Below are positions 1-64,000 of a stretch of DNA of 64,000 nucleotides, in pieces. The stretch comes from a virus. Lineage: Duplodnaviria; Caudoviricetes. The notes under the pieces are model-generated. The model did no database searches, had not been told where the DNA came from, and saw only the letters and a list, made by a program, of their open reading frames with translations. The translations under genes and the position numbers were made by a program. The DNA lies in the IMG/VR virus record IMGVR_UViG_3300032007_000054, positions 26,167 through 90,166 of that record; one strand, given 5' to 3'. Positions within the stretch are counted from its first letter, which is position 1, and every line of letters starts with the position of its first letter.

Positions 1-333
1 ATATCTTTAAAAGATGGATATAGTTATGGCGATATTATTATTGCTAAATATATAGTGGAATATGAAACAAATACTGGTGGAGGAAATACTGCAACAATAA
101 AAGGTGATGACTCTATTCAGGATTATGTTCCTTCAGAACCAGATAAGATTACGTTTAATCTTTATGAAGGAAGTACTGATGTTACACCGACATCTTCTGA
201 TATAACACTTCAAACCAGATTGAAGTATTTTAATGATGATATAACGATTGAACCTATTCCAGTAACAAGAATTAAACATACAGTAGATGGACGATTAGAT
301 AATTATACGATTGCTTTTGGCCATCAATCATAA
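1..333 (+). CDS. 5'-truncated tail/baseplate-region protein
   Basis: Frame is open from base 1 to TAA at 331-333; lies directly upstream of Dit-like and Tal-like genes. Confidence 0.6.
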   Translation: MSLKDGYSYGDIIIAKYIVEYETNTGGGNTATIKGDDSIQDYVPSEPDKITFNLYEGSTDVTPTSSDITLQTRLKYFNDDITIEPIPVTRIKHTVDGRLDNYTIAFGHQS

Positions 334-364
334 TACTTTGGCATAAGAGAAGGAGCATTGAATT

Positions 365-793
365 ATGGAACGAACACAATTAACAGTCCAGTTCGGGACC
401 ATTAAGGATTATCCTGAAGCTACAATTAATTATGCCGGAGATGGCGAGAGCGGTGTAATTATAACATTTGAGTTTTTAGGAGCAACAACCGGTATTCGCA
501 TTAATAATACTACTCGTGGCGAATATATGATTTTAAATGATAGTAAGATTGAAGCTATTGTCGGATCTCCTATTGCTCAATATGATTTGATTCGTATCGA
601 TACTACTCGTGGGAGCAAGTCAGCAACACTTTCAAGAGGTGGAATAGTTTATAACATTTTGCATGCAGTTGATCTTTCTTCAAAATGGATTTATCTTCAG
701 ACCGGAGCTAATCATTTTACTTATACTGCAACATCTGGATTTGACTATATGTTAGTTAATCTTGAATGCCCAATTAAAGTTTTGGGGGTTTAA
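365..793 (+). CDS. Distal tail (Dit)-like protein, C-terminal half
   Basis: RBS AAGGAG; QFGTI..INYAGD..G..NNTTRGEYM..IDTTRGSKS..NILH..WIYLQTGANHFTYTA resembles the C-terminal half of siphovirus Dit; position before Tal-like gene. Confidence 0.6.
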   Translation: MERTQLTVQFGTIKDYPEATINYAGDGESGVIITFEFLGATTGIRINNTTRGEYMILNDSKIEAIVGSPIAQYDLIRIDTTRGSKSATLSRGGIVYNILHAVDLSSKWIYLQTGANHFTYTATSGFDYMLVNLECPIKVLGV

Positions 794-1882
794 ATGGCTA
801 ATGAGTTAAATCTTTATATCTATAACACCTCTTTTAATCTTATTGCAATTGTTGAACAATATGAAGCTTTAATCTGGACAGATCGTTATGATGAATGCGG
901 AGATTTTGAGCTTACAATTCCTTTCGAAGAGAAATGGGTCTCAATTTTACAAAAAGACTATTATTGTCATATCGATTACTCTGACAAATGGTGTATTATA
1001 GAAAAAATTGAAGAAACAAAAGATGAGGACAGCCCGCCGCGAATGATCGTGAGCGGGCGTTCTTTTGAATCTATTCTTGAACGTCGAATTGTTCCAGGAA
1101 AAGTTGAATTTGGTACAGAAACAACTTCCGGGTATAACGTAAATGTTCAAACAAGTATTCAGTCGCTTATAAACAGCCATATAATAAATCCTTCAGACGC
1201 AAACCGTAAAATAAATAATTTTATATTTCAATCTAGTACTGATACGAATGTTACAAGTAAGACTTTTCATGAATCTTACAATGGTAATAGTATTTTAGAT
1301 ATTGTTGAAGGTGTTTGTAAGGATAAACATATAGGTTTTAAAGTAATTTTAAACAGTTCTAATCAGTTTGTATTCAGTCTGTTTTGTGGTGTGGATCGAA
1401 CAATGAATCAAAGTACGAATTCCTATGTGATATTTTCAACGTATTTTGATAATTTGAAATCGAGTAACTATTTTAGTTCAAAAGAAGAATACCGAAATTT
1501 TATTTATGTTTCGAAGGACGAAAGCCAGTTCGTAACAACTTATAATACAAGTTCTACACCTACAGGATTGACTCGCCGTGAAGTTCAAATCGATGCTTCA
1601 GAATTGAATGACAATAAAAAAGATAATATGACAAATGCTCAAATTCAGGAAAAAGCAAAAAAGAAACTGAATGAAGAGTTTAAGATCAAAACTGGTATTG
1701 AAGGTGAGATTGTAACTGAAAAAATGTATAAATATCGTACACATTATAATGTCGGCGATCGAGTTCAATTTAAAGATATGTATGGAAATTCGGAAGCAGT
1801 TTATATTTCCGAAGTTGTGATTAGTTTTGATGAAAACGGTCTGACGATTCTCCCGACTTTCCAGGAAATCGATTGGACATAA
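794..1882 (+). CDS. Baseplate hub/Tal-like minor tail protein (ReqiPepy6 Gp37-like)
   Basis: IWTDRYDECGDFEL, GRSFESILERRIV, GLTRREVQIDA, YNVGDRVQ motifs; synteny after Dit. Confidence 0.75.
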   Translation: MANELNLYIYNTSFNLIAIVEQYEALIWTDRYDECGDFELTIPFEEKWVSILQKDYYCHIDYSDKWCIIEKIEETKDEDSPPRMIVSGRSFESILERRIVPGKVEFGTETTSGYNVNVQTSIQSLINSHIINPSDANRKINNFIFQSSTDTNVTSKTFHESYNGNSILDIVEGVCKDKHIGFKVILNSSNQFVFSLFCGVDRTMNQSTNSYVIFSTYFDNLKSSNYFSSKEEYRNFIYVSKDESQFVTTYNTSSTPTGLTRREVQIDASELNDNKKDNMTNAQIQEKAKKKLNEEFKIKTGIEGEIVTEKMYKYRTHYNVGDRVQFKDMYGNSEAVYISEVVISFDENGLTILPTFQEIDWT

Positions 1883-1892
1883 AGGAGGATAA

Positions 1893-2474
1893 ATGAGTGT
1901 AACTTATGGATTTTATGACTCATATAATGGAGACCGTGTTTATAATGCAGAACAGTTTTCAAGTTTTTATGATGGGCTGATCAACGATGGTGTCTATTAT
2001 TCAGTAGGTCAAAGGTTTCATGTTTCAATAAGCAGCGGTATGGATATTTTTGTTGATACCGGTCGTGCATGGTTTGATCATACCTGGACGTTTAATAATC
2101 AAAAACTTTTGCTTACAGTTTCAACTGCCGATACAGTTTATAACAGAATTGATGCTGTTGTAATCGAAGTGAATAAGACTTCTCGTGAGAATACAATCAA
2201 GATTATTCAGGGTACTCCGCAAGAAACTCCAGTACGTCCTACATTGACAAAAACAGATTATGTAAAACAGTATGCTCTTGCTTACATTACTGTTCAGGCA
2301 AATACTTCATCAATTGCACCTGAAAATATAGCAAATGTTGTTGGAGAAGTAGAAACACCAATGGTTAGTATGCTGAATATTTCCGGTCTTCCTCCGATGC
2401 AGTGGAGTACAACGGATATTGTGTCTGGGCAGACTCCACTTTATACAGGAACACTTTATTTGGTTTATGAATAA
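1893..2474 (+). CDS. Baseplate structural protein
   Basis: GFYDSYNGDRVYNAEQFS..DGLINDGV, GRAWFD..W, RIDAVVIEV motifs typical of the siphovirus gene after Tal; RBS AAGGAGG. Confidence 0.7.
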   Translation: MSVTYGFYDSYNGDRVYNAEQFSSFYDGLINDGVYYSVGQRFHVSISSGMDIFVDTGRAWFDHTWTFNNQKLLLTVSTADTVYNRIDAVVIEVNKTSRENTIKIIQGTPQETPVRPTLTKTDYVKQYALAYITVQANTSSIAPENIANVVGEVETPMVSMLNISGLPPMQWSTTDIVSGQTPLYTGTLYLVYE

Positions 2475-2483
2475 GAGGTAATT

Positions 2484-3365
2484 ATGCCAAGAGTACCTTA
2501 TGTTGGCGTAAATGATAAAGCCAAAAAAGTAAAAAAAATGTATATCGGTATTGATAATAAAGCAAGAAAAGTTTTAAAAGCATATGTCGGTGTAAACGGA
2601 GTTGCGCATATCTTTTTTACAGCTGACTGGTGGATTCCTTATGGATTAAAAGAAGAAAATTGTTTAGCTGCCTATCAGTTTTATCATGCTAAAGATCATG
2701 GTGCAGCTATTACAGATATTACAGGGCATGGACATAATATTTGGGATTATAGGTATTGTACATGGAACTATGACTCAGGATATTATATTACATCAGGTAC
2801 CGATTCATCTGGTCTGAAGGCTTCCAATAATTTCGGGACCAGTGTGGTGACTGCAGTATTTTGGTATACCGGACTTCCCATGGCATCTGATTCAACACTT
2901 GACGGCGGGAGATGGCTTAGTTGTCATGGAACTGGTCAGAACATGGCAGCAGGTCGTATTGGTGATATTTCTTATTCAAATAATGGTGAATGGAAAATTG
3001 ATAAAAGTATAAAGAATTATCCTGGTTTTTGCTTTTCGTATAAGCCATATGAATCATGGAATGATTCTGATGGATATCTAAGACTTTATCGAGGAAATTC
3101 TCAGCTTCCTTCTTCTGGGGTAGTAGCTTTTGATCGCAGTTATCCGCAAATATATGTTAATGGAAATGCCATTGGTGTTTCTTATTACAATAATGGAAAA
3201 GTTGAAACTATTAATAATATGCCGGCAACATCAAGTAACGGTAATGTAACCATTGGTGGCGGTACAAGGCCCAATACATATATCAGAGCTGCAGGATTTT
3301 TTAATTGCAGACTTACAGCCAGGCAGCATTCTGATCTTGCAAAAGCACTTGCAGAAGTTAAATAA
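2484..3365 (+). CDS. Putative receptor-binding/tail appendage protein (lectin-like C-terminus)
   Basis: N-terminal KKVKKMYIG repeat; aromatic/Gly/Asn-rich body paralogous to 14472-15164. Confidence 0.55.
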   Translation: MPRVPYVGVNDKAKKVKKMYIGIDNKARKVLKAYVGVNGVAHIFFTADWWIPYGLKEENCLAAYQFYHAKDHGAAITDITGHGHNIWDYRYCTWNYDSGYYITSGTDSSGLKASNNFGTSVVTAVFWYTGLPMASDSTLDGGRWLSCHGTGQNMAAGRIGDISYSNNGEWKIDKSIKNYPGFCFSYKPYESWNDSDGYLRLYRGNSQLPSSGVVAFDRSYPQIYVNGNAIGVSYYNNGKVETINNMPATSSNGNVTIGGGTRPNTYIRAAGFFNCRLTARQHSDLAKALAEVK

Positions 3366-3378
3366 AAGGAGATAAAAC

Positions 3379-3714
3379 ATGGGTTATAGTGTTTCCGACA
3401 ATAAAATCATGTTGACACGCGGAGACACCGCAAAAATCTCCGTAACAGTCAAATACAAATCAACTGGAGACGAATATACTCCGCAGGAAGGGGACCATAT
3501 TCGTTTTTCGTTTAAAAAGTATGTATCCGATAAAAATACGATTTTTGAAAAAGAAGTTCCTATCGACACTATGCTTTTAGTGATTGAACCAGAAGATACA
3601 AAGTCACTTCCTTTTGGCCCATATATATTCGATGGACAGTTGACATTTAAAAACGGTGATGTGGACACTTTTATTCAAAATGGAATTCTTGAGATCACAC
3701 ATGAGGTGAGCTGA
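3379..3714 (+). CDS. BppU-N-like baseplate protein
   Basis: IMLTRGDTA..GD.IRFSFKK..IEPEDTKSL.FG.Y.FD.QL..GDVDTFI pattern; RBS AAGGAG. Confidence 0.6.
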   Translation: MGYSVSDNKIMLTRGDTAKISVTVKYKSTGDEYTPQEGDHIRFSFKKYVSDKNTIFEKEVPIDTMLLVIEPEDTKSLPFGPYIFDGQLTFKNGDVDTFIQNGILEITHEVS

Positions 3715-3980
3715 TGGAAAAAGAATTAATCGGATATCTTTCTGGTGGATCGGAATTAATCGGGACACTTTCTGATGGAGGTTTGCTTTATGGAGAGCTT
3801 TCTATACCGGATCGTTTAGGCACTCCATACGAAGGACCGTGGGAAGTTGTTCCTGATTCAGTGTTTCAGCTTCTTCCGACAGCTGAATGTTATTGTGAGG
3901 ATGATATATTAGTTCATCCGATTCCTTATGCTGAAGTCAGCAATATCAGTGGTGGCTATACCGCAACTATTGGAGGATAA
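3714..3980 (+). CDS. Small virion protein
   Basis: YEGPWEVVP..IPYAEVSNISGGYTATIG; C-terminus matches that of 3984-4580. Confidence 0.6.
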   Translation: MEKELIGYLSGGSELIGTLSDGGLLYGELSIPDRLGTPYEGPWEVVPDSVFQLLPTAECYCEDDILVHPIPYAEVSNISGGYTATIGG

Positions 3981-3983
3981 TTT

Positions 3984-4580
3984 ATGTCACAGCACGATAC
4001 TACAAAGATAATTAACAAAGTAATTTATGATGGGGATGTCCTCATTGATCTAACCAATGATACCATTACCGCTACTGATGTTATTAATAACAAAACTTTC
4101 CATCTGGCGGATGGTACTACTGCAACTGGTACTTGCACTTATGATGCGGATACTTCAGATGCCACCGCAAGTGCAGCTGAGATCCTTGCTACGAAGACTG
4201 CTTATAAGAATGGCTCTAAGATTACAGGCACTATGCCGAATCGAGCCGGAACCAACATTACTGTTTCCGGTAAAGCCGGTACTAATATTCCTACAGGTTT
4301 TTATGATGGTTCTGGGAAAGCAGTCCTCGACAGTACTTCTGCGTCAAATCTCGTTGCGAACAACATTCGTAATGGTGTAACAATTCTTGGCGTTGAAGGT
4401 ACAATGTCACCGGAAGATGAACTGACGGTCGGCGCGATCACTGTGACACCTTCGACCATTCAGCAGATCATTACGGCTGCTTCAGAGAGTCTTGACTATA
4501 TTACTCAGGCTACTATTAATGCGATTCCTTATACAGAAACGCAGAATGCTGCCGGTGGATATACTGCAACGATCGCGTAA
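3984..4580 (+). CDS. Tail fibre-associated virion protein
   Basis: INKVIYDGDVLIDLTNDT module, Thr/Gly-rich, NIRNGVTILGVEGT. Confidence 0.65.
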   Translation: MSQHDTTKIINKVIYDGDVLIDLTNDTITATDVINNKTFHLADGTTATGTCTYDADTSDATASAAEILATKTAYKNGSKITGTMPNRAGTNITVSGKAGTNIPTGFYDGSGKAVLDSTSASNLVANNIRNGVTILGVEGTMSPEDELTVGAITVTPSTIQQIITAASESLDYITQATINAIPYTETQNAAGGYTATIA

Positions 4581-4584
4581 TATT

Positions 4585-4782
4585 ATGGCAAATGTGATCA
4601 ATAAAGTTGTTTACGGCGGTACAACTTTGATCGATCTTACCGCCGATACAGTGACTGCCGAAAAACTCTATAAAGGAGCTACAGCACACAAGAAAGACGG
4701 CACGAAAATTACAGGTACCGCTGAAGTCACTGTCAGCGGTACAAAGTTAATCATGCCCGAAGGGCTGATCACTGTACAATAG
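4585..4782 (+). CDS. Small tail fibre-associated protein
   Basis: ATG 4585, MANVINKVVYGGTTLIDLTADTV; paralog of 3984 and 11056. Confidence 0.65.
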   Translation: MANVINKVVYGGTTLIDLTADTVTAEKLYKGATAHKKDGTKITGTAEVTVSGTKLIMPEGLITVQ

Positions 4783-4790
4783 GAGGGCGT

Positions 4791-7700
4791 ATGGCCGACA
4801 TTACTCAAATTCAGGTCGGCTCTACGACCTATGATATTCGTGATGAAAAGCATGGCGCATATTATGTGAAAGGAACACAAACGGCTTCTACTGGTACTTG
4901 GACTGGTAATTTGCCGGATGTTTCTGAATTATACAACGGTTTGACAATCGACTATTGGCTTCCTTTCGCAGGTAGTGGAAATGCAACGCTGAATCTCACG
5001 CTGAAAAATGGTGTAACTACTGGTGCAGTAAATTGCTATTATTCTGGTACAAGTAGGCTTACAACTCATATTGGTGCTAACAACATTGTTCGTCTTACTT
5101 ATCAGACGATAACAATTTCAGGAACAGAATATACAGGATGGTGGGCAACAAAGGCATATCTTGATGGTAATGATAGGGCGTGTTATCTCTACTATCATGG
5201 TGCTTGGGTAGCAAACAGCGTTATTTATCGTTATCAATTGTTGTTCCAGATTGACGAAAATACATTGACTCCGTTAAATAATAATAATAATGTCACAGGT
5301 ACAACGAAGACAATGCTCACAAATGTTGAATTTGACCCATTCGGCGCAATTCTGTATTGGGAATCAACCTCGACAATTAATGCAGGCTCATCTATTAGTT
5401 CAACTACCCCAAAATATTCCGCTCCGCTTAATCTTCAGTACACGTTTAATTGTGGGACAGCATTGACGGCACATAAACCGTTTTATTTGAAAGTATCCAT
5501 GCAATCCAACGGAAAAGTAAAGATTGCAAGTACGACTCCGTGGACACAGGCTTTGCCAACAACCGCTGACGGGTATTATTACATCTATTTAGGACGAACA
5601 TATAGTACATATCAGTTAGGTATGACTCCTGACCATCCTGTTTATTTTCATGATGGAACAAAAATTGTTGAATTAAAGAATTTACCGCTTGCTTCGTCAA
5701 CTGTAAATGGGTATATGTCTGCTTCCGACAAAACGAAACTGGACGGATTAGATGCAGACGATTATGCTCCGGCTTCTCATACTCACGGTGCGTCTGATAT
5801 TACGTCAGGAACGCTTCCTGCAGCCCGTGGTGGTACTGGAAAGACTACTCTTGGAGATGCAGGTAATGCTATCATCAATGCATTAGGGGAAGGGACTTCA
5901 CAGGCAAATCGGAATGATTACATTGTTGCTCAATATGCAAATGGTGGAACAACAACGACAACTTACCATCGCAGAAAATTATCGAATATCTTTGCGGCGT
6001 TGAACTCATCTGACGTTACAACAGCCTTGGGATTTACACCATCTGCAAACGACCATACTCATGGCAATATCACTAATGCTGGTGCAATCACTTCAGACAC
6101 CGCTGTAGCCAGTGGGGATAAGATCGTTGTTACTGACAGCTCAGCTAGTTCAAAGCTTATTAGAACTGGAATTAGTTTTGATGGGTCTACAACTACAACT
6201 GCTTTGACACCAAAAGGTACATGGGAGTCATTTGCTAAGCTTGGTTCTCCTGCTTTTACTGGTACTCCAACTGCTCCTACCGCTGCAGATGGTACTAATT
6301 CAACTCAAATTGCTACGACAGCTTTTGTTCAGTCTGCTTTTAAAGCTAATGACGCAATGATATTTAAAGGCACGATAGGTTCTTCCGGTGCAACGGTTTC
6401 AACTCTTCCGGCAACACATTATAAGGGTTGGACTTATAAAGTCGCTACTAGTGGAACTTATGCTGGCCAGTCTTGTGAAATTGGTGACACAATCATTTGT
6501 GTTACTGATGGTACTTCAGCAAATGATGCGCATTGGACTGTTATTCAGGCTAATATTGATGGAGCTGTAACCGGTCCTGCCAGTGCAACCGATGCTCATG
6601 TTGTAACATTTAGTGGTACTTCTGGGAAGGTTATTAAGGATAGTGGATTTACGATTGGAAAATCGGTCCCGTCTGATGCTAAGTTTACTGATACAACTTA
6701 TAGTAATGGTGATGGTATTTCACTTTCAGGTACAACATTTTTAGCAGCGTTTCCGACCTCCGGTACTCCTGCGGCCTTGGGGACTGCAAACAACGGTACT
6801 TCCAATAATGTAGCAAGAGCCGACCATGTTCATGCAAAACCGACTTATGGAAACATCACGACCGCAGGTGCAATCACTTCAGACACCGCTGTAGCCAGTG
6901 GGGACAAGATTGTTGTTGCTGACAGCAGTGATTCGAGCAAACTTATTCGAACGGGAATATCATTCGATGGATCGACAACAAGCAAAGCACTGACACCAAA
7001 AGGTACATGGGAAACATTTGCCACACCATCTGGAACACCAAAATACATGGATATTGGTGGCGTAGCAGACTATCAAAGAACCGTTCTTGCTCTTTGTGAA
7101 TTATCAGAAAATGCAAATTCTGGAACAAGCAGTCATACGTCCGGGAGTATTGTTACTATTCGTTCAAATGGGCTTATGCCGGAATATGTAGCGAATTTTG
7201 TCTTTCAAGATAGATACAGCACTGCGAAAAGCTGTCATTATAGCTTTTTTGGTAACTTTGAAAATACGAGTACAGAATTACGGACTGGTGAAGGTTTTAG
7301 GGCTTGTACTTTTACTTATAACAACAAGTTTTATGGCGGTCTTGAATTTTATCAGGTACAGTCCAGAAGATTCTATTGGACTGGCGAAGGCACATTTACG
7401 CCGTTTATTGTTGCTTACTATAATCAGAACACATCTGCGGTACTAAATACAGAAGTTAACAATTCGATTTCGCACTCAACAACGACGGCAGTACGTTTGC
7501 CGCTTACCGTTGATGATTCCAAAAAAGTAAATGGGCTAACTGTTCAGACAGCTGTTCCGGCAAATGCTGTTTTCACAGACACTAAATACACCAATGGGAA
7601 CGGTATCAGCTTATCAGGGACAACGTTCTCAGTGGCGTTTCCGACCTCTGGCACTCCTGCGGCCTTGGGAACAGCGAGCAACGGTACTTCTAATAATGTA

Positions 7701-8144
7701 GCGAGAGCTGACCATGTTCATGCGAAACCGACTTATAGTAAATCAGACGTTGGACTTGGAAACGTAACAAATGACGCACAAATTGCAAAGTCAATCGGTA
7801 CGGCGAAAGGTGACATTATCTATTTTAGCGGAAATGGTGCTCCTGAACGGCTTGCTATCGGCTCGAACGGGCAGGTTCTGAAAGTTTCTTCGAGCGGTAT
7901 TCCGGTATGGTCAAGTGACACAGATACCGATACGAAGGTAACGAATACACTTGCAACAACGACAAAATATTATGTCACGGGTACGACAACCGCCACAACG
8001 AACACAGGAACGCAGAGCTTCGATTCTGGTATTTATGCTACAACAACAGCCGGACAATTAAATGCCGGATCATATAAAGTGAATGAGCAGGTCACACTTC
8101 AGTGGAACACAACTGATGAAAGTCTTGATTTTGTATTTGCATAA
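4791..8144 (+). CDS. Long tail fibre protein
   Basis: 1117 aa, Thr/Ser/Gly-rich; SPAFTGTPTAPT..TNSTQIATTAFV and ARADHVH fibre motifs; internal duplications. Confidence 0.85.
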   Translation: MADITQIQVGSTTYDIRDEKHGAYYVKGTQTASTGTWTGNLPDVSELYNGLTIDYWLPFAGSGNATLNLTLKNGVTTGAVNCYYSGTSRLTTHIGANNIVRLTYQTITISGTEYTGWWATKAYLDGNDRACYLYYHGAWVANSVIYRYQLLFQIDENTLTPLNNNNNVTGTTKTMLTNVEFDPFGAILYWESTSTINAGSSISSTTPKYSAPLNLQYTFNCGTALTAHKPFYLKVSMQSNGKVKIASTTPWTQALPTTADGYYYIYLGRTYSTYQLGMTPDHPVYFHDGTKIVELKNLPLASSTVNGYMSASDKTKLDGLDADDYAPASHTHGASDITSGTLPAARGGTGKTTLGDAGNAIINALGEGTSQANRNDYIVAQYANGGTTTTTYHRRKLSNIFAALNSSDVTTALGFTPSANDHTHGNITNAGAITSDTAVASGDKIVVTDSSASSKLIRTGISFDGSTTTTALTPKGTWESFAKLGSPAFTGTPTAPTAADGTNSTQIATTAFVQSAFKANDAMIFKGTIGSSGATVSTLPATHYKGWTYKVATSGTYAGQSCEIGDTIICVTDGTSANDAHWTVIQANIDGAVTGPASATDAHVVTFSGTSGKVIKDSGFTIGKSVPSDAKFTDTTYSNGDGISLSGTTFLAAFPTSGTPAALGTANNGTSNNVARADHVHAKPTYGNITTAGAITSDTAVASGDKIVVADSSDSSKLIRTGISFDGSTTSKALTPKGTWETFATPSGTPKYMDIGGVADYQRTVLALCELSENANSGTSSHTSGSIVTIRSNGLMPEYVANFVFQDRYSTAKSCHYSFFGNFENTSTELRTGEGFRACTFTYNNKFYGGLEFYQVQSRRFYWTGEGTFTPFIVAYYNQNTSAVLNTEVNNSISHSTTTAVRLPLTVDDSKKVNGLTVQTAVPANAVFTDTKYTNGNGISLSGTTFSVAFPTSGTPAALGTASNGTSNNVARADHVHAKPTYSKSDVGLGNVTNDAQIAKSIGTAKGDIIYFSGNGAPERLAIGSNGQVLKVSSSGIPVWSSDTDTDTKVTNTLATTTKYYVTGTTTATTNTGTQSFDSGIYATTTAGQLNAGSYKVNEQVTLQWNTTDESLDFVFA

Positions 8145-8156
8145 GGAGACTTCAAA

Positions 8157-9938
8157 ATGGCATTACAAATATGGCTTCCGCTTGATGGAACACTGGAAAA
8201 CAAAGGATGTTTGAACATAGGCACTACGAATACAAGTGCAGTGTTTACGGATTCAGGGAAAATCGGACAAGTTGCAGAAAGCGGAAGATTCACTATAACT
8301 TGCCCGAAGATTGCCAATATACTAAATAGCGTTTTCACAATTAGTTTCTGGGGGCAATTAAAGGCAATCCCAGAAGGAAGCAGTGAAAATGACACATATT
8401 TTTTCAAATGTGGTGTAAATGGTACTCGTACTTGCTTGCATTTTGCTGTGCGCCAAACAAGTGGAGCTTTAGCATTTTGTTTTTATTCAGACGACTATAC
8501 ATTTGTATCCAATTCTTCGAGTTATGTCGGAGTATGGCATCATTTCACTCTGATTTTTGATGGTGAATATCAGATTGTTTATGTAGATGGTAATCTGATT
8601 GGAAAACGAAAAACTGGTGGAAGTTTGCAGATTGCAGAAAATTCAAATTTTATTATCATCAATCCGATGTTTGCCGTAAATGACTTCAGACTTTACGACC
8701 ATTGCCTTTCCGTCGCCGAAGTAAAAGAACTTTCACAGGGGTTGATTCTGCACTACAAGCTTGATGAATCGTACCCTATGACGAACAAAAATTTGCTGAA
8801 AGATTTTCCGAAATATTATAGCAAAACAGGCTACAATGCTTATGTGCTTTATATGACAGAAAAGGTTGTTGAAGGGCAAACATACACATTACAGTTTTGG
8901 GATGTTGATGTTTCTCACACCGGAAAAACGGAATCTCAATTAGGTATCAGTGCTTTTTTAGGTGGAGGTAGTTGGACGCTAAAAACTTTAAATGGCACAG
9001 ATTATTTTACTAATGGTCACGCTGATCATATAGAATGTTCTTTTACAATAACAAGTGGACAGGCATCAAGTTCAGATGCATCTAAATTGGAACTGTGGAT
9101 TTGGAACTCTGTTCCACAAGTATCAGGGACTATGTCTATGTCCATTGGAAAGTGGAAGCTTGAAAAAGGGGACACAGCTACACCATACATCAACTGTGAA
9201 CTATCAGACAAAATTAATCCATTTGTTGTCACAGATTCTTCAGGTTATGGGCATCATGGTCAAATTGTAAATACGGTTTCTTATACAAATGACAGCCACA
9301 GATATTCCAGTTCTATTGATTTGGCAAATACTGTTTCGTCTTATATTACAGGTAGTTGTTATGCGTCTGACACAATAACATTTTCATTATTGGTGAAATT
9401 TAATACCATGAAAGATGCTCATGTAATTGACATGAGAACATCCACTGAAGGGTATCAACCGTTTTATACCTATACCAATGGAACAGTTCAATCTGGTGGT
9501 TCTAATTCGTATGTAAGTTTTAATTCTTCATTTCAGATTGATAGATGGTATCACGTAGTCTTTTCATATGATTCATCTGCATTGAAAATGTATGTCGATG
9601 GTGTTAATATTGGAAGTTCAGGAAAAGGAAGTGCATTTAACAAGGTACTCCCGTTTTATCTTGGAACAAGATTTAATCAGGCAAATTATTCAGATGTGTA
9701 TATTTCCGATTTCCGAATTTACTGCACTGCACTTTCCACCGAAGACATTCTGGATTTGTACCATACATCTGCAAAGATTGACAAGACTGGTAAGGTTCAT
9801 ACGTTCGAGTTTGTTGAAGATGAAGGTACGAAAATAACGAAGACTGGAATTACAGAATGGGTAGAGCTTATTGAAGAAACGGGAAACGCAAAATTCAACA
9901 GTCAATATATCTCAGCGAACGACTTTATAGAAAGATAA
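8157..9938 (+). CDS. Tail protein with two LamG/concanavalin-A-like domains
   Basis: LQIWLPLDG, WHHFTLIFDG..YVDG..NDFRLYDHCLS, and a second WYHVVFSYD..MYVDG..SDFRIYCTALS. Confidence 0.75.
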   Translation: MALQIWLPLDGTLENKGCLNIGTTNTSAVFTDSGKIGQVAESGRFTITCPKIANILNSVFTISFWGQLKAIPEGSSENDTYFFKCGVNGTRTCLHFAVRQTSGALAFCFYSDDYTFVSNSSSYVGVWHHFTLIFDGEYQIVYVDGNLIGKRKTGGSLQIAENSNFIIINPMFAVNDFRLYDHCLSVAEVKELSQGLILHYKLDESYPMTNKNLLKDFPKYYSKTGYNAYVLYMTEKVVEGQTYTLQFWDVDVSHTGKTESQLGISAFLGGGSWTLKTLNGTDYFTNGHADHIECSFTITSGQASSSDASKLELWIWNSVPQVSGTMSMSIGKWKLEKGDTATPYINCELSDKINPFVVTDSSGYGHHGQIVNTVSYTNDSHRYSSSIDLANTVSSYITGSCYASDTITFSLLVKFNTMKDAHVIDMRTSTEGYQPFYTYTNGTVQSGGSNSYVSFNSSFQIDRWYHVVFSYDSSALKMYVDGVNIGSSGKGSAFNKVLPFYLGTRFNQANYSDVYISDFRIYCTALSTEDILDLYHTSAKIDKTGKVHTFEFVEDEGTKITKTGITEWVELIEETGNAKFNSQYISANDFIER

Positions 9939-9948
9939 GAGGTGGCAT

Positions 9949-11046
9949 GTGGCACAATTAAAAGATACTGTAATTACTGGAAATCTTCGTGTCACTGACA
10001 CGATCTATGGACATAATCCGCATAATATATACTACGTCAAAGGCACTCAGACAGCGAAAACTGGTACATGGACTGGTGACTTACCAGAAGTTGCTGAACT
10101 TTACGAAGGCTTGGTTATTGATTACTGGCTACCTTTTGAGGGTAGTGGAAGTGCGACGCTCAATCTCACCTTGAAAGGTGGCGCGACATCCGGAGCAGTC
10201 AATATGTATTATGGTGGAACGACAAGGCTAACAACGCATTTACCGGCTAATTATGTTGGACAATTCATCTATCAGACGGTGACTATCAGCGGAACGAACT
10301 ACACAGGATGGTGGATGCTTCGTTCATATACTGATGGCAATACTACCGATATTGTTAATCTTTATCAAGGGTCGGGGGCTTATCAGGCTGACAGTGCTGT
10401 CTATCGTTATCAGCTATTATTCCAGATGGATGAAAACAAATTGACTCCGCTGAATAACAATAGTAATGTGACTGGAACAACAAAGACGATGCTTACCAAT
10501 GTCGAGTTTGACCCGTTTGGCTATATCTTCTATTACAACAGTACGACAACAGTCAATGCAAACGGTAACATGACAACTGCGCTGTACTATCAGCGTAACA
10601 GCGTTGACCTTCGTTACACATTCAATTGTGGTCAGACTTTAACAGCTCATAAGATGCTTTATTTGAAATTAAGTCTTCAGTCAAATGGCAAAGTAAAGAT
10701 CGCTAATGCGACGCCATGGACGCACGATCTTCCAACAACAAACGATGGGTATTTATATTTGCTTCTTGGGCGGACTTATAGCACTTATCAGTTCGCTTTG
10801 TTCAAAGAGCATCCGATCTATTATCATGATGGAACAAGTTTACGTAATTATGTCAAAATGGATCTTGCAACACAATCTAATTCAGGATTAATGTCCTCCG
10901 CAGATAAAACAAAGATTGACAGTATTGGTGGAACAACAACCACTTATTATAGTGCGACAGAAACAATAGAATTTATGTTTTCATTTTCTGGATCGCATGC
11001 TACTTATTATGATGAAACGGAAATGCTTGATTTTATGCTTTCATAA
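9949..11046 (+). CDS. Tail fibre paralog
   Basis: MAQLKD start; ~290 aa homologous to the N-terminal region of 4791-8144. Confidence 0.8.
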   Translation: MAQLKDTVITGNLRVTDTIYGHNPHNIYYVKGTQTAKTGTWTGDLPEVAELYEGLVIDYWLPFEGSGSATLNLTLKGGATSGAVNMYYGGTTRLTTHLPANYVGQFIYQTVTISGTNYTGWWMLRSYTDGNTTDIVNLYQGSGAYQADSAVYRYQLLFQMDENKLTPLNNNSNVTGTTKTMLTNVEFDPFGYIFYYNSTTTVNANGNMTTALYYQRNSVDLRYTFNCGQTLTAHKMLYLKLSLQSNGKVKIANATPWTHDLPTTNDGYLYLLLGRTYSTYQFALFKEHPIYYHDGTSLRNYVKMDLATQSNSGLMSSADKTKIDSIGGTTTTYYSATETIEFMFSFSGSHATYYDETEMLDFMLS

Positions 11047-11055
11047 GGAGAAACT

Positions 11056-11313
11056 ATGCCGAATGTAAGTAAAGTTATTTATGAAAATGAAGTCCTGATC
11101 GATTTGACTGCAGATACAGTGAATGAAGGAAATCTCATGTACGGCATTACGGCTCATTCTTGTGAAGGCCGTATTATTACCGGCATGGTCACACTGTATA
11201 ATGGCGAAAAAATCAGTCCAGCCTTTTCAGTAGATGAGAATGAAACTTTGATCCTTGTAGCCGGAACCGGTAATGAAGATCGAATCGTATTTGGACCAAT
11301 TGATAATAGTTAG
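11056..11313 (+). CDS. Small tail fibre-associated protein
   Basis: MPNVSKVIYENEVLIDLTADTV module; RBS AAGGAG. Confidence 0.6.
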   Translation: MPNVSKVIYENEVLIDLTADTVNEGNLMYGITAHSCEGRIITGMVTLYNGEKISPAFSVDENETLILVAGTGNEDRIVFGPIDNS

Positions 11314-11535
11314 CGATTTAGGCTTCAAAATGGTTGATCCAGAGCCGGCTAAAATTTTAAATTCTGGTAACATCATGAAGCTTTAATTATATATTTTGGC
11401 TGATTCAGCCAGTTATTATTCATCCTTTACCAAAAATCTAGTATTGGTAAAGGCCTTTCAGGGTTAATCTATAATTAGTATTAGGCCGGATGTAGTTTTT
11501 ATGTCCGTCCTTTTACTTTTTTTAATTGAGGTTTT

Positions 11536-11826
11536 ATGGCTGATATTTCAAAAGTAAAAATTAATTATGATACTTATGACATAAAAGACGCTAATGCGCG
11601 TTCGCGTCTTGATGTTATTGAAGAACAGGGAACTGTCAGCGCATGGGGTGATATTAATGGCACGTTATCCAATCAGACTGATCTTCAGGCTGCACTTGAT
11701 GTAAAACTAAGTTATTCAGGTGCAACGGCAAGCACTCATCCCGAGTATACGATCTCTTTAGTCGATCTTGTTGATGGAGCATCGGAGCTTTCTGCCGGAT
11801 CATTATATTTTTACTATGAGGTATAA
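11536..11826 (+). CDS. Small virion protein
   Basis: MADISKVKIN..TYDIKD module shared with 4791 and 13582; WGDINGTLSNQTDLQAAL fibre motif. Confidence 0.6.
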   Translation: MADISKVKINYDTYDIKDANARSRLDVIEEQGTVSAWGDINGTLSNQTDLQAALDVKLSYSGATASTHPEYTISLVDLVDGASELSAGSLYFYYEV

Positions 11827-11828
11827 AC

Positions 11829-13139
11829 ATGGGAAAAGTTTATGCTTCCGGCGGAAATGTGCAATATCTTAATTTACCAAATGAATATACTCAGGTTGAG
11901 TATATTGAAAGCAATGGATATGAATATATTGATTCCGGAGTTGTATTATCTTCAGCCACTACAGTAGAAGCTGATTTTCAAATGACTGAAAAAAAATATG
12001 GTTATGGAAATTATGTTTTTGGTTGTATGGATGCTTCTTTGGAATGTTCTTTAAGAACTGGAATTGAAAAAACAAATTATCGCGACGGAGAAGGTAGCAC
12101 GATATCTTATTCACAGACATCTGATATTTTTGCAAGAACTACAGTAACTGCAATACCAAGATCTGGAACTAATACTTCAAACAAGACTATGACAATTTTT
12201 AAATCTCGGAGACAAAGAACATCTGAAGGTCCATTCACATTAGAAGGATCCGGAAGGCTTAAATTATATTCTTTAAAGATGTATGAGAATGATGTTCTGA
12301 TCCGTGATTTTGTCCCATGCATTAGAAAATCTGATTCTGTTCATGGACTGTACGACATTGTTGGTGAAACTTTTTATATGAGTGAAATAACGATCCCATC
12401 AGAGTATCAGCAGGTAGAGTATATTGAATCTACTGGAACACAGTATATTGATACAGGATATAAAACAACAGTGAATACTGGATCTTATATAACTTTTATT
12501 ACAAGTAATAGTATTGGCACGAGTGGTCATGGTTCTATTTTTGGTGCCCGTAAAAGTACAGAAAAAAGATATCATCTTGAAACATGGACTCCTGATAGTA
12601 GCCGTTCAGGAAGTTTTTGGATTGGTGCAAATGAGGCTGTAACTGATCCTAAAATTATTCCAAATGAAAAACTAACAATTGCCCATTCTGTTACAACAAA
12701 TACCAGTGCCAGAAATGATAATAGTTATGTTAGCACAGCAGGGGTTTCTGTTTTATCAGATCCTTTATGCATTTTTGGTGTAAATAACGATACTATTATA
12801 GGTAATTTTTCAAAAACTAAATTATATGCTTTTTATATTTATGAAAGATATGATGTTGTTCATTCATATATTCCTGTTATTAGAAAAGCAGATCATAAAG
12901 CTGGTTTATATGATACTGTATCCAATTCATTTCTTACAAATTCTGGGACAGGCACTTTCTTATATGGAAATCCATTTCAGGATTTTAATGAAACTGGGCG
13001 TATAGTATTTCCACAGGTTGCTCATAAAACGAAGACAATTTACATTGGAAGAGACAGTGGTGTCGCTAAAAAAGTTAAAAAAGTATATATAGGTGATCCA
13101 AATAATGTTGCCCGTTTGTGTTTTACTGATGGTCAATAA
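11829..13139 (+). CDS. Tail appendage protein with duplicated lectin-like module
   Basis: Two repeats of Y.QVEYIES.G..YID.G ... (F/I)VP.IRK.D...GLYD.V; C-terminal KKVKKVYIG. Confidence 0.65.
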   Translation: MGKVYASGGNVQYLNLPNEYTQVEYIESNGYEYIDSGVVLSSATTVEADFQMTEKKYGYGNYVFGCMDASLECSLRTGIEKTNYRDGEGSTISYSQTSDIFARTTVTAIPRSGTNTSNKTMTIFKSRRQRTSEGPFTLEGSGRLKLYSLKMYENDVLIRDFVPCIRKSDSVHGLYDIVGETFYMSEITIPSEYQQVEYIESTGTQYIDTGYKTTVNTGSYITFITSNSIGTSGHGSIFGARKSTEKRYHLETWTPDSSRSGSFWIGANEAVTDPKIIPNEKLTIAHSVTTNTSARNDNSYVSTAGVSVLSDPLCIFGVNNDTIIGNFSKTKLYAFYIYERYDVVHSYIPVIRKADHKAGLYDTVSNSFLTNSGTGTFLYGNPFQDFNETGRIVFPQVAHKTKTIYIGRDSGVAKKVKKVYIGDPNNVARLCFTDGQ

Positions 13140-13162
13140 AAATATTTAGAAGGAGAATTATT

Positions 13163-13507
13163 ATGACAAACCAAGAACGATGGGATTATTATCAGAGTGG
13201 TGCGCTGCAGCGTGCTACTGCTATTGAACTTCTTGACTGGGCCGGTTATTGGGCTGGTGCTGGACTTGATCCGATTACTGATCCGCTTCAGAAAGAGCAG
13301 ACAAAGAAAGCCATTGAGCTGATCCTTAATGATTTGAGTGGGACTCTTAAAGTTGTTTCTGCTTTGGCAATCAGTGACGATACAATCAAGGCATGCTCTG
13401 TTGATGGTGTCACAGAACAGATCATTAAAACGGTCGTCGTGTCAATTATGGCTAACAAGCTTCGCTGGGTAACGGGTATTGAATTTCTTCCGGAAGTCGA
13501 AGAATAA
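13163..13507 (+). CDS. Hypothetical protein, possible fibre chaperone
   Basis: RBS AAGGAG; paralog of 15164-15472 (W..YWA..G.D.I.DP). Confidence 0.6.
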   Translation: MTNQERWDYYQSGALQRATAIELLDWAGYWAGAGLDPITDPLQKEQTKKAIELILNDLSGTLKVVSALAISDDTIKACSVDGVTEQIIKTVVVSIMANKLRWVTGIEFLPEVEE

Positions 13508-13581
13508 GATATCGGCTTGGTAAAAACTGTGTAGAAGTTATTGATATTTTTATGCAGTTTTTCATATCAGAAAGGGATTTT

Positions 13582-13995
13582 ATGTCTAATATTTCAAAAG
13601 TTAGGGTAAACGGTACTGTTTATGACATAAAAGATACTGAAGCCAGAACAGGTCTTCTTGCAAAGATTAGTGATGCTCCTACTGACGGAGAAGAATACGT
13701 TCGAAAGAATGGAGAATGGGCAATTTCATCTGGCAGTAGTGGAGAAAGTGGTAATGCCCAAGTTATGTATTACTATCAGCAACCAGTTAATACAGCAACG
13801 AACGCAGAAATTTTCCGCATTACAAATTCAAAAATTAATACAGATACCGTTGTACTTGAATGTACATTCGAAAACCCGTCATATATTACAAGTGATGTGA
13901 CTTGGACAAGTTATGAAGGCTATATCGCATTTACTGGAACTTGTACAACAGCAACAACTGCCAATGTGACGATGGCGTATAAAACAGATCTTTAG
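13582..13995 (+). CDS. Small virion protein
   Basis: ATG 13582, MSNISKVRVNGTVYDIKD; DAPTDGEEYVRKNGEW fibre motif. Confidence 0.6.
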   Translation: MSNISKVRVNGTVYDIKDTEARTGLLAKISDAPTDGEEYVRKNGEWAISSGSSGESGNAQVMYYYQQPVNTATNAEIFRITNSKINTDTVVLECTFENPSYITSDVTWTSYEGYIAFTGTCTTATTANVTMAYKTDL

Positions 13996-14139
13996 AGTAG
14001 CTAATATTTGGGTCGATTCAAGTACGAACCATATTATGTGTAGCGTTATAAATACGGCATCGACTACTAAGAGTTTTGCATCAGGTCACTCCATAATAAT
14101 TCATGAATTTTATTAGTAAACTTAAAGAGGAAAATAATT

Positions 14140-14463
14140 ATGATTAAACAATCATTTTACACAACAATTGAAAATCAGGTACGTTCAGATGATTCAAAAG
14201 GGCTTCTTTACGATCATTACACCAATTACGAACAGGCATTGGCAAAATATTTTACGATTTGTGCTGCTGCCTCTGTATCTGGAATCCCGTACCATTCTGC
14301 TCATCTGCTTCAGGATGATGGGCGTATAATCATGCAACAAATCTTTGACCGAAGACCTGCAATTGAGCCAGGACCAGAACCGGAGCCAGAACCGGAAGGT
14401 GGTGAAGAAGAATCTGACGAAGAAGAACCTATTGTTGAAGTCGATGGAGAACCGACTGAATAG
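14140..14463 (+). CDS. Hypothetical protein with acidic PE-repeat tail
   Basis: ORF with RBS; EPGPEPEPEPEGGEEES C-terminus. Confidence 0.6.
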   Translation: MIKQSFYTTIENQVRSDDSKGLLYDHYTNYEQALAKYFTICAAASVSGIPYHSAHLLQDDGRIIMQQIFDRRPAIEPGPEPEPEPEGGEEESDEEEPIVEVDGEPTE

Positions 14464-14471
14464 GAGATTTT

Positions 14472-15164
14472 ATGGCGACTGGAACTATTCAGGTTATACA
14501 AAATGATATTCGTGATAAATGGTATTTAGCTAATGGCTTAACTGAAAATGATGTTATTGCAGCCTATCAATTTGCCTTCGCGCCATCTGAAGCAGATGCC
14601 CTTGTTAATATAAACGAGGGAACTAAATATACTTTAAGAAAAGGAAGTGCTGTACGATGGCGATATTGTTCCGGAATGGATTTTTTAGAAGCAAATCAAA
14701 ATGTTTGGGTGGATAATTCAACTATAAAAAGTATGGCTAATAATGTTAAGGCTTGCGTTTTCGGTTTTCATATGAAAAATTATGCTGTTGGTAATATGAT
14801 TGGAATGTATTTGACAGACAGTAGATGGCTTGGACATAATCAGCATTTAACATCTGGTACACAATGGGGTTTTGTGATGAATGGTGGTAATGGATGGAGA
14901 TCTACTGGTTGGAGATCTCAAACTGGAATTTTAGGATGCAATTTTGAAGCAAATTATATTTATGTTGATGGTGTGAAATATGGAACATCAACAATAAACC
15001 CGCCTTATGGTCGGGGGTATGGTGTCCTAACATATCAAGCTGGTGATCTTGGTAATGCAAGCGGAATGATTTGTCCAGCATTAGTTTTATATAATAAAGC
15101 GTTGACTGATGCACAACATATAGAGGTTGCTAAAAATATTACAGACTTAGGAGCAATTAGATAA
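14472..15164 (+). CDS. Putative receptor-binding protein
   Basis: WYLANGLTENDVIAAYQF..LYNKALTDAQH, paralogous to 2484-3365. Confidence 0.55.
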   Translation: MATGTIQVIQNDIRDKWYLANGLTENDVIAAYQFAFAPSEADALVNINEGTKYTLRKGSAVRWRYCSGMDFLEANQNVWVDNSTIKSMANNVKACVFGFHMKNYAVGNMIGMYLTDSRWLGHNQHLTSGTQWGFVMNGGNGWRSTGWRSQTGILGCNFEANYIYVDGVKYGTSTINPPYGRGYGVLTYQAGDLGNASGMICPALVLYNKALTDAQHIEVAKNITDLGAIR

Positions 15165-15472
15165 TGACTCTTGAAGAACGAAACACAATCTTAAATTCGC
15201 CGTCCTTTCATGATCGTATTCGTGTCGCATTCTGTGACTGGATCAGTTATTGGGCGATTAACGGTACAGACAGTATTGAGGATCCTACACTTCGTAGTCA
15301 GACCGAAAGTATGATTCAAAGTGCTGTTGAAGATATTGATAAATACACCGGCAAAATTACGGTTCTTGCAATTTCTGATGCCGGTGTGATCGAAGCAACT
15401 GAAATCACTGACCAAGTGATTCGTAATGCTGTTACAAGTATTATGTCTAATGCATTGGAGTATTTGATGTAA
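15164..15472 (+). CDS. Hypothetical protein, possible fibre chaperone
   Basis: TAATG coupling; paralog of 13163-13507. Confidence 0.6.
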   Translation: MTLEERNTILNSPSFHDRIRVAFCDWISYWAINGTDSIEDPTLRSQTESMIQSAVEDIDKYTGKITVLAISDAGVIEATEITDQVIRNAVTSIMSNALEYLM

Positions 15473-15475
15473 ATA

Positions 15476-15497
15476 AAAAGGGCTACGTAGCTTTTCA
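15476..15497 (+). terminator. Probable terminator ending the late operon
   Basis: AAAAGggctacgtagCTTTT with inner GCTAC-GTAGC right after the last tail gene. Confidence 0.35.
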
Positions 15498-15741
15498 TTC
15501 CTACATTATTCCTCCAATTTCAGCACTTTTTACGAGTAAAATTACCTTAATTAAATTATGGCTGATTTCGCTTAATTCCTTCAAAATGGTTTAATTTACT
15601 CGTAAATAGAAGTTTTTAAGTGCTGTATAAATGTCATAAAAAGCGGTACATTCCTACAAGTTACATACATTTAAGTTCATACAAAACTTAATTGATATTT
15701 TGTTGTAGGAATGTACTGTTTTTACATTGCGAAAAATGCAT
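15498..15741. other. Putative attP region
   Basis: Non-coding, downstream of integrase; perfect 14-bp IR GTACATTCCTACAA (15646-15659) / TTGTAGGAATGTAC (15703-15716), plus a TTTACGAGTAAA / TTTACTCGTAAA IR. Confidence 0.5.
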
Positions 15742-16980
15742 CTATTTTATTTTTTCGATTTCCGACTTTAGCCATTCATCGGATCTTGTAGTATAAACTG
15801 ATTCTGTGATATCAGTGATTGTATGGCCGACAATATATTTAATTGCATACTCATTCAGTTCGTATTTCTTTGCTTGTGTGACGAAATGATCACGCCCATC
15901 ATGCGGTTTATGCTCAGGATTCAAACCAAGAGTCTCTACAATGAATTTCATGTCTTCCCAGAAGTCAGTATAGCGGTATCTATGATATTTTACTTTGCCA
16001 CTGCTGAAGACTGTTTTTCCTGTAAAAAGATATTCTGAGTCTGCTTCGACTGATTCATCATATCGTTTTTTAACCAAATCATAGATTTTTGAATGGATCG
16101 GTACAGTACGGTTGGTTCCGGCTTTTGTCTTCATACCGCCGATCATGATTCCTTTTTCAAGATCAACATTCTCAAGTCTCAGCAGTTCCATTTCTTTCGG
16201 ACGCCAGCCGGAATAACATTGGATCAGGATAATATCGATTCCTTCATACTTATAGATATTTTCCCAGAGAATTTTCATCTCTTTATCCGTGTACGGGATA
16301 TGGTGCCGTACATCCGGATCATATTTTGAATTGATCAGCATCGACATCTTGAATCCGCGGGAACAATTCTTGTCAACCAGATCATAAGCAACTGCATAAT
16401 CCAGCATCTTGTTAAAAGTAATCTTGATTCGATCCTTGATCTGCGGTGTGGCAGTCTTAATAACTCCTTTTCGGTCAATCTTTACTTCATTCATACAGTA
16501 TAAAATGTGCTTTGGACGAAGCTCGGTTACTTTCAGTTTTTCTATTTCTTTGCAATAACGCCAGGCACTTCTTGTCGATTCTATAACCGCTTTTCCAGCT
16601 TCTTCAAAGAATTTGGAACTCCATTTTTCGTATAATTCTCCTACGGTCAGCGCATTTTGGAATACATATGGATTCTTGTTATATTCCAACAGTGCCTGAT
16701 AAGCATCATTATAGGTTTCAAAATAAGCTTCCGGCTGCAGAAGTCTGCTTACCGGTTTTCCTTCGTCGTCCTTTCCAATCGTGACCATGGCTCGGAAAGG
16801 CTTACGAAGATTCATTCCTTTCAGCTCTGATATTTGTCCGAAGCCATTTGGCAGCCGGCGCCTTTTTGCCTGTTTTCTTCGTTTTGATGTACTTTCATTT
16901 TTCAGCGGATATCCGCAATGCGGACAGCTTATTGCTTTATCACTTACCGGCAGATCACATTCTGGGCATTTCGTTAACAT
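15742..16980 (-). CDS. int: Tyrosine integrase with N-terminal zinc ribbon
   Basis: CPEC..CPHCG; catalytic R (GWRPKE), K (GGMKT), HxxR (HDGR), H (VGH), Y (VYT). Confidence 0.92.
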   Translation of the reverse strand: MLTKCPECDLPVSDKAISCPHCGYPLKNESTSKRRKQAKRRRLPNGFGQISELKGMNLRKPFRAMVTIGKDDEGKPVSRLLQPEAYFETYNDAYQALLEYNKNPYVFQNALTVGELYEKWSSKFFEEAGKAVIESTRSAWRYCKEIEKLKVTELRPKHILYCMNEVKIDRKGVIKTATPQIKDRIKITFNKMLDYAVAYDLVDKNCSRGFKMSMLINSKYDPDVRHHIPYTDKEMKILWENIYKYEGIDIILIQCYSGWRPKEMELLRLENVDLEKGIMIGGMKTKAGTNRTVPIHSKIYDLVKKRYDESVEADSEYLFTGKTVFSSGKVKYHRYRYTDFWEDMKFIVETLGLNPEHKPHDGRDHFVTQAKKYELNEYAIKYIVGHTITDITESVYTTRSDEWLKSEIEKIK

Positions 16981-17021
16981 TGATATTTTCTCTCCTTGTA
17001 GGAGTTAATTATAATCCTACA

Positions 17022-17080
17022 TTTTGCATCTCCTATAGTGAGAGGACAAGGATGATCCTCTTGTGTTTTTAGAAAAGGAG
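17022..17080 (+). repeat. Cassette head repeat (promoter-like motif + leader hairpin + RBS), copy 1
   Basis: TTTTGCATCTCCTATAGTGAGAGGACAAGGATGATCCTCTTGTGTTTTTAGAAAAGGAG; near-identical copies at ~18724, ~19151, ~19581. Confidence 0.9.
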
Positions 17081-17086
17081 TGAAAA

Positions 17087-17266
17087 ATGGAATATTTTGA
17101 TGTATTGTATTATGTTGTTGATAGGAAAACAAACAATTTGCTATTTAACGGGCATGGAAACCCGTTTTACAGTGATGTACTGGAAGCTATGCTGATTATG
17201 CAGAAAGCTCATCCGGAAATGGATTTGGAAATTATTGAAGGGTCTTATACCCTTTTTGATAATTAA
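17087..17266 (+). CDS. Small cassette protein (59 aa)
   Basis: Read manually: AAGGAG-ATG 17087, MEYFDVLYYVVDRK...; stop abuts GCCC-GCAA-GGGC hairpin. Confidence 0.7.
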   Translation: MEYFDVLYYVVDRKTNNLLFNGHGNPFYSDVLEAMLIMQKAHPEMDLEIIEGSYTLFDN

Positions 17267-17290
17267 GCCCGCAAGGGCTTTTATTTTTTA
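17266..17290 (+). terminator. Repeated intrinsic terminator GCCC-(GCAA/GCAT/TACAT)-GGGC + U-tract
   Basis: Copies at 17266, 17839, 18693, 19130, 19561, 20004, 20319, 27411, 45634, 47152, 47381, 52435, each just after a stop codon. Confidence 0.85.
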
Positions 17291-17340
17291 CATCTCCTAT
17301 AGTGAAGACAATGTCTGTCTTCGAGATTTTAGGAGGAAAA

Positions 17341-17424
17341 ATGGAAAATGTTGTATATAAGTTGTCCACAGAAGAATTGTGGAAATTGTTGATTTGGTTT
17401 GCATCTGTAGAAAGGAGCAAATAA
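17341..17424 (+). CDS. Micro-protein (27 aa)
   Basis: AGGAGG RBS, MENVVYKLSTEELWKLLIWFASVERSK, TAATG-coupled to next gene. Confidence 0.5.
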   Translation: MENVVYKLSTEELWKLLIWFASVERSK

Positions 17425-17834
17425 TGAAAATATTAGAGTACTTTAAAAACAGAATAAAGTTGTATAAAGTACGAAAAGAAAGAGAAGTTCTTTCCTGCTA
17501 TATTGAGGCAGGATTAAAAAGAAAAGGTGTGTTGATCGCTTTGTGCGAAAAACGCTATATGGACTATGTATTAAAAGAGTCCAGAGTTAAATGTTTATTC
17601 AGTTCAATAGAAGATTTTCGAAACTATATGTTTAAGTTCGAATTTCCATATATTGAAAATAGTTGTTTTCTGTATGGAAAACAGCAAAAAGAATTGGATC
17701 GTAATAAAGAAAAATTATTACGAGAGGATTGTAATCCAGAGCATATTGTATTGCATTATAGTTCTGGAGATCCATCTATTTGTAAATACGATTATGTTTT
17801 ATATGCAGAATGCATTGACGTAATTGGAAAATAA
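17424..17834 (+). CDS. Hypothetical cassette protein
   Basis: ATG 17424 with AAGGAG; stop followed by repeat terminator. Confidence 0.7.
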   Translation: MKILEYFKNRIKLYKVRKEREVLSCYIEAGLKRKGVLIALCEKRYMDYVLKESRVKCLFSSIEDFRNYMFKFEFPYIENSCFLYGKQQKELDRNKEKLLREDCNPEHIVLHYSSGDPSICKYDYVLYAECIDVIGK

Positions 17835-17919
17835 TAAGGCCCGCAAGGGCTTTTATTTTTTACAACTCCTTTTAATTTTTGCCTTGAATTATGCACCTAT
17901 TCTAATAATGGAGGTGCAT

Positions 17920-18264
17920 ATGATTTCTATAGAATTCCAGCAAATTACTTATACAAATGGCTATAAAGTCAGACCAAGTCATCCTGTGGAGTGTCCAGAT
18001 TGTAAGGACGGCCTTGCCATGTGGCGATATGGATTTCGTCTGCGCAAAGTAAAAGATTTTCAGGGCAAATCCTATCAGATCAACCTGCAGCGGTATTACT
18101 GTCCGAAGTGCAGAAAGATATTTGTCATCCTACCGTCATTCCTGATCCCTTTCAAACAATATGATCGTGAGACTATTGCTAAAGTTCAAAATGGATTAAT
18201 TCAGGGATGCGGCGCAAGCTACCAGAGTATTTATCTCTGGATACGATTTTTACATATCCTCTAA
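17920..18264 (+). CDS. Zinc-ribbon protein (DUF6431/transposase-associated-like)
   Basis: CPDC..YG.R.R..I.LQRYYCPKCRKIFVILPSFLIPFKQY; GGAGGT RBS before ATG 17920. Confidence 0.55.
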   Translation: MISIEFQQITYTNGYKVRPSHPVECPDCKDGLAMWRYGFRLRKVKDFQGKSYQINLQRYYCPKCRKIFVILPSFLIPFKQYDRETIAKVQNGLIQGCGASYQSIYLWIRFLHIL

Positions 18265-18307
18265 TGAAGAGATAAAACTATATTCAAATCTCTTCAGGAG
18301 GAAAATT

Positions 18308-18688
18308 ATGTTTAAGAGTAAAAATGAAAAGATCGCTTTTGCGATCGTAATGATTATTGTTTGCGCTTTTAGCGTATGGTTTAACTGGCTTCGGCCGGTG
18401 AAACATGAGGTAAAAATTGCTCCTATGAAATGGGAGCAGCACTATTATGTTGGTGAAAATGGTTCTTATTGTGAAGGAACTGTTTGCCACATTGCTGTTC
18501 ATCAGGATGATGGACATGTATATCGATATATTGATCTGTTCAAAGATTGGACAGATAAAGAAGACGTTGATCGGTACTATTATTTAGCTCCGGTTGGTGT
18601 TGAATTTGAAGATATTGATAAAGCAGTAATTTGGTATTATGGAGAAATTACCGATGAAATAAATAGGTATATTGTATCTGATTACTAA
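18308..18688 (+). CDS. Membrane-anchored hypothetical cassette protein
   Basis: N-terminal hydrophobic helix; promoter motif at 18244, terminator at 18693. Confidence 0.7.
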   Translation: MFKSKNEKIAFAIVMIIVCAFSVWFNWLRPVKHEVKIAPMKWEQHYYVGENGSYCEGTVCHIAVHQDDGHVYRYIDLFKDWTDKEDVDRYYYLAPVGVEFEDIDKAVIWYYGEITDEINRYIVSDY

Positions 18689-18786
18689 TTCTGAGCCCGC
18701 ATGGGCTCTTATTTTTATCGCAAAATTTGCAACTCCTATAATGAGAGGACAAGGATGATCCTCTTATGTTTTAAAAAGGAGTAAAG

Positions 18787-18930
18787 ATGAAAAAGTTTTT
18801 AATTGGAATTATCAAGTACATAACGTACTATTTTGTTGGAACCGCATTTTGTTGCGGATTTTGGTACCTGCTTTTCGGCAGGGATGATAATGGAAAGAAC
18901 AAGTTGGAGAAAGGAGGCAGTAATGCCTAA
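18787..18930 (+). CDS. Small membrane protein (47 aa)
   Basis: AAGGAG-ATG after head repeat; MKKFLIGIIKYITYYFVGTAFCCGFWYLLF. Confidence 0.6.
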   Translation: MKKFLIGIIKYITYYFVGTAFCCGFWYLLFGRDDNGKNKLEKGGSNA

Positions 18931-19123
18931 CTTTGTGAATATGTATTTTGCGATCTGTTTGATCGCATGGGTTGTTGACGTGATTGCCATTGTGGTGATC
19001 ATTGCAGTAAAACCACTGAGGAAGTGGTGTTGGAACAAATACTGGGATCTTACCCGGTTGTTTTGTAAAAAAGCAAATGATTTGTCTTGGGAATTGATTA
19101 ACGATAAATTCTCAAACGAATAA
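18923..19123 (+). CDS. Small membrane protein
   Basis: AAGGAGG-ATG 18923; hydrophobic segment; followed by terminator. Confidence 0.65.
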   Translation: MPNFVNMYFAICLIAWVVDVIAIVVIIAVKPLRKWCWNKYWDLTRLFCKKANDLSWELINDKFSNE

Positions 19124-19215
19124 AATCCTGAGCCCTACATGGGCTCTTATTTTTTACATCTCCTAATATGGAGGACAAGAATGATCCTCTTAGTTGTTTA
19201 GAAAAGGAGATAAAA

Positions 19216-19554
19216 ATGTTGTTTAAAAAGAAGAAGCATAATGTTTCAGATTTAGAAGAATCGAAAATCTATGTTATTGTAATGGATGAGTACAATCATA
19301 ATAATAATTTGAAAAAATCATACAATTTGTATTATACAAAAGACTTGAAAACAGCTAGCGAACAGTTGTTAGAAAGTTGTGAAAAGCATAAAGTTATATG
19401 TGAAAAATTTGATAAACGAGTTGTAAAAAAAGAATTTTGGGGAGATACTTTATATGGCCCTTGGATTTGTTTAAAAATATATTATCCGGATATTCCGGAT
19501 GAATATTATAGCTCGTATCAATATCATATAAATGTATTAGATATTAAAAAATAA
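19216..19554 (+). CDS. AT-rich cassette protein
   Basis: AAGGAG-ATG 19216, MLFKK...; flanked by head repeat and terminator. Confidence 0.7.
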   Translation: MLFKKKKHNVSDLEESKIYVIVMDEYNHNNNLKKSYNLYYTKDLKTASEQLLESCEKHKVICEKFDKRVVKKEFWGDTLYGPWICLKIYYPDIPDEYYSSYQYHINVLDIKK

Positions 19555-19647
19555 ATTTTAAGCCCTACATGGGCTCTTATTTTTTGCATCTCCTATAATG
19601 AGAGGACAAGGATGATCCTCTTGTGTTTTTAAATAAAGGAGATAAAA

Positions 19648-20004
19648 ATGTTGTTTAAAAAAGAAAAAAATGAATATGAATCATTATGTAAAAGTATTGA
19701 AAAAGAAAGTGAATTTTTATATGTTGAAATTAGTAAGAATATTACAGAAAATGAAAATCGAATACTTGAATTAAAGGATAAAATAGATGAAATAAATGAA
19801 AAATTGGATAAATTATATGAAAAAATTGTATATAAAGAAAAATATTATAGTATTTATATAAAAAATAAAAAAACTGGTAAATATGAAGAAAGCAATTACG
19901 GAAAATTTAATAGCAATTTAGATGCTATTAATAAAATGATTGAGGAATCATATAGAACAAAACTTGATATGCAAGTAATTGAAAGAAAAATACCAAGAGA
20001 ATAA
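19648..20004 (+). CDS. AT-rich coiled-coil cassette protein
   Basis: MLFKK start identical to previous cassette; flanked by repeats. Confidence 0.7.
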   Translation: MLFKKEKNEYESLCKSIEKESEFLYVEISKNITENENRILELKDKIDEINEKLDKLYEKIVYKEKYYSIYIKNKKTGKYEESNYGKFNSNLDAINKMIEESYRTKLDMQVIERKIPRE

Positions 20005-20056
20005 GCCCGCAAGGGCTCTTATTTTTTACATCTCCTAATATGAAAGGAGATAAGTA

Positions 20057-20311
20057 ATGGAAAATAAATGTGAAATCAGAATTCTGTATGGAATTCGTGA
20101 AACGAGTAAAAGGAATTCCCCTTTATTGGGGGTAGTTTTCTCAAGTGAAGAGAAAGCAAATGAGTATATTGAACACATGTTGCCCAAAAAGTTATGTGTT
20201 GTTGAGGAAGGTTCTACTTATAATATTGAATATGAAGTAGTATTTATACGGTTGAATCCGTATTGTTCCGAAGGTTATGTTCAAGAAGTACGGTATGAAC
20301 ATGATTGGTGA
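20057..20311 (+). CDS. Hypothetical cassette protein
   Basis: AAGGAG RBS; flanked by motif and terminator. Confidence 0.7.
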   Translation: MENKCEIRILYGIRETSKRNSPLLGVVFSSEEKANEYIEHMLPKKLCVVEEGSTYNIEYEVVFIRLNPYCSEGYVQEVRYEHDW

Positions 20312-20536
20312 ATAAGATGCCCTACATGGGCTCTTATTTTTTACATATCCTTTTATTTTTTCAATCGCGAAATTTGCATACTCTATAACGGAAAGGAGTA
20401 TGTTTATATGAATTAAAGAAGAGTTAGAGGATGTAGCGCGCATCCTCTTTCTTTTTTAATTTTATCGGTACGACTTTTTATTTTCGAATTTGATAAATCT
20501 TCTTACGATAATGTGCAGAGAAAGGAGACTCAGAAA

Positions 20537-20782
20537 ATGGAAGAAGAACTTGCAATCGGTAGTGTACCGGTCTCAATCGCTGCCAAAGCGTATGGAAAGG
20601 ATGTATGCTGGGTCAGAGCAGGTCTGATCTGTGGCTGGCTGCCAATCGGCAACGCCACACGGAACGGAAAGCAGGTAACTGCGATCGAAGAAATGGACAG
20701 CAGATACGGGCGGATAAATTATTACATTTCGCCCAAGCTTTTATATGAGCAGACGGGTTATGCCTGGAAAGGAGAGCATTAA
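20537..20782 (+). CDS. Putative small DNA-binding (excisionase-like) protein
   Basis: VPVSIAAKAYGKDVCWVRAGL..GWLPIG..YYISPK, HTH-like; RBS AAAGGAG. Confidence 0.45.
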   Translation: MEEELAIGSVPVSIAAKAYGKDVCWVRAGLICGWLPIGNATRNGKQVTAIEEMDSRYGRINYYISPKLLYEQTGYAWKGEH

Positions 20783-20785
20783 CCT

Positions 20786-21211
20786 ATGACAACCCAGAAT
20801 CGTCCGGAAATATCGAAACAAAGTCCATATTGGATCAGCCGACACAGATTCTATGAACTGAAGCATTTTTGTCTCCAGTATTATGAGTGGAAGAACGAAC
20901 TGCAGTTCATCACGGAATGCCATCGACATCCGTTAGATGGCAAAGAATATTCATCCAATAACATCCGTCACACAGATCCCGTGTTTGAATGCGTAGTCCG
21001 GCGTGAAGAGCTGACAAAGAATATTGACATGATCGATAAGGCTGCAAAAGCTTGTTCGGACGATATCGGGAAGTATGTATTTAAAGGTGTGACAGAGGGA
21101 GTGTCTTTCGAGTATCTCTTTACTTCGGAAGATCGCATTCCCTGCTGCAAAGATTATTACTATGAGGCATTCCGGAGGTTTTTCTGGATCCTCTCAAAAT
21201 TGCGAAAATAA
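20786..21211 (+). CDS. Putative transcriptional regulator (ArpU/RinA-like)
   Basis: ISRHRFYELKHFCLQY..DP....RR..L..I..ID..C..YY...RRFF.L pattern. Confidence 0.4.
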   Translation: MTTQNRPEISKQSPYWISRHRFYELKHFCLQYYEWKNELQFITECHRHPLDGKEYSSNNIRHTDPVFECVVRREELTKNIDMIDKAAKACSDDIGKYVFKGVTEGVSFEYLFTSEDRIPCCKDYYYEAFRRFFWILSKLRK

Positions 21212-21393
21212 CATATCCTATAATGGCTCGGAGTTATGGAAGATAGAGAAATAAGGAGAGAAACAAAGAGCTGTTAAAGACGAATCAAGGGTCAGAATTC
21301 TGGCCCTTTTAATTTTCGCAAAATTTGCATGCACTATAACGGAACTAGTTTACTTTATTAGAAAGGAGTTAAAAGTGGACTGGCCGTTAGAAA

Positions 21394-21477
21394 AGCAGGA
21401 GATGATAGGCAGGAGTAACTTGCTGTTGGGAGATAGCTACCCAACAGGTAGAGTATGTCTGAGCCACATCTCCTGCT
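21394..21477 (+). ncRNA. Candidate structured RNA
   Basis: 11-bp outer stem AGCAGGAGATG/CATCTCCTGCT, 8-bp inner stem CTGTTGGG/CCCAACAG, promoter motif at 21316, U-tract after. Confidence 0.4.
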
Positions 21478-21506
21478 ATTTTTTATTTTTTGCATTTCCT
21501 ATAATG

Positions 21507-21591
21507 AAAGAAGTTAAAGCAGCGTGAGCTGTGAGTGGGCGACGGGTCTTGTCTGCCCGCCTGGAACGGTTCGATTCCGTTCAACTTCTTT
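21507..21591 (+). ncRNA. tRNA-like RNA (non-canonical)
   Basis: Acceptor-like AGAAGTT/AACTTCT stacked on GAACGG-TTCGATT-CCGTTC T-arm; two internal hairpins; own promoter motif at 21487. Confidence 0.5.
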
Positions 21592-21626
21592 TAAATTTTA
21601 TTTTGGTTCTTATTGGAGGTATTGAA

Positions 21627-21857
21627 ATGAAAGTGTATGTTGTGCTCATGGGTAATTTTAATGAAGTATCGGGACTTATTTCGGAAATTTTTGACAACAA
21701 AGAAAAAGCTGTATCTTATCTAGAATCACTTGATTGGAAACCGGATCCTCTTGGCTTTGAAGAAGATGATGACTGGGTAGAGGGTTATATATATAGTGAT
21801 GATCATAGAAAATTTTACTATGATTGGGCAGAGATTCGTGAATGGGAAGTTAAATAA
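21627..21857 (+). CDS. Small acidic hypothetical protein
   Basis: GGAGGT-ATG 21627, MKVYVV..I..IFDNKEKA pattern. Confidence 0.7.
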   Translation: MKVYVVLMGNFNEVSGLISEIFDNKEKAVSYLESLDWKPDPLGFEEDDDWVEGYIYSDDHRKFYYDWAEIREWEVK

Positions 21858-21920
21858 TTCAAAATGGTTCTAAAAGCCTCGTATATACGAGGTTTATTGT
21901 TTTTTTATCGGAGGTATTGT

Positions 21921-22118
21921 ATGAAAATGTATGAAGTTAAGATCAAAAATTTAGATGGATCTATAGAGTACAATCATTTTCAATCAAAAGAAGATGCTGT
22001 TAGATGGATGAAAAGCAGAGGATTTAAATATATAAGTACTAGCTGGACTGGATGGTTTGAAGAATGGGGAACAGATCATTTATATCCATTAGTTTCGTTA
22101 TGGTTTCCTAATGAATAA
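21921..22118 (+). CDS. Small hypothetical protein
   Basis: GGAGGT-ATG 21921; flanked by repeated AAGCCTCGTA hairpins. Confidence 0.7.
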   Translation: MKMYEVKIKNLDGSIEYNHFQSKEDAVRWMKSRGFKYISTSWTGWFEEWGTDHLYPLVSLWFPNE

Positions 22119-22189
22119 TTCAAAATTATTCTAAAAGCCTCATACTTACGAGGCTTATTGTTTTTTATTGGTACTAAATGGAGGTGAAT

Positions 22190-22741
22190 ATGGTATATCG
22201 CAAGTTTTATAAAAATGAAAGTATTTTTCGTGAACAGGCTGAATTGTGCATTGCTTTTTCTAAAGAACTTCAGAAGTTGTTGGCTGATGATTATGAAACA
22301 GTTGGTACAACATTTCATGGAAACCAAAGACCGCTTGTTGAAAATAAGAATACGAATAAATTTTGTCTTAATGACTATTATCTTGTTCCTTTAGGAACAA
22401 AAAAGGAGATCACTTACTACAGTAAGCCGAAGTGGTCTTTTCGTTTTTCAGATCATTGGAACTGGTATGAAAAGAGTAATCGGTGCGATGATACGGATTT
22501 TATTCAGTGCTTTAATGTCGATTTACCAAGAGTTGGTAAACGTTTCGTTTCTACAGATGTAAGGTCTGCGCCTTGTCAGGCTATTCAGGTAGCAATCTTC
22601 ACTCATGATCATGTTAAAAAGCATCATGATGGTGAAGCATATCACTGTGTCTACGGATCTTATAAAAATAAGGATACCCATAGTTGGGAGTGGATGGAAA
22701 AAACTCCGCAGCAGGTCATCGAAGAGTATTATCTTGCGTAA
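22190..22741 (+). CDS. Hypothetical protein
   Basis: GGAGGTG RBS; SFRFSDHWNW motif. Confidence 0.7.
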   Translation: MVYRKFYKNESIFREQAELCIAFSKELQKLLADDYETVGTTFHGNQRPLVENKNTNKFCLNDYYLVPLGTKKEITYYSKPKWSFRFSDHWNWYEKSNRCDDTDFIQCFNVDLPRVGKRFVSTDVRSAPCQAIQVAIFTHDHVKKHHDGEAYHCVYGSYKNKDTHSWEWMEKTPQQVIEEYYLA

Positions 22742-22747
22742 TTCAAA

Positions 22748-23071
22748 ATGGAGGCCGGAATGAGATTCCGAATCGTTAAAAACAGAACAGATCCCTTCTA
22801 TGGACGTCGAGCAAACTGGTACAATGTCAAGTTTACTGAAGATATCCAAAAGGATCTTGAAAAAAACTATATAAAGGAAATACATAATAGAACTGGAAAG
22901 CAGGATATGGACATTATTAATTGTTATGAAAATGCCGGTCTTGCTCATGAGCTATATGCCTGCCTTGAAGAAGACGATGATGAGCGAATGCGTCAAGCCC
23001 TCCAGCGGCTGGCAGATGAAAAACTGAACCAGGTCGTTTCGATTCTGGTTGATCTTGGTTACACGTTTTGA
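22748..23071 (+). CDS. Hypothetical protein
   Basis: ORF in operon; true start may be 22760. Confidence 0.6.
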   Translation: MEAGMRFRIVKNRTDPFYGRRANWYNVKFTEDIQKDLEKNYIKEIHNRTGKQDMDIINCYENAGLAHELYACLEEDDDERMRQALQRLADEKLNQVVSILVDLGYTF

Positions 23072-23077
23072 TTCAAA

Positions 23078-24115
23078 ATGGAGAAAAAGATGAATAAAGT
23101 TGAAATGCATAAGAAGATTTGTGAAGAATTAAACGACTTGTACGAACGCAAAAACGCCGATTACGGCGAAAGCTTTGCCGAACTCCGAAAGGAGTATCCG
23201 GAATCGATCTGTATCCGCCTTACAGATAAACTAAACCGACTGAAAAAACTCACTTCTGCTGATCATGAACAGAATGTCAAGGATGAATCAGTTGAAGATA
23301 CGCTGAAGGATATTGCAAATTATGCGATCATGGAATTAGTGGAACGGAAAGGTACTGAAGATGAATCAATACTAAATGATAATATTATGTTGTTCTATGA
23401 TGAAGTAACTCAACATTATTTTCAGGCAAATCAAAAACAGATTAATGCTGCGTTAACAAGTCTGTCCAAGATGATGGAAACTAATGGATATGTAACAATA
23501 TCTGATTATTTGAGGCATATTGGTTTAGGCGAATTTGACGATGATGATACATATAATCAATTAGGTTGGAATGAGAAATGGCCGGCATGCTTCGGATTTT
23601 CTACATCAGAAGGGTGTTTATGTGGAGAACCTGTAGTAAAAATAAAAGTAACGTACCCTTATACATTGGTTAATAAGTGGCAAAAATCCGTTGAACATTA
23701 TGGCATTACAGGTCAAAAATGGGGTAAACGACAAAAAGAATATAAGTCAATTCTTATAGCTTTTTATAATTATGATATGAACAAACATATTCAAAATCTT
23801 CAGCTTGTGTATAACAATACCATAGAAGAACAATACGAATACCATAGTTATGACATTTCCGGACAATCTTGGAAAGATCAGGTATTTGAAATGGCGAAGT
23901 ATATCTACACATTTCTGGATGGCGTGTATTCAGACGACCATGGCGGATCAATGTTTGTTCCGGATATGCTTGGAAGGAATGCTCTTTGGATAGCTTTGGA
24001 CGTTATAGATCATGAGAATCATGAAATCGAGTATAACATGGCAGATCCTGAAGAATACGATCGGATCACTGAGTTTTATAAGATTTATAAGAAAGGAAGC
24101 AGGAATGAAAGATAG
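23078..24115 (+). CDS. Mosaic protein: DUF1599-like + GW-type domain + HYGITGQKWG motif
   Basis: YERKNADYGESF..RLTDKLNRL (DUF1599-like); central region similar to C-termini of 27837/29009/30971. Confidence 0.6.
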   Translation: MEKKMNKVEMHKKICEELNDLYERKNADYGESFAELRKEYPESICIRLTDKLNRLKKLTSADHEQNVKDESVEDTLKDIANYAIMELVERKGTEDESILNDNIMLFYDEVTQHYFQANQKQINAALTSLSKMMETNGYVTISDYLRHIGLGEFDDDDTYNQLGWNEKWPACFGFSTSEGCLCGEPVVKIKVTYPYTLVNKWQKSVEHYGITGQKWGKRQKEYKSILIAFYNYDMNKHIQNLQLVYNNTIEEQYEYHSYDISGQSWKDQVFEMAKYIYTFLDGVYSDDHGGSMFVPDMLGRNALWIALDVIDHENHEIEYNMADPEEYDRITEFYKIYKKGSRNER

Positions 24116-24335
24116 TTTGATAGATATAATGCCGAATAGAAAATCAAATAGCGGAGATCTTAGAACATTCATAACCTATTATTATGAATCAGATGAATAT
24201 GATCGTGATCGAGAAGACGGTTTATATGTTATTGAAATTAAAGTATTTGATGGATCGAGAATCATTCGAAGAGAAAGAATCGTAACTGATAATTTACACA
24301 TTTTTGAAGACACAAATCCAGATAAGGAAGCATAA
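24105..24335 (+). CDS. Hypothetical protein
   Basis: ATG 24105 overlapping previous stop. Confidence 0.6.
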   Translation: MKDSLIDIMPNRKSNSGDLRTFITYYYESDEYDRDREDGLYVIEIKVFDGSRIIRRERIVTDNLHIFEDTNPDKEA

Positions 24336-24766
24336 TGAAAAATTTTGTTAAACGCATAATTACTTTTGTTCACGGTATCATTGCCGGTGTATTACTGTAT
24401 AAATTCTTTACAAATTCGGTTTTACTAAATTATCTGAAGAAAGACTTTGAACGTAAACCGGTATATCGTGTCCGACCTTATTATACAGACTATTCTTTTT
24501 ATAAAACACGATCCAACGATTTTGATATTTTTGACTTTGGTTTTGGAACCAGATCTGATGCAGAGCAAGTATTAAATCAAATCAAAATGGAAATAGAAAA
24601 AAATGGATTATGTACTATTGGAAGATTAAAAGAGCTTTCCGGGATCGAATCGTTATGGTCTGATCAACATAAAGGATGGACAGAATTATCTGAAAATGTG
24701 CGTGTTAGTCGATGCCGTGATGGTAAATATTATATTGAACTTCCGGATCCGGAAGAATTAGATTAA
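24335..24766 (+). CDS. Membrane-anchored protein, paralog of 30359
   Basis: N-terminal TM; FGTRSDAEQVL..GWTEL..RDGKYYIELPDP. Confidence 0.65.
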   Translation: MKNFVKRIITFVHGIIAGVLLYKFFTNSVLLNYLKKDFERKPVYRVRPYYTDYSFYKTRSNDFDIFDFGFGTRSDAEQVLNQIKMEIEKNGLCTIGRLKELSGIESLWSDQHKGWTELSENVRVSRCRDGKYYIELPDPEELD

Positions 24767-24829
24767 TCATACGCAGATGACGATAAAGAATGATAAATTT
24801 GTATCGTAAAAAATTCCCGGAGGGAGAAA

Positions 24830-25081
24830 ATGGAGAAAATCTTTGAATTTCTGGCACCTCATGCCAATTTGTTGTTTTTCCTGCTCGGTGTACTGATCAC
24901 AGTGATCATCTGGCTGATTATTCCGGCGAAGAAGCCGCATCCGATCGGGGACTTGTTCGTGATTCACTATCCGAATGGGTTTAAAGAGCTGTATCTTAGA
25001 CTTGAGGATGATATTGATACGTTTGAAAACGATCCAAAAGTTTGTTTCAATGTACTAATCGATGATAGGACGGATGAATGA
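24830..25081 (+). CDS. Membrane-anchored hypothetical protein
   Basis: TM LLFFLLGVLITVIIWLII; GGAGGG RBS. Confidence 0.65.
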   Translation: MEKIFEFLAPHANLLFFLLGVLITVIIWLIIPAKKPHPIGDLFVIHYPNGFKELYLRLEDDIDTFENDPKVCFNVLIDDRTDE

Positions 25082-25305
25082 GCGGTATTGGGTTTATTGA
25101 AGTGCATAGAGTTTTTGATAATAAAGAAATACTTATCAATGTCGCATATATTACTGATGTTCTAAGCGAGATACCCTTTGCTCATGATAATATAAATGCG
25201 ACTCTTATTGAGACCCTGGATAATCAAGTTTGGAGAGTTATTGAAACTTATGATGAAATCAAGGAATTGATTAGTCAAAGCAATAGGATCTTCAAAATGG
25301 AGTAA
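25078..25305 (+). CDS. FlbD-like small protein (tentative)
   Basis: FIEV..EILIN..I..V..TLI..V.ETYDEIKELI pattern. Confidence 0.35.
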   Translation: MSGIGFIEVHRVFDNKEILINVAYITDVLSEIPFAHDNINATLIETLDNQVWRVIETYDEIKELISQSNRIFKME

Positions 25306-25380
25306 TCGCTAAATTTTCATTTCCTAAAATGGAGAGGCAAGGATGGCCTCTTTTTGTTTTTAAATTAGAAAGGAGTGAAA

Positions 25381-25848
25381 ATGGGAAAACCGAAGTTGAA
25401 AAATATGTCATTAGAAGAACTGGAAGAGCAGTTTGAAGATTTTGATGAAGAAATCGTCCAGGATGTTGAATTATGGGACGAAAAATATGTTGATAGCAGT
25501 GATATGCTGCTGAAGGAAATAAATGATCTTTCGAATGGTGAAGAAAGATCAAGAGCGATTAAGGATTTGCAGATAATGGAGCAGATCACAAACGAACGGA
25601 TCAAAGTTCGTAATGAAAATCGTAAAATGAAGCAAGAGCTGATCCTGAAAGAGGAAGAGCTCAAAAATCAGAAGAAAGCTAATCGATGGGGCATTTTAGC
25701 TCAAATCGGAGGAACGATTTTATCGTTCGTAGGCTATTCGATTCTGTTGCAGAGGCAGAATGAATTCGAAAGCGGAGACAGTTACTCGACAAATGGAAGT
25801 CGAGGATTGACTCAGAATATCTCTCACTTTGTTGGGAGAGGTAAATAG
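25381..25848 (+). CDS. Coiled-coil protein with C-terminal TM
   Basis: Promoter motif and leader hairpin at 25306-25345; hairpin terminator ~25857-25890. Confidence 0.7.
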   Translation: MGKPKLKNMSLEELEEQFEDFDEEIVQDVELWDEKYVDSSDMLLKEINDLSNGEERSRAIKDLQIMEQITNERIKVRNENRKMKQELILKEEELKNQKKANRWGILAQIGGTILSFVGYSILLQRQNEFESGDSYSTNGSRGLTQNISHFVGRGK

Positions 25849-25894
25849 TTGTAATCAAGGCTATGACTTTGTTCATAGCCTTTTATTTTTTATT

Positions 25895-26254
25895 ATGCGA
25901 TATCACTATGAGGAACCGGAAGGTCTGGCAAAACGCTATGGGCAGATCTATCGCTGTGATCACCCGATATATACCTGGTGCACATTATTTATAGTCGGAG
26001 AACGAGGACTGGCCGTGATCCGACAGTACTTTGATTCTGAGAAAAAAGTGACTTATTGGAGAGAACTTGATCGAAATCTGACAGCAGATATTTATCTGAA
26101 TGATGGGTTCGAAGAGTACTTTCAAAAACATGCAAAGCCTTGTAAGGACGGACTGTATCCTACAGTTACGGTCCGTCAGATCATGTGGGCACTGCGGATG
26201 AAGCCGCTGCCGAAAAAACGTTGGGAGACTGTCTTTGACAGAAAGGAGATCTAA
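25895..26254 (+). CDS. Hypothetical protein
   Basis: ATG 25895; TAATG coupling to next gene. Confidence 0.65.
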   Translation: MRYHYEEPEGLAKRYGQIYRCDHPIYTWCTLFIVGERGLAVIRQYFDSEKKVTYWRELDRNLTADIYLNDGFEEYFQKHAKPCKDGLYPTVTVRQIMWALRMKPLPKKRWETVFDRKEI

Positions 26255-26472
26255 TGCCGAATGTAATCACGGAATGTGAAATCAAGCGTTCAACTATTGA
26301 CCCGGCTGTTATGCTGATCAATGTCAAATATGATAATGATTCAAAATGGAATCTGCTGCGTACATATTTTCCGAATGAACTGAGTTTTCATCCAGATGAG
26401 TTTGTCGGCCTGACAGATACAGATGCATTGAATTTCTGTTGGGAGCGGGATCTTGAGTTTCTCAGGAGTTAA
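26254..26472 (+). CDS. Hypothetical protein
   Basis: YFPNELSF..DEFVGLT motif. Confidence 0.65.
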   Translation: MPNVITECEIKRSTIDPAVMLINVKYDNDSKWNLLRTYFPNELSFHPDEFVGLTDTDALNFCWERDLEFLRS

Positions 26473-26474
26473 GA

Positions 26475-26897
26475 ATGAAAGTATATGTATTACTGAATAC
26501 TGATGATGAAATTGTAAACATTTTTGACAGTGTAGAAGCAGCGGATGAAACGATCAGTACCGATGCCTTTTTTGATGGATGGTACAAAGTAATTGATGTA
26601 TATGGAGATATATATTACAAGAATGAGTGTTTGGGGCTCATGACCCTTAAGCCTTATGAACTTATAAATTTATCAGCAAAATCTGCAGATCAGAATCCAA
26701 TGTCATGGGATGAACTTATGGTCTGGAAAGGAAATCCGGTATGGATCGAAACCCCGAATAAGAAATACTGGACAATCGTTCTTAATTCCGGAAAGCTGGC
26801 TGATGGTTCAAAAATGTTTATGGATCATGAAGAGTTTTATCATGAAAAAGACAGGGGAAAAACCTGGGAGGCTTATAAGCAGAGAAGGAGTATATGA
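26475..26897 (+). CDS. Hypothetical protein
   Basis: C-terminal W.EL..GNPVWI..W..Y module paralogous to 57917. Confidence 0.65.
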   Translation: MKVYVLLNTDDEIVNIFDSVEAADETISTDAFFDGWYKVIDVYGDIYYKNECLGLMTLKPYELINLSAKSADQNPMSWDELMVWKGNPVWIETPNKKYWTIVLNSGKLADGSKMFMDHEEFYHEKDRGKTWEAYKQRRSI

Positions 26898-27217
26898 TGC
26901 ACTTAAAACCAGAAGATACAATTATTGTGACCAGACATCCGGGTATTGTGGAATGGCTGGAAAAACATTACAGTATTACCGGAACTGTAAAGCAGTCCGT
27001 AACAATCGAAGACATTAAAGGTAAACATATCATCGGGGAAGTCCCTGCTTATGGTGCACAGTATGCTTTTTGTGTTTCTGCAATCATCTGGCCGCATCCA
27101 TGGAAAGAATATGGTACCGGAACACTAACCTATGAAGATGTAGTTGCAATGGAACCGGAGCTGTTCACTTATGTGGTCGTTCCGGTCGTTGACACAGATC
27201 CTACAGACTACTACTAA
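26894..27217 (+). CDS. Csx16-like small Rossmann-fold protein (tentative)
   Basis: IVTRHPGIVEWL..DIKGKHIIGEVP resembles SRHPGA.EW..GD.V.G.LP of Csx16. Confidence 0.45.
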   Translation: MMHLKPEDTIIVTRHPGIVEWLEKHYSITGTVKQSVTIEDIKGKHIIGEVPAYGAQYAFCVSAIIWPHPWKEYGTGTLTYEDVVAMEPELFTYVVVPVVDTDPTDYY

Positions 27218-27292
27218 AAATCGCAAAATTTTCACCTCCTATAATGGAAGGACATAGAGGTCCTTTTGTGTTTTTTATTAAAAAGGAGGAAA

Positions 27293-27403
27293 ATGTTAGG
27301 TATAGTAGCATTGTTAGTGTTCGCCTATGTATGGGGCGATTTACGTGTTGCGCTGTTTATAGCGATTGGCTTCGCATTAGCGAAAGCCTTATTGAAGAAA
27401 TAA
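27293..27403 (+). CDS. 36-aa hydrophobic peptide in its own cassette
   Basis: Motif 27221, AAGGAGG-ATG, MLGIVALLVFAYVWGDLRVALFIAIGFALAKALLKK, terminator 27411. Confidence 0.7.
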   Translation: MLGIVALLVFAYVWGDLRVALFIAIGFALAKALLKK

Positions 27404-27461
27404 ATTAGTAAAAAGCCCGCATGGGCTTTTATTTTTTCAAAGACGGAAGGAAGGGAAACAA

Positions 27462-27827
27462 ATGAAAAAGTTATGGAGTAAGATAAAAAATCTGGCGAAG
27501 AAGTTCTGGGAGAAGCTTCAGGATGCATGCATCTGGATCGTCAAAATGGTGAAGAAACTGATCGAATGGTGCATGAATAATCAGGAGGTCGTATATTGCG
27601 GTGTATTTGCAGCATCATGCGCGAATACGATTTATAAGAAATATCGCAAGACAAAGTCTGAAAAAGAGCTGGAATTTCATCGGAATAACCTTTATGACCG
27701 CAGTATGGGGCATTACTGGCAGCTGAGGCGCAGACTTACCTCAGACGAAATGCGTGAATTGGAACAGCGGAAGTATTATGGCGAGAGCATGGGAGATATT
27801 CTGGAAAGTATGAAGGTGCTCGCATAG
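27462..27827 (+). CDS. Hypothetical protein
   Basis: Amphipathic N-terminus; YDRSMGHYWQLRRRLT motif. Confidence 0.7.
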   Translation: MKKLWSKIKNLAKKFWEKLQDACIWIVKMVKKLIEWCMNNQEVVYCGVFAASCANTIYKKYRKTKSEKELEFHRNNLYDRSMGHYWQLRRRLTSDEMRELEQRKYYGESMGDILESMKVLA

Positions 27828-27836
27828 GAGGATTTA

Positions 27837-28646
27837 ATGAATATTGCTAGAGCAGGAAAGTTCGCTTTACAGTTTATAAGGCGAAACTCTCCGATCATTC
27901 TAAGCGTCGCTGCCGGAATCGGATTGGCAGCGCTTTATATTTTAACGATTAAAGAAACAGAAGAAGTTGTCCATGAAATCGAAGAAGCGCCGGAAGAGGA
28001 GGTCCATAGCTTCAAAATGGTGAAAAAAACTGTCAAAATCATGGCACCTTCTTTTGTTGTTTTACTGCTGACGATGTTCTGCATTGTACAGTCCTGCAGG
28101 ATCTCGCAGCATCGAATACGGGACCTTACTCAGTATTCAGCCATGCTGGCAGCAACTTTGAATCAGTATCGGCAGAAAAACCGGGAGATCATCGGACCGG
28201 ATGGTTCTGAAAATAATGACAAATTTATAATGTATGAAATCGCGTCTGAGAATATGCCGGATGAACTGCCTGATGATCCGGAAGATGGAATTCTGTGTGA
28301 ATTAATTGGGTATCCGCATTATTTTAAAGTTCCAAAACTTGAAAATATATATGCCGGATTTTTAAATGCAAATGAATATATGGAAACCGGCTGGGGATCT
28401 GTAGAGTTATCCAAGTTATTCAGATGGATCAATGCAATCCACTATGATGAAAAAGGTCATCGCTGTGGTATGGATGTTAATTATCTGCATTACGGATGGG
28501 AAACACACGATCTGTCAGATTGCGAGAAAGTAAGCGGATTATATCCATATATTGGCCGTATAACAGAGGACAGCGGTTTAGTTGTATATCTGATCGACGT
28601 CCCGGCTCCAAAACCGCTGGACGTAAGTTGGGAATATGGGATCTAA
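27837..28646 (+). CDS. DUF6353-like membrane/coiled-coil protein
   Basis: RRNSPIILSVAAGIG TM, second TM, coiled coil, C-terminal GW domain. Confidence 0.6.
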   Translation: MNIARAGKFALQFIRRNSPIILSVAAGIGLAALYILTIKETEEVVHEIEEAPEEEVHSFKMVKKTVKIMAPSFVVLLLTMFCIVQSCRISQHRIRDLTQYSAMLAATLNQYRQKNREIIGPDGSENNDKFIMYEIASENMPDELPDDPEDGILCELIGYPHYFKVPKLENIYAGFLNANEYMETGWGSVELSKLFRWINAIHYDEKGHRCGMDVNYLHYGWETHDLSDCEKVSGLYPYIGRITEDSGLVVYLIDVPAPKPLDVSWEYGI

Positions 28647-28986
28647 TTATTATTCTGTACGAAATTACCTGTACATTCCGAGAGATGTTCAGTGCGCTCT
28701 GGATATTCTGGAGATGTATAAAAAGAATGTTCTTGATAAGGAATTAACAAGTCATCCGTTAAGCTTTCAGCAGATGATGAATTTGTCCGAACAAAAAGTC
28801 GGTATTGACGAGTTAAAAGATTATCTGATCGACCGGGCCTATGAAGCGCCGATCCATATTCTGATCGCAAACTTTGTCTATAAGATGAATATGAATGCTG
28901 CTTTATCCGGTAATTCTCCTGAGTTGTACCGGCTGTATTGCAATATGCGCGATGCAGCTGAAGATGTAGAATTCCATTTTTTGTAA
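28636..28986 (+). CDS. Hypothetical protein
   Basis: ORF in operon. Confidence 0.65.
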   Translation: MGSNYYSVRNYLYIPRDVQCALDILEMYKKNVLDKELTSHPLSFQQMMNLSEQKVGIDELKDYLIDRAYEAPIHILIANFVYKMNMNAALSGNSPELYRLYCNMRDAAEDVEFHFL

Positions 28987-29008
28987 AAACGAAAGGAAAC
29001 AAATCAAA

Positions 29009-29794
29009 ATGGGAATTAATTTTATGAAGGATGCTGTGAAGGGCCTGTGTACCTTTGCCAAGGTAAATGCAGGTCCGATCTCGACAGTAGCGGTGATCCT
29101 TGGTATGGTCACCGCTTTTTCTTTAGCTGCCAAAGCAGGAAAGGAAGCGGCTGAAGATATTGAGGAAGCGAAGGAAGAGCTGGAGGTTGAGGAATTAACA
29201 CTCGGCGAAAAAGTAAAGTTTACCTGGAAGCGGTTTTTACCGGCAGTGTTTGTGCTGCTGCTGACCATTACAAGCTTCGTATATACGACCCGGCAGATGG
29301 CAAAGCGATATGCTGCACTGTCGGCAGCTTATAGTTTGACTGAAAGTTATCTGAAAGATTACATGGATGCAACAAAAGAAGCTGCCGGTCAAAAGAAAGA
29401 GCAAACGATTCGTGATGCTGCAAATGTAAAACAGGCAAAAAAGTATCCGATCGAACGTGGTGTTATTGAAACCGGGTACGGTGATGATCTGTTTTTTGAT
29501 GAAGTGATCACAACTAGATATTTCAGATCAACACTGGATCACGTACAAGCAGCAGAAAAAGAGCTTGCCAGTATTTATCAGGCTGAAGATTCGATTACCA
29601 TGGATGATTACACATTCCGGATGGGACTTGGTACACGATCAAATAACGGAAATAATCTTGGTTGGAAAAAATCAGGAAAGCTTGATGAAACAAATAAGTT
29701 CTTCCTGTATTATACAGCAGCGATCAGTGACAGCGGAGAACCGTATATCATTATCAGTCAGGGCCCAAACCGTATGACTGATCTTATGCGGTAG
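29009..29794 (+). CDS. DUF6353-like membrane/coiled-coil protein
   Basis: Same architecture; KRYAALSAAYSL, FFDEV..RYFRST, LGW. Confidence 0.65.
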   Translation: MGINFMKDAVKGLCTFAKVNAGPISTVAVILGMVTAFSLAAKAGKEAAEDIEEAKEELEVEELTLGEKVKFTWKRFLPAVFVLLLTITSFVYTTRQMAKRYAALSAAYSLTESYLKDYMDATKEAAGQKKEQTIRDAANVKQAKKYPIERGVIETGYGDDLFFDEVITTRYFRSTLDHVQAAEKELASIYQAEDSITMDDYTFRMGLGTRSNNGNNLGWKKSGKLDETNKFFLYYTAAISDSGEPYIIISQGPNRMTDLMR

Positions 29795-29889
29795 ACTCGC
29801 GAAAAAAACATGGCCTTTAAAGAGAGACAAACAGTCTCTCTTTAATTTTGTTAGTTATTGTTATGTGTAAAAAAGAAAGGAAACAAATT

Positions 29890-30279
29890 ATGGCAGAAAG
29901 TGATGTTATCGTTGAAAACGGCGAAGTTGCGCCGTTCGATATAGAAACCCAGGAAACTGGGATTGTTCCCGTGAATAACGGGGAAATTCAAGAAGTGACC
30001 GCCGGTCAGGCGGCCGTTGTATTAGGAACCACCATGCTGGTGGGATATGGAATCGGCAAACTCGGTGAGTTTGTCTTTGATAAATGGGTTGGTCCAGCTT
30101 GTGGAAAGCTGGCTGACAAATGGAAAGAGCGTAAGGAGAGAAAAAACGCTAAGAAGCTGAAAGATCAGGTCGAAGTGACCGTGATTAAACCGGATGAATC
30201 CGAAAGTTCTGAAGAAGAACAGAAGGATAAATATGAAAAAGCGTCGGAGAAGATTCGCGCAAATGGATATAAGAAATAA
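29890..30279 (+). CDS. Membrane-anchored hypothetical protein
   Basis: ATG 29890 after motif/hairpin at 29797; terminator hairpin ~30303-30340. Confidence 0.65.
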   Translation: MAESDVIVENGEVAPFDIETQETGIVPVNNGEIQEVTAGQAAVVLGTTMLVGYGIGKLGEFVFDKWVGPACGKLADKWKERKERKNAKKLKDQVEVTVIKPDESESSEEEQKDKYEKASEKIRANGYKK

Positions 30280-30358
30280 TTGCTTTTGAAGCAGTTGTTG
30301 TAAAGGGGAGGAATCTTTTACAGATTCTTCTCCTTTTTTATTTTAAATAGGAGGTTCA

Positions 30359-30946
30359 GTGAACGAAAATCAGCAAATCGAACCTGTAGCAAAAGGGCAG
30401 ATGTCAACAAATCGAAAAGGTGTATTCAGAAAGATCTATGATGACATCATTGTGCCGAATGTAGAAGAATTAAAAAATAATTTTATTGATGATGTGATCG
30501 TTCCGCAGACAATGGACTGGATGTCGAGTCTGTTGTTTGGCATGCTGAACGAGATTTTTAAAACACCCGGAAGTTCATCCTCTTCTTATTTTTCGGGTCG
30601 ATACAGAGATTACAACAAAGCTTACCGCAGCAGTTCCGGTTTGGGATCTTCTAGACGTACTGAACGGCGAAATGAATCTAGGCGGGATGATGTCCGGGAT
30701 TGGGAACAGGTGTGTTTCGATACACGCTCTGACGCGGAGCGAGTGATCTCAAGTATGAAAGCCACGATCATGGATTATCAGGTTGTGACGATCGGTGATC
30801 TGTTCAGTTTCGCCGGAATCGAATCTAGCTGGACAGATAATAAATATGGCTGGGCAGATCTCAGCCGGGCCAGAGCAGTACGCGGTCGGGATGGAAAATT
30901 CTATTTGGATCTTCCGAATCCGATGGCGATCGATGATGACAATTAA
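30359..30946 (+). CDS. Conserved phage protein, paralog of 24335
   Basis: GTG with AGGAGG; FDTRSDAERV..VVTIGDLF..DNKYGWADL. Confidence 0.7.
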   Translation: MNENQQIEPVAKGQMSTNRKGVFRKIYDDIIVPNVEELKNNFIDDVIVPQTMDWMSSLLFGMLNEIFKTPGSSSSSYFSGRYRDYNKAYRSSSGLGSSRRTERRNESRRDDVRDWEQVCFDTRSDAERVISSMKATIMDYQVVTIGDLFSFAGIESSWTDNKYGWADLSRARAVRGRDGKFYLDLPNPMAIDDDN

Positions 30947-30970
30947 ATTCAAAATGGAGAAATAAAGGAT

Positions 30971-31897
30971 ATGAATGCAAAACTGGCAATGGAAAAAGCA
31001 GGGTTTGTCTTAAGACAGGCAAGCCCTGAGATTTTAATTGGTGTCGGTATTCTTTCCGGAATTGCTGCGATCTTTACAGCATGTTCCAAAATGAAGAAAG
31101 CCGAAGAAGTTACAGAAGAATTCCATGAAGAAATGGAAGTTATTGCAGAGGAAGAAGAAAAAGGTACAAAAGAATATGCAGCAGCATCTTTTAAAGCCGG
31201 AACGAGATTGTTCGGACGTTATCTGAAGACATTCTGGCTGCCGATCCTGCTGGAGATCTTATCAATTATCGCTATTTGGTACAGTCACGGGATCATGGTA
31301 AAAAGGAATGCGGACCTGGTATCCGCCGCAATTGTTCTGACGCAGCAGCTTGATAAATATCGGGATCGGGTCCGGGAAAAGGTCGGTGATGAAATCGAGA
31401 ATGATCTTTTCTATGGTGTCACCAATAAAAAAGTTGGTGAGACGATCGTTAAAGATGAAAAAGGAAAAGATAAGAAAGTGAAAGTCGTCGAAAAGATTAT
31501 TGAAAACGGAGCTGAAGGGCCATTTGACCGGGTGTTTGATAAAAATAATCATAGTTTTCAAGGTCAGCCCGGTGCGGATATGGGATTCCTCAGAGCTGTT
31601 CGGACAAGTGCTGAAGATATTATGCGAGGCCGTGCAACAAAAAGCAGCAATGGCTGGATCACGATTAATGAAGTACTTACTCAACTTGGGTTTGAACCGG
31701 TAGAGAACGGATTTAATTGGGGTTGGGTGTATAGTCGTTTTGATCCGAAGTATCAATCGACTTATGTTGATTTCGGTGTGAATGATTATTCCAACATGGT
31801 TGTTCGTAATTTTGAAAATGGTCTGGAACCGGTGATGCCTCTGCACTTCAACTGCAAACCATTTGAATTTAGTGAATTGAAGCTTGCGAAGATCTAA
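30971..31897 (+). CDS. DUF6353-like protein
   Basis: QASPEILIGVGI, YRDRVREKVGDE.E, GWITINEVL..LG..GFNWGW, YVDFG. Confidence 0.7.
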   Translation: MNAKLAMEKAGFVLRQASPEILIGVGILSGIAAIFTACSKMKKAEEVTEEFHEEMEVIAEEEEKGTKEYAAASFKAGTRLFGRYLKTFWLPILLEILSIIAIWYSHGIMVKRNADLVSAAIVLTQQLDKYRDRVREKVGDEIENDLFYGVTNKKVGETIVKDEKGKDKKVKVVEKIIENGAEGPFDRVFDKNNHSFQGQPGADMGFLRAVRTSAEDIMRGRATKSSNGWITINEVLTQLGFEPVENGFNWGWVYSRFDPKYQSTYVDFGVNDYSNMVVRNFENGLEPVMPLHFNCKPFEFSELKLAKI

Positions 31898-31898
31898 A

Positions 31899-31988
31899 AT
31901 GAAAGAATTCATATCAATGACATTCGGAACTTTATCCGCACTGTGTCTTATCGGGGGCATAGCGGTCCTCAATGGAGGATCTGCGTGA
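31899..31988 (+). CDS. 29-aa hydrophobic peptide
   Basis: Read manually: MKEFISMTFGTLSALCLIGGIAVLNGGSA; GTGA overlap with next gene. Confidence 0.45.
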   Translation: MKEFISMTFGTLSALCLIGGIAVLNGGSA

Positions 31989-32140
31989 TCGATAAGCTTG
32001 ATTATTTTTTGTGTACAGTAGATGGTCTGCTGGACACGAGTACAAAACGCCATCTCTTCGGCGGCCTGCTGATGAGCATGGCGTTTTTATTTGCAGGAAT
32101 GGCGATAACAGTAATCACGGTGAAGGAGGATAACCACTGA
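31985..32140 (+). CDS. Small membrane protein
   Basis: GTG start; LDTSTKRHLFGGLLMS..TVITV. Confidence 0.6.
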   Translation: MIDKLDYFLCTVDGLLDTSTKRHLFGGLLMSMAFLFAGMAITVITVKEDNH

Positions 32141-32787
32141 TGACCAAAACATTAATTGAAAAGATCCTGCTGTTTTTGGCAGGAAGCGGCACAGGCGGAT
32201 TTGCTGCCTGGATGATTTTAAAAAAGAAATACGATAAAAAGCTCGATGAAGAGATCGCAGAAATGCGAAATGTTATCGAAAAAGGCTACAGCGAAGGTCG
32301 TAAAGATCTTCCTCCTTTTGAGCCGGATGTTGACGAATCTGATATTGAGATCGCAAAAAAAGTAAGCGAGAAGATCCTTCAAAATGCGAATGAAGCAAAG
32401 AATAAAGAAAACGTCCGCGAAATCCTGGAACGCAAGGGTTATGTAAACTATAACCATCCCGGTAATGAAGAGCCGGTCCGCAACGAAGTTCCGGAAGAAT
32501 ATGACCATATTCCTGAACCGGATGAGATCGAAGTTATCGCTCCGGAAGAGTATGGTGAATTACGTGATTATGATCAGGAAACGCTTTATTATCTGCGTGA
32601 TAAGGTCCTTGTAGACAGCAAAGGACATGTAATTGAAAATGTAGGAGATTATGTCAGTTTTGATGCACTGGAACAGTTCGGCCTTTACGGTGAACCGGAT
32701 TCAGTCTATGTGCGGAATCACCATAATCAGATGGATGTAGCGATCTATCTGCGTGAAAATGAAACACTGGCAACTTTCTCCGGTTAG
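32140..32787 (+). CDS. Membrane-anchored acidic protein
   Basis: N-terminal TM; EVIAPEEYG..TLYY..DKVL.D..FG.YGEPDSVYVRN. Confidence 0.7.
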   Translation: MTKTLIEKILLFLAGSGTGGFAAWMILKKKYDKKLDEEIAEMRNVIEKGYSEGRKDLPPFEPDVDESDIEIAKKVSEKILQNANEAKNKENVREILERKGYVNYNHPGNEEPVRNEVPEEYDHIPEPDEIEVIAPEEYGELRDYDQETLYYLRDKVLVDSKGHVIENVGDYVSFDALEQFGLYGEPDSVYVRNHHNQMDVAIYLRENETLATFSG

Positions 32788-32795
32788 GAGGGTAA

Positions 32796-33350
32796 ATGCG
32801 AGATTATGAGCTTGAGAAAGGATATTTTGAATGGCTCTATGATCTCGTCTGCAATGATGGATATGTAAAGGAGCTCGATTATCAGGAGCTCCTTTTTCGT
32901 CTCCATCAAAAAGATTTTGTTTATATTCTGCCAAGAGATGAGAACCGTTTTCAGGACGGTGTAGCCATGCGGTATTACTACGGATATGAGGTAAATGCTC
33001 CAAGAGAGCAGATCACGGATGTTCTGGATAATCGTCCATGCAGTGTTCTCGAAATGTTGATCGCATTAGCGATCCGTATGGAGCAGGAGATCATGTCAGA
33101 TACCGATTACGGAAACCGGACCTGGAAATGGTTCTGGAAAATGATGACCAATATGAATCTTGGCGGAATGACGAATGATAAATTCGACGGAAGATATGTG
33201 GACAGAGTTATAGAGCGTATGCTGGCTCGTAAGTACGAAGCCAACGGAAGAGGAGGCTTATTCACGATCGCCAACTGTAAAGAAGATCTGAGGAACGTTG
33301 AGATCTGGACGCAAATGAACTGGTATCTTAACTCCGCAAGCGAGGTGTAA
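32796..33350 (+). CDS. Conserved phage protein
   Basis: YFEWL, DENRFQDG, CSVLEMLIALA, GRGGLF, EIWTQMNWYL. Confidence 0.75.
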   Translation: MRDYELEKGYFEWLYDLVCNDGYVKELDYQELLFRLHQKDFVYILPRDENRFQDGVAMRYYYGYEVNAPREQITDVLDNRPCSVLEMLIALAIRMEQEIMSDTDYGNRTWKWFWKMMTNMNLGGMTNDKFDGRYVDRVIERMLARKYEANGRGGLFTIANCKEDLRNVEIWTQMNWYLNSASEV

Positions 33351-33554
33351 ATGGAAGCTTTGTATAAGAATAAATTTGAACGATTCCCGGCAGAGCAGTT
33401 GGAAAGCGATGCACTGGTGAAAGTCGGTGAGCGTCACGAAATGTATCTGAATGGCGGAACCTATCTGATTAAAAACGAAATGACCGGGCAATTATATCCG
33501 ATCAGTAAAGAACTTTTTGAGTATTTATTTGAGAAAGAGGAAACAAATGAGTAA
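33351..33554 (+). CDS. Hypothetical protein
   Basis: ORF in operon. Confidence 0.65.
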   Translation: MEALYKNKFERFPAEQLESDALVKVGERHEMYLNGGTYLIKNEMTGQLYPISKELFEYLFEKEETNE

Positions 33555-33795
33555 TGAAGAAATGAACTACAAGCTTGCTGTTGACAATGCAAAAGATATC
33601 CAGCGTCTTAGTGATGCAATGATCCTGCAGTCTGAGATCAATAAAAGTCATCGACGTGCCGGAATGTTTACAAGTCTTGGTTGTATGATCATGGCGGGTG
33701 TTATGTATTTTATTGTCGAAGCCGTTGCTGATCTTCAGAAACGCGTAAAGACGATCGAGGGTGTTGAAAAGAAGATTGACAATACCGAGGACTAA
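33547..33795 (+). CDS. Small membrane protein
   Basis: ATG 33547; central TM; TAATG coupling to replicase gene. Confidence 0.6.
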   Translation: MSNEEMNYKLAVDNAKDIQRLSDAMILQSEINKSHRRAGMFTSLGCMIMAGVMYFIVEAVADLQKRVKTIEGVEKKIDNTED

Positions 33796-36700
33796 TGGAC
33801 TTTCTAGAAATCTCCGAAGAAGAGACCAAAAAAGGTACGGAGATCGTTGCAGGGTTCATTGTCAATAATAGAACGACCGATTTGATGACCCGGGCCAAAG
33901 ATTTTTATGCGGTCTGGGTCGAAGAACTTGGATTGTGGTCCACAGATGAACAGGATCTGATTGAGCTTGTAGATAAAGAGCTCGATCATTATTACAGTGA
34001 GCATCGTGGAAAATGGGAACGGAAGCCAAAGATCAGGCATCTGATCCGTGGTAAAAACAAAGCGATCGATGAGTTTCATCATTATTGCAAAGAGCAGCTT
34101 CGTGAAAACTGGCATCAGCTCGACGAGAAATTGATATTCTCCAATCAGAAGACAAAAAAGAAGGATTATGCAAGCAAAAAGCTTGACTATCCGCTGGAAG
34201 AAGGTCCGCATGAAGCATGGGACCGGCTTATGTCTGTTTTATATTCTGATGAGGAGCGTCATAAAATTGAATGGGCGATCGGAGCCATCGTCAGCGGTGA
34301 CTCCAAAAACATTCAGAAGTTTCTCGTGTTTTACGGTCCACCGGCTTCCGGTAAGTCCACAGTTATCCATATTATCGAAAAATTATTCAAAGGGTATTGC
34401 AGTGTTTTTGATGCCAAAGCGCTTGGATCGACAAATGAGTCATTTGCCATGGCTCCATTTAAATCCAATCCGCTCGTTGCATATCAGCATGACGGTGATC
34501 TTTCGCATATCGAAGACAACACCAGATTGAATTCGATCGTTTCTCATGAAACGGTATTGATCAATGAAAAGAATAAACCGCAATATCCGATGCGCATCAA
34601 CAGTTTTCTTTTCATGGGCACCAACAAGCCGGTACGGATCACAGACGGTAAATCAGGTCTGCTAAGACGGCTGATCGATGTCTCTCCGTCCGGCAAGAAG
34701 GTCCCGAAAAGAGAATATGATGCATTAATGAAGATGATCGACTTTGAACTTGGTGCGATCGCGTGGCATTGCCGGCAAGTTTATTTGGACGATCCGCAAT
34801 GTTATGATGAGTATACACCTTTGAATATGCTCGGTGCATCCAATGACTTTTATAATTTTGTCCTTGAAAAGTACTTCGAATACAAACAGAATGACCATGT
34901 CACATTGCAGGTCGCCTATGAGGACTATAAAAGTTATTGTGAAAGAGCGAATGCTTTCACAATGCCGATGCGGGCATTCAAAGAAGAATTAAGAAACTAT
35001 TTTGTTGATTTTAAAGACCGGGCAACGCTTGAAGACGGTACCCGGGTCCGAAGTTATTTCTCAGGATTCCGGGCAGATAAATTTGAGGAGAAATGGAAAA
35101 AGAAAGATGAGCCGAAAGAGGACCAGAAAAGGTCCTGGCTTGAATTCAAATTCCAGCCGTCACTGCTTGATATTTTGCTTGCTACTTGTGCAGCACAGTA
35201 TGCCAACAGTGAAGGAACGCCTCTGAAAGCATGGGATAACTGCTTTACAAAACTGTCCGGGCTGGATACAAGCAAACTGCATTATGTGCGGGTTCCGCTG
35301 AACCACATTGTAATTGACTTTGATATTCCAGATGAAAACGGAAATAAGTGTTTTGAAAAGAATCTGGCTGAAGCTTCAAAATGGCCTCCAACTTATGCTG
35401 AACTAAGCAAATCCGGAGCCGGGATCCATCTACATTATCTCTATCAGGGAGATCCGACAGAGCTTAAACCGATCTATAAGGAGCATGTCGAAGTCAAGGT
35501 GTTTAATGGTGCAAGCAGCCTGCGCAGACTGTTGACAAAGTGTAATGATATTCCAGTCGCCACGATCAGCTCCGGTCTTCCATTGAAGGAGAAAAAGAAA
35601 GTGGTGAGTTTTGATTCGTTCACCAACGACAAAGCACTGGTCACTGCGATCAAGCGCAACCTGAATAAGGAAAATGTCGCCGGGACGAAACCAAGTGTGG
35701 AATTGATCTATAAGGATCTTGAAAAAGCTTATGCCAGCGGGATGCATTATGATGTGTCAAAATGGAAGCAGCCGATCTATGATTTTGCTTCCAACAGCAC
35801 GCACCATGCCGGTTATTGTATCAAACTATTTAATAAAATGAAGTTTTGCTCCGAGGATGTGGCAGAAGCCGAAATAAATAATGAGCTTCCCATTGTATTT
35901 TTCGATGTGGAAGTATTCAGTAATCTGCTTCTGATCTGCTGGAAATATCCAGGCAAACAAAGTAAAGTCGTGAGGATGATCAATCCGAGTCCTGACGAAG
36001 TTCTTCATTTAATGACTAACTATCGTCTAATCGGGTTCAACTGCCGACGGTACGATAACCATATTTTGTATGCACGGAGCCTTGGAGCAAGTCTTGCCGA
36101 GATCTATGAAGTCAGCAAGGGCATTATTGCGAAGGATAAGAATGCCTTCTTTAAAGAAGCCTATAACGTATCTTATACAGATATTTATGACTTCAGCAGT
36201 AAGAAACAAAGTTTAAAGAAATTCGAGATCGATCTGGGGATCCATCATAAGGAACTTCCGATCCCATGGGATCAGCCGGTTCCTGAGGATCGCTGGGTCG
36301 AAGTTGCTGAATATTGTGACAATGATGTGATCGCGACTGAAGCGGTTTGGGAAGATCGTAAGGACGACTTTACCGCAAGGGAGATTCTGGCGGATATTGC
36401 CGGAATGAGTGTTAACGATACGACAAATACCCTGACTACCAGGATCATTTTCGGTCAGGACCGCAGTCCGCAGAGTCAGTTTAATTATCGGGATCTGAGC
36501 AAACCGGTCGGACCGGAAAGATATTCAGAATACCGGTCGATGTTTGGAGATGACTATGAATTCAGAATATTCGATCAAAATGGTCTGCCAACCTACCAGC
36601 GATATGATGGTGGAGAAATACCTGAAGGATACTCTATTCTCCCATTTTTCCCAGGATACGTCTTCGATTCCGGGAAGTCGGTTTACCTGGGTGAAGAGAT

Positions 36701-37766
36701 CGGTGAAGGCGGACGAGTCTACTCTGAACCCGGAATGTATGGGAATGTGTGGGATGCAGATGTCACCTCCATGCACCCACACAGTATCTGGGCAGAGCGT
36801 CTTTTCGGACCAAAGTACTCTCGGAAATTCTACGATCTTGTAGATATCCGTGTCGCAGTAAAGAAAGCGATCAAAACCGGAAACTTTGAAGATGCTTCAA
36901 AGATGATGGATGGAAAGCTGGCAAAATGGCTTACAGATGCGGATCAGGCAGGCGGATTGGCAAATGCTCTGAAGATCGCTATCAACTCTGTATATGGTCT
37001 GACAAGCGCCAGGTTTGAAAATCCGTTCCGTGACATTCGGAATCGGGATAATATCGTTGCCAAACGCGGTGCGCTGTTCATGACACTCCTGAAGCATGAA
37101 GTTCAGAAGCAGGGGTATCAGGTGGCCCACATCAAAACGGACTCGATCAAGATCCCGAACTGGGATGAAAAGATATTTGAGTTCGTACGGAAGTTTGGGC
37201 ATGAGTACGGATACAACTTTGAAACAGAAGCTGACTTTGACCGTTTCTGTCTGGTGAATGACGCAGTGTATATTGCTCATGATAAAAACTGGGAAGAAGC
37301 TGCTAAAAAGAATCCGGAAATTGCCTGGATGAAAGGATGGACCGCAACAGGAACACAATTTCAGATCCCTTATGTGTTTAAAACATTGTTTGCAAAAACG
37401 GATATTCAATTCGAAGACATGTGCGAAACGAAGTCGGTAACATCTGCGCTCTATCTGGATATGGATGAAAATCTGCCGGAAGGAGAGCATAACTATCAGT
37501 TTGTCGGAAGAGTCGGCTTGTTCTGTCCGGTCAAGCCCGGATCAAACGGCGGACGGCTTGTTCGGGAAGCTATCGATAAAGACGGGAACGTCAAATATGA
37601 CTCGGCAACCGGTGCGAAAGATTACCGCTGGATGGAATCGGAAGATATTCGTAATGCAAATCTATATAACATTATCGACAGAAGCTATTATGACAGGCTC
37701 GTCGAAGAAGCAATCAATGATATTTCACAGTACGGTGACTTTGAATGGTTCCGTGCTGTGAATTGA
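33795..37766 (+). CDS. SF3 helicase / primase / family B DNA polymerase fusion
   Basis: Walker A GPPASGKST, FMGTNKP; DFDIPD..ELSKSGAGIHLHY (AEP-like); Exo FFDVEVF, IGFNCRRYD; PolB DADVTSMHP, KIAINSVYG, HIKTDSIK. Confidence 0.88.
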   Translation: MDFLEISEEETKKGTEIVAGFIVNNRTTDLMTRAKDFYAVWVEELGLWSTDEQDLIELVDKELDHYYSEHRGKWERKPKIRHLIRGKNKAIDEFHHYCKEQLRENWHQLDEKLIFSNQKTKKKDYASKKLDYPLEEGPHEAWDRLMSVLYSDEERHKIEWAIGAIVSGDSKNIQKFLVFYGPPASGKSTVIHIIEKLFKGYCSVFDAKALGSTNESFAMAPFKSNPLVAYQHDGDLSHIEDNTRLNSIVSHETVLINEKNKPQYPMRINSFLFMGTNKPVRITDGKSGLLRRLIDVSPSGKKVPKREYDALMKMIDFELGAIAWHCRQVYLDDPQCYDEYTPLNMLGASNDFYNFVLEKYFEYKQNDHVTLQVAYEDYKSYCERANAFTMPMRAFKEELRNYFVDFKDRATLEDGTRVRSYFSGFRADKFEEKWKKKDEPKEDQKRSWLEFKFQPSLLDILLATCAAQYANSEGTPLKAWDNCFTKLSGLDTSKLHYVRVPLNHIVIDFDIPDENGNKCFEKNLAEASKWPPTYAELSKSGAGIHLHYLYQGDPTELKPIYKEHVEVKVFNGASSLRRLLTKCNDIPVATISSGLPLKEKKKVVSFDSFTNDKALVTAIKRNLNKENVAGTKPSVELIYKDLEKAYASGMHYDVSKWKQPIYDFASNSTHHAGYCIKLFNKMKFCSEDVAEAEINNELPIVFFDVEVFSNLLLICWKYPGKQSKVVRMINPSPDEVLHLMTNYRLIGFNCRRYDNHILYARSLGASLAEIYEVSKGIIAKDKNAFFKEAYNVSYTDIYDFSSKKQSLKKFEIDLGIHHKELPIPWDQPVPEDRWVEVAEYCDNDVIATEAVWEDRKDDFTAREILADIAGMSVNDTTNTLTTRIIFGQDRSPQSQFNYRDLSKPVGPERYSEYRSMFGDDYEFRIFDQNGLPTYQRYDGGEIPEGYSILPFFPGYVFDSGKSVYLGEEIGEGGRVYSEPGMYGNVWDADVTSMHPHSIWAERLFGPKYSRKFYDLVDIRVAVKKAIKTGNFEDASKMMDGKLAKWLTDADQAGGLANALKIAINSVYGLTSARFENPFRDIRNRDNIVAKRGALFMTLLKHEVQKQGYQVAHIKTDSIKIPNWDEKIFEFVRKFGHEYGYNFETEADFDRFCLVNDAVYIAHDKNWEEAAKKNPEIAWMKGWTATGTQFQIPYVFKTLFAKTDIQFEDMCETKSVTSALYLDMDENLPEGEHNYQFVGRVGLFCPVKPGSNGGRLVREAIDKDGNVKYDSATGAKDYRWMESEDIRNANLYNIIDRSYYDRLVEEAINDISQYGDFEWFRAVN

Positions 37767-37782
37767 TATTTAAAGGTCGTTT

Positions 37783-38028
37783 ATGAAAGAAAAAATAGAA
37801 AAGTTCTTTGCAAAATTAGTCGGATATATAGCCTGTGTATGGCTGATCATCTGGATTATTCCGTTGATCATCTGCGGGTTCATGATTGATATTTTGCTGG
37901 CTTTCTTTGGATTGGAAAGCGAATATATGTGTGTGAAAAACTTCGGCCTGTGGTTAAGGAAGGTCGGAGAAGGTTTAAAACTTTCAAAAAATAATAACAA
38001 TCAGGAGATCAAAGAAGAAAATGAGTGA
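37783..38028 (+). CDS. Small membrane protein
   Basis: Long hydrophobic segment. Confidence 0.6.
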   Translation: MKEKIEKFFAKLVGYIACVWLIIWIIPLIICGFMIDILLAFFGLESEYMCVKNFGLWLRKVGEGLKLSKNNNNQEIKEENE

Positions 38029-38647
38029 AATGAGATTTGTACGTAATGGTCGTGGTAAAGAACAGTTGGTAATTGAAGATGCAGTCCTTCGTTTTAACAA
38101 CTTTGAAGGAAGACAAACAGATTTTAATGCTCTCGGTAACCGAAATATTGATGTAATTCTTCCGGATAATAAAATGGCGGTTGAGATGGGCGAAAATGGG
38201 TGGAATGTAAAGATCCGCAAGCCGCGTGATCCGGAAGATGATCCGTATTATACATTGAATATTAAAATCAATTTGGACAGTCGTTGGCCACCGCGGATTT
38301 TCCAGCATAATAAACGAGAAACTATCGAACTCACATCACTTGATTATTGGAAAAAAGTACTTCACGACGAATGCAAAACAGAAGAAGAGTTTACTCGTCG
38401 TTATCCAACATTCGGTGATCTTGAGAAAGCTGCTCATGAAGAAATGCTTAATGCTATATCAAGTTTGGATAATTTGTCTCTTGAAAACATTTGCATGGTT
38501 GTAAATGGATCAGCATGGGATTCTCAATTTGGTCATGGTATTAAAGCTTATTTGGATGAATTTCATTTTCGTCCAGCACCTTCATTGTTTGGTAAATACT
38601 ATGACAATGAAGAACCTGAACTGGAGACTGAAGATATTCCGTTTTAA
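38021..38647 (+). CDS. ssb: Phage single-stranded DNA-binding protein
   Basis: FNNFEG..GNRN..NGWNVK..KAYL; acidic tail ETEDIPF; next to polymerase. Confidence 0.7.
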   Translation: MSEMRFVRNGRGKEQLVIEDAVLRFNNFEGRQTDFNALGNRNIDVILPDNKMAVEMGENGWNVKIRKPRDPEDDPYYTLNIKINLDSRWPPRIFQHNKRETIELTSLDYWKKVLHDECKTEEEFTRRYPTFGDLEKAAHEEMLNAISSLDNLSLENICMVVNGSAWDSQFGHGIKAYLDEFHFRPAPSLFGKYYDNEEPELETEDIPF

Positions 38648-38658
38648 TTAGACAACAG

Positions 38659-38698
38659 CAGTGAGGAGCAGGATTGATATTCTGTTCCTCACTTTTTG
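38659..38698 (+). terminator. Intrinsic terminator
   Basis: AGTGAGGAGCAGGA-ttgata-TTCTGTTCCTCACT followed by T-run. Confidence 0.7.
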
Positions 38699-38706
38699 AG
38701 GTTAAG

Positions 38707-38859
38707 ATGATCATTTTATCGGTATTGCTGCTTTTAAGCGTTATGGATCTGATCCTTTGGAAACTTTTCGGAAAGATCCTGATCGGTATCCTTGCCGGCC
38801 TGTTTATGGCAAATATCGTTACTGTTATCACACTGCTTATTGTTTGTCTGCTGGCATGA
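38707..38859 (+). CDS. Small membrane protein
   Basis: Two hydrophobic segments; ATGA overlap. Confidence 0.5.
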   Translation: MIILSVLLLLSVMDLILWKLFGKILIGILAGLFMANIVTVITLLIVCLLA

Positions 38860-39248
38860 GAACAATAGAAGCTGTCAGACTCGAAGCTGAATTATATGTA
38901 TTATGGAAGGAATTAGAAAAAATGGCTAAGAAACTTGAAGGTATTGCACTCGCAAATGATATTATGCTGAAGGAACTCGCTGTATTCATGGCTGCGAAGA
39001 AGTTTTATGGAAAAGAAGTATCTGCCGAAGAGCAGAAAAAGAAAGCTGCATTTGATATTTCCAAGCGCGGAAAGCTTTATAAAATGCTGGCCGCTGAAGG
39101 GATCGTCACAAAGTATGATCTTGCACTGAATGTTGCTCCGGCAAATCTCAACACCGCCACATTCGGCGATTATGCCAAGATCGTTCAGCAGTATCGTGCT
39201 CAGGTAATCAAAAAGTCTTTTCAGCATCGTAAGGACGAATGTAAATGA
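38856..39248 (+). CDS. Hypothetical protein
   Basis: Start uncertain (38856 or 38922). Confidence 0.6.
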   Translation: MRTIEAVRLEAELYVLWKELEKMAKKLEGIALANDIMLKELAVFMAAKKFYGKEVSAEEQKKKAAFDISKRGKLYKMLAAEGIVTKYDLALNVAPANLNTATFGDYAKIVQQYRAQVIKKSFQHRKDECK

Positions 39249-39949
39249 TTGATATTCAAAGCGTACATATCTATGGATGGCAGGAAGCGATCCACGGTAT
39301 GCGGAATAGCTGGAACTCATGGGAAAAATCTGACAGTGTCTTTGATGATGAAGGAAATGTTACGCTCGGATTTAATGACTACGGACTGATGTATAAATTG
39401 ACAACTGCTCATCCATCTCATGCGAAATTTCGCAGAATGATCACGGTGTACTGCAACATAACGGCTCCACTTTATTGGTGGAAAGAGTTTGATACATATA
39501 AAGTAGGAACAGTCAGTAATTCCATGAGCACTATGCATACGATCATGAAAAAAGAATTCGAGCCGGATGACTTCAGTCACGAACATCTTCTGAAAATAAA
39601 TAATAATGCCCTGGCTGCCATCAGAGTCAGCGGAGAAAAATGCTATTACTCTCCGGATGGTTTCCTGAAGATGACCTGTGAAATGCTGAACACTTTTCGG
39701 AGTTTATATTTGACAGAAAAAGATCCCGAACTGAAAAAGGAATACTGGTGGCAGATCATTCAGCTGCTGCCGTCTTCTTTCAACCAGACCCGGACGGTGT
39801 TGCTGAATTATGAAGTTTTGAGCAACATTTATGAAAACCGCAAAGATCATCGTCTGGACGAATGGAAAAAGTTCTGTAACTGGATCTGGAATCTGCCTTA
39901 TCCCCTATTGATCACCGGAGAACAACAGGTAGGCTGTCGTGCAGGATAA
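39245..39949 (+). CDS. ThyX-fold-like protein lacking the canonical RHR motif
   Basis: GWQEAIHGMRN..HAKFRRMI.V..ITAPLYWWKEFDTYKVGTV.NS.STMH..LP..NY..L..Y..RK.HRL.EW; located among nucleotide metabolism genes. Confidence 0.5.
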   Translation: MIDIQSVHIYGWQEAIHGMRNSWNSWEKSDSVFDDEGNVTLGFNDYGLMYKLTTAHPSHAKFRRMITVYCNITAPLYWWKEFDTYKVGTVSNSMSTMHTIMKKEFEPDDFSHEHLLKINNNALAAIRVSGEKCYYSPDGFLKMTCEMLNTFRSLYLTEKDPELKKEYWWQIIQLLPSSFNQTRTVLLNYEVLSNIYENRKDHRLDEWKKFCNWIWNLPYPLLITGEQQVGCRAG

Positions 39950-40154
39950 GAAGCCTTATCTTGATATTACTCACGGATGTCTTTATTGCAAATACTTCAA
40001 AATGCCCAGAAAAAACGGAAAAGCTTTTACCGGATACTGCATCGCGAATGAGATCCATGTCCGATACTATGATATTTGCAGTAAATACGTGGATAACACT
40101 ACGAAAGGAAACAAAGATGACTCAGTTTTACAAGGTAAGCAGGAAACAGTTTGA
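39939..40154 (+). CDS. Small Cys-rich protein
   Basis: CLYCKYF..YC..C..Y. Confidence 0.5.
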   Translation: MQDKKPYLDITHGCLYCKYFKMPRKNGKAFTGYCIANEIHVRYYDICSKYVDNTTKGNKDDSVLQGKQETV

Positions 40155-40620
40155 AAAAGACTGTGAATTGATATTTCATTACCCGTTTCATCCTGACTAT
40201 GAAGCTATAAAGCATCCGATCCGTTCAACACGTTTCAGCGCCGGCTATGATATTTTCGCTCCATATAACTTTGTTATGCATCCGGGAGATACAATGACTG
40301 TTCCTACCGGATTCAAGATCGAAATGAATCCCCACCAGTTTCTGATGATCGTTCCGCGATCCGGATTGGGATTCAAATATCAGCTTTGTTTATGCAATAC
40401 GGTTGGGATCATTGATGCCGATTACTATGATAATCCTTCGAATGAAGGGCACATCATGGTGAAAGTTGTGAATCGGGGAGATTCAACAATTCAGATCGAA
40501 GCCGGGCAGGCCTTTTGCCAGGGAATCATTATGTCTTATGATACATGTGACGATGATAATGTCTTGTTTGCACGAAAAGGCGGACTCGGCTCGACGGACA
40601 ATAAAGAGGTATCTGTATGA
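40117..40620 (+). CDS. dut: Trimeric dUTPase
   Basis: RSTRFSAGYDI, VPRSGLG, GIIDADYY, QGI, RKGGLGST. Confidence 0.92.
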   Translation: MTQFYKVSRKQFEKDCELIFHYPFHPDYEAIKHPIRSTRFSAGYDIFAPYNFVMHPGDTMTVPTGFKIEMNPHQFLMIVPRSGLGFKYQLCLCNTVGIIDADYYDNPSNEGHIMVKVVNRGDSTIQIEAGQAFCQGIIMSYDTCDDDNVLFARKGGLGSTDNKEVSV

Positions 40621-40871
40621 TTTTATATTCTACCGGATGCCCGCTTTGTAAAACACTTGAAATGAAGTTAAACCAGGCGGGCGTTTCTTATACAAAAATC
40701 GATGATGTAGATGAAATGGAAAAGCTTGGTTTTCAATCGGTACCGGTACTCTACGCCAAAGGCAAGTATATGAACTTCCATGATGCAACACAGTTCATCA
40801 ATGCCATGATGAAAGGCCTGGTTTTACCGGAGGAGGAGAACCTGAATGAAGATCAACATCAAGCTGGATGA
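40617..40871 (+). CDS. nrdH: Glutaredoxin-like protein
   Basis: YSTGCPLC..SVPVL; adjacent to RNR. Confidence 0.8.
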   Translation: MILYSTGCPLCKTLEMKLNQAGVSYTKIDDVDEMEKLGFQSVPVLYAKGKYMNFHDATQFINAMMKGLVLPEEENLNEDQHQAG

Positions 40872-42768
40872 AGATTTTTCCTATGAATTAAGTAAATTAA
40901 AACGAACATACGGTGAAGATCTGGCTGCGCTGAACGGACTTTCGGACAGCCAGCTGGATTACACCGATTTTATTGATAATTTTATCGACACCGAGACTGT
41001 TGCGGACGCTTCTGTTGACGCAAATGCTAATGTCTCCAATAAGTCGATCGTAACACTGTTGAATGAAATGGCGAAGCCTCATCAGAAGCTTCTTGCGTTC
41101 AATAAGATATTTTATGAAATGAAAAAGAAATACGGCCTGGAAACCGCGAAGGAATGGCTGCAATCCGAATGGTCCGGTGAACTTTATATGCATGATGCGC
41201 ATCATGCAAGTTATCTGCATTACTGCTGGGCATCCAGCCTGCAGGATCTGGCAGAAAAAGGGCTGTACTTCATTGATAATTTCAATGCCGAACCGCCGAA
41301 GCATCTTGGCACCTTTGTGGATTTTGTGAAGGAATTTATATCCTTCTGCGCAAATTCGTCCAGCGGTGCTGTCGGCCTTCCGGATCTGATAGTTTATATG
41401 TACTACTTCTGGGACCGTGATGTCAAGAAAGATTATTATACGGAAACTCCGGAGAAGTACGCCAAACAGCAGATCCAACGTCTGATCTACGCATTGAACC
41501 AACCGTTCCTGCGCGGAAACATCCAGTCTGCATTCACCAATACTTCGATCTTTGATCACCCCTATCTTGAAGCCCTGTTCGGTGGAATGATATTCCCGGA
41601 TGGAGCAATGATGATCGACGAGATCGAAGAGATCTGCAGTTTCCAAAAGCTCTTCATGAATACCATGCATGAGATCCGGGAAAAGAACATGATGACTTAT
41701 CCGGTGAATACGATCAGCCTTCTGAAAGATAAAGAAGGTAATTTTGTCGATGAAGATTTCGCAAAATGGGCCTGCGAACAGAACATGAAATGGTGCGACA
41801 GCAACTTCTTCATTGATGATTCTGTCACATCACTCAGTTCCTGCTGCCGGCTGTCAAATAATGTGAAAGATCTTTATATGAACTCGATAGGCGGAACGGC
41901 ACTGAAAGTCGGATCTGAAAAGGTCTGTACGATCAACCTGGCAAGGATCGCTTATGAATCTGAAGACCGCAATAATGATAAGATGTTCTTCTTTGATATT
42001 TTGAACGAACGGGTCCTGCTCTGCCTGAAAGCATTGGATACAGTCCGTCACATCATTGAACGGAACATCGAAAAAGGCCTGATGAAGAACTTTGATAAAG
42101 GCATCGTGGAAATGGACAAATTATATTCTACGATCGGTATCATCGGGATCTATGAAACGCTGGATAAGTTTGGCTATGTTCGTAAGGACGACTTCGGCTA
42201 TACGACCTATACCGAAGAAGGATTGATATTTGCCGAAGAGATCCTAAAAAGGATCCATCAGATCAAAGACGAGTTCAAAAAAGATCATAACTATATGATC
42301 AACATCGAAGCCGTTCCCGCGGAATCCGCTGCAGCAAAGCTGATGAAGAAGGATAAGATATTCTATCCGAATGAAAAGTATGAGCTGCCGCTTTATGCAA
42401 ATCAATGGATCCCGCTGGCTGTACGGACATCGATCGAGAATAAGATCAAGATCAGTGCAAGGATCGATGAAGCCTGTACCGGTGGTTCGATCTGCCACAT
42501 CAATCTTGATGCGCCTTTCCATTCATTTGATATTGCATGGGATCTGCTGCGTGAACTGGCGAAGTCCGGTGTTAAGTACTTCGCTTTCTGCACCAGGATC
42601 AGCGCCTGTGAGCACAACCATGCATTTTACGGTGAGATCTGCCCGGTTTGCGGCGGACCTAAAGTAACGACCTATCAGCGTATCGTGGGCTTTCTTACGC
42701 CGGTAAGGACCTGGTCTGAGCCTCGTAAGGAAGAGTTCTATATGAGGGATTGGATGAAAGTTGAGTAG
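40846..42768 (+). CDS. nrdD: Anaerobic (class III) ribonucleotide reductase
   Basis: YMHD, SSCCRL, AVPAESAA, CPVCG, glycyl-radical motif YQRIVGFL. Confidence 0.92.
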   Translation: MKINIKLDEDFSYELSKLKRTYGEDLAALNGLSDSQLDYTDFIDNFIDTETVADASVDANANVSNKSIVTLLNEMAKPHQKLLAFNKIFYEMKKKYGLETAKEWLQSEWSGELYMHDAHHASYLHYCWASSLQDLAEKGLYFIDNFNAEPPKHLGTFVDFVKEFISFCANSSSGAVGLPDLIVYMYYFWDRDVKKDYYTETPEKYAKQQIQRLIYALNQPFLRGNIQSAFTNTSIFDHPYLEALFGGMIFPDGAMMIDEIEEICSFQKLFMNTMHEIREKNMMTYPVNTISLLKDKEGNFVDEDFAKWACEQNMKWCDSNFFIDDSVTSLSSCCRLSNNVKDLYMNSIGGTALKVGSEKVCTINLARIAYESEDRNNDKMFFFDILNERVLLCLKALDTVRHIIERNIEKGLMKNFDKGIVEMDKLYSTIGIIGIYETLDKFGYVRKDDFGYTTYTEEGLIFAEEILKRIHQIKDEFKKDHNYMINIEAVPAESAAAKLMKKDKIFYPNEKYELPLYANQWIPLAVRTSIENKIKISARIDEACTGGSICHINLDAPFHSFDIAWDLLRELAKSGVKYFAFCTRISACEHNHAFYGEICPVCGGPKVTTYQRIVGFLTPVRTWSEPRKEEFYMRDWMKVE

Positions 42769-42970
42769 TTTTATATTGCACTTTAAGTATTGGGATGGAT
42801 ATTCCCGCGATTACGGCATGCAGTTTGAGGATGGCATCCCTGATGATGCGGCATTTAATTTTATTGAAGAGTTTTTATCAGCAAACGGTTTTGTCAAAAT
42901 GACTAATGGCCGATGGGCAGATAAAAACCTTACTGTTGTGACAGTTACTATAAAAAAGAAACTTGTATGA
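42761..42970 (+). CDS. Hypothetical protein
   Basis: Fills nrdD-nrdG gap with overlaps at both ends. Confidence 0.5.
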   Translation: MSSFILHFKYWDGYSRDYGMQFEDGIPDDAAFNFIEEFLSANGFVKMTNGRWADKNLTVVTVTIKKKLV

Positions 42971-43512
42971 AATTAAATAACCTGATCGAAGAAGATTTTG
43001 TAAACTATGAAAAGCCGGGGTTATTCCTCGGCTTTCCTTATTGTACTGGAAAGTGCAATCCAAAAGACGATCTGCCGATCTGCCAGAATCAGCGTCTGCA
43101 CTGTGCAAAACTGATTGATATTTCAATTCCCGAGATCCTGCATCGATTTGAAACAAATCCGATCTCAGAAGCACTGATCTGCGGAGGGCTTGAGCCGTTT
43201 GACAGCTTTGCCGATTTACTCAGCCTTTGTATCGCTTTCCGGAAAAAGTATAAGATCCGGCCTTATCCGATCATCATCTATACCGGATACTATCCACATG
43301 AAATAAAAGAACAGCTCTGTGCACTGAAAAATATCGAAAATGTCATTGTCAAGTTCGGACGTTATATTCCTGGGCATCAGCCGCATCTTGATCCTTATCT
43401 GGGTGTTGATCTGGCTTCTGATAATCAATATGCCATTCCGCTTGATATTCTCTGGCAGGGAATAGATCTGTTTGACTACCTTGGGTGTAAGTACGAAGAA
43501 AAGAAGGATTGA
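42967..43512 (+). CDS. nrdG: RNR activating radical SAM enzyme
   Basis: C.GKC...CQN, GGLEPF, IYTGY, KFGRY, LAS.NQY. Confidence 0.85.
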   Translation: MKLNNLIEEDFVNYEKPGLFLGFPYCTGKCNPKDDLPICQNQRLHCAKLIDISIPEILHRFETNPISEALICGGLEPFDSFADLLSLCIAFRKKYKIRPYPIIIYTGYYPHEIKEQLCALKNIENVIVKFGRYIPGHQPHLDPYLGVDLASDNQYAIPLDILWQGIDLFDYLGCKYEEKKD

Positions 43513-43517
43513 TATTT

Positions 43518-43952
43518 ATGGCAAAAGCTCCTCGATGGACTGTCTGTGACTTACTGGCTCCTCCGGAAGTTCTAAAAAAGTATGTGACAAAAAACAAAGA
43601 GGAGCTGAATGCTGAAAACATGTCTGACTGGACTCCGTATATCTTTGACTTTAATAAGATCGAAAAGAGTCCGAAGCCGACAAAAAGAACTGCAAATGAC
43701 TGCTGGAATATCCGGCATTGGGGAACCAGGCAGAACGCTGAAAAATCAGGATATATTCCCGGAAGCGATTCTGTTTCATTCTGGTGCAATTCAAAATGCC
43801 CGGACCTGGCAATCAAAAAGATATTTGCAGAAAATCCGGGTGTGCTGATCCGCTTTTACTGGTTCAATGAAAATGACGAGAAAGAGCATTACTATATCCG
43901 GATGAAAAACGGAAAGACAAAAATCAAAAACGGAGAAGGAGTTCTGAAGTAA
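43518..43952 (+). CDS. Hypothetical protein
   Basis: W.IRHWGT motif. Confidence 0.6.
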   Translation: MAKAPRWTVCDLLAPPEVLKKYVTKNKEELNAENMSDWTPYIFDFNKIEKSPKPTKRTANDCWNIRHWGTRQNAEKSGYIPGSDSVSFWCNSKCPDLAIKKIFAENPGVLIRFYWFNENDEKEHYYIRMKNGKTKIKNGEGVLK

Positions 43953-43953
43953 A

Positions 43954-45135
43954 TTGATCGAACTATACGACTACCAGGCAGATGCTGTCAGGCGGATGAA
44001 AAACGGCTGCATCCTCTGCGGAGGAGTCGGCAGCGGAAAATCCAGAACAGCACTTGCCTATTACTTTATTACTTACGGCGGAGATCTGAATAAGCCTAAA
44101 AAGCTGAAAGGAGCTCCGCCTCTTTATATTATTACGACCGCCCGGAAACGGGATACACAGGAATGGGAAAAGGAATTGGAGCCGTTTGATATTCATGCGG
44201 AGGCGATCGATTCCTGGAACAACATCAAAAAATACAAGGACGTTGAAGATGCATTCTTTATATTTGACGAGCAGCGAGTCGTTGGCTATGGTACATGGGC
44301 CAAGTCCTTCATTAAGATCGCAAAACATAACCGAAACCGATGGGTTCTCCTCTCTGCTACCCCTGGTGATACATGGTCCGACTACATCCCAGTGTTCATT
44401 GCCAATGGTTTTTATCGAAATAAAGCCGAATTTACAAGACGGCACATCATATGGAGTCATTTCTCGAAGTTTCCAAAGATCGACAAGTATGTAAGCCAGG
44501 GCGAACTGAATAAGCACCGCCGTGATATTTTGGTGACGATGGATTTTCATCGTGAAGCCGAGCAGCATCATCAGGATGTATGGTGTGAGTATGACATGGG
44601 TGAGTATAAGAACATGCTCCGCAAGCGCTGGGATATTTACAAGGAAGAACCGATGGAGAATGCGGCAGCACTTTGTTACTGCTTGCGAAGACTCGTAAAT
44701 ACGGACTGCAGCCGTCAATGGAAGATCCTTGATATTGTAGCTTCTCATCCGAAGGCTATTATATTTTACAACTTCGATTACGAACTTGCCATGCTGCAGC
44801 ATTTGGATTATGGGCCAGACGTTAAGATCGCTGAATGGAACGGCCATAAACATGAGCCGATCCCGATCAGTGAAAAGTGGGTCTATCTGGTGCAGTATAC
44901 AGCCGGATGCGAAGGATGGAACTGCACAGAGACGGACACTATTATATTCTTTAGCCAGAACTATTCGTATAAAGTCATGCTGCAGGCGTCCGGACGAATC
45001 GACCGACTTAATACGCCTTACAAACATCTTTACTACTATCACTTAAAGTCCCACAGCAGCATCGATATGGCGATCCTGAAAGCGCTGAAAGCGAAGAAGA
45101 ACTTCAATGAGAAGAGCTTTGCAGAATCGGCATAG
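43954..45135 (+). CDS. SF2 (SNF2-like) helicase
   Basis: LYDYQ, GGVGSGKS, FDEQ, LLSATPG, EGWN, QASGRIDR. Confidence 0.9.
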   Translation: MIELYDYQADAVRRMKNGCILCGGVGSGKSRTALAYYFITYGGDLNKPKKLKGAPPLYIITTARKRDTQEWEKELEPFDIHAEAIDSWNNIKKYKDVEDAFFIFDEQRVVGYGTWAKSFIKIAKHNRNRWVLLSATPGDTWSDYIPVFIANGFYRNKAEFTRRHIIWSHFSKFPKIDKYVSQGELNKHRRDILVTMDFHREAEQHHQDVWCEYDMGEYKNMLRKRWDIYKEEPMENAAALCYCLRRLVNTDCSRQWKILDIVASHPKAIIFYNFDYELAMLQHLDYGPDVKIAEWNGHKHEPIPISEKWVYLVQYTAGCEGWNCTETDTIIFFSQNYSYKVMLQASGRIDRLNTPYKHLYYYHLKSHSSIDMAILKALKAKKNFNEKSFAESA

Positions 45136-45180
45136 AACATAATCACTATAATTTCATGTCCTCTAATGGAGGAAAATAAA

Positions 45181-45282
45181 ATGAAAAAGATATTTGGTTT
45201 TATTGGAGGATTATTGTTTACTATAGCCTTTGTCTGGGCTATGTGCGAATGCGCCGGGATACTTCCCGGAATACTATTTTGA
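45181..45282 (+). CDS. 33-aa hydrophobic peptide in its own cassette
   Basis: Motif ~45153, GGAGG RBS, MKKIFGFIGGLLFTIAFVWAMCECAGILPGILF, hairpin GAGGG/CCCTC. Confidence 0.6.
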   Translation: MKKIFGFIGGLLFTIAFVWAMCECAGILPGILF

Positions 45283-45378
45283 GGGTTCTTACCCTCTTTA
45301 TTTTCTCCCAAGATTTGCATGTTCTATAACGGAGGAGACAAGGATGATCTTCTCTTAGTTGTTAGTAGAAAGGAAAAA

Positions 45379-45627
45379 ATGGAAGAAGTAATGTATATTA
45401 TGTTTATTGTCGCTTGTGTGACGTTTGTTGTTAAAACAATTTATGAATGGGTCGATCAGGCCCGTTACAAACACGAAAGGGAAATTCGTGAAGCTGAAAA
45501 TATAGCGGGATGTAAAGCTCGCTGGCAGGCGCGGCTGGAAGCGCTGGAAAAAGTCCAGAAAGATAATGAAGAAAGATCAAGAATTAATGAAACCCTGCAT
45601 GGGTTTGGTGATATTTTAGATCGATAA
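45379..45627 (+). CDS. Membrane-anchored cassette protein
   Basis: Head-repeat variant at 45307-45360; terminator at 45634. Confidence 0.7.
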   Translation: MEEVMYIMFIVACVTFVVKTIYEWVDQARYKHEREIREAENIAGCKARWQARLEALEKVQKDNEERSRINETLHGFGDILDR

Positions 45628-45673
45628 AAATTTAAGCCCGCAAGGGCTTTTCTTTTTTAACGAAGGGAAACAA

Positions 45674-45976
45674 ATGGAAAACAAGTTTAATCCTGTAAAG
45701 TTTGCAGCGTCTGTTATTGTTTTCGGGATCATCGGCGGTGTTACGGCTTTGATCAACGGCATTCAGAAAAAACAACAGGAAAAGAAATTCGGCTGGATGT
45801 CTGCCTGGAAAGTAGATCCGGATGACCTTCCTGCCGGGTCCAATATCTACCTGGATGTGGATAAGCAGAAACTGCTTGATTATGATACTGGTGAGATCCT
45901 GGAAGATTTTTCTCAGTATGAAGACCCGAAGAAAGCGATGACAGAGTTCATGAACCTGATGTGGAGTTTTAAATGA
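45674..45976 (+). CDS. Membrane-anchored hypothetical protein
   Basis: N-terminal TM. Confidence 0.65.
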   Translation: MENKFNPVKFAASVIVFGIIGGVTALINGIQKKQQEKKFGWMSAWKVDPDDLPAGSNIYLDVDKQKLLDYDTGEILEDFSQYEDPKKAMTEFMNLMWSFK

Positions 45977-46260
45977 CAGAACTTGGAAAAGTATTAAAAG
46001 GTTTAAAGTGTTGTAAAGGGCTGAACGGTGAGCAGCCTGTTCCTTTTACAAGCAATCGAAAATGTACGGAATGCCCTTATATGGAAGTCCCTGCTCTTCT
46101 TACCGGAGAACTGCCCAGATACTATTGTCATCATACAAACCTGATGCAGGATACGATTGATATTTTGACCGGGTATGTAAAAGCCAACATCCATCAGGAG
46201 AAGCGGCTTAAAGATCAGCAGAACTGGTTCGATTCATGGAGCGACTGCAATTACTTATGA
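45973..46260 (+). CDS. Cys-rich hypothetical protein
   Basis: KGLKCC..CTECPY..C. Confidence 0.65.
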   Translation: MTELGKVLKGLKCCKGLNGEQPVPFTSNRKCTECPYMEVPALLTGELPRYYCHHTNLMQDTIDILTGYVKANIHQEKRLKDQQNWFDSWSDCNYL

Positions 46261-46469
46261 AAAAGATTACAAATCAAGTTGCTTATAAATGCGAAGTATG
46301 CGGACGTATTTATGATGAAGAAGAAAAAGCGCATAAATGCGAAGATTCACATGTTCTGCAATTACCAATGGCAAAAATGATTGATACCGATCTTCCGGGT
46401 ACATATCCGCAGTTCATTACTATGAAATTCTTTGATGGTAAATTGTTGATTTATAGGATTCTTGAATGA
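46257..46469 (+). CDS. Small zinc-finger-like protein
   Basis: YKCEVCGRIY..A.KCE..H. Confidence 0.65.
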   Translation: MKKITNQVAYKCEVCGRIYDEEEKAHKCEDSHVLQLPMAKMIDTDLPGTYPQFITMKFFDGKLLIYRILE

Positions 46470-46702
46470 AAAAAGTATATATTGTGTTAAAGGAACAAAA
46501 TTTTGAAAACAATGCTGAAGTCGTGATCGACAAAGTTTTCAAAGCAAGGCATTATGCCGATGAATACATCGCATCGCAGATCGAGCAGGATCCCAAAATG
46601 AGGGACCGCTATTATATTATCGGCCGAAAAGTAGAGCCTGAAAAGTTCTTTATCGGGCGGCATAATCTGGAAGAAAAAATGGACGGTTCTATTCTAGATT
46701 AG
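46466..46702 (+). CDS. Hypothetical protein
   Basis: MKKVYIV..VIDKVF pattern. Confidence 0.6.
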   Translation: MKKVYIVLKEQNFENNAEVVIDKVFKARHYADEYIASQIEQDPKMRDRYYIIGRKVEPEKFFIGRHNLEEKMDGSILD

Positions 46703-46777
46703 ATATTTCTATTCTAGGTTAGATCTGCGAGGACCTTAAAGAAAGCAATCGCAATTAAAACATAGCCTTTAATAGAA

Positions 46778-46890
46778 AGGATAGTAAAGTCTCGTAAGGA
46801 CGCTCGGTGGGTTTGCACCCTGATCGAGAGGACTCGTATTAGTGCAAAGGATACGATGACGAAAGAAGGAATTACGAATTTACTTATCCT
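46778..46890 (+). ncRNA. Candidate structured RNA with loop-loop complementarity
   Basis: Promoter motif at 46749; long closing stem; two hairpins carrying complementary TTTGCAC and GTGCAAA; no ORF. Confidence 0.55.
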
Positions 46891-46972
46891 GAAGCTTTTT
46901 CATTTCGTGTAATTTACATGGCCTCTAATGAAAGAGTACGTTGTAAGCGGCTCTAAATTATTAGGAGGAAAA

Positions 46973-47143
46973 ATGGAAAAGAAAATTGATTTATCAATGT
47001 ACCCGAAAGGGTCTGTTGTAAAAATGAACGCAAAAGGCGTTCAGTATGTCGAAATCCCGTACGATCCAAAGTACGAGGAAAAATTTAAAGGGGCTTCGTC
47101 CCCGAAAGACATCTGGACTAGAGTCCAGTTACGCACTTATTAG
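46973..47143 (+). CDS. Small cassette protein
   Basis: Motif 46904, AGGAGG RBS, terminator 47152. Confidence 0.7.
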   Translation: MEKKIDLSMYPKGSVVKMNAKGVQYVEIPYDPKYEEKFKGASSPKDIWTRVQLRTY

Positions 47144-47207
47144 TGCAAAATGAGCCCGCATGGGCTCTTTATTTTTACATCTCCTTTTACGAGAAAGGAG
47201 GACCATT

Positions 47208-47381
47208 ATGGTCATTTATATCGTAAAAGATTTGTATAACATTATCGGCTTATACGCCGATGAAGAAAAAGCCTGCAATAAGGCGTTCGAAACAAACAAA
47301 TTTCGGAATTCACCGGATGGTGAAGATCTATTAGAAAAGTTTGGCCTGGCCTTTGTGTATCAAAGACCGGTCGTTGAATAA
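47208..47381 (+). CDS. Small cassette protein
   Basis: Degenerate motif 47173, AAGGAGG RBS, terminator 47381. Confidence 0.7.
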   Translation: MVIYIVKDLYNIIGLYADEEKACNKAFETNKFRNSPDGEDLLEKFGLAFVYQRPVVE

Positions 47382-47443
47382 GCCCGCAAGGGCTCTTGTT
47401 TTTTGGTATACTTGGTGAATAGTGAAGGAGGCAAGAATGACTC

Positions 47444-47710
47444 ATGGATATTTGGTTGGCAGTTTTACTGATCATCCTCATAGGAGCCGGGTGCGGTTTC
47501 GGAGGGTATAAATACGGTTTGAAAAAAGGTGCAAAGAACCGTGAAGAAAAAATACTACAGGAATTTATGATGTATGTCCCGTTGGGACGGGTCGGATCCG
47601 TTGCTCAGGATCTGATCGAAAACGATGGATATTCCGAAAACTTTCCTATGCTGATCGTGGCGCCATCAAAGTATAACTATTTGGATGGGCCTGATCCGGA
47701 ACAGGATTGA
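47444..47710 (+). CDS. Membrane-anchored hypothetical protein
   Basis: N-terminal TM. Confidence 0.65.
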   Translation: MDIWLAVLLIILIGAGCGFGGYKYGLKKGAKNREEKILQEFMMYVPLGRVGSVAQDLIENDGYSENFPMLIVAPSKYNYLDGPDPEQD

Positions 47711-47777
47711 TATTTTAGCTCGTAAGTTCAAAGTCCACAATACGTGGGCTTTTTGTTTTTAAAACGAAAGGAAACAC

Positions 47778-48608
47778 ATGTCTATTATCTCTATGCTTGG
47801 CGGGGCTGAGGCCGGTACGGTAGAAGAACTGAATCAAAGACTGTCTGAGCTTTCAGAAAAGTTTGAAACAATTGCCGGAAATCTTAAAAATCTCGAAACT
47901 ATGACGGAAACCGTAAAACTTCGTGTTGAAGAATTAAGCAACAGTGTTGCATCCATCACCCATGAATGGAACGGCAGTGAAGAACAGGGAATGACAAAGC
48001 GCGTTGCCGATCTCGAACGGATGCAGAAGTACTTTCAGAGCTCCCATGGGAAAGCGCTGAATGATATTCACGACCTCAAGGTCGAACTGCATGGTCTTTA
48101 CAACCGTCAGACACCCCCTCCGGATGAGGAGCTTCAGCAGTCTGTCGATCGGAATCCGAAGAAAAAGGAATTGATCGATGTAGTACAGGAATCTGATTTC
48201 TCTCAATTTCGGAAACACAATCTTCTCAATACTCTTGAGAAGAATAATCTGACAACCTTTGAGAGTATCAAAGGAAAGACATTTGATGACCTTTGTGACA
48301 TCAAGGATATCGGTCCGGCATCAGCATCTCTTTTGGTCAAACTTCGTCAGAAGTATTACGGCGAAGTTGACAACGCCAAGATCATTCGGGAAAACATCCC
48401 GATGTACAGCATCCGTGATGTCGTTAAGGGCATGAAGCTCACGCAGGTCCAGAAGAGCCGGATCACCAATACTCTTTACAAGTATGGCGTAAATACATTA
48501 ACTGATCTTTCGGATCTTGAATATGAAGAGGTCTGTAAGATTCCGCATTTCGGCTCCGGTTCTGTGGCTGCCGTGAAACAGATCTACCAGAATTATATTT
48601 GGAGGTAA
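47778..48608 (+). CDS. Coiled-coil protein with two RNAP alphaCTD-like (HhH) domains
   Basis: LLNTLEKNNLTT..L.DIKDIGPAS and ITNTLYKYGVNTLTDL..V.KIPHFG.GS..VK. Confidence 0.6.
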   Translation: MSIISMLGGAEAGTVEELNQRLSELSEKFETIAGNLKNLETMTETVKLRVEELSNSVASITHEWNGSEEQGMTKRVADLERMQKYFQSSHGKALNDIHDLKVELHGLYNRQTPPPDEELQQSVDRNPKKKELIDVVQESDFSQFRKHNLLNTLEKNNLTTFESIKGKTFDDLCDIKDIGPASASLLVKLRQKYYGEVDNAKIIRENIPMYSIRDVVKGMKLTQVQKSRITNTLYKYGVNTLTDLSDLEYEEVCKIPHFGSGSVAAVKQIYQNYIWR

Positions 48609-48609
48609 T

Positions 48610-48915
48610 ATGAACATTACTCTGATTTGTGTTTTACTAGCCCTGTTTGCTGTAGATATTGTGTTGCTGAAGATGCTTGACAATTACAGAAAAGCATCAT
48701 TGTTAGATAATGAAATGCTGAAAAGAGCACAGAAGCGTATATCCTTATTGGAGGTGCTGCTTCTTCCAAAAGAAATGTGCTCCAGTGAACCTGATATTTA
48801 TTATCAGTCATACAACAAATGCTTTGACCAGGAATACAGAGATAAATTCTTTAATACCGTGGATAAAACACTGGAGAAAGCGAAAGAGTATGCCCCCGGT
48901 ACTGATCAATCTTAA
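48610..48915 (+). CDS. Membrane-anchored hypothetical protein
   Basis: GGAGGT RBS; N-terminal TM. Confidence 0.6.
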   Translation: MNITLICVLLALFAVDIVLLKMLDNYRKASLLDNEMLKRAQKRISLLEVLLLPKEMCSSEPDIYYQSYNKCFDQEYRDKFFNTVDKTLEKAKEYAPGTDQS

Positions 48916-49174
48916 TGCAGAGATCATCTGCAGAAAACTCGCTGATCTTGGGATCTGGCATGAAACGGAATGGATACCCGCAGACAATCTGTGGGTTCTT
49001 TTCTTTAAAACCTATGAAAACAAGGTTGAAGGATGCGCATTTAAGGTCAATGGATATTTTGCTCCGCTGCTCCTTGTACACTCCGGAACACTTAATGTTG
49101 AAGAAGGTTACATCTCTGTCGATAATGTGATCTCATTGATAAAGAATGCTTATTGTACAAAAGGAAAGAAATGA
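48890..49174 (+). CDS. Hypothetical protein
   Basis: ATG 48890. Confidence 0.5.
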   Translation: MPPVLINLNAEIICRKLADLGIWHETEWIPADNLWVLFFKTYENKVEGCAFKVNGYFAPLLLVHSGTLNVEEGYISVDNVISLIKNAYCTKGKK

Positions 49175-49398
49175 GTGAAATAACCTTAGTATTGTTTGTG
49201 CTGCTGTTTGTCACTGTGATATTTGTCATCTACTTCTTTCAGATCAGTGCAAGGATTGACAATCTCACAAAGAAGTATAACGATCTGCTTGAAGATTCTT
49301 ATCGGGATAATCTCCGCTATGCTAGTCAGTTTGATCATTTATACACAGCGGTTCGTGAACTTAGTAAAACATTTGAGGACTTGAATAAATATGAGTGA
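49171..49398 (+). CDS. Membrane-anchored coiled-coil protein
   Basis: N-terminal TM. Confidence 0.6.
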   Translation: MSEITLVLFVLLFVTVIFVIYFFQISARIDNLTKKYNDLLEDSYRDNLRYASQFDHLYTAVRELSKTFEDLNKYE

Positions 49399-49801
49399 AA
49401 CTAATATGTTTATTGCTATTTTCTTCGGCTTTGCCCTACTGATGATCGTGCTCTTTTATATTTTAATGAGCCGGCGCATTGATGAGATCAGCGAGAAGAT
49501 CATCAAATGGCAGTCTCTGCAGGCTGATTTTAATCAGACACAGAATGAGATCAATATCGAAATAAAGAATTCTTTTGATGCCGTCGACGCAGCATCAGTT
49601 ATGCTTACTGAAAAAGTGAATCATCTTGAAATAAATACTAAAGCTCAAGATAATCAAATCGGAATGATCAAAGATTCTCTTCAAAAAGTTTCCGCAGAAA
49701 CACCATCTGAACGATGTGATGCACTCGAAAAGAGATTCTCTGCCCTTAAGAAGCTTGTCGAGGATTATACCGAGATCCTCCTTGACCATGCAATGCAGTA
49801 A
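49391..49801 (+). CDS. Membrane-anchored coiled-coil protein
   Basis: N-terminal TM plus heptad pattern. Confidence 0.65.
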   Translation: MSETNMFIAIFFGFALLMIVLFYILMSRRIDEISEKIIKWQSLQADFNQTQNEINIEIKNSFDAVDAASVMLTEKVNHLEINTKAQDNQIGMIKDSLQKVSAETPSERCDALEKRFSALKKLVEDYTEILLDHAMQ

Positions 49802-49918
49802 TTGATATTTCCTCCGCGCTATAACAACTGCCATTTCTAACCATTTTGCCTCCTTTGAAAATAGTGTATGCCTCCGTATGGCGCGGGCGGAGGCTCTTTT
49901 TTAATTGAAAGGAAAATA

Positions 49919-50299
49919 ATGAAAGTAAACTGTCCCTTGTCTTATGATGAAAACGGCAACCTTGAAGTTCTGGTCTCTACCGGATTTGGAGCCGGATGGT
50001 CAACTTGGAACGCCTACGGGATAAATCTCGCGGTTGATAAACGGATCATCGATTTTTTCAAAGCTAATCTTGATCCATATGATCATCTTAATCAAACCGT
50101 AACCGACAGCAAGCTTAATGAGTTCATGCATTCAATTGGTTATGCTGGGAATTTCTATTTTGGTGGATTTTATGACTGTAGGATCCGAAAAGTTTCACCG
50201 GGAACAATGTTTAAGATCCGTGAATATGACGGAGCTGAAAGAATAGAAGTATTTGATGATTCAGATTGGCTTACTATAAAAAAGCAAGGCGAGCAATGA
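49919..50299 (+). CDS. Conserved phage protein
   Basis: VLVS.GFGAGWSTWN..F.I.EYDGAE.IE. Confidence 0.7.
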   Translation: MKVNCPLSYDENGNLEVLVSTGFGAGWSTWNAYGINLAVDKRIIDFFKANLDPYDHLNQTVTDSKLNEFMHSIGYAGNFYFGGFYDCRIRKVSPGTMFKIREYDGAERIEVFDDSDWLTIKKQGEQ

Positions 50300-50469
50300 A
50301 GATGTATGTCAAAAATACAGATGGTGAATTAAGAAAGATCGAAACCATAATACTTGGTGGCAAGATCTACACACCAGATGATATTTGTAAAATACAAGAA
50401 AACGGTACTGTAATAACAATGAAAGACGGTACGGTGTATAGGATTACTGATTATTATTCCGGGAGATGA
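50296..50469 (+). CDS. Hypothetical protein
   Basis: ATGA overlap. Confidence 0.55.
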   Translation: MKMYVKNTDGELRKIETIILGGKIYTPDDICKIQENGTVITMKDGTVYRITDYYSGR

Positions 50470-50735
50470 GAATAATGAAAGACTTCTTTAAAGGCTTTAT
50501 TGACTATCTGAAAAACTGGTGGGAAGGTATTGTCCTTGTCAGTATATATATGGTTATCCTAATTATGGTCATTCTATATACGATTGTCAGCGGAATTACC
50601 GGCAAAAGTAATGTACTTATAACAAGTCATATGTCGGTTGACTTTTTTCAAGGCATTGCAGATACAGTAAAAAAGTCCCGTGAAAAAAAGATCGATAAAG
50701 CAATCGCTGAATTAGAAAAGGAAGGAACGAAATGA
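50466..50735 (+). CDS. Membrane protein
   Basis: Central TM. Confidence 0.6.
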   Translation: MRIMKDFFKGFIDYLKNWWEGIVLVSIYMVILIMVILYTIVSGITGKSNVLITSHMSVDFFQGIADTVKKSREKKIDKAIAELEKEGTK

Positions 50736-50899
50736 ATAGATATTTGGCAAATTGGGTACGTGTCGGTAAAGGTCTCGGATGCATTCTGATGATGGTTCCC
50801 CTCGGGATCATCGGAGCATTGACAGATGGCATCCTTGGAAAAAACAGTTTTACGGTAACTGCTGAGAACAACAAGACCGGAGAGAAACATGTCTTTTGA
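50732..50899 (+). CDS. Small hypothetical protein (55 aa)
   Basis: Read manually; ATGA overlap, fills gap. Confidence 0.5.
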   Translation: MNRYLANWVRVGKGLGCILMMVPLGIIGALTDGILGKNSFTVTAENNKTGEKHVF

Positions 50900-51284
50900 T
50901 ATTGACTACTCCAAAAGTCCGCATGAGGTAGAAGCTACTTCATTAAATCGTGTAGTTACGAACGATTACACTTACACTATTGATACCGGAAAACTTTTTC
51001 ATGTTCCGCTTCCGAATGAAGAGCAGACAGCTGCAATGATGGGTGGGATGAAATGGTTCAAAACCGCAGAAGATGAACTTTGTCCAAATCCATCAGAAGT
51101 TCCGGTCGAGACAGCTCCTTCTTATATTCATGAGACGCATGATCATGATTCAGATGATGGTATGAGTGTCCATCTCAGTGTTGACGATGATGGAGAATTT
51201 GTATCGTATACAGTCCGCAATGTCAAAACTGTTGAAGAAGTACTTACAATCCTTGAGATGATGAAGCGCATCGTCTCGGATTGA
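50889..51284 (+). CDS. Acidic hypothetical protein
   Basis: ORF in operon. Confidence 0.6.
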   Translation: MSFDIDYSKSPHEVEATSLNRVVTNDYTYTIDTGKLFHVPLPNEEQTAAMMGGMKWFKTAEDELCPNPSEVPVETAPSYIHETHDHDSDDGMSVHLSVDDDGEFVSYTVRNVKTVEEVLTILEMMKRIVSD

Positions 51285-51295
51285 TATTTACCGCA

Positions 51296-51406
51296 GGCTT
51301 CCGAATACGTTAAAAGCACATACAGCAATCTAAAACATTTTAGAAGATCTAGGTTGACTACCGTCAGGGTTGTAAGTACACCCGTGCTTTGTTGTGTTCG
51401 GAAGCC
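51296..51406 (+). ncRNA. Candidate multibranch structured RNA
   Basis: 13-bp outer stem GGCTTCCGAATAC/GTGTTCGGAAGCC, 7-bp AAAGCAC/GTGCTTT, three inner hairpins, U-tract. Confidence 0.5.
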
Positions 51407-51432
51407 GTCTTTTATATTTTCAGGAGAACTTT

Positions 51433-51609
51433 ATGTTTGCAGTAAAGTATTACTATCGGACAAGCTTTATGTGCTATGCGGATAATGAGCGTGCCGGAGT
51501 TGTATGGACACCGCGCTTTGAAACAGTAGAGGAAGCTCTCGGTTATGCACAGGAGATGGTGCAGCAGTATGGTTATGATCCGAATCATCTGCGGGTGGTA
51601 AAAGTATGA
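51433..51609 (+). CDS. Small hypothetical protein
   Basis: AGGAG-ATG 51433. Confidence 0.6.
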   Translation: MFAVKYYYRTSFMCYADNERAGVVWTPRFETVEEALGYAQEMVQQYGYDPNHLRVVKV

Positions 51610-51887
51610 TATTACAGGAACAATACTATGAGGATTTGCTGGACTGTATCAACAGTACACCGGATACGGTATTCTGGCGGAAACTTGTCAGCAAGAAAAA
51701 ACTGCTGAAGGATGAAAAGCTTCTTGACCGTCTTTGGACAGAGTATCAAAAGATGATCGAGAACGGTGTTGATGAGAATTATGCTTATGCCTTTGCACTT
51801 GAGGAAGTTCTTGATATTCCATTGTCCAGATGGGAGAACATCTTTCACCGGTACATTGAAGGCAGACACAGTGAATTTTATGGATGA
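51606..51887 (+). CDS. Hypothetical protein
   Basis: ATGA overlap. Confidence 0.6.
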   Translation: MILQEQYYEDLLDCINSTPDTVFWRKLVSKKKLLKDEKLLDRLWTEYQKMIENGVDENYAYAFALEEVLDIPLSRWENIFHRYIEGRHSEFYG

Positions 51888-51893
51888 GGAAAA

Positions 51894-52214
51894 ATGGGAT
51901 TTTTTGAGATAATTGGTTTCGCAGCATGCATAGTAGGTGCAGTTCTTCTTGTCGCATGGATCATTACTTTCTTTGATGAATGGAATGATATTCAGTACAA
52001 AGTTAATACAGGGATCCCGAAAGACATTGCATTCCTGGATCATAAGATCAATGAATTGTCAAGTCAGGAAGATGAAGAGAATGATTGTGAAGAAGACAAT
52101 CTTGTCGCTTCTCTGAGTGAGCGTCTGGCCAATGCAGAGAGCCATATCCTGATGCTTGAGTATCAGAATGAGACGATCATGTCTGAACTTGATAATTTAA
52201 AGAAATCCGAATAA
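51894..52214 (+). CDS. Membrane-anchored coiled-coil protein
   Basis: N-terminal TM. Confidence 0.65.
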   Translation: MGFFEIIGFAACIVGAVLLVAWIITFFDEWNDIQYKVNTGIPKDIAFLDHKINELSSQEDEENDCEEDNLVASLSERLANAESHILMLEYQNETIMSELDNLKKSE

Positions 52215-52278
52215 CGATTTTTACATAGCCTCTAATGAAGAGAGAAAACTATATTAAGCTCTCTTCAATGGAGGAAAA

Positions 52279-52434
52279 ATGGAAGTTTATGTTGTTTGTG
52301 GTATTGTTGATGCACAGCATCGCCCTAATGTGTTAGTTTTTAGGGATTATCAGACCGCTGTTGATGCAGCGAAGCAGATGAAAGAATCTGGTTTATACAT
52401 GAAAGTGTATTACAAGAAAGAAGATTTGATTTAG
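52279..52434 (+). CDS. 51-aa cassette protein
   Basis: Motif 52214 + hairpin like 18266, GGAGG RBS, MEVYVVCG..., terminator 52435. Confidence 0.7.
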   Translation: MEVYVVCGIVDAQHRPNVLVFRDYQTAVDAAKQMKESGLYMKVYYKKEDLI

Positions 52435-52512
52435 AAAAGCCCGCAAGGGCTTTTGCTTTTTAAACTAAGGTCGTAAGTACGCGGCCTTTTATATTTTAAT
52501 GAGGAGATCATT

Positions 52513-52704
52513 ATGAAAAAAGTTTTGTTTGTTGTCCTGTTAGCTATTGTTGTCGCCGGTCTGATCGGCGGAGTTTTTGCCTGGAAAAACCAGGTTTGGA
52601 TGTTTGCTCCGAAAGAAACCGAAGTGACCGAAGAGATCACAGTAACTGAAGAACCCGCGGCTGAGATCGAGATCCCTGTCGAAGTGCCAGCTGACGGTCA
52701 GTAA
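52513..52704 (+). CDS. Small exported/membrane acidic protein
   Basis: Signal-like MKKVLFVVLLAIVV; Glu-rich tail. Confidence 0.65.
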   Translation: MKKVLFVVLLAIVVAGLIGGVFAWKNQVWMFAPKETEVTEEITVTEEPAAEIEIPVEVPADGQ

Positions 52705-52731
52705 TTGATATTTAGGAACGAAAGGAAACAA

Positions 52732-53226
52732 ATGGCTACTACTATCAAAACAAAAGAACAGGCTGTTTATGACAGCAAAATGGAAAAGCTCGATGAATTC
52801 GAAAGAAGAGCACGTGCCGCCTTGGAAGATTATAAAAATTTATGGACAGCTCTCGGATCATTAGAGGATGATCTGAGCAATGATTTCGGTATTCTGCATG
52901 AAGAGTTGGACTGCTATGAAAGCGACGAATTTACCAGTCGGGACTTTGACGAGATCGATACCTCGTTAGAGGCTACGATCAATCATATTCGTAAGGTAAA
53001 GGAAGATCTGCAAAAAAAGTATAATGCGAGCAAACTTCATGAAGATGCTTACGGCTACATGCTGGCAAAAGGAAAACTATATAGCTGTTTCACAACTTAT
53101 CCGCCATGTGGACAACTTGATTTGTCAATGGATGAAATTAATAAGTTCTATGAAATGTGCTGTGAAATTTCCAAAGAGTCCAAAGATGATTTTGTAAAAG
53201 CTATTACAAAGGAATACGAAAAATGA
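52732..53226 (+). CDS. Helical hypothetical protein
   Basis: AAAGGA-ATG 52732. Confidence 0.65.
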   Translation: MATTIKTKEQAVYDSKMEKLDEFERRARAALEDYKNLWTALGSLEDDLSNDFGILHEELDCYESDEFTSRDFDEIDTSLEATINHIRKVKEDLQKKYNASKLHEDAYGYMLAKGKLYSCFTTYPPCGQLDLSMDEINKFYEMCCEISKESKDDFVKAITKEYEK

Positions 53227-53642
53227 GCATGTTCTATACGATTTACGCTTACGGTGATTTTGACAAGAAGAATCAGGCCTGGGATGACGGGATCACAAAA
53301 TACAGTGAGCCGGTCCATCAAACACGAAAGGATATGGAAGCGATCATATCCCGGAAACCGCATAAGATGATCAATCTTGATAAGGCGACATGCCCAGATG
53401 TTCAGGAGTATTTGTCTCAGGAAAAAGACGGCAAACGCCATGTGCGCCTTGCCGTAAAGGCAATGGGGTATGCTCATGCTCTGGAACGTGCGAAAGCTTA
53501 TTGCAATAAAACCTACAAACCGAAACGAAACCGTAAAAAGCAGGTATCCGCAAAGGATCTGATGAGCTTTATGGGTTATGTTTCCGGTGTTTCCGCCAAA
53601 GCATCCGGCGGAAGATCGTATATGTCTGATTATGTATTTTAA
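53223..53642 (+). CDS. Hypothetical protein
   Basis: ATGA overlap. Confidence 0.65.
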   Translation: MSMFYTIYAYGDFDKKNQAWDDGITKYSEPVHQTRKDMEAIISRKPHKMINLDKATCPDVQEYLSQEKDGKRHVRLAVKAMGYAHALERAKAYCNKTYKPKRNRKKQVSAKDLMSFMGYVSGVSAKASGGRSYMSDYVF

Positions 53643-53653
53643 GGAGAAAACTT

Positions 53654-54121
53654 ATGCCTTGTGAATCACATTCTTATGATGCAGCATTATATTTTTATGA
53701 CGGCGTGAATTGGAAACTGCTCAGCCACGTTCGCTGTGATGAGGACTGTCCTAGTATCTGGAAAGATGAGGAGACGAAAGTGGAAGAAGAACAGAAAGTA
53801 CCGGATGAAAGGTTTGAAAGAGATCTCAGCAATCTGAAAAAGAAGCTGAAGAACAAGTTCTATGAACAGGGTTATTTAACTGTAGGGGATATGGTTGAGC
53901 TTCTTCATCTGAATGTCAATGGACCGGACTTCAATCCTTATATTCTTTATACAGGAGATACAAAACTTTATCGAAATGCGATGGAGAATCTTGCGATCAA
54001 GAAATATCGTGCGCATAGAAGCAACATCAATAATAATAAATATACTTCTGCAGAATACCGCGAATTCCAGCGCATCAACATGGCTCTTGACGATCTCGAG
54101 AACACCAAGCAGCAGAACTAA
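53654..54121 (+). CDS. Hypothetical protein
   Basis: AAGGAG RBS; QGYLTVGDM resembles the GW-family segment. Confidence 0.65.
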   Translation: MPCESHSYDAALYFYDGVNWKLLSHVRCDEDCPSIWKDEETKVEEEQKVPDERFERDLSNLKKKLKNKFYEQGYLTVGDMVELLHLNVNGPDFNPYILYTGDTKLYRNAMENLAIKKYRAHRSNINNNKYTSAEYREFQRINMALDDLENTKQQN

Positions 54122-54199
54122 GTTCTGACTCCGGATAAACGCAAAGAGGGTTTGTAAATTTTACAAGCCCTCATTATTTTTAAATGAAAGGAACCACAA

Positions 54200-54688
54200 A
54201 TGTGTTACACACTGCAGGAATGTCTGGAACGGACCGGCAGCCTTCGGCGAGGCAAATATGTTTACCGGGTGCTCTGTGAGAATGGCATCAGGACCTGGGA
54301 TGATTTTGTTGCAAAACCTATCCCTTCCAAGGGCCTATATAATAATGAAGTCCTTGCCCTGAACAGGATCCGCATGAAGGAGCTTGATATTCGTGAGGCG
54401 AAGGCTTCCGCTTACAACGATTTGGTAAGCTTGCTGTCGAAATATGTTCGTAAGAATGATGCCCGTCGTATCGCTTCGAGCCTTAAGCGGGAAGATATCT
54501 GGTCCATGCGGCTGCTTGCCTCAACTCCGGATGAAAAACTGGAGAAGATCTATGGGATCGGGCCGAAGAGCCTTGATATTTTAAAGAAGGTCAAGACCTT
54601 TCTTAATTCCCCAAAAGCGATGACAAGCGGTAAATCAAAAGCCGTATCGGCTGCTCCCTCTCCGTTCCAACCACTATTAGCCTATTAG
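54200..54688 (+). CDS. Protein with alphaCTD-like (HhH) domains
   Basis: RVLCENGIRTWDDF and RIASSLKREDI....L...DEKLEKIYGIGPKSLDILKK. Confidence 0.6.
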   Translation: MCYTLQECLERTGSLRRGKYVYRVLCENGIRTWDDFVAKPIPSKGLYNNEVLALNRIRMKELDIREAKASAYNDLVSLLSKYVRKNDARRIASSLKREDIWSMRLLASTPDEKLEKIYGIGPKSLDILKKVKTFLNSPKAMTSGKSKAVSAAPSPFQPLLAY

Positions 54689-54701
54689 GAGATTGATATT
54701 T

Positions 54702-55052
54702 ATGAAACAAGTTTCTGCTATCAGTAAACCTGTTATGCTGCGTATCGATTACGAAGCTGACTTTCACAGGGATTTTCTTTGCGACAACCGTGATCATCTG
54801 ATGAACATACTGGAACTGATGCTCGGGCATTATATGGGTGAAGCCGTATACAAAATTCTTGATAAGCGAGAGGAATGTAAATTTCCATCAGGTTACCGTG
54901 ACATGTTCTTAGAGAAGAATCATTATATTTTTCGGATTCATGCCGAATTTGATTACAAATTCCCCGATAGCAAAATGCCAAAGCATAAGAAACCGGAGAA
55001 AGAAAATGCCGACGAAGTACAACAAGAACGAACTGAAACTGAAGATCTATGA
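54702..55052 (+). CDS. Hypothetical protein
   Basis: ORF in operon. Confidence 0.55.
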   Translation: MKQVSAISKPVMLRIDYEADFHRDFLCDNRDHLMNILELMLGHYMGEAVYKILDKREECKFPSGYRDMFLEKNHYIFRIHAEFDYKFPDSKMPKHKKPEKENADEVQQERTETEDL

Positions 55053-55152
55053 GTATCTGGATGAAGGCTTCTTCCCGGAAGACATTGCGGAGATCCTTGA
55101 TATTTCGCTGCCGGAAGTTATCCAATTAATCAAAGAGGTCGAGGGTGGATAG
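55006..55152 (+). CDS. Small HTH protein
   Basis: GFFPEDIAEILDISLPEV. Confidence 0.55.
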   Translation: MPTKYNKNELKLKIYEYLDEGFFPEDIAEILDISLPEVIQLIKEVEGG

Positions 55153-55465
55153 ATACTGGAGCTTAAGCGGAAAACTATTTTCCGGCGATCAACCGATCCT
55201 TAGGATCAATGAATGCTATGAGATCGATTATTTATCAGATGAGACAAAAGATTATATGCAGGATAGAGATTATGCCTGCCGTATCTATTCTGATATTTAC
55301 GATGATCTTCTCAATATGCAATACCATGCGATCATTAAAGCAAAAGATCAGAATAACATGCTGCTTGTATTAGCACAGAACACCAGGCAGGTGCAGATCC
55401 TTCTGGATTTTCAGCTGCCTTACAACCAAAAAAGTCCGAAAGAGGATCCGAATGAAAACGATTGA
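55145..55465 (+). CDS. Hypothetical protein
   Basis: ORF in operon. Confidence 0.55.
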   Translation: MDRYWSLSGKLFSGDQPILRINECYEIDYLSDETKDYMQDRDYACRIYSDIYDDLLNMQYHAIIKAKDQNNMLLVLAQNTRQVQILLDFQLPYNQKSPKEDPNEND

Positions 55466-56027
55466 AATGGCATGGAAACATTTTAAAACCATATGCCGCC
55501 ATAAGTATTACGTTTACCAGGAGTGCCGGGCTTGCGGTATTACCTGGCAGGGGATCATCCATGATCTGTCTAAATTCAGTGCGACTGAGTTTATTCCTTC
55601 TGCAAAGTATTTTCAAGGTGATAGAAGTCCGATCGAAGCAGAAAAAGAAGCCTGCGGTTATTCTTTTGCATGGCTGCATCATAAAGGCTGCAACCCGCAT
55701 CATTGGGAATTCTGGACAGACTTTGCAGAAGCTGATGGAGGCGTGATCACAAATAAGATCCCATATCAATATGTTGTTGAAATGGTATGCGATTGGATCG
55801 GCGCAGGAAAAGCTTACCAGAAAGAAGCATGGACGCAGGATTCACCGATGAACCATTACATAAAAATGCGGAAAGGCCGGTATTTTCATCCGGAGACTGA
55901 CAAACTGATTGTTCAGTTTCTTATCTGCATTAAAAGCAAAGGCCTGGATGAGTTTCATAAAATGGCAAAGTGTGAAAGTCCTTATTCTTATACCAGGATT
56001 GACTATGAAGGGGTATATGTTCCGTGA
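55452..56027 (+). CDS. DUF5662-like HD-type phosphohydrolase
   Basis: RHKYYV, HDLSKFS..EF, HHK..NPHHWE.W, EMVCDW. Confidence 0.7.
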   Translation: MKTIEMAWKHFKTICRHKYYVYQECRACGITWQGIIHDLSKFSATEFIPSAKYFQGDRSPIEAEKEACGYSFAWLHHKGCNPHHWEFWTDFAEADGGVITNKIPYQYVVEMVCDWIGAGKAYQKEAWTQDSPMNHYIKMRKGRYFHPETDKLIVQFLICIKSKGLDEFHKMAKCESPYSYTRIDYEGVYVP

Positions 56028-56419
56028 AGACATTTGACGATTTATGGAAATGTATGTTCGTTGCGATCGGTGTTCTTGGTATTCTCGTATTTTTCTTCGG
56101 TCCACCGAAAGCAGCAATGAATCCGGACCCGACACCGACTGTGATATTTGATGGCGTTACCGCGGATCAGATCGCTCGTGTTGAGGAAATGTGCCGAAGA
56201 TATATTGAACTATGGGAATCTGATCTGGAACTCTATAATGAGACTGCCGACAGTGATAGGCCCAAGATTCAGGAGATCCATGAGCGTGTAAAGACTCGTA
56301 TGAACGAGATCAGTGATATGTATAACAACTACCTTATTACCAATGGCTATGTTTTTAACGGAACACTGCCTGATGGTATTTATGCATGTATTGAACGAAT
56401 CGGAGATACTGATGAATGA
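56024..56419 (+). CDS. Membrane-anchored hypothetical protein
   Basis: N-terminal TM. Confidence 0.6.
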   Translation: MKTFDDLWKCMFVAIGVLGILVFFFGPPKAAMNPDPTPTVIFDGVTADQIARVEEMCRRYIELWESDLELYNETADSDRPKIQEIHERVKTRMNEISDMYNNYLITNGYVFNGTLPDGIYACIERIGDTDE

Positions 56420-56825
56420 TCTTGTTGAAAGAAGAGCGGTATTAGCTCTTGCAAAAGATATTTCCGTTGTGACTATAGATGGATCTGAATACTCTCACCG
56501 ATGTATTGATCCTGGCGATGTAATAGAGATGCCGTCAGCCAGTAATCCGGATTACGAATTTCATGAATGGTGCCATGACTGCAAGGAATACGACCAAAAA
56601 CAACACTGCTGCCATCGCTGGACACAAGTTATCCGAAAGACTTATGAGGAGATAAAGGCAAGAAAAAAGCCTGCAAAAGTGATCCAGCAGCGGGTCGACT
56701 ATAGTAATTATGACGAATTTATGACGCAGCATCTGATCGGCGAATGTGATTACTGCGGTACAGATGTTATTGAAGGCGACAATTATTGTTCTTATTGCGG
56801 ATGCAAACTGGAGTGGAAAGAATGA
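56412..56825 (+). CDS. Zinc-ribbon phage protein
   Basis: CHDCKEY, CDYCG..NYCSYCGCKL. Confidence 0.7.
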   Translation: MNDLVERRAVLALAKDISVVTIDGSEYSHRCIDPGDVIEMPSASNPDYEFHEWCHDCKEYDQKQHCCHRWTQVIRKTYEEIKARKKPAKVIQQRVDYSNYDEFMTQHLIGECDYCGTDVIEGDNYCSYCGCKLEWKE

Positions 56826-57169
56826 TATTTCAAACACAAACTCAACGTAAAAACATTTTTGACGAATTCACAAAGAAACTTCGTGAACGTGCAGCAATGG
56901 ATCCTAAGACTCGTAAGGATGGGAATCTGAATTATCTGTTTTTGGTTTATGACAGAGATAAAAACGAGATATCCCATTATTCTGCATACACTACAAATAA
57001 TAACTATCCTGAATTAATCGAGATGTTGATCTGGGAACATCTAATTGATATTTCCGAGGATGAACTTACCGAAGACGAGGTCCGTGCTCATTACAACTGG
57101 ATCCTGAAACGGATAAGTGATATTTGTGTTAAAAGAATTGAAAAAGCTCGTAAGGACATAGAGGCGTAA
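56822..57169 (+). CDS. Hypothetical protein
   Basis: ATGA overlap. Confidence 0.6.
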   Translation: MIFQTQTQRKNIFDEFTKKLRERAAMDPKTRKDGNLNYLFLVYDRDKNEISHYSAYTTNNNYPELIEMLIWEHLIDISEDELTEDEVRAHYNWILKRISDICVKRIEKARKDIEA

Positions 57170-57540
57170 TGTACTATCTGTTGAAAATCCCGCTTAATAT
57201 GAATGACGAAAAGACTGTCATCACCCCGTCTGAAGAGATGGCTTTTGATATTTGGCATGCGGACGAGGCTTATGAACATTTCGCCAAGTCATGCTACCCG
57301 ACAACAAACTGGGAGATCATCGGACCAAAACCTAATAAGCAAAATTACGTAATTGCTTATTCTGTCTCGATCCCTGATATTTACAACGAGCTGCATAACA
57401 TCACCCTCCTCATCCATGCGACCGATGATGATAGCTGTGATGATGCCGCAGCAGATTGGATCCTGGATTACCAGAATGATATTCTCAAAGCCGAATGGCT
57501 CAAAAGCAACGAACTTCCGGATACACACAAGGAGAATTAA
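57169..57540 (+). CDS. Hypothetical protein
   Basis: TAATG coupling. Confidence 0.6.
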   Translation: MYYLLKIPLNMNDEKTVITPSEEMAFDIWHADEAYEHFAKSCYPTTNWEIIGPKPNKQNYVIAYSVSIPDIYNELHNITLLIHATDDDSCDDAAADWILDYQNDILKAEWLKSNELPDTHKEN

Positions 57541-57939
57541 ATGAATTTATATTTAGCTGAATACTTCAGTGATCTGTCCAATCCAAAGGACACGATGCAG
57601 ATGACAAACTTTATTGAGATCGGTATTTTTGACGCACAGCGCTATATTGAAGACTGGATCTTTATCTACGGCCATGTGGAAGATCCTACAGGCTTGATAT
57701 TCAGAAAGCAGTATGATGAACTCCCGAATCAACTGGCTCCGTGTATGGTTGCTTATACGGACGACACTCATGAAAACTTCTGCCGGCAATTTCTCATTAT
57801 CTGTGCGACTGAGATGCCGGAAGCGGAAGACATTGCAGATATTGAATCCTGGAATCATATTTTAGATTCCGTTACTTTAGTCGAACCTGAAGATGAGCCT
57901 GAGATCGAGGAGACAGATGGAGCTGACGACGCAGATTAA
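57541..57939 (+). CDS. Acidic hypothetical protein
   Basis: AAGGAG RBS. Confidence 0.6.
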   Translation: MNLYLAEYFSDLSNPKDTMQMTNFIEIGIFDAQRYIEDWIFIYGHVEDPTGLIFRKQYDELPNQLAPCMVAYTDDTHENFCRQFLIICATEMPEAEDIADIESWNHILDSVTLVEPEDEPEIEETDGADDAD

Positions 57940-58210
57940 TTGGCTTCCTATTTTAAACAGCTGGAAACCTTTGACCTGGTCTGAACTGACCAGTCCCGAA
58001 ATGGTAGATCATTATATTTGGGTGATCTACCCATATCCTCAAAAGAGTGAAGACCCGTTTACCGAAGAAGTTCTGAAGATCGTCGGAATGGATCGGGTAG
58101 ATGATAAATGGGCTGTTGTTGTAAAGAATTACAGTGATGAGGATTTCCTTATTCTGGAAGAGGGCAAAGGAGCTCTCTGGGAAGCTTATGAGATCAAACA
58201 AGGTATTTAA
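57917..58210 (+). CDS. Hypothetical protein
   Basis: PLTWSEL..IW..W.AY module similar to C-terminus of 26475. Confidence 0.6.
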   Translation: MELTTQINWLPILNSWKPLTWSELTSPEMVDHYIWVIYPYPQKSEDPFTEEVLKIVGMDRVDDKWAVVVKNYSDEDFLILEEGKGALWEAYEIKQGI

Positions 58211-58219
58211 GGAGATTTT

Positions 58220-58567
58220 TTGATGAATGCATTCAGAACCGTGCAGGATGCCATTGACGGGCATTTCTGCTGTGACATTGCAGCAATCGGAAGACAGAGC
58301 CTGATGGACTGCGAACATTGTCCGTATAATGATGAAGAAGATAAGCTTGGTAACTGTGTTGCCCGGCTTAACAATGATATTCAGTATTTCCTGAAACAGG
58401 AATTGAAACATCAGCAAGCTGAACAGCAAAAAGTACAGCCAATGCTTCCAGGTATTTTTGATGATGCGGTTGATACAATCGCTGAAAAACTAAAGGAAAT
58501 GGCCGAAGAAACTGAGCCTGAAGAAGAGAAAAAAGATTTTCATAAAAAGAAATGGAATCATAAATGA
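58220..58567 (+). CDS. Cys-rich hypothetical protein
   Basis: CC..CEHCPY..C..L..D. Confidence 0.65.
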   Translation: MMNAFRTVQDAIDGHFCCDIAAIGRQSLMDCEHCPYNDEEDKLGNCVARLNNDIQYFLKQELKHQQAEQQKVQPMLPGIFDDAVDTIAEKLKEMAEETEPEEEKKDFHKKKWNHK

Positions 58568-58782
58568 TTACGGAAAATACTATTCGTGAAACTCGCGACC
58601 GGTTGGATGATATCTGCAAAGATTGGGATAAAACTTCAGATGATTATAGAGCGGTCAAATCAGCTGCTATTTATCTGAATGAATTTATGCAGTTTTTGAT
58701 CTACATCAAAGGTACGGACGCAGCTCGTTCGTACGGGAATTTTATTATTGATAATGAAACTTATGATTCGGATGAATGGTAA
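58564..58782 (+). CDS. Hypothetical protein
   Basis: ATGA overlap. Confidence 0.6.
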   Translation: MITENTIRETRDRLDDICKDWDKTSDDYRAVKSAAIYLNEFMQFLIYIKGTDAARSYGNFIIDNETYDSDEW

Positions 58783-59079
58783 ATGAAAAGTATCCATGAC
58801 ATATTATGGGGAAGCTCCTGCTGCATGCAGTATGATGAGCCGCTTTGTTACAGCTGTGCTTACAAAGGGATCAAGGATTGCAGCGAAGTTCTCCATGATG
58901 ATATTTATGCTATGTTGGAGCAGGGACGAATCCGCATCAGCAGTGATGGTTTATATGAACCGGCGGACATGGAAACAATGAAAAAAGTAAAAACCAAGAG
59001 GAAGAATGGACGACGATATTCTGACGGTGAACGCAGAAAAGGACGGCATGAACAATACGGGATTTTTGATGAAAACTGA
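58783..59079 (+). CDS. Cys-rich hypothetical protein
   Basis: CC..CYSCAY..C..L.DD, paralog-like to 58220. Confidence 0.6.
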   Translation: MKSIHDILWGSSCCMQYDEPLCYSCAYKGIKDCSEVLHDDIYAMLEQGRIRISSDGLYEPADMETMKKVKTKRKNGRRYSDGERRKGRHEQYGIFDEN

Positions 59080-59084
59080 TCTGA

Positions 59085-59500
59085 AAAATGGTCAAAAATC
59101 CGTGGCCAATTTTGTGGCCAAAAATCTTGAATTGGCCGCCTTTTTTGCAAAAGTTTGGATCCGGAAGATGACCAAAAAGTGAAAAATTTGCATTTTGGCC
59201 AAAAAAAGTGGCCAATTGGCCAATTTTTTTTGACAGGGTGGCCACGAAAAAATGGCAAATTTACTCGTAAAAATCGGCAAAAAATGGCTTTGTGGCCAAA
59301 AACCCACCCTTTTCCCTTATTAATTTTAAAAAAGATAAATAAATTTTAAAAAGAATTAGAAAGTAGGTGGGTTTTTGGCCACGGACTTAAAAATCGGGGA
59401 TTTTTTCTGCTGATTTGAAGGTCCGGAAATCAGGGCTGATTAACGTCTGATTAAGGTTGCCGAAAGGTCTGATTAAGGTCGTACGGACGATTTTTAAAAA
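59085..59500. repeat. Repeat-rich non-coding region, candidate replication origin
   Basis: Clustered TGGCCA, 17-bp perfect IR 59292-59308/59366-59382 around an AT-rich core, three CTGATTAA(C/G)GT direct repeats. Confidence 0.6.
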
Positions 59501-59567
59501 CCTCCAAAAGAGTGACGGATGTTATAATCAATGACAGAAACGCTTTAATGGAGGTTTTAATTTTTAG

Positions 59568-59864
59568 ATGTCAATCGATTATGATCTCGGTGCCCTGATG
59601 GGTGACCGATATGAAGAAGTGTATGATCAGGATGGCAATGGTGTTCTTACTGATTGCTGCGGAGTATATATGGTTTGGGATTCACAGACCGGAAAGTATA
59701 TTTGCCCAAGATGCAAGGACCAGATCAGCAGACAGGAATTTCTTGATGAGTATGTAGAAGCTTATGGTCCGGAATGCTACGGATGCAAAACGAATTATCC
59801 GCAGTGCATTATTTGTCATCGCGGTCATCAAAAAGATTTGGATGAAAGAGAAGACAGAATTTGA
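59568..59864 (+). CDS. Cys-rich zinc-binding protein
   Basis: DCCG, ICPRC, CYGC..QC..C. Confidence 0.7.
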   Translation: MSIDYDLGALMGDRYEEVYDQDGNGVLTDCCGVYMVWDSQTGKYICPRCKDQISRQEFLDEYVEAYGPECYGCKTNYPQCIICHRGHQKDLDEREDRI

Positions 59865-60059
59865 GCGATTTTTAGTAATTGCGAAATTTACATGTCCTAT
59901 TATAGAGAGAAGGAGAATATATCATCGACTTCTCTTTTTTTTTGTAATGTGTGTTATTGGTATAAGCCGATTAGCATAGTTGTTCATTACACTCCTTTCT
60001 ACAAGGCCATGGATCATGTTAGGTTCATGGCCTCTTATTTTTTACAAAAAAGGATACAT

Positions 60060-60347
60060 ATGCTGGAACGAAATTTTCAAGCGCAGTTGATCAAGGAACT
60101 GAAAGAAACATTTCCGGGAGCAATTGTGCAAAAGATCGATTCTTACATTCAGGGATTTCCGGATGTGCTGATTTTATACAGAGACAAATGGGCTGCACTT
60201 GAATGCAAGAAATCTGAAAAAGAACGTAAACAACCTAACCAGGAATTTTATGTGGATCTGTTGAATGAAATGTCATTTTCCAGATTCGTATATCCCGGCA
60301 ACAAGGAGAAAGTTATCCATGAACTTCAACGATCATTCGAAGCTTGA
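60060..60347 (+). CDS. VRR-NUC-like nuclease/resolvase
   Basis: ERNFQ..IQGFPDV.ILY..WAALECK..QPNQE.YV. Confidence 0.8.
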   Translation: MLERNFQAQLIKELKETFPGAIVQKIDSYIQGFPDVLILYRDKWAALECKKSEKERKQPNQEFYVDLLNEMSFSRFVYPGNKEKVIHELQRSFEA

Positions 60348-60882
60348 AGGGATGCACGCATTTTTAGGTGCGAGCAAGTACCATTGGATCAACTATGATG
60401 AAGAAAAGCTCGTTGAAGTATATCGAAACGATCTGGCAAAAGAGCGCGGCACAATGCTGCATGATTTTGCTTCGCAGTGTATCAAGCTGAATCAGCGTCT
60501 TCCGAAATCTCAATTGACTTTGAATATGTTTGTGAATGACGCAATCGGTTACAAGATGAGATCCGAGCAGATCCTCTATTATTCGGAATTTTGCTTCGGC
60601 ACTGCTGATGCGATCTGTTTTCGGAAGAACATGCTGCGGATCCACGATCTTAAGACCGGAGCAACTCCGGCACATATGGAACAGCTCTATATTTATGCTG
60701 CGTTATTCTGTCTGGAGTATCACTACAATCCGCATGACATTGTGACTGAACTGCGAATTTATCAGAGCAACGAAGTAGTTATCGAAGAAGCTGATCCTGA
60801 GGATATTTCCGACATAATGGAAAAGATCAAAACTTTCGACAAAATTTTAAAAGAAATCCAGTATAAGGAGAGTGAGGCTTGA
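60319..60882 (+). CDS. PD-(D/E)XK (Cas4/RecB-like) exonuclease
   Basis: RGT.LH, FGTADAI..IHDLKTG, QLYIYA. Confidence 0.8.
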   Translation: MNFNDHSKLEGMHAFLGASKYHWINYDEEKLVEVYRNDLAKERGTMLHDFASQCIKLNQRLPKSQLTLNMFVNDAIGYKMRSEQILYYSEFCFGTADAICFRKNMLRIHDLKTGATPAHMEQLYIYAALFCLEYHYNPHDIVTELRIYQSNEVVIEEADPEDISDIMEKIKTFDKILKEIQYKESEA

Positions 60883-63629
60883 TGAACTATATTGCAGAAG
60901 ACATTATGCTGGCAATCGCCCGGCAACTGAACAATGATACTGCTAAGGATATTTTGATGCATTATGGCACCAAGCGGCACTCAGGTCGATATCCCTGGGG
61001 ATCCGGTGATGATCCTTATCAACATGAAATCGATTTTCGCAACCGTGTGATCAAACTGCGAAAAAAGGGATACGACGAAATCGAGATCGCAAGACGATGC
61101 GGTTACGAGACTACAAGCGAACTGCGAAGCGCACTGCGCAAAGCCAATAACGATATTCGGTCTTACCGGATGCATTGGGGTCAAGCATTATTGGATGATG
61201 GTTTGACTCCTGCTGAAGCATCCCGCCGAATGGGTATTTCTGATTCAACATTCCGGGCGATGATGAATGAGCAGACAATGGCCCGTGCGCAGAAAGCACA
61301 GCAGGTCGCAGATCATTTAAAGACAATTGTCGACGATAAAGGTCCGATCGATATCGGTACCGAAGTCAACCGTGAGCTAGGTATTTCCAAAGAGAAGCTC
61401 ATGCAGGCCGTCGATATTTTAAAAGAACAAGGTTATGAAGTTCGTGTCGGATCTATGCCTCAGGTAACTAATGAACATGGGCAGCGTACAACTTTGAAAG
61501 TATTGTGTCCTCCCGGAGCTCCGAAAAACCAGGCATATCGTTACGACGAAATTTCATCTCTGCAGGATTATGCCTCAGAATATTACTCTCATGACAATGG
61601 TGAAACTCTCTCCAAATTCCGATATCCCGAGAGCATGGATTCCAAGCGAATTTATTTCCGCTACGCTGAAGACGGCGGTGACAAGAAAGACGGATTAATT
61701 GAGATACGGAGAAATGTTCCTGATTTATCGCTGGGCAATTCCCGATATTCTCAGATCCGTGTTCTTGTCGATGGGAATAAATATATTAAAGGTATGGCAG
61801 CTTATTCTGATGAGATACCAGATGGTTACGATATGGTGGTGAATTCCCATTATTCTAAAGCCAGTGGTAAAGCACTTAAGGATATTAAGCCTGACCCGAC
61901 AAATCCTTTCGGTTCTTATATCGGTCCGAAAGGTCAAAGTGAATGGACAGATGAGAAGGGTAAAAAACATTTATCGTTAATTAATAAACGGGCAGATGAA
62001 GGTGACTGGAATGACTGGTCCAAATCTTTGCCTTCTCAATTTTTGTCCAAGCAAAATATGAAATTAATTAAAAATCAGCTGGATCTGTCGATCGCCGATA
62101 AATATGCTGAATATGAGGATATTTGTAATTTAACAAATCCGACTGTCAAGCGGCGATTATTAGAATCTTTTGCTGAAGACTGCGACGCAACATCCGTTCA
62201 TCTGGATGCTGCCGCTCTTCCGCGTCAGCGGTTCCAGGTTATTATTCCAATTTCCTCTTTGAAGGATACGGAAATTTATGCTCCGAATTTTAAAGACGGA
62301 GAACAGGTCGCTCTTGTGCGTTACCCTCATGGCGGTATTTTTGAGATCCCTGTCCTGAAGGTCAATAACAAGAACAAGGAAGGAATTTCCAGACTGACCA
62401 AGAATCCTACTGATGCTGTCGGTATTAATGCAGAAGTCGCCAAGCAATTATCCGGTGCGGACTTCGACGGCGATACCGTTATGGTGATCCCAATTTCCTC
62501 AAAAGTGAATATTTCTCACTCTAAATATTTGGATCAGTTGAAAGACTTCGATCCTCAGATGAAATATCCTGAAGTACCAGGCATGAAATATATGCAGCGT
62601 ACTGATGTGGAGATGGGGAAAATTACGAATTTAATCATGGACATGACCCTTGCAGGCGCTACCGATGATGAAGTGGCTCGTGCTGTCAAGCACTCTATGG
62701 TCGTCATCGATGCAAAGAAGCACAAGCTTAACTGGAAATTATCTGAAGAAGAGAATAAAATTCAGGAGCTTAAGGACAAATATCAGGGTCACTATGATGA
62801 AGACGGTCACTGGCGTCATGGTGCCGGTACGATCGTCACACGGTCTAAGAACCAGGTTCCTGTGACCAAGCGTCGTGGTGAATTTTCTATCGACGAGGAC
62901 ACAGGTAAGAAGATCTGGAAAGAGGCCTATGATGCGCACTATGTGGATAAGAATGGCAAGCCTAAGATCCGTACTCAGCAGAGTGTGCGCATGCTGGAGA
63001 CTGACGATCCATATTCTCTGGTTTCTGAAAGACAGCATCCTACTGAGATGCTCTATGCACGCTACGCTTCACAGCTGAAGGCTCTTGCCAATCAGGCACG
63101 TAAGGAGTACAAGTTCAACACTCCGAAGCTTGAGTACAGTCCTTCCGCTGCAAAGGTGTTCGAGGCTGAAGTGAAGTCTCTTAAGGAGAAGCTTGAGCGG
63201 TCTCGGTTGAATGCGCCTCGTGAACGTGAAGCACAACGCCGTGCTAACGTGATGCTTGAAGATGCTTTCCGTCGTGAGCCTTCTTTGCGTGATGACAAGA
63301 AGGAACGCGGTAAGCTGGCTCAGCAGTACCTTACTTCAGCCCGAATCGATGTCGGTGCTCAGCGGTATAAGATCGATATCGAACCTTCTGAGTGGGCAGC
63401 GATCCAGGCTGGAGCTATTTCTGACAATTTCCTGAAGCAAATATTAGATGCTACGGATACAAATACCATTCGGGAATATGCTACTCCGCGCTCATCAAAT
63501 TCTTTGAGCAGTGCGAAGAAGACCCGTTTGCTGGCATTGAACCGTTCCGGGTATACGAATCAGGAAATTGCTGATGCCCTTAATGTACCGATTTCTACAG
63601 TACTCTATTATCTGAAGAACAAAGACTAA
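60879..63629 (+). CDS. Candidate single-subunit two-barrel RNA polymerase with HTH domains
   Basis: D271G..Q292IR..K304GM; R481YP; G526ADFDGD532; HTH motifs near both termini. Confidence 0.75.
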   Translation: MMNYIAEDIMLAIARQLNNDTAKDILMHYGTKRHSGRYPWGSGDDPYQHEIDFRNRVIKLRKKGYDEIEIARRCGYETTSELRSALRKANNDIRSYRMHWGQALLDDGLTPAEASRRMGISDSTFRAMMNEQTMARAQKAQQVADHLKTIVDDKGPIDIGTEVNRELGISKEKLMQAVDILKEQGYEVRVGSMPQVTNEHGQRTTLKVLCPPGAPKNQAYRYDEISSLQDYASEYYSHDNGETLSKFRYPESMDSKRIYFRYAEDGGDKKDGLIEIRRNVPDLSLGNSRYSQIRVLVDGNKYIKGMAAYSDEIPDGYDMVVNSHYSKASGKALKDIKPDPTNPFGSYIGPKGQSEWTDEKGKKHLSLINKRADEGDWNDWSKSLPSQFLSKQNMKLIKNQLDLSIADKYAEYEDICNLTNPTVKRRLLESFAEDCDATSVHLDAAALPRQRFQVIIPISSLKDTEIYAPNFKDGEQVALVRYPHGGIFEIPVLKVNNKNKEGISRLTKNPTDAVGINAEVAKQLSGADFDGDTVMVIPISSKVNISHSKYLDQLKDFDPQMKYPEVPGMKYMQRTDVEMGKITNLIMDMTLAGATDDEVARAVKHSMVVIDAKKHKLNWKLSEEENKIQELKDKYQGHYDEDGHWRHGAGTIVTRSKNQVPVTKRRGEFSIDEDTGKKIWKEAYDAHYVDKNGKPKIRTQQSVRMLETDDPYSLVSERQHPTEMLYARYASQLKALANQARKEYKFNTPKLEYSPSAAKVFEAEVKSLKEKLERSRLNAPREREAQRRANVMLEDAFRREPSLRDDKKERGKLAQQYLTSARIDVGAQRYKIDIEPSEWAAIQAGAISDNFLKQILDATDTNTIREYATPRSSNSLSSAKKTRLLALNRSGYTNQEIADALNVPISTVLYYLKNKD

Positions 63630-63652
63630 AGGAAAGGAGCCCAATTTTCTCT

Positions 63653-63979
63653 ATGGACAAGAATCAGTTCTGTTACTTGACTACTGTTGACAATCCATAC
63701 GACAAGATCGAAGACTACGACCAATGGTTGGGCTTTGACACTGAGATGGGTTACTATTCAGATGCGTACCTCGATCGCATTGCGAAGATCTCGCCGGCTA
63801 TGAGTGAGATCGAGAAGGAAAGAGAGTACGAAAGAGCGATCGATGAGATCATCAAGTACGACTTTCGTAACATCTACGTTAAGAAATATGGAAATAAGGA
63901 TGAGGAAATCATAAATGATGACCCCTCTCAATCTTTAGACGACATTTTAAACGAGATGGTATGGGGGGGCATTCGCTAA
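63653..63979 (+). CDS. Conserved phage protein
   Basis: LTTVDNPYD....WL.FD..GY; AAGGAG RBS. Confidence 0.65.
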   Translation: MDKNQFCYLTTVDNPYDKIEDYDQWLGFDTEMGYYSDAYLDRIAKISPAMSEIEKEREYERAIDEIIKYDFRNIYVKKYGNKDEEIINDDPSQSLDDILNEMVWGGIR

Positions 63980-64000
63980 AAAACCACCCCCTCCCCCAAT

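Follow-up and report, generated by a model that had tools for sequence, protein, structure and literature searches.

Why should a gut phage carry one short word over and over along its genome, and always on the same strand? The window analyzed here is the whole 64,000-nucleotide stretch formed by bases 26167-90166 of a 90,166-bp gut phage record. Almost all of the phage's genes lie on the + strand and, because an integrase gene is present, the phage is considered temperate. The + strand of the window has 23 copies of TTGATATTT and the - strand 0, whereas dinucleotide shuffles gave a mean of 2.54 copies and a maximum of 9. A sequence-only reading of this DNA had listed the 23 copies, each of which we found at its coordinate, and had named equal abundance on the minus strand as refuting, which these counts do not show. 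Its expectation of "about 1" was somewhat low, but the excess itself holds. A second word, TTCAAAATGG, is present 14 times on the + strand and 0 times on the other (0.5 expected). Across the genome the counts are 27 and 1 for TTGATATTT and 19 and 0 for TTCAAAATGG, and these are its two most over-represented oriented words. Their cores are the 8-base TGATATTT (50 + and 3 - copies genome-wide) and TCAAAATGG, respectively. The features, in window coordinates, are as follows.

679..36583, + strand: Zone A, 14 exact copies of TTCAAAATGG (679 to 35384), with TCAAAATGG cores out to 36575-36583
35168..58906, + strand: Zone B, 33 copies of the core TGATATTT
13541..13549, + strand: TTGATATTT, intergenic, 2 nt ahead of the start at 13552
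15692..15700, + strand: TTGATATTT, between the last structural gene and the integrase 3' end
16980..16988, + strand: TTGATATTT, overlapping the opposite-strand integrase start codon and forming the SD-ATG spacer of int
24522..24530, + strand: TTGATATTT, in ORF 24335-24766, F-D-I-F
35167..35175, + strand: TTGATATTT, in the replicase gene (33795-37766), L-D-I-L
37763..37771, + strand: TTGATATTT, its own TGA being the replicase gene stop codon
37886..37894, + strand: TTGATATTT, in ORF 37783-38028, I-D-I-L
38659..38698, + strand: hairpin resembling a terminator, its loop containing the variant GATTGATATTC, TTTTT next
39052..39060, + strand: TTGATATTT, in ORF 38757-39248, F-D-I-S
40168..40176, + strand: TTGATATTT, in ORF 39961-40620, rare-codon frame L-I-F
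41993..42001, + strand: TTGATATTT, in the NrdD gene, F-D-I-L
42223..42231, + strand: TTGATATTT, in the NrdD gene, frame L-I-F
43115..43123, + strand: TTGATATTT, in ORF 42967-43512, I-D-I-S
43509..43517, + strand: TTGATATTT, TGA is the stop of ORF 42967-43512; the next ATG (43518) adjoins
46157..46165, + strand: TTGATATTT, in ORF 45973-46260, I-D-I-L
47707..47715, + strand: TTGATATTT, TGA is the stop of ORF 47444-47710, followed by a hairpin at 47730-47752
49802..49810, + strand: TTGATATTT, adjoining the TAA stop of ORF 49391-49801 on its 3' side
51281..51289, + strand: TTGATATTT, TGA is the stop of ORF 50889-51284
52705..52713, + strand: TTGATATTT, adjoining the TAA stop of ORF 52513-52704, SD and ATG downstream
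54573..54581, + strand: TTGATATTT, in ORF 54200-54688, L-D-I-L
54693..54701, + strand: TTGATATTT, spacer from the SD (AGGAGA) to the ATG at 54702
55097..55105, + strand: TTGATATTT, in ORF 54940-55152, x-D-I-x frame
57045..57053, + strand: TTGATATTT, in ORF 56786-57169, I-D-I-S
57245..57253, + strand: TTGATATTT, in ORF 57169-57540, F-D-I-W

That many copies overlap stops or starts was borne out: those at 37763, 43509, 47707 and 51281 supply the TGA stop, those at 49802 and 52705 directly follow a TAA stop, and those at 43509 and 54693 directly precede an ATG. The loop variant reported for the 38659 terminator was also found in place. The copy at 15692..15700 is the centre of an inverted repeat, CATTCCTACAA/TTGTAGGAATG, and the arrangement at the int start (the 16980 copy) recurs in relatives L005 and L006. 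Zone A copies are all on the + strand and lie in all three frames or directly 3' of stop codons. In Zone B the mean spacing is ~740 bp, with no two copies closer than 46 bp, and the core TGATATTT at genome 61.3-83.5 kb numbers 31 + and 1 - against 2.3 expected. These zone counts support the earlier view that the two words partition the genome. A meeting of the zones at 35.2-35.4 kb holds for this genome but not for relatives, where they overlap by several kb. The switch point lies inside the replicase gene, apparently one operon carries both words, and ~14 kb of the genome has neither.

Such a pattern could in principle be a by-product without function, whether of Asp-Ile codon pairing, of AT-richness or of an oriented word found host-wide (Chi and uptake sequences are examples), and 13 of the 16 intragenic TTGATATTT copies do lie in an x-Asp-Ile-x frame (the other three read Leu-Ile-Phe), while the one-stranded gene layout would be expected to give any word some strand bias. 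Intragenic copies were compared with two codon-aware nulls, synonymous shuffling and codon-order shuffling, which yielded 2.3 and 1.4 copies of TTGATATTT, respectively, with a shuffle maximum of 6 against the 16 observed. For TTCAAAATGG, 10 copies were observed against 1.6 (synonymous) and 0.35 (codon-order), distributed 2, 4 and 4 over the three frames. The words are 7- to 10-fold over codon-aware expectation, and Asp-Ile codon-pair usage, named beforehand as refuting, does not account for them. Use of the rare L-I-F frame and of the copies' own TGA as a stop codon likewise argues against a by-product, as does the retention of the words despite turnover of their positions among relatives whose replicases share 67-88% protein identity with that of the phage.

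Host DNA gives a second view of the same question. Chi, KOPS/SRS and DNA uptake sequences are sharp, oriented 8-10-mers of the host chromosome that are read by a DNA-tracking machine, and like the phage words they are selected for density and orientation and tolerated in coding frames; they are host chromosomal, however, whereas the phage words are phage-dense and come in two kinds with their own territories. In genomes of hosts with related prophages, no chromosome-wide enrichment was found. Of the copies in a Roseburia faecis assembly, 25 of 79 for TTGATATTT and 9 of 15 for TTCAAAATGG sit on a single 65-kb phage contig, all on one strand, and 18 of the 58 ATTATATTY copies of a complete Clostridiales genome fall within 19 kb of the prophage. 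Host DNA has about one copy per 36-320 kb on both strands and phage DNA one per 1-7 kb on one strand, a 14-100 times higher density. The words are phage-private. The missing host enrichment excludes a host role as Chi, KOPS or uptake sequence, and because the words are not the host DNA's own, something must read them. The codon-aware shuffles and the host-genome counts together refute the by-product explanation, to which we assign a negligible probability, and confirm TTGATATTT as a real oriented DNA-level signal.

The words are also conserved in relatives, selected at the DNA level and strand-specific. Relatives L002-L006 carry the identical two words on the same strand with similar zoning, and the cultured Faecalibacterium phage FP_oengus has TGATATTT at 33 + and 0 - and TCAAAATGG at 11 + and 0 -. 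About 80 Clostridia prophages from many host families, with replicases 51-68% identical to the phage's, carry TTATATTT in place of its words; in most of these 80 related loci the leading oriented word is TTATATT[TC], and a core T[G/T]ATATT is common to most of them. Further afield, the cluster DJ Gordonia phage Gravy, which is lytic (PMC9671010), has CATATTTG, with ATATTT at 51 + and 0 -. No such dispersed word was found in the virulent Lactococcus phage 1706 or in Arthrobacter phage Circum, both of which share the phage's polymerase, replicase and type of promoter; the word is therefore dispensable for the core machinery.

Among close relatives the word is sharp: ATTGATATTT occurs 71 times and variants number 0-6 at core positions 3-7 and 9, the main tolerated core-position variant being T-to-A at position 8 (GATAAT, 13 copies), with weaker tolerance of a T-to-A change at position 2 (12 copies). 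Gaps between copies have a coefficient of variation of 0.6-0.9, i.e., spacing is more even than random, and none is below 46 bp; the words are maintained about evenly, once every 0.5-2 kb. In the close clade, 67 of 100 copies are intragenic and uniform along genes (KS p=0.79) and do not favour the 3' ends of upstream genes, and the remaining 33% occupy the 9% of DNA that is non-coding, where density is 4-5 times higher. No conserved flanking or upstream element, and no conserved start nucleotide, was found around the copies.

Reversed copies are depleted. In Gravy coding sequences the reverse-complement word is purged (0 against 17-22 expected, minimum 8), and depletion is mild in the phage (12 against 20) and in FP_oengus (5 against 11-13), as would be expected if a site in reverse were to trigger or obstruct a process in the wrong direction. 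Within the minus-strand integrase genes the words still lie on the + strand (10 forward, 1 reverse; p=0.008 against synonymous shuffles), so that, on modest statistics, word orientation follows the genome rather than the gene. In phage T7, EcoP15I sites (CAGCAG) all lie on one strand, which evades Type III restriction. The words resemble these in occupying one strand and in selection against reversed copies, clearest in Gravy, and such evasion would explain the orientation; it was rejected here since it explains neither the 7- to 10-fold enrichment nor the even spacing.

What, then, reads the words? The sequence-only reading had proposed distributed operator-like silencing in a lysogen, with no CI-like repressor evident. 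Indeed, no CI/Cro-type domain was detected, apart from weak, sub-threshold matches to HTH_3 and sigma70_r4, all of which lie inside the phage RNA polymerase. Stoperator-like roadblocks or operator sites, at which a phage DNA-binding protein would block or regulate transcription in an orientation-dependent manner, would suit a temperate phage whose classical repressor was not found, and the virulent phage 1706 has no words. The words are asymmetric, dispersed, co-oriented with transcription and often at stop codons or junctions, all of which are described for Cluster A mycobacteriophage sites (PMC6550527, PMC9283540). The stoperators of Cluster A (L5 gp71, Bxb1 and the TipsytheTRex repressor; PMC6550527, PMC9283540) are likewise short and phage-private and number 20-30 or more per genome, but they are 13-14 bp long, against 8-10 bp here, and they are intergenic (PMC5559632), whereas two thirds of the phage words are intragenic and uniform along genes. 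Immunity operators also diversify, their motif varying with the repressor between immunity groups (PMC6550527); here two words partition the genome, and the core is conserved over prophages of many host families instead of diversifying by immunity group. Neither Pfam, with most small ORFs left unannotated, nor gene presence/absence yielded a candidate repressor, the lytic Gravy keeps a related word, and an orientation-dependent block gives no reason for reversed copies to be purged. The SPbeta SPBRE/MrpR system (PMC10516654) likewise pairs a repeated word with a temperate Firmicutes phage that has a YonO-type RNA polymerase, but SPBRE is a 15-bp element at ~10 promoter regions (PMC10516654), whereas the phage words are intragenic and evenly spaced, and no MrpR-like second recombinase was found in this phage genome. 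The intragenic spread, the undiversified core and Gravy's word thus leave silencing unsupported and no longer the leading reading, and we regard a roadblock as quite unlikely.

The sites may instead serve a strand-specific DNA transaction, such as lagging-strand priming, exonuclease hotspots or protection, or nicks like the programmed single-strand nicks of T5. One-strandedness, an even spacing by length of 0.5-1 kb and independence of gene boundaries fit DNA-tracking processes, as does an orientation independent of the local gene, and a purge of reversed copies would be expected if sites on two strands led to double-strand breaks. The phage has a fused helicase-primase-polymerase replicase, a Cas4-like exonuclease and an annealing protein, and the primase of this replicase family is sequence-dependent (PMC12205980). 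However, a process acting along the whole genome should rely on a single word, and here there are two, with ~14 kb free of either; the words are also not shared with the host, which removes the Chi, KOPS and uptake precedents. GP55, the characterized homologue from the four-in-one replicase family, primes at 5'-CCAAC-3' with low stringency (PMC12205980), and in phage 1706, where no dispersed word was found, CCAAC shows no strand bias (38/55). A primase recognition site was rejected, as the words differ from CCAAC and do not track the replicase (1706, Circum). Overall, a DNA transaction appears unlikely.

A role in RNA is more doubtful still. The words (UGAUAUUU and UCAAAAUGG in mRNA) could be bound or cut by a sequence-specific protein or endoribonuclease that marks or times transcript classes, for which T4 RegB, an endoribonuclease acting on phage transcripts, offers an analogue. 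They lie always on the sense strand of a one-direction genome, mark gene blocks with different words, keep a roughly constant density per transcript length and, in one variant, are exposed in a hairpin loop. Against this, the + strand is kept inside the minus-strand integrase genes (on modest statistics), the purge of the reverse complement is unexpected unless antisense RNA matters, both words apparently share one operon, and no RNA-binding or RNase domain was recognized in the genome. We consider this improbable.

Our tentative preference is that TTGATATTT and TTCAAAATGG are private recognition words read by the phage transcription apparatus as -10-like signals, a possibility in which both the reader and the role of the sites are inferred. 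Selection holds the words on the gene-carrying strand, inside genes by way of synonymous and rare codons, and they fill whatever intergenic room exists. The reader may be the single-chain two-barrel RNA polymerase or a partner; the polymerase would be favoured by its HTH modules, the sole DNA-binding ones detectable, through sub-threshold matches. Pfam matches that could bear on a repressor were limited to the integrase and the HTHs of the polymerase, with most small ORFs unannotated. Sigma70_r2 had no match in the genome, although very divergent gp55-like factors would escape these models. Two conserved replicase neighbours lack a known fold, and the gene presence/absence comparison gave no partner gene for the words.

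An nAnnnT hexamer is found in both words and in a separate strong promoter (GATATT, CAAAAT and TATAAT, respectively), and the tolerated variant GATAAT is nearer to TATAAT than GATATT is. That promoter, TTTRCAT-N4-5-CCTATAATGR, is much longer than the words and, as terminators are present too, the words are not needed as main promoters. They may instead be secondary -10-like signals on the non-template strand, a scattered set of weak sites for starting, re-engagement or pausing that would sustain + direction transcription, with a different word per gene block. The late promoters of T4, TATAAATA, are AT-rich 8-bp elements without a -35 element and are read by gp55. The phage words are similarly -10-like, with dozens of sense copies, but T4's serve one temporal class, and here copies do not cluster ahead of genes, the phage has another, strong type of promoter, and no gp55- or sigma-like factor was detected beyond the sub-threshold region 4 match. 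Several observations count against transcription signals: intragenic copies lack the 3'-end bias that ordinary promoters would show, a conserved start nucleotide and upstream element were not found, 1706 and Circum have the machinery without the word, one operon seemingly carries both words, which is odd for transcription-class signals, and sharpness over 8-9 positions exceeds that of typical -10 elements.

A broader and more speculative proposal, which we put forward with considerable doubt, is that the words may belong to a new class of virus-owned "architecture" sequences, laid out in two territories and read by the polymerase or the replisome, that would tell phage DNA and its direction from the host's. 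Chi and KOPS are likewise oriented, density-selected and evenly spaced, but there the sequences are chromosomal and here they are viral. If this is true, the ATATT core found in phages of both Firmicutes and Actinobacteria would be an old feature of the lineage.

Nearly all genes of the 90,166-bp phage record, which CheckV rates as complete and whose bases 26167-90166 make up the window, lie on the + strand, the exception being the integrase (window 15742-16980). In the window, TTGATATTT has 23 copies on the + strand and none on the - strand (2.5 copies in dinucleotide shuffles, maximum 9), and TTCAAAATGG has 14 and none (0.5 expected); over the whole genome the counts are 27+/1- and 19+/0-. 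Their cores, the 8-base TGATATTT (50+/3- genome-wide) and the 9-base TCAAAATGG (25+/0-), are the genome's top two over-represented oriented words. All 23 positions that the sequence-only reading had listed for TTGATATTT were exact, and its proposed objection that the word might be equally common on the - strand fell away with these counts. The other objection, that Asp-Ile codon-pair usage might explain the word, was addressed with codon-aware nulls, in which genes were called and then either the synonymous codons or the codon order of each gene was shuffled.

Copies of the two words within genes, observed and in the two shuffles
TTGATATTT: observed 16; synonymous shuffle 2.3; codon-order shuffle 1.4 (maximum 6)
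TTCAAAATGG: observed 10 (frames 2, 4, 4); synonymous shuffle 1.6; codon-order shuffle 0.35

Thirteen of the 16 intragenic TTGATATTT copies read as x-Asp-Ile-x and three as Leu-Ile-Phe with rare codons, and the excess over both shuffles rules out a codon-pair origin of the words. The third frame of TTGATATTT holds a TGA, and accordingly this TGA ends the upstream gene in four copies (37763, 43509, 47707, and 51281); others directly follow a TAA stop or form the spacer from Shine-Dalgarno to ATG.

The two words divide most of the genome between them as follows.

Territories of the words (genome coordinates)
7.5-62.7 kb: TCAAAATGG, from the capsid and structural genes through integrase and early genes into the replicase gene
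61.3-85 kb: TGATATTT dominant, replication and nucleotide-metabolism genes
Record ends (about 14 kb): neither word; terminase, portal, nucleases, RNA polymerase

The sequence-only reading had the zones meeting near 35.2-35.4 kb of the window, and in this phage the switch does fall within the replicase gene, but the territories of relatives overlap over several kb. One 3,932-aa ORF that lies before the window (genome 13796-25594), a homologue of the FP_oengus, 1706, Gravy, and Circum tape measure proteins, carries three copies of TTGATATTT and one of TTCAAAATGG.

The words themselves are sharply defined. Across close relatives TCAAAATGG is nearly invariant; for ATTGATATTT (n=71), variants at core positions 3-7 and 9 number 0-6 each, and the sole variant at positions 3-9 to reach 13 copies is a T-to-A change at position 8. 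Profiles of 173, 2199, and 70 sites contain no larger hidden motif, and their flanks hold no conserved -35-like element or downstream start signal. A common degenerate word, TTSAWAWT, does not underlie the two motifs, as enrichment is confined to the two specific variants. Intragenic copies are uniform along genes (KS p=0.79), and non-coding DNA makes up 9% of the sequence yet holds one-third of the copies, the preferred spots just upstream of the Shine-Dalgarno or beside the ATG being available free space. Spacing is more even than random (gap CV 0.6-0.9), with a minimum of 46 bp between copies and 0.6% of gaps shorter than one-tenth of the mean, versus 9.5% expected. The pattern is that of a word selected for density on one strand and not of a site bound to particular genes. 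Hairpins upstream of the word are only weakly in excess, so it was rejected as the U-tract of a hairpin-dependent terminator or pause; a variant of the word does sit in the loop of the 38659-38698 terminator hairpin, as had been noted. A site acting at the RNA level is improbable and ranks below the three other functional readings considered here. A search for antisense or tRNA-like RNAs that could pair with the words gave no candidate.

Word conservation was compared across additional loci and five complete genomes, a sample of the roughly 250 genomes with this polymerase; a peptide-pattern search of IMG/VR and a search for near-identical phage records returned no close relative. In four syntenic relatives, whose replicase proteins are 67-88% identical to that of this phage, there are 7-23 copies of TTGATATTT and 4-7 of TTCAAAATGG per 24 kb, on the gene strand throughout and with positions partly turned over. 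In FP_oengus, a cultured Faecalibacterium phage, TGATATTT stands at 33+/0- (2.4 expected) over the early and replication region; TCAAAATGG, at 11+/0-, lies near the integrase and in a second stretch that runs from the terminase gene across the structural genes. TTATATT[TC], which differs from TGATATT by one base, is the top oriented word in most of 80 further Clostridia prophage loci, at up to 39+/0- per 24 kb. Gravy, a lytic Gordonia phage of cluster DJ, has its polymerase, replicase, and promoter type in common with this phage and carries ATATTT at 51+/0- and CATATTTG at 19+/0-. Its coding sequence holds 40 sense words (7.8 expected) and no reverse complement of [CGT]ATATT, where 17-22 are expected (minimum 8 in 100 shuffles); the reversed word is more mildly depleted in this phage (12 versus 20) and in FP_oengus (5 versus 11-13). 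On the gene strand of Gravy (L088, record 10000-59545), AATAT is almost missing, with one AATATN in 49.5 kb; AATATT, a palindrome, has no copies (6 expected), and ATATT-containing words are enriched 5-10-fold. In Lactococcus phage 1706 and Arthrobacter phage Circum, which carry the same core genes, raw counts show no such word.

The purge of reversed copies and the even spacing would fit strand-specific nicks, priming sites, or recombination sites, a reading that we consider unlikely and that two words with separate territories do not fit. Priming in particular is weakened by motif-less phage 1706 and by GP55, the characterized homologue of the four-in-one replicase, whose primase recognizes CCAAC with low stringency (PMC12205980). 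Less likely again is a roadblock resembling stoperators, with which the orientation and the copies at gene junctions agree. Most copies here are intragenic, whereas stoperators are intergenic (PMC5559632); the core is conserved across lineages, whereas the stoperator motif varies with immunity group (PMC6550527); no repressor was found; and a related word occurs in Gravy, whose lytic lifestyle (PMC9671010) also weakens any link of the words to lysogeny.

The words are phage-private. A Roseburia faecis assembly carries a relative of this phage (replicase 68% identical), and 25 of its 79 TTGATATTT and 9 of its 15 TTCAAAATGG copies lie on the single 65-kb phage contig, on one strand only; in the remaining ~1.9 Mb both words are sparse and occur on both strands. 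Of the 58 ATTATATTY copies that a complete Clostridiales genome contains, 18 lie within 19 kb of the prophage. Because the words are concentrated in the phage DNA of both host assemblies, these whole-genome counts rule out a host Chi, KOPS, or uptake-sequence word.

The same DNA holds other repeated signals, among them a longer composite promoter, TTTRCAT-N4-5-CCTATAATGR, present in at least 18 copies alongside GCCCGCAAGGGC-type terminators.

Other repeated signals (window coordinates)
17015-59906: composite promoter-like motif, e.g., 17017, 17281, 18720, 19147, 19577, 20019, 20358, 21193, 21306; further examples at 21483, 27214, 45136, 45296, 46895, 47168, 52214, 59872; often followed by a 5' hairpin, AGAGGA...TCCTCT
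17264-52460: GCCCGCAAGGGC / GCCCTACATGGGC hairpins with T-tracts, 12 copies, e.g., 17264, 18692, 20002, 45633, 47151, 52436; terminator-like, at borders of small gene cassettes
37.5-57.4 kb, + strand: 43 terminator-like sites (14.5 in shuffles)
33227-57148: TCGTAAG(GAC), 12+/0-; three copies in non-coding hairpin loops
15648-15720 and 16989-17021: inverted TCCTACA/TGTAGGA repeats at both sides of the integrase gene, candidate attP core sites

The promoter type recurs in phage 1706 (CTATAGTAGA, 10+/0-) and in Gravy (CCTATAATGA, 10+/0-), and since this separate promoter is present in all three, the short words are an extra layer and not the main promoters. Most copies of TCGTAAG(GAC) are in the single frame Arg-Lys-Asp, so a codon or peptide effect probably accounts for its bias.

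Several findings indicate a directional reader, with reversed sites doing harm: the words occur on the sense strand alone, with reversed copies under negative selection; they keep their + orientation within minus-strand integrase genes (10 forward versus 1 reverse, 5.4 expected, p=0.008); and both words and the strong promoter have an nAnnnT hexamer in common (GATATT, CAAAAT, and TATAAT), the main tolerated core-position variant being GATAAT. Candidate ORFs for an orientation test in other minus-strand genes lack Pfam support and are probably spurious. We rank first, tentatively and as a possibility, that the phage transcription apparatus reads the words, which would then serve as distributed weak start, re-engagement, or pause signals. 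Three findings speak against this transcriptional reading: intragenic copies have no 3'-end bias, two phages that have the same polymerase lack the words, and an apparent single operon contains both of them.

No match to sigma70 region 2 was found in the genome, and sub-threshold matches to HTH_3 and sigma70 region 4 are confined to the 916-aa two-barrel RNA polymerase (60879-63629). There is only a single tyrosine recombinase. Co-occurrence analyses of gene content gave no partner for the words, and specific sharing with L070 or L082 singled out no protein. Two genes directly upstream of the replicase (32140-32787 and 32796-33350) looked promising because motif-less phage 1706 lacks them, but the 184-aa member is found in motif-less Circum. 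The pair is kept in 84 of 84 related loci reaching that far, and the 184-aa protein occurs in 232 phage records (Arthrobacter, Gordonia, Streptomyces, Faecalibacterium, and others); confident AlphaFold models of both products (pLDDT 82) matched no solved fold. Within the TGATATTT territory, 47778-48608 encodes a 276-aa protein with a C-terminal RNA_pol_A_CTD-like domain (Pfam E=1.9e-7) and helix-hairpin-helix motifs, possibly a binder of AT-rich DNA.

No description of the words was found in the literature on FP_oengus, the 1706/actinophage supercluster, or cluster DJ phages, the last of which mentions a 50-bp motif as its sole one, and searching for the word sequences returned unrelated primer matches only. 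To our knowledge, the phage examples of dispersed oriented words come chiefly from mycobacteriophage stoperators. The words described here belong to that general kind, dispersed oriented phage recognition words, but stand outside the stoperator family on account of their location and because a search for a cognate repressor found none. They form a different version: short, mostly intragenic, and evenly spaced, with two words in separate territories and reverse orientation selected against. They recur widely among the prophages of major gut Clostridia, a cultured Faecalibacterium prausnitzii phage being one of the carriers, and a lytic Gordonia phage has a similar word. As this phage family also encodes a predicted single-chain two-barrel RNA polymerase and a four-in-one replicase, the words offer a cheap, concrete handle on what these enzymes recognize, and they can be used as a sequence signature for spotting such prophages, and their orientation, in metagenomes.

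What the first reader, a model, noticed from the sequence alone, without database searches (positions are those of the whole stretch)
46749..46900. Promoter-driven structured RNA with kissing loops and hammerhead-like core words
The closing stem AGGATA-GTAAA..TCGTAA / TTACGA..TTTAC-TATCCT encloses two hairpins carrying the 7-nt complements TTTGCAC (46812-18) and GTGCAAA (46842-48), which could form a pseudoknot. An alternative fold gives CUC, stem I GGTG/CACC, CUGAUCGAG, stem II, CGAAA: a type III hammerhead order with loop I-II pairing. However the core has one extra base and stem III is weak. It may be a variant ribozyme or a new RNA class.
Basis: partly seen in the sequence, partly recalled or inferred. 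Interest (0 to 1): 0.75.

Follow-up and report, generated by a model that had tools for sequence, protein, structure and literature searches.

The report
Phage small RNA with kissing loops
A 90-kb phage from gut or rumen metagenomes carries a conserved non-coding RNA of about 120 bases, not in Rfam, whose two arms have loops that stay complementary as their sequences change; it is not a hammerhead ribozyme and its function is unknown.

Summary
One sequence alone is not convincing: the fold z-score is only -0.8 to -1.5. Comparison with relatives makes the case.

I found the element in 15 loci (11 distinct sequences, about 3 lineages) from 85-92-kb relatives of this FP_oengus-like phage. It always lies on the gene strand, behind a copy of the phage's repeated promoter motif. 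A U-run and the next promoter follow it.

The fold is a three-way junction: a closing helix P1 and two hairpins, PA and PB.
- On the 13-locus alignment, 95.8% of pair cells are paired, against 29-43% in slid controls.
- 13 of 27 pairs show changes on both sides, against 0-3 in slid controls.
- The two 8-9-nt loops keep 5-7 Watson-Crick pairs in one register in every lineage, with compensatory changes at three positions.
- The junction strands (GGACG; AAGARGGAA) are nearly invariant.

The hammerhead reading fails. Rfam gives no hit even at E<=10, there is no stem III, and the "core words" lie inside covarying helix PA and are not conserved.

Best reading: a stand-alone structured small RNA of a new family. 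Whether the loops pair within one molecule or between molecules (as in phi29 pRNA) is open. Expression and transcript ends are untested.

The parts
46744..46777 (+). Phage promoter motif copy (…ATCGCAATTAAAACATAGCCTTTAATAG…) directly upstream of the RNA.
   Evidence: A position weight matrix built from 18 copies finds 23 sites of at least 12 bits on the + strand and none on the - strand of the 90-kb genome. This copy scores 24.3 bits. Every homologue has a copy at the same place. In L384 it is a different promoter copy in a different upstream context.
46774..46904 (+). Inferred transcript of about 120-130 nt. The 5' end is inferred from the promoter and the 3' end from the U-run. Neither was measured.
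   Evidence: It lies in the 270-nt gap between ORFs 46466-46702 and 46973-47143. It is the only stretch conserved between lineages.
46778..46788 (+). P1a, 5' strand of the outer closing helix. It pairs with 46879-46890, leaving U46884 bulged.
   Evidence: Seen in the folds. L161 has GGAGA/UCUCC and the L002 type has AAGG/CCUU at the same place; 2 of 4 outer pairs changed on both sides (helix 1).
46792..46797 (+). P1b, 5' strand (UCGUAA). It pairs with 46872-46877 (UUACGA).
   Evidence: 98.3% of cells are paired. Three pairs vary on one side only, through U-A to U.G or C-G to U.G changes that would be C.A mismatches on the - strand (helix 3).
46798..46802 (+). Junction strand J1, GGACG.
   Evidence: Identical in 14 of 15 loci. 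L388 has UGACG together with A to U in the last base of J3.
46803..46828 (+). Hairpin PA: CUCGGU/AUCGAG plus GG/CC, a 2-nt bulge, and loop A at 46811-46818 containing UUUGCAC.
   Evidence: 100% of cells are paired and 4 of 6 lower pairs changed on both sides (CAUCAA/UUGAUG in the second lineage) (helix 4).
46829..46833 (+). Junction strand J2, AGGAC.
   Evidence: Variable between lineages: AGGAU, AACGG, AAUGAUC.
46834..46856 (+). Hairpin PB: UCGUAUU/GAUACGA, with the 9-nt loop B at 46841-46849 containing GUGCAAA.
   Evidence: Three different stem sequences occur in three lineages, and 5 of 7 pairs changed on both sides (helix 6).
46812..46818 (+). Loop A bases that pair with loop B bases 46842-46848 (kissing helix K, 7 Watson-Crick pairs).
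   Evidence: The register is the same in all lineages, with 5-7 pairs each. Compensatory changes are UA/GC, UA/AU and GC/AU. The chance of at least 6 contiguous pairs between random 9-nt loops is 0.003.
46857..46871 (+). Junction strand J3, purine-rich: UGACGAAAGAAGGAA.
   Evidence: The core AAGARGGAA is kept across lineages with single-base exceptions (L382/L383, L388).
46895..46904 (+). U-rich tract (CUUUUUCAUUU), the presumed 3' end or terminator tail.
   Evidence: All homologues have a U-run (UUUUAUUUUUU or UGUUAUUUUUU) between the RNA and the next promoter. The consensus scan does not call it a canonical terminator.
46900..46933 (+). Next promoter motif copy, serving ORF 46973-47143. It marks the end of the RNA unit.
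   Evidence: It scores 32.8 bits against the position weight matrix. A second promoter follows the RNA in L002, L161, L199/L390 and L124 as well.

Best explanation
This is a gene for a stand-alone structured non-coding RNA of about 120 nt. It belongs to a family not in Rfam and is carried by a small clade of 85-92-kb FP_oengus-like siphophages.

Shown:
- The + strand folds into a three-way junction. Closing helix P1 joins the 5' and 3' parts. Two arms of similar length, PA and PB, branch from it.
- All helices are kept by compensatory changes.
- The 8-9-nt loops of PA and PB keep 5-7 Watson-Crick pairs with each other in a fixed register, although their sequences differ between lineages.
- The junction strands GGACG and AAGARGGAA hardly change.

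Inferred:
- The RNA is made from the phage's own repeated promoter, which abuts its 5' stem. It ends at the U-run before the next promoter, so 5'-3' pairing gives a nuclease-resistant RNA.
- The loop-loop pairing fixes the two arms relative to each other.
- The conserved purine-rich junction is the working surface and binds a partner, most likely a protein, as a decoy or regulator early in infection.

Covariation cannot tell whether the loops pair within one molecule or between two.
For: Conservation and distribution:
- nhmmer and covariance-model hits in 15 loci at 85-99 bits, E about 1e-30.
- None in 45 more distant relatives.
- The element stays about 1 kb upstream of the alphaCTD-like gene, while the small ORFs around it differ.

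Structure:
- 95.8% of cells paired against 29-43% in slid controls.
- 13 of 27 pairs changed on both sides against 0-3 in slid controls.
- 0 of 500 shuffles reach the observed covariation score.
- Loop-loop table.

Strand:
- 28 of 260 cells are G.U pairs.
- The promoters and all neighbouring genes are on the + strand.

Not coding:
- No ORF or peptide is shared between lineages.

Modular unit:
- L384 has the same RNA behind a different promoter copy in a different upstream context. The 5' stem starts 2-3 nt after the TATAAT-like box in both.

Not a known family:
- No Rfam hit at gathering score or at E<=10.
Against: - No expression data.
- Only about three independent lineages exist, and alignment A5 was fitted to the model, which flatters the pair counts.
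- Single-sequence fold energies are unremarkable (z -0.4 to -2.0).
- The U-run is not preceded by a canonical G+C-rich terminator hairpin, so read-through into the next gene is possible.
- A 6-7-bp loop-loop helix between two 7-8-bp arms joined by 5 nt may be sterically strained within one molecule. This is my own estimate from geometry, not a computation.
- Nothing identifies a partner or a function.
Confidence: 0.6

Rival explanations
1. Self-assembling RNA. The RNA would work as a scaffold. This shares the structure of the best explanation and differs only in cis versus trans pairing.
For: - The layout matches pRNA domain I: about 117-120 nt, a terminal helix, a three-way junction, and two arms with mutually complementary loops (PMC5066667, PMC4201828).
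- Covariation cannot tell cis from trans. A ROOL kissing loop first read as a tertiary contact turned out to be quaternary (PMC12286853).
- The 5-nt J2 linker makes a coaxial 7-bp cis kiss look strained (my inference).
Against: - No test of self-association was possible.
- The phage has an ordinary large terminase and portal, so a pRNA-type packaging role has no motor to serve.
- Intramolecular loop-loop pairing in three-way junctions is common (purine and lysine riboswitches, hammerhead; from memory).
Confidence: 0.12
2. Cis-acting leader. The structure belongs to the 5' part of a longer mRNA and controls read-through past the U-run, as a riboswitch-like attenuator or a put-like antiterminator.
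For: - It lies directly after a promoter and before genes on the same strand.
- The closing helix is followed by a U-run.
- Conserved junction bases inside variable helices are typical of aptamers.
Against: - A full second promoter copy lies between the RNA and the next ORF in every lineage.
- The downstream gene differs between lineages: 56-aa, 78-aa and 68-aa proteins that look unrelated by eye.
- No alternative terminator or antiterminator pairing is conserved.
- No riboswitch family matches.
Confidence: 0.15
3. Self-cleaving ribozyme: the reader's variant type III hammerhead cutting after C46805, or an undescribed class that uses the conserved junction.
For: - The words CUC, CUGAUCGAG and CGAAA occur in hammerhead order.
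- Small ribozymes are frequent in phage genomes (from memory).
- An invariant junction would fit a catalytic core.
Against: - No hammerhead, twister, pistol, hatchet or HDV-like model matches at E<=10.
- Stem III has no complementarity.
- The core words lie in helix PA and change with it: CAUUGAUGA, and GUACAA, GUAUAA or AUAUAA in place of CGAAA.
- No member has CUGANGA.
- Catalysis by a new class cannot be tested here.
Confidence: 0.04
4. Not a functional RNA: a DNA-level element (protein-binding site, origin or recombination hairpin), a small protein gene, or chance.
For: - It lies 1.6 kb downstream of the replication helicase.
- A stop-free frame of 61 codons exists on the - strand.
- Single-sequence fold statistics are weak.
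Against: - Compensatory changes keep the pairing while the peptide is lost. Only VIPS is shared, from the conserved GGAATTAC.
- Many G.U pairs favour RNA of the + strand.
- There is one copy per genome, which does not suit attC-like or iteron elements.
- Junction conservation exceeds that of the neighbouring ORFs.
Confidence: 0.05

Closest known systems
phi29-family prohead RNA (pRNA, Rfam RF00044)
   Same: A phage-encoded non-coding RNA of similar size (domain I is about 117-120 nt). It has a terminal helix formed by the 5' and 3' parts, a three-way junction, and two arms whose loops are Watson-Crick complementary. Sequence varies strongly between relatives while the structure and loop complementarity are kept (PMC5066667, PMC4201828).
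   Different: There is no sequence or covariance-model match. pRNA loops pair over 2-5 bp and one of them is a bulge loop; here it is 5-7 bp between two hairpin loops. pRNA serves the terminase-less phi29 packaging motor and is encoded near the genome end. This phage has a normal TerL and portal, and the RNA lies mid-genome among small early-type genes.
Type III hammerhead ribozyme (Rfam RF00008)
   Same: A three-helix junction with two hairpin arms whose loops contact each other, and words resembling CUGA..GA and GAAA in the right order in the window sequence.
   Different: The canonical core is absent from every member. There is no stem III. The words are not conserved and lie inside a covarying helix. 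No covariance-model match.
Purine and lysine riboswitch aptamers (three-way or multi-way junctions locked by an L2-L3 loop-loop interaction; from memory)
   Same: A closing helix P1, two side-by-side hairpins of about 7 bp with loop-loop pairing, and conserved junction nucleotides.
   Different: No covariance-model match. The junction strands have other lengths and sequences (5, 5 and 15 nt). A separate promoter for the next gene follows the RNA, and the downstream genes vary, so a riboswitch role is unlikely.
Other ORF-less promoter-driven RNA units of FP_oengus-like phages (tRNA-shaped RNAs; L012 and L028 units)
   Same: The same cassette grammar: phage promoter, purine-rich 5' strand pairing with the 3' part, then a U-run (earlier notes e1-5870161, e1-5870174).
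   Different: The folds and sequences are unrelated. Model R2 finds only the 15 loci.

Membership tests
Hammerhead ribozyme, type III | Match to the Rfam hammerhead covariance models | tested here: not met
   cmscan of 46600-47050 with permissive filters at E<=10 lists four chance-level hits, none a ribozyme. The whole window at gathering score gives nothing.
Hammerhead ribozyme, type III | Invariant core CUGANGA ... GAAA in single-stranded junction strands | tested here: not met
   The window has CUGAUCGAG, with one extra base. The second lineage has CAUUGAUGA, and GUACAA, GUAUAA or AUAUAA in place of CGAAA. The first word is the 3' strand of covarying helix PA.
Hammerhead ribozyme, type III | Stem III closing the junction next to the cleavage site | tested here: not met
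   The bases before CUC (AAGGACG) and after CGAAA (GAAGGAA) are not complementary. The helix that does close the junction is P1b, five bases further out.
Hammerhead ribozyme, type III | Self-cleavage | not testable with these tools
   Needs an in-vitro transcription and cleavage assay.
phi29-type prohead RNA | Match to Rfam pRNA model | tested here: not met
   No hit at E<=10.
phi29-type prohead RNA | Terminal helix, three-way junction and two arms with complementary loops | tested here: met
   This is an architectural resemblance only.
phi29-type prohead RNA | Host phage uses a phi29-like packaging motor, and the RNA is encoded near the genome end | tested here: not met
   The phage has a 580-aa large terminase (PHROG 9, E 3e-111) and a portal (PHROG 12). 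The RNA lies at about 73 kb of 90 kb.
phi29-type prohead RNA | Intermolecular loop-loop pairing giving dimers or rings | not testable with these tools
   Needs native gels, analytical ultracentrifugation or DMS probing with loop mutants.
Purine-type riboswitch | Match to the Rfam model and a ligand-controlled expression platform before a related gene | tested here: not met
   No hit. A second promoter precedes the next ORF, and the downstream genes differ between lineages.

The most novel reading that the evidence does not exclude
The RNA is a self-assembling building block. Loop A of one molecule pairs with loop B of the next, giving closed dimers or rings. Alternatively, the invariant junction is the core of an undescribed aptamer or ribozyme.
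Probability: 0.15. Interest if true: 0.8.

Novelty: new variant of a known kind. Interest (0 to 1): 0.5.

Why it matters
Phages of the FP_oengus group appear to carry several ORF-less cassettes that make structured RNAs from the phage's own promoter. This is one of the better supported ones: a compact fold with a covarying loop-loop contact and an invariant junction.

It offers a small, tractable RNA with three uses:
- a test of whether natural kissing loops act in cis or in trans;
- a reporter for the promoter that earlier notes of this scan attribute to the phage's untested single-chain RNA polymerase;
- a candidate early-infection RNA effector in uncultured gut or rumen phages.

Its narrow distribution and unknown function limit the immediate impact.

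Tried and rejected
- **Rfam.** Whole window at gathering score, the local region at E<=10, and four related loci at E<=0.01: nothing relevant.
- **tRNA or tmRNA.** ARAGORN finds none in the window.
- **DNA search of the phage collection** with the intergenic region: no match.
- **Small flanking proteins as probes in IMG/VR:** no relatives.
- **Loose DNA patterns.** They returned mostly chance matches. Further patterns in IMG/VR and in bacterial genomes gave nothing new.
- **Weak model hits judged spurious.** These are L064, L321, L322, L375, L168, L166, L163 and L179/L187. Some have mismatched helices or lack hairpin PB or complementary loops; others lack the promoter or lie in what looks like coding sequence.
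- **More distant relatives.** Model R2 finds no copy in 45 FP_oengus-like records beyond L002's own.
- **Sponge for the left-end anti-RBS RNA.** The best complementarity is a 7-mer, about what chance gives for two 120-nt sequences.
- **Nested alternative fold.** The loop A:loop B helix would enclose a 4-bp hairpin. It is present in all lineages but not in the same columns. It is less stable than PA+PB in four of five sequences tested. I leave it as a possible alternative conformer.
- **Small ORF.** The peptides are not conserved.
- **C/D-box or K-turn reading** of UGAUGA/CUGA: it rests on one Rfam snoRNA hit at E=8, and the two words are not opposite each other in the fold.

Full report
**Setting**

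The window is the right 64 kb of a 90,166-bp virus record rated complete. Its genes almost all lie on the + strand. It encodes:
- a large terminase, portal and head protease;
- a 1323-aa primase-polymerase fusion, an NrdD, a helicase and a 916-aa PHROG 4291 polymerase-like protein.

The helicase is 61% identical to that of Faecalibacterium phage FP_oengus.

The finding lies in a 270-nt gap between two small + strand ORFs, 46466-46702 and 46973-47143.

**The observation**

- The minimum-free-energy fold of 46749-46900 gives a two-part closing helix (46778-88 with 46879-90; 46792-97 with 46872-77).
- It also gives two hairpins, 46803-28 and 46834-56, whose loops hold TTTGCAC and GTGCAAA.

Taken alone this is not beyond chance. 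The z-score is -0.81, or -1.48 for 46774-46901. The region also holds many other 7-nt inverted repeats.

**Promoter**

The sequence just upstream (46744-46777) is one copy of a motif, roughly TCGCGAAA..TTTRCAT..CCTATAATG.
- A weight matrix from 18 copies finds 23 sites on the + strand and none on the - strand of the whole genome. Five of those sites were not used to build the matrix.
- A second copy follows the RNA at 46900-46933 and precedes the next ORF.
- Earlier notes of this scan list the same motif and attribute it to the phage's single-chain RNA polymerase (e1-5870167, e1-5870178). I confirmed the motif family but not which enzyme reads it.

**Relatives**

I found homologues by three routes:
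- nhmmer found one in the closest IMG/VR relative, L002, whose helicase is 79% identical.
- A DNA pattern from the two conserved blocks pulled three more from metagenomes: L161, L199 and L124.
- Homologues of three downstream proteins led to ten further loci.

With covariance model R2 all 15 loci score 85-99 bits.

They give 11 distinct sequences in about three lineages:
- the window type with L161;
- the L002 type;
- the L199 type.

Where contig length is known, the records are 85-92 kb. Forty-five other records of more distant FP_oengus-like phages, mostly about 60 kb, have no copy anywhere. The two weak hits there are full of mismatches.

**Structure**

Counts on the 13-locus alignment A5 with the three-way-junction structure:

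| Measure | This structure | 3' partners slid by 1-3 columns |
|---|---|---|
| Pair cells forming standard pairs | 95.8% | 29-43% |
| Pairs with a change on both sides (of 27) | 13 | 0-3 |

No shuffle out of 500 reaches the observed covariation score.

Helix by helix:
- PA is CUCGGU/AUCGAG in the window type and CAUCAA/UUGAUG in the others.
- PB has three unrelated stem sequences: UCGUAUU/GAUACGA, UACUGUC/GGCAGUA and GUUUGCC/GGUGAAC.
- P1b varies only through U-A to U.G and C-G to U.G changes.

Twenty-eight of 260 cells are G.U pairs. They would be C.A mismatches on the other strand, so the + strand RNA is the folded molecule.

Two cautions apply. The alignment was made by the model that carries this structure, and the changes trace back to few events.

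**The loops**

I aligned the loops by hand so that loop A position i faces loop B position 11-i. In that register every lineage forms 5-7 Watson-Crick pairs.

| Lineage | Loop A / loop B | Pairs |
|---|---|---|
| Window | UUUGCAC / GUGCAAA | 7 |
| L002 | CUGAAC / GUUCAG | 6 |
| L199 | GAACAU / AUGUUC, plus one more pair | 7 |
| L161 | UGCAC / GUGCA | 5 |

- Three positions changed on both sides: UA/GC, UA/AU and GC/AU.
- Two random 9-nt loops of this composition reach 6 contiguous pairs with probability 0.003, and 7 with probability 0.0004.

Covariation cannot say whether the pairing is within or between molecules. A ROOL kissing loop first read as a tertiary contact proved to be quaternary (PMC12286853). 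By simple geometry, a 6-7-bp loop-loop helix between two 7-8-bp arms joined by 5 nt looks strained in cis. The conserved bulge in PA could supply a kink. This is my inference.

**Junction**

- J1 (GGACG) is identical in 14 of 15 loci.
- J3 keeps AAGARGGAA with single-base exceptions.
- L388 changes the first base of J1 (G to U) and the last base of J3 (A to U) together. These bases flank P1b, which hints at a non-canonical pair.
- In the L002 and L199 types, J2 and J3 can extend PB (ACGG/UCGU, AUGA/UCGU). L389 turns the U.G of that extension into U-A. The window type lacks this extension.

**A gene of its own**

- The unit keeps its place about 1 kb upstream of the alphaCTD-like gene.
- The small ORFs beside it differ between lineages.
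- Each lineage has the order terminator or ORF end, promoter, RNA, U-run, second promoter, ORF.
- In L384 the same RNA sits behind a different promoter copy with a different upstream gene. The 5' stem again starts 2-3 nt after the TATAAT-like box.
- No ORF or peptide is shared between lineages on either strand.

I could not obtain expression data. The transcript and its ends are therefore inferred. The U-run also lacks a canonical terminator hairpin.

**Hammerhead**

This reading is rejected for four reasons:
- No ribozyme model matches, even at E<=10.
- The proposed stem III strands are not complementary.
- CUGAUCGAG is the 3' strand of PA and changes with its partner.
- CGAAA is not kept, and no member has CUGANGA.

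A new catalytic class cannot be excluded by computation.

**Other comparisons**

- The layout resembles phi29 pRNA domain I (PMC5066667, PMC4201828). However, the model does not match and this phage packages with an ordinary terminase.
- It also resembles purine-type aptamers. However, the second promoter and the varying downstream genes argue against a riboswitch.

**Verdict**

This is a real, conserved, structured RNA element of a narrow phage clade. It is most likely a stand-alone small RNA of a family not yet described, with a covarying loop-loop contact. Its function is unknown. I favour a protein-binding or decoy role through the invariant purine-rich junction, with low confidence.

Noticed in passing
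window 46687-46724: Tandem 18-nt repeat TTCTATTCTAGRTTAGAT (17 of 18 identical, 20 nt apart). Each copy has a palindromic core. The first overlaps the stop codon of ORF 46466-46702, about 25 nt upstream of the RNA's promoter. It is kept in L381-L383 but absent from L384, L161 and the L002 type. It may be an operator.
   Followed up: partly
L012:9249-9400; L028:3833-3975: More distant FP_oengus-like phages carry other ORF-less units behind the same promoter motif. Each has a purine-rich 5' strand paired to a U-rich 3' part around a multi-branch fold. Neither matches Rfam at E<=0.01.
   Followed up: partly
L022:12098-12171; L029 about 12338-12410: A tRNA (Rfam tRNA, 57.8 bits in L022) lies directly behind the phage promoter motif.
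   Followed up: no
window 52458-52481: The hairpin AAGGTCGTAAGTACGCGGCCTT lies between a terminator and the next ribosome-binding site. It shares GGUCGUAAG.ACGC with the P1b/J1 part of the L002-type RNA. Unexplained, and possibly chance.
   Followed up: no
window 46837-46848 and 47138-47149: An exact 12-nt repeat, TATTAGTGCAAA. The first copy is the end of the PB stem plus loop B. The second covers the stop codon of ORF 46973-47143, just before its terminator, so loop A could also pair there. Ten nt are kept in L382/L383 and lost in L381 and L384.
   Followed up: partly
window 47778-48608: A 276-aa protein with an RNA polymerase alpha C-terminal domain match (Pfam PF03118, E 2e-7). It is conserved about 1 kb downstream of the RNA in all lineages with enough flank.
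   Followed up: no
L390:3119-3247: In the L199-type genome, a 42-aa hydrophobic peptide cassette with its own promoter and terminator is inserted between the helicase-side genes and the RNA unit.
   Followed up: no

Follow-up and report, generated by a model that had tools for sequence, protein, structure and literature searches.

A predicted single-chain two-barrel RNA polymerase of a rumen phage and a candidate 29-bp promoter for its family

The closest described system is the 1706 orf75 / PHROG 4291 family, whose 1706 protein was listed by Ruprich-Robert and Thuriaux (2010) as one of five YonO-like families (PMC2919709). A 2021 preprint described its terminal helix-turn-helix (HTH) domains, a match to RNA-dependent RNA polymerases (RdRPs) and the DxDGD motif, and considered it a possible signature gene (10.1101/842583). 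Our search of the openly available literature found no biochemical or bench study of the family. YonO of the Bacillus prophage SPbeta is also a one-chain DNA-dependent RNA polymerase (RNAP) with the eight universal residues of two-barrel enzymes and is placed beside the 1706 family in PMC2919709; by tblastn it appears to be a separate family, no YonO record being among the significant matches to the polymerase studied here. YonO transcribes late genes, and its promoter was left unresolved in PMC5467207. Thermus phage P23-45 gp64 and P74-26 gp62, as well as gp96, are likewise single-chain two-barrel RNAPs with a core of similar size, and the Thermus phage RNAPs transcribe early genes from phage-specific motifs. 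P23-45 has two such enzymes, with gp96 fused to the tape measure, whereas the clade studied here has one. The phage members that have been tested (YonO, P23-45 gp64, and gp96) transcribe DNA. The best structural matches over both barrels, at Z 16-17, are QDE-1 and RDR2, eukaryotic silencing enzymes with 12-16% identity to our polymerase and no promoter recognition. How a one-chain two-barrel polymerase recognizes a promoter without sigma or TFIIB is a question left open for YonO (PMC5467207), and it is directly testable in the present clade because of its about 240 cultured phage records, easy hosts, 100-kDa enzyme, and candidate promoter.

The window, meaning the whole stretch of 64,000 nucleotides that was analyzed, is part of a 90,166-bp linear phage genome with virion genes in the left arm and small genes and replication genes to the right. 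Relatives nearly identical to it were found in cattle-rumen assemblies and in a bovine gut metatranscriptome. A joined assembly carries 9 additional bases between both genome ends, which suggests a cos overhang. The polymerase gene is next to last in the genome. Its open reading frame (60879-63629, plus strand) is intact and open from a TTG for 916 aa; the start chosen by gene callers, and the likely one, is the ATG at 60882. This codon shares bases with the stop codon of the upstream exonuclease gene and yields a product of 915 aa. Genes for a VRR-Nuc-type endonuclease and a Cas4-like exonuclease (60060..60882, plus strand) are conserved neighbors upstream. Directly 3' lies a small conserved gene (63653..63979, plus strand; PHROG 4303), with which the genomes of the examined relatives end; it encodes a small acidic protein with about 2000 homologues, for which no fold or family name was found. 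A tyrosine integrase with an N-terminal zinc ribbon is encoded at 15742-16980, with no repressor identified adjoining it. The noncoding segment at 59090-59385 holds numerous TGGCCA repeats and A/T runs and resembles an origin of replication. The 10-mer TTCAAAATGG occurs 19 times in the genome, always on the plus strand, at five sites left of the window and between 679 and 35375 of the window, with none past 35375.

The polymerase (60879..63629) is a member of a family already predicted from sequence; what is new here is a candidate promoter with a predicted start site. It matches PHROG 4291 with 1081 bits over profile positions 6-908 of 909, and 249 phage records match it at full length (at least 80% cover), including Faecalibacterium phage Oengus, the Lactococcus 1706-like phages, and phages of Arthrobacter, Gordonia, Streptomyces, Rhodococcus, Microbacterium, and Curtobacterium. 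The family holds at least 8000 proteins at 90% clustering. Full-length orthologues (e.g., FP_oengus AUV56548) are 35-46% identical and share the domain order, the HTHs at both ends, and the location near the right genome end between the exonuclease and the small last gene; no difference exists at the family level. The counts of polymerase matches per host genus equal those of terminase matches, which indicates a core gene of the phage clade; the terminase itself is 71-79% identical to Oengus and actinophage members. The earlier note expected automatic annotation to yield only an HTH protein, as is true of most GenBank records, but RefSeq and PHROG use the name RNA-dependent RNA polymerase and the Oengus record has putative RNA polymerase. 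The same note spoke of a temperate phage. The integrase is present, but many relatives are lytic, and the polymerase is thus not peculiar to temperate phages. Compared with its clade, this phage is larger (90 kb), possesses the integrase and two alphaCTD-like genes, and departs from consensus in the HTH2 recognition helix and in several promoter copies. The alphaCTD-like (PF03118) matches, at 47778-48608 and 54200-54688, are present as previously proposed; they were rejected as core parts of the system because five complete, cultured relatives do not have them, and they may act on host transcription.

The catalytic motifs of the protein are found exactly where they had been reported, with GADFDGD at aa 526-532 (nt 62454-62474) and R481 47 aa ahead of D528. 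The eight universal two-barrel residues (PMC2919709), which were assigned in the polymerase by motif order, are conserved far above chance: D528, D530, D532, R481, P483, R294, and K304 occur in all 150 diverse homologues compared, and D271 in 147 of them. D271, R294, and K304 are the equivalents of D709, R738, and K743 of QDE-1 (PMC2919709). The AlphaFold model (pLDDT 86) bears out the two barrels that the earlier note wished to see modeled. Its best structural matches are QDE-1 (Z 17.1, rmsd 4.5, 377 residues aligned) and RDR2 (Z 17.4, rmsd 4.0, 349 aligned), and model residues 250-751 align with QDE-1 681-1198, covering both barrels. Thermus phage gp62 and gp64 follow (Z 13.7, rmsd 5.3, 364 aligned and Z 13.2, rmsd 4.5, 336 aligned, respectively) at 11-14% identity; that match spans residues 234-745 and leaves the HTH units outside. 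The core of about 500 aa is similar in size to these enzymes and thus not uniquely minimal, contrary to the initial description. The crAss virion RNAPs match only weakly. In the model, the first, beta-like double-psi barrel with D271, R294, and K304 lies at 61641..61853 (homologue alignment and structural match), and the second, beta-prime-like barrel with R481, P483, D528, D530, and D532 lies at 62211..62498 and aligns to Rpb1 from residue 442. The Pfam RdRP domain (PF05183) scored 19.4 bits against a gathering score of 23.8 (E 5e-4), below threshold; a PDB search with the single protein found nothing; and a PDB profile search returned only HTHs and nonsignificant DxDGD matches.

Two HTHs, one near the N terminus and one at the C terminus, had been recognized previously, and both are real; two further units had been missed, an HTH spanning about aa 53-92 and, at about 155-210, a winged helix. 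Pfam, model, and alignment together place HTH1 (aa 53-92), HTH2 (aa 95-135), and the winged helix (aa 155-210) at 61035..61508 and the C-terminal HTH (aa 875-914) at 63501..63620, all on the plus strand. As modeled, the protein is a single chain in which two double-psi barrels carry the complete catalytic set, with three HTH units on their N-terminal side and one on their C-terminal side; the recognition helices of all four units are conserved among homologues. Pfam detects HTH_23 at 104-126 and Sigma70_r4_2 at 890-912, the latter just over its cut-off (26.9 versus 25.7) and outscored by generic HTH families. The term sigma-like stands here for a generic HTH match. Pfam showed no match to a sigma region 2-like melting domain, and a fold search that used residues 1-250, modeled from the single sequence, had no match below E 0.001.

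The window contains 21 copies of a 29-bp motif, all on the plus strand and with fixed spacing, in agreement with the roughly 20 repeats counted before. TCGCA lies at -25, ACA at -14, and TATAAT at -6 to -1, followed by a G, so that the predicted +1 is the motif start plus 25. Fourteen copies (17015..29825) head small-gene cassettes and start at 17015, 17279, 18241, 18718, 19145, 19575, 20017, 20365, 21200, 21316, 21481, 25306, 27221, and 29797. Six further copies (45143..52240) start at 45143, 45306, 46749, 46905, 47166, and 52212, and the last (59879..59907; predicted +1 at 59904) is upstream of the nuclease-exonuclease-polymerase operon. When this genome was excluded from the matrix, 16 of the 21 copies were still recovered, and neither the minus strand nor the virion arm gave a match. 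The motif is also present in 1706, Oengus, Mudcat, DrGrey, and Tanis, phages of Firmicutes and Actinobacteria. In five complete genomes it heads small-gene cassettes and, with the exception of 1706, where no copy was detected ahead of the operon, also the polymerase operon at the equivalent position. The virion arms of all five have no copy, and the claim of a self-contained transcription system is unsupported for this reason. No late promoter was identified either, the left ends having only a cos-proximal element in common. This element is shared by 1706, Mudcat, DrGrey, and Tanis and in the present phage (L009:1-90) is followed by a hairpin and T-tract. Two terminator-like hairpins with T-tracts (59904-59944 and 60004-60043) separate the polymerase operon from the last motif copy, and Oengus, DrGrey, and Tanis also have a hairpin or T-tract 3' of the equivalent copy; attenuation is possible.

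The link between polymerase and motif suspected in the earlier note is now backed by co-occurrence and by start-site evidence. Among viruses chosen by the motif alone, the gene was present in 41 of 50 records, or 21 of 22 when only complete viruses are counted, and 596 Gb of bacterial genomes gave only 6 exact motif matches, with the polymerase gene in four of the five genomes checked. Such co-occurrence reflects shared descent and would apply to any core gene, which limits it as proof. Together these results make it probable that the polymerase is a phage DNA-dependent RNA polymerase that uses the 29-bp motif as its promoter. We infer the DNA template and the activity from the catalytic set and the tested phage relatives.

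The main competing explanation is that host sigma-A reads the motif, with TATAAT as its -10 box and a phage activator bound to the upstream boxes in the manner of T4 MotA, while the phage enzyme has targets elsewhere, e.g., the late genes. TATAAT is indeed the dominant hexamer (346 of 467 clade sites, in a set biased toward it by the search pattern) and a perfect sigma-A -10, and sigma-A numbering puts TCGCA near -30, which we take to be a position like that of the MotA box. The virion arm, devoid of motif copies, needs some promoter, and late genes are what YonO transcribes (PMC5467207). Two genome notes also interpret the motif as the -10 box of a sigma-70 promoter (PMC9671010, PMC10868162). 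In line with the initial description of a non-sigma70 motif, the 467 sites have no -35 box at 16-18 nt (2.36 matches versus 2.43 in the control) and an extended -10 TGn in only 9. Sigma-70 promoters show no excess near the polymerase gene (7 found versus 11.8 expected). Seven of the 21 copies here are without the A that sigma-A requires at -11; since the clade keeps this A in 441 of 467 sites, the argument that the hexamer breaks sigma-A rules is given little weight. The motif is also unchanged across host phyla, which speaks against a host reader.

The best discriminator between the two readings is the start site, as sigma-A starts about 7 nt beyond the hexamer. Of the 17 tRNA-like RNAs located 3' of the motif, which fall into about 7 distinct kinds, 14 have a closing stem whose first base is the +1 G, and most are then followed by a U-tract. 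One of them is encoded at 21506..21592 (plus strand), with its closing stem from the predicted +1 G and no Rfam match. Of 27 leader hairpins, 11 have their first base between -3 and +1, where about 2 would be expected; among 320 ribosome sites, 25 start within +1 to +6. The tRNA-like RNAs, 5' hairpins, and ribosome sites point to the G directly following TATAAT as the start, at odds with sigma-A: a start near +7 would cut the tRNA-like closing stems, the leader hairpins, and some of the ribosome sites. Processing of read-through RNA could mimic the +1 stems but leaves the abutment of motif and stem unaccounted for. On balance, we regard reading by sigma-A as unlikely. Such tRNA-like RNAs, with odd anticodon arms and a separate motif copy ahead of each, are frequent in the clade (L015, L024, L050, L085, L102, L107, L110, L121, and L122) and are possible decoys.

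In one sample of the bovine gut metatranscriptome, contigs near-identical to this phage start at +10 to +19 in 13 of the 16 pieces listed, whereas none of 16 contigs did so in two comparison runs. Four of the contigs have adapter remnants, and several end just ahead of terminator hairpins. As a weak hint, they suggest active promoters at the motifs; on the exact start and on the enzyme they are silent. The integrase and the cassette behind 27221 have no RNA cover and were left out of the evidence.

In the mechanism we favor, transcription of the nonvirion genes by the phage polymerase from the 29-bp promoter, starting at the following G, is well supported by the co-occurrence and start-site evidence. 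The polymerase would melt the TATAAT segment, initiate at the G, and transcribe early and middle genes. More tentatively, its HTHs would bind the two upstream boxes at their spacing of one helical turn, and with the boxes read by the enzyme's own HTHs no sigma factor would be needed. Equally tentatively, a few copies may be packed in the virion by an N-terminal tag and injected, where they would start early transcription, the polymerase's own operon included. A short phage-specific promoter abutting a purine-rich +1 is also the strategy of the T7, N4, and crAss-type systems, and N4 and crAss deliver their RNAP with the virion, as possibly here. T7 and N4 RNAPs have an unrelated right-hand fold, and crAss virion RNAPs are much larger. 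The two terminator-like hairpins before the operon, and 1706 having no detected copy there, speak against this mechanism, which leaves late transcription and restart from a prophage unaccounted for.

The polymerase may alternatively serve the motif with a required partner, which could be the product of the small downstream gene, some other phage protein, or a factor of the host, its HTHs alone having no specificity. The small gene is well conserved and follows the polymerase in the relatives examined, no region 2-like melting domain was detected, and the factor need of YonO was left open (PMC5467207). We consider a partner quite improbable, with four HTH units bearing conserved recognition helices already in the chain, alphaCTD-like genes that are not conserved, and a host factor that would have to fit across two phyla. 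That the enzyme is an RNA-dependent polymerase or other nucleotidyl transferase for RNA amplification or priming, as the RefSeq/PHROG name implies, is very improbable, for despite its top structural matches (QDE-1 and RDR2), the weak Pfam RdRP match, and the RNA-mediated role raised in PMC2919709, the name was given by homology alone, DNA is the template of phage enzymes that share the fold, and the HTHs and DNA motif point to double-stranded DNA.

The putative packaging tag is a conserved disordered segment at aa 22-48 (60942..61022, plus strand; pLDDT under 50) with the pattern acidic-x-L-x-H-x-G, found in 144 of 150 homologues. It resembles the DUF7211 N termini of three head-module proteins (L009:1985-2659, 4416-5183, and 5197-6234, one of them below the cut-off), which are candidate internal or ejection proteins. 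The pattern, which was chosen afterwards, occurs in 4 of 115 ORFs versus 0.13 expected, and the DUF7211 profile has no match to the polymerase tag. In 1706, orf7 and orf75 both have the tag and are both labelled structural; the same label is also given to two small genes that lie beyond the virion arm, and is weak for that reason. A tag common to the polymerase and head-module proteins hints at virion packaging.

If the favored mechanism is true, a core gene that mostly goes by HTH protein or RdRP gets a new name, and the published reading of the motif as a sigma-70 -10 box has to be revised. It would also offer a reason for the clade's move between Firmicutes and Actinobacteria and a possible orthogonal expression system for Gram-positive bacteria.

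The one complete motif-bearing virus without the polymerase gene is an unrelated phage with no proteins in common. This gut phage or prophage carries a cassette (L118:10834-11130, minus strand; G039, also L012 and L125-L131) of two tandem near-perfect motif copies, a ribosome site, a 72-aa orphan gene, and a terminator. The orphan protein has no Pfam, PADLOC, or usable Atlas match, and the cassette promoter has no plasmid match. The fullest version of our proposal, a factor-free, virion-delivered one-chain polymerase whose own HTHs find the 29-bp promoter in hosts of two phyla, with the promoter borrowed by an unrelated prophage as an infection sensor, is put forward tentatively, and we would sooner expect some part of it to fail than all of it to hold. 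The cassette is antisense and adjoins an HNH gene, and its cluster comprises 52 members that share this context. It may act as a trap or defense triggered by the invader's polymerase, or be a captured cassette.
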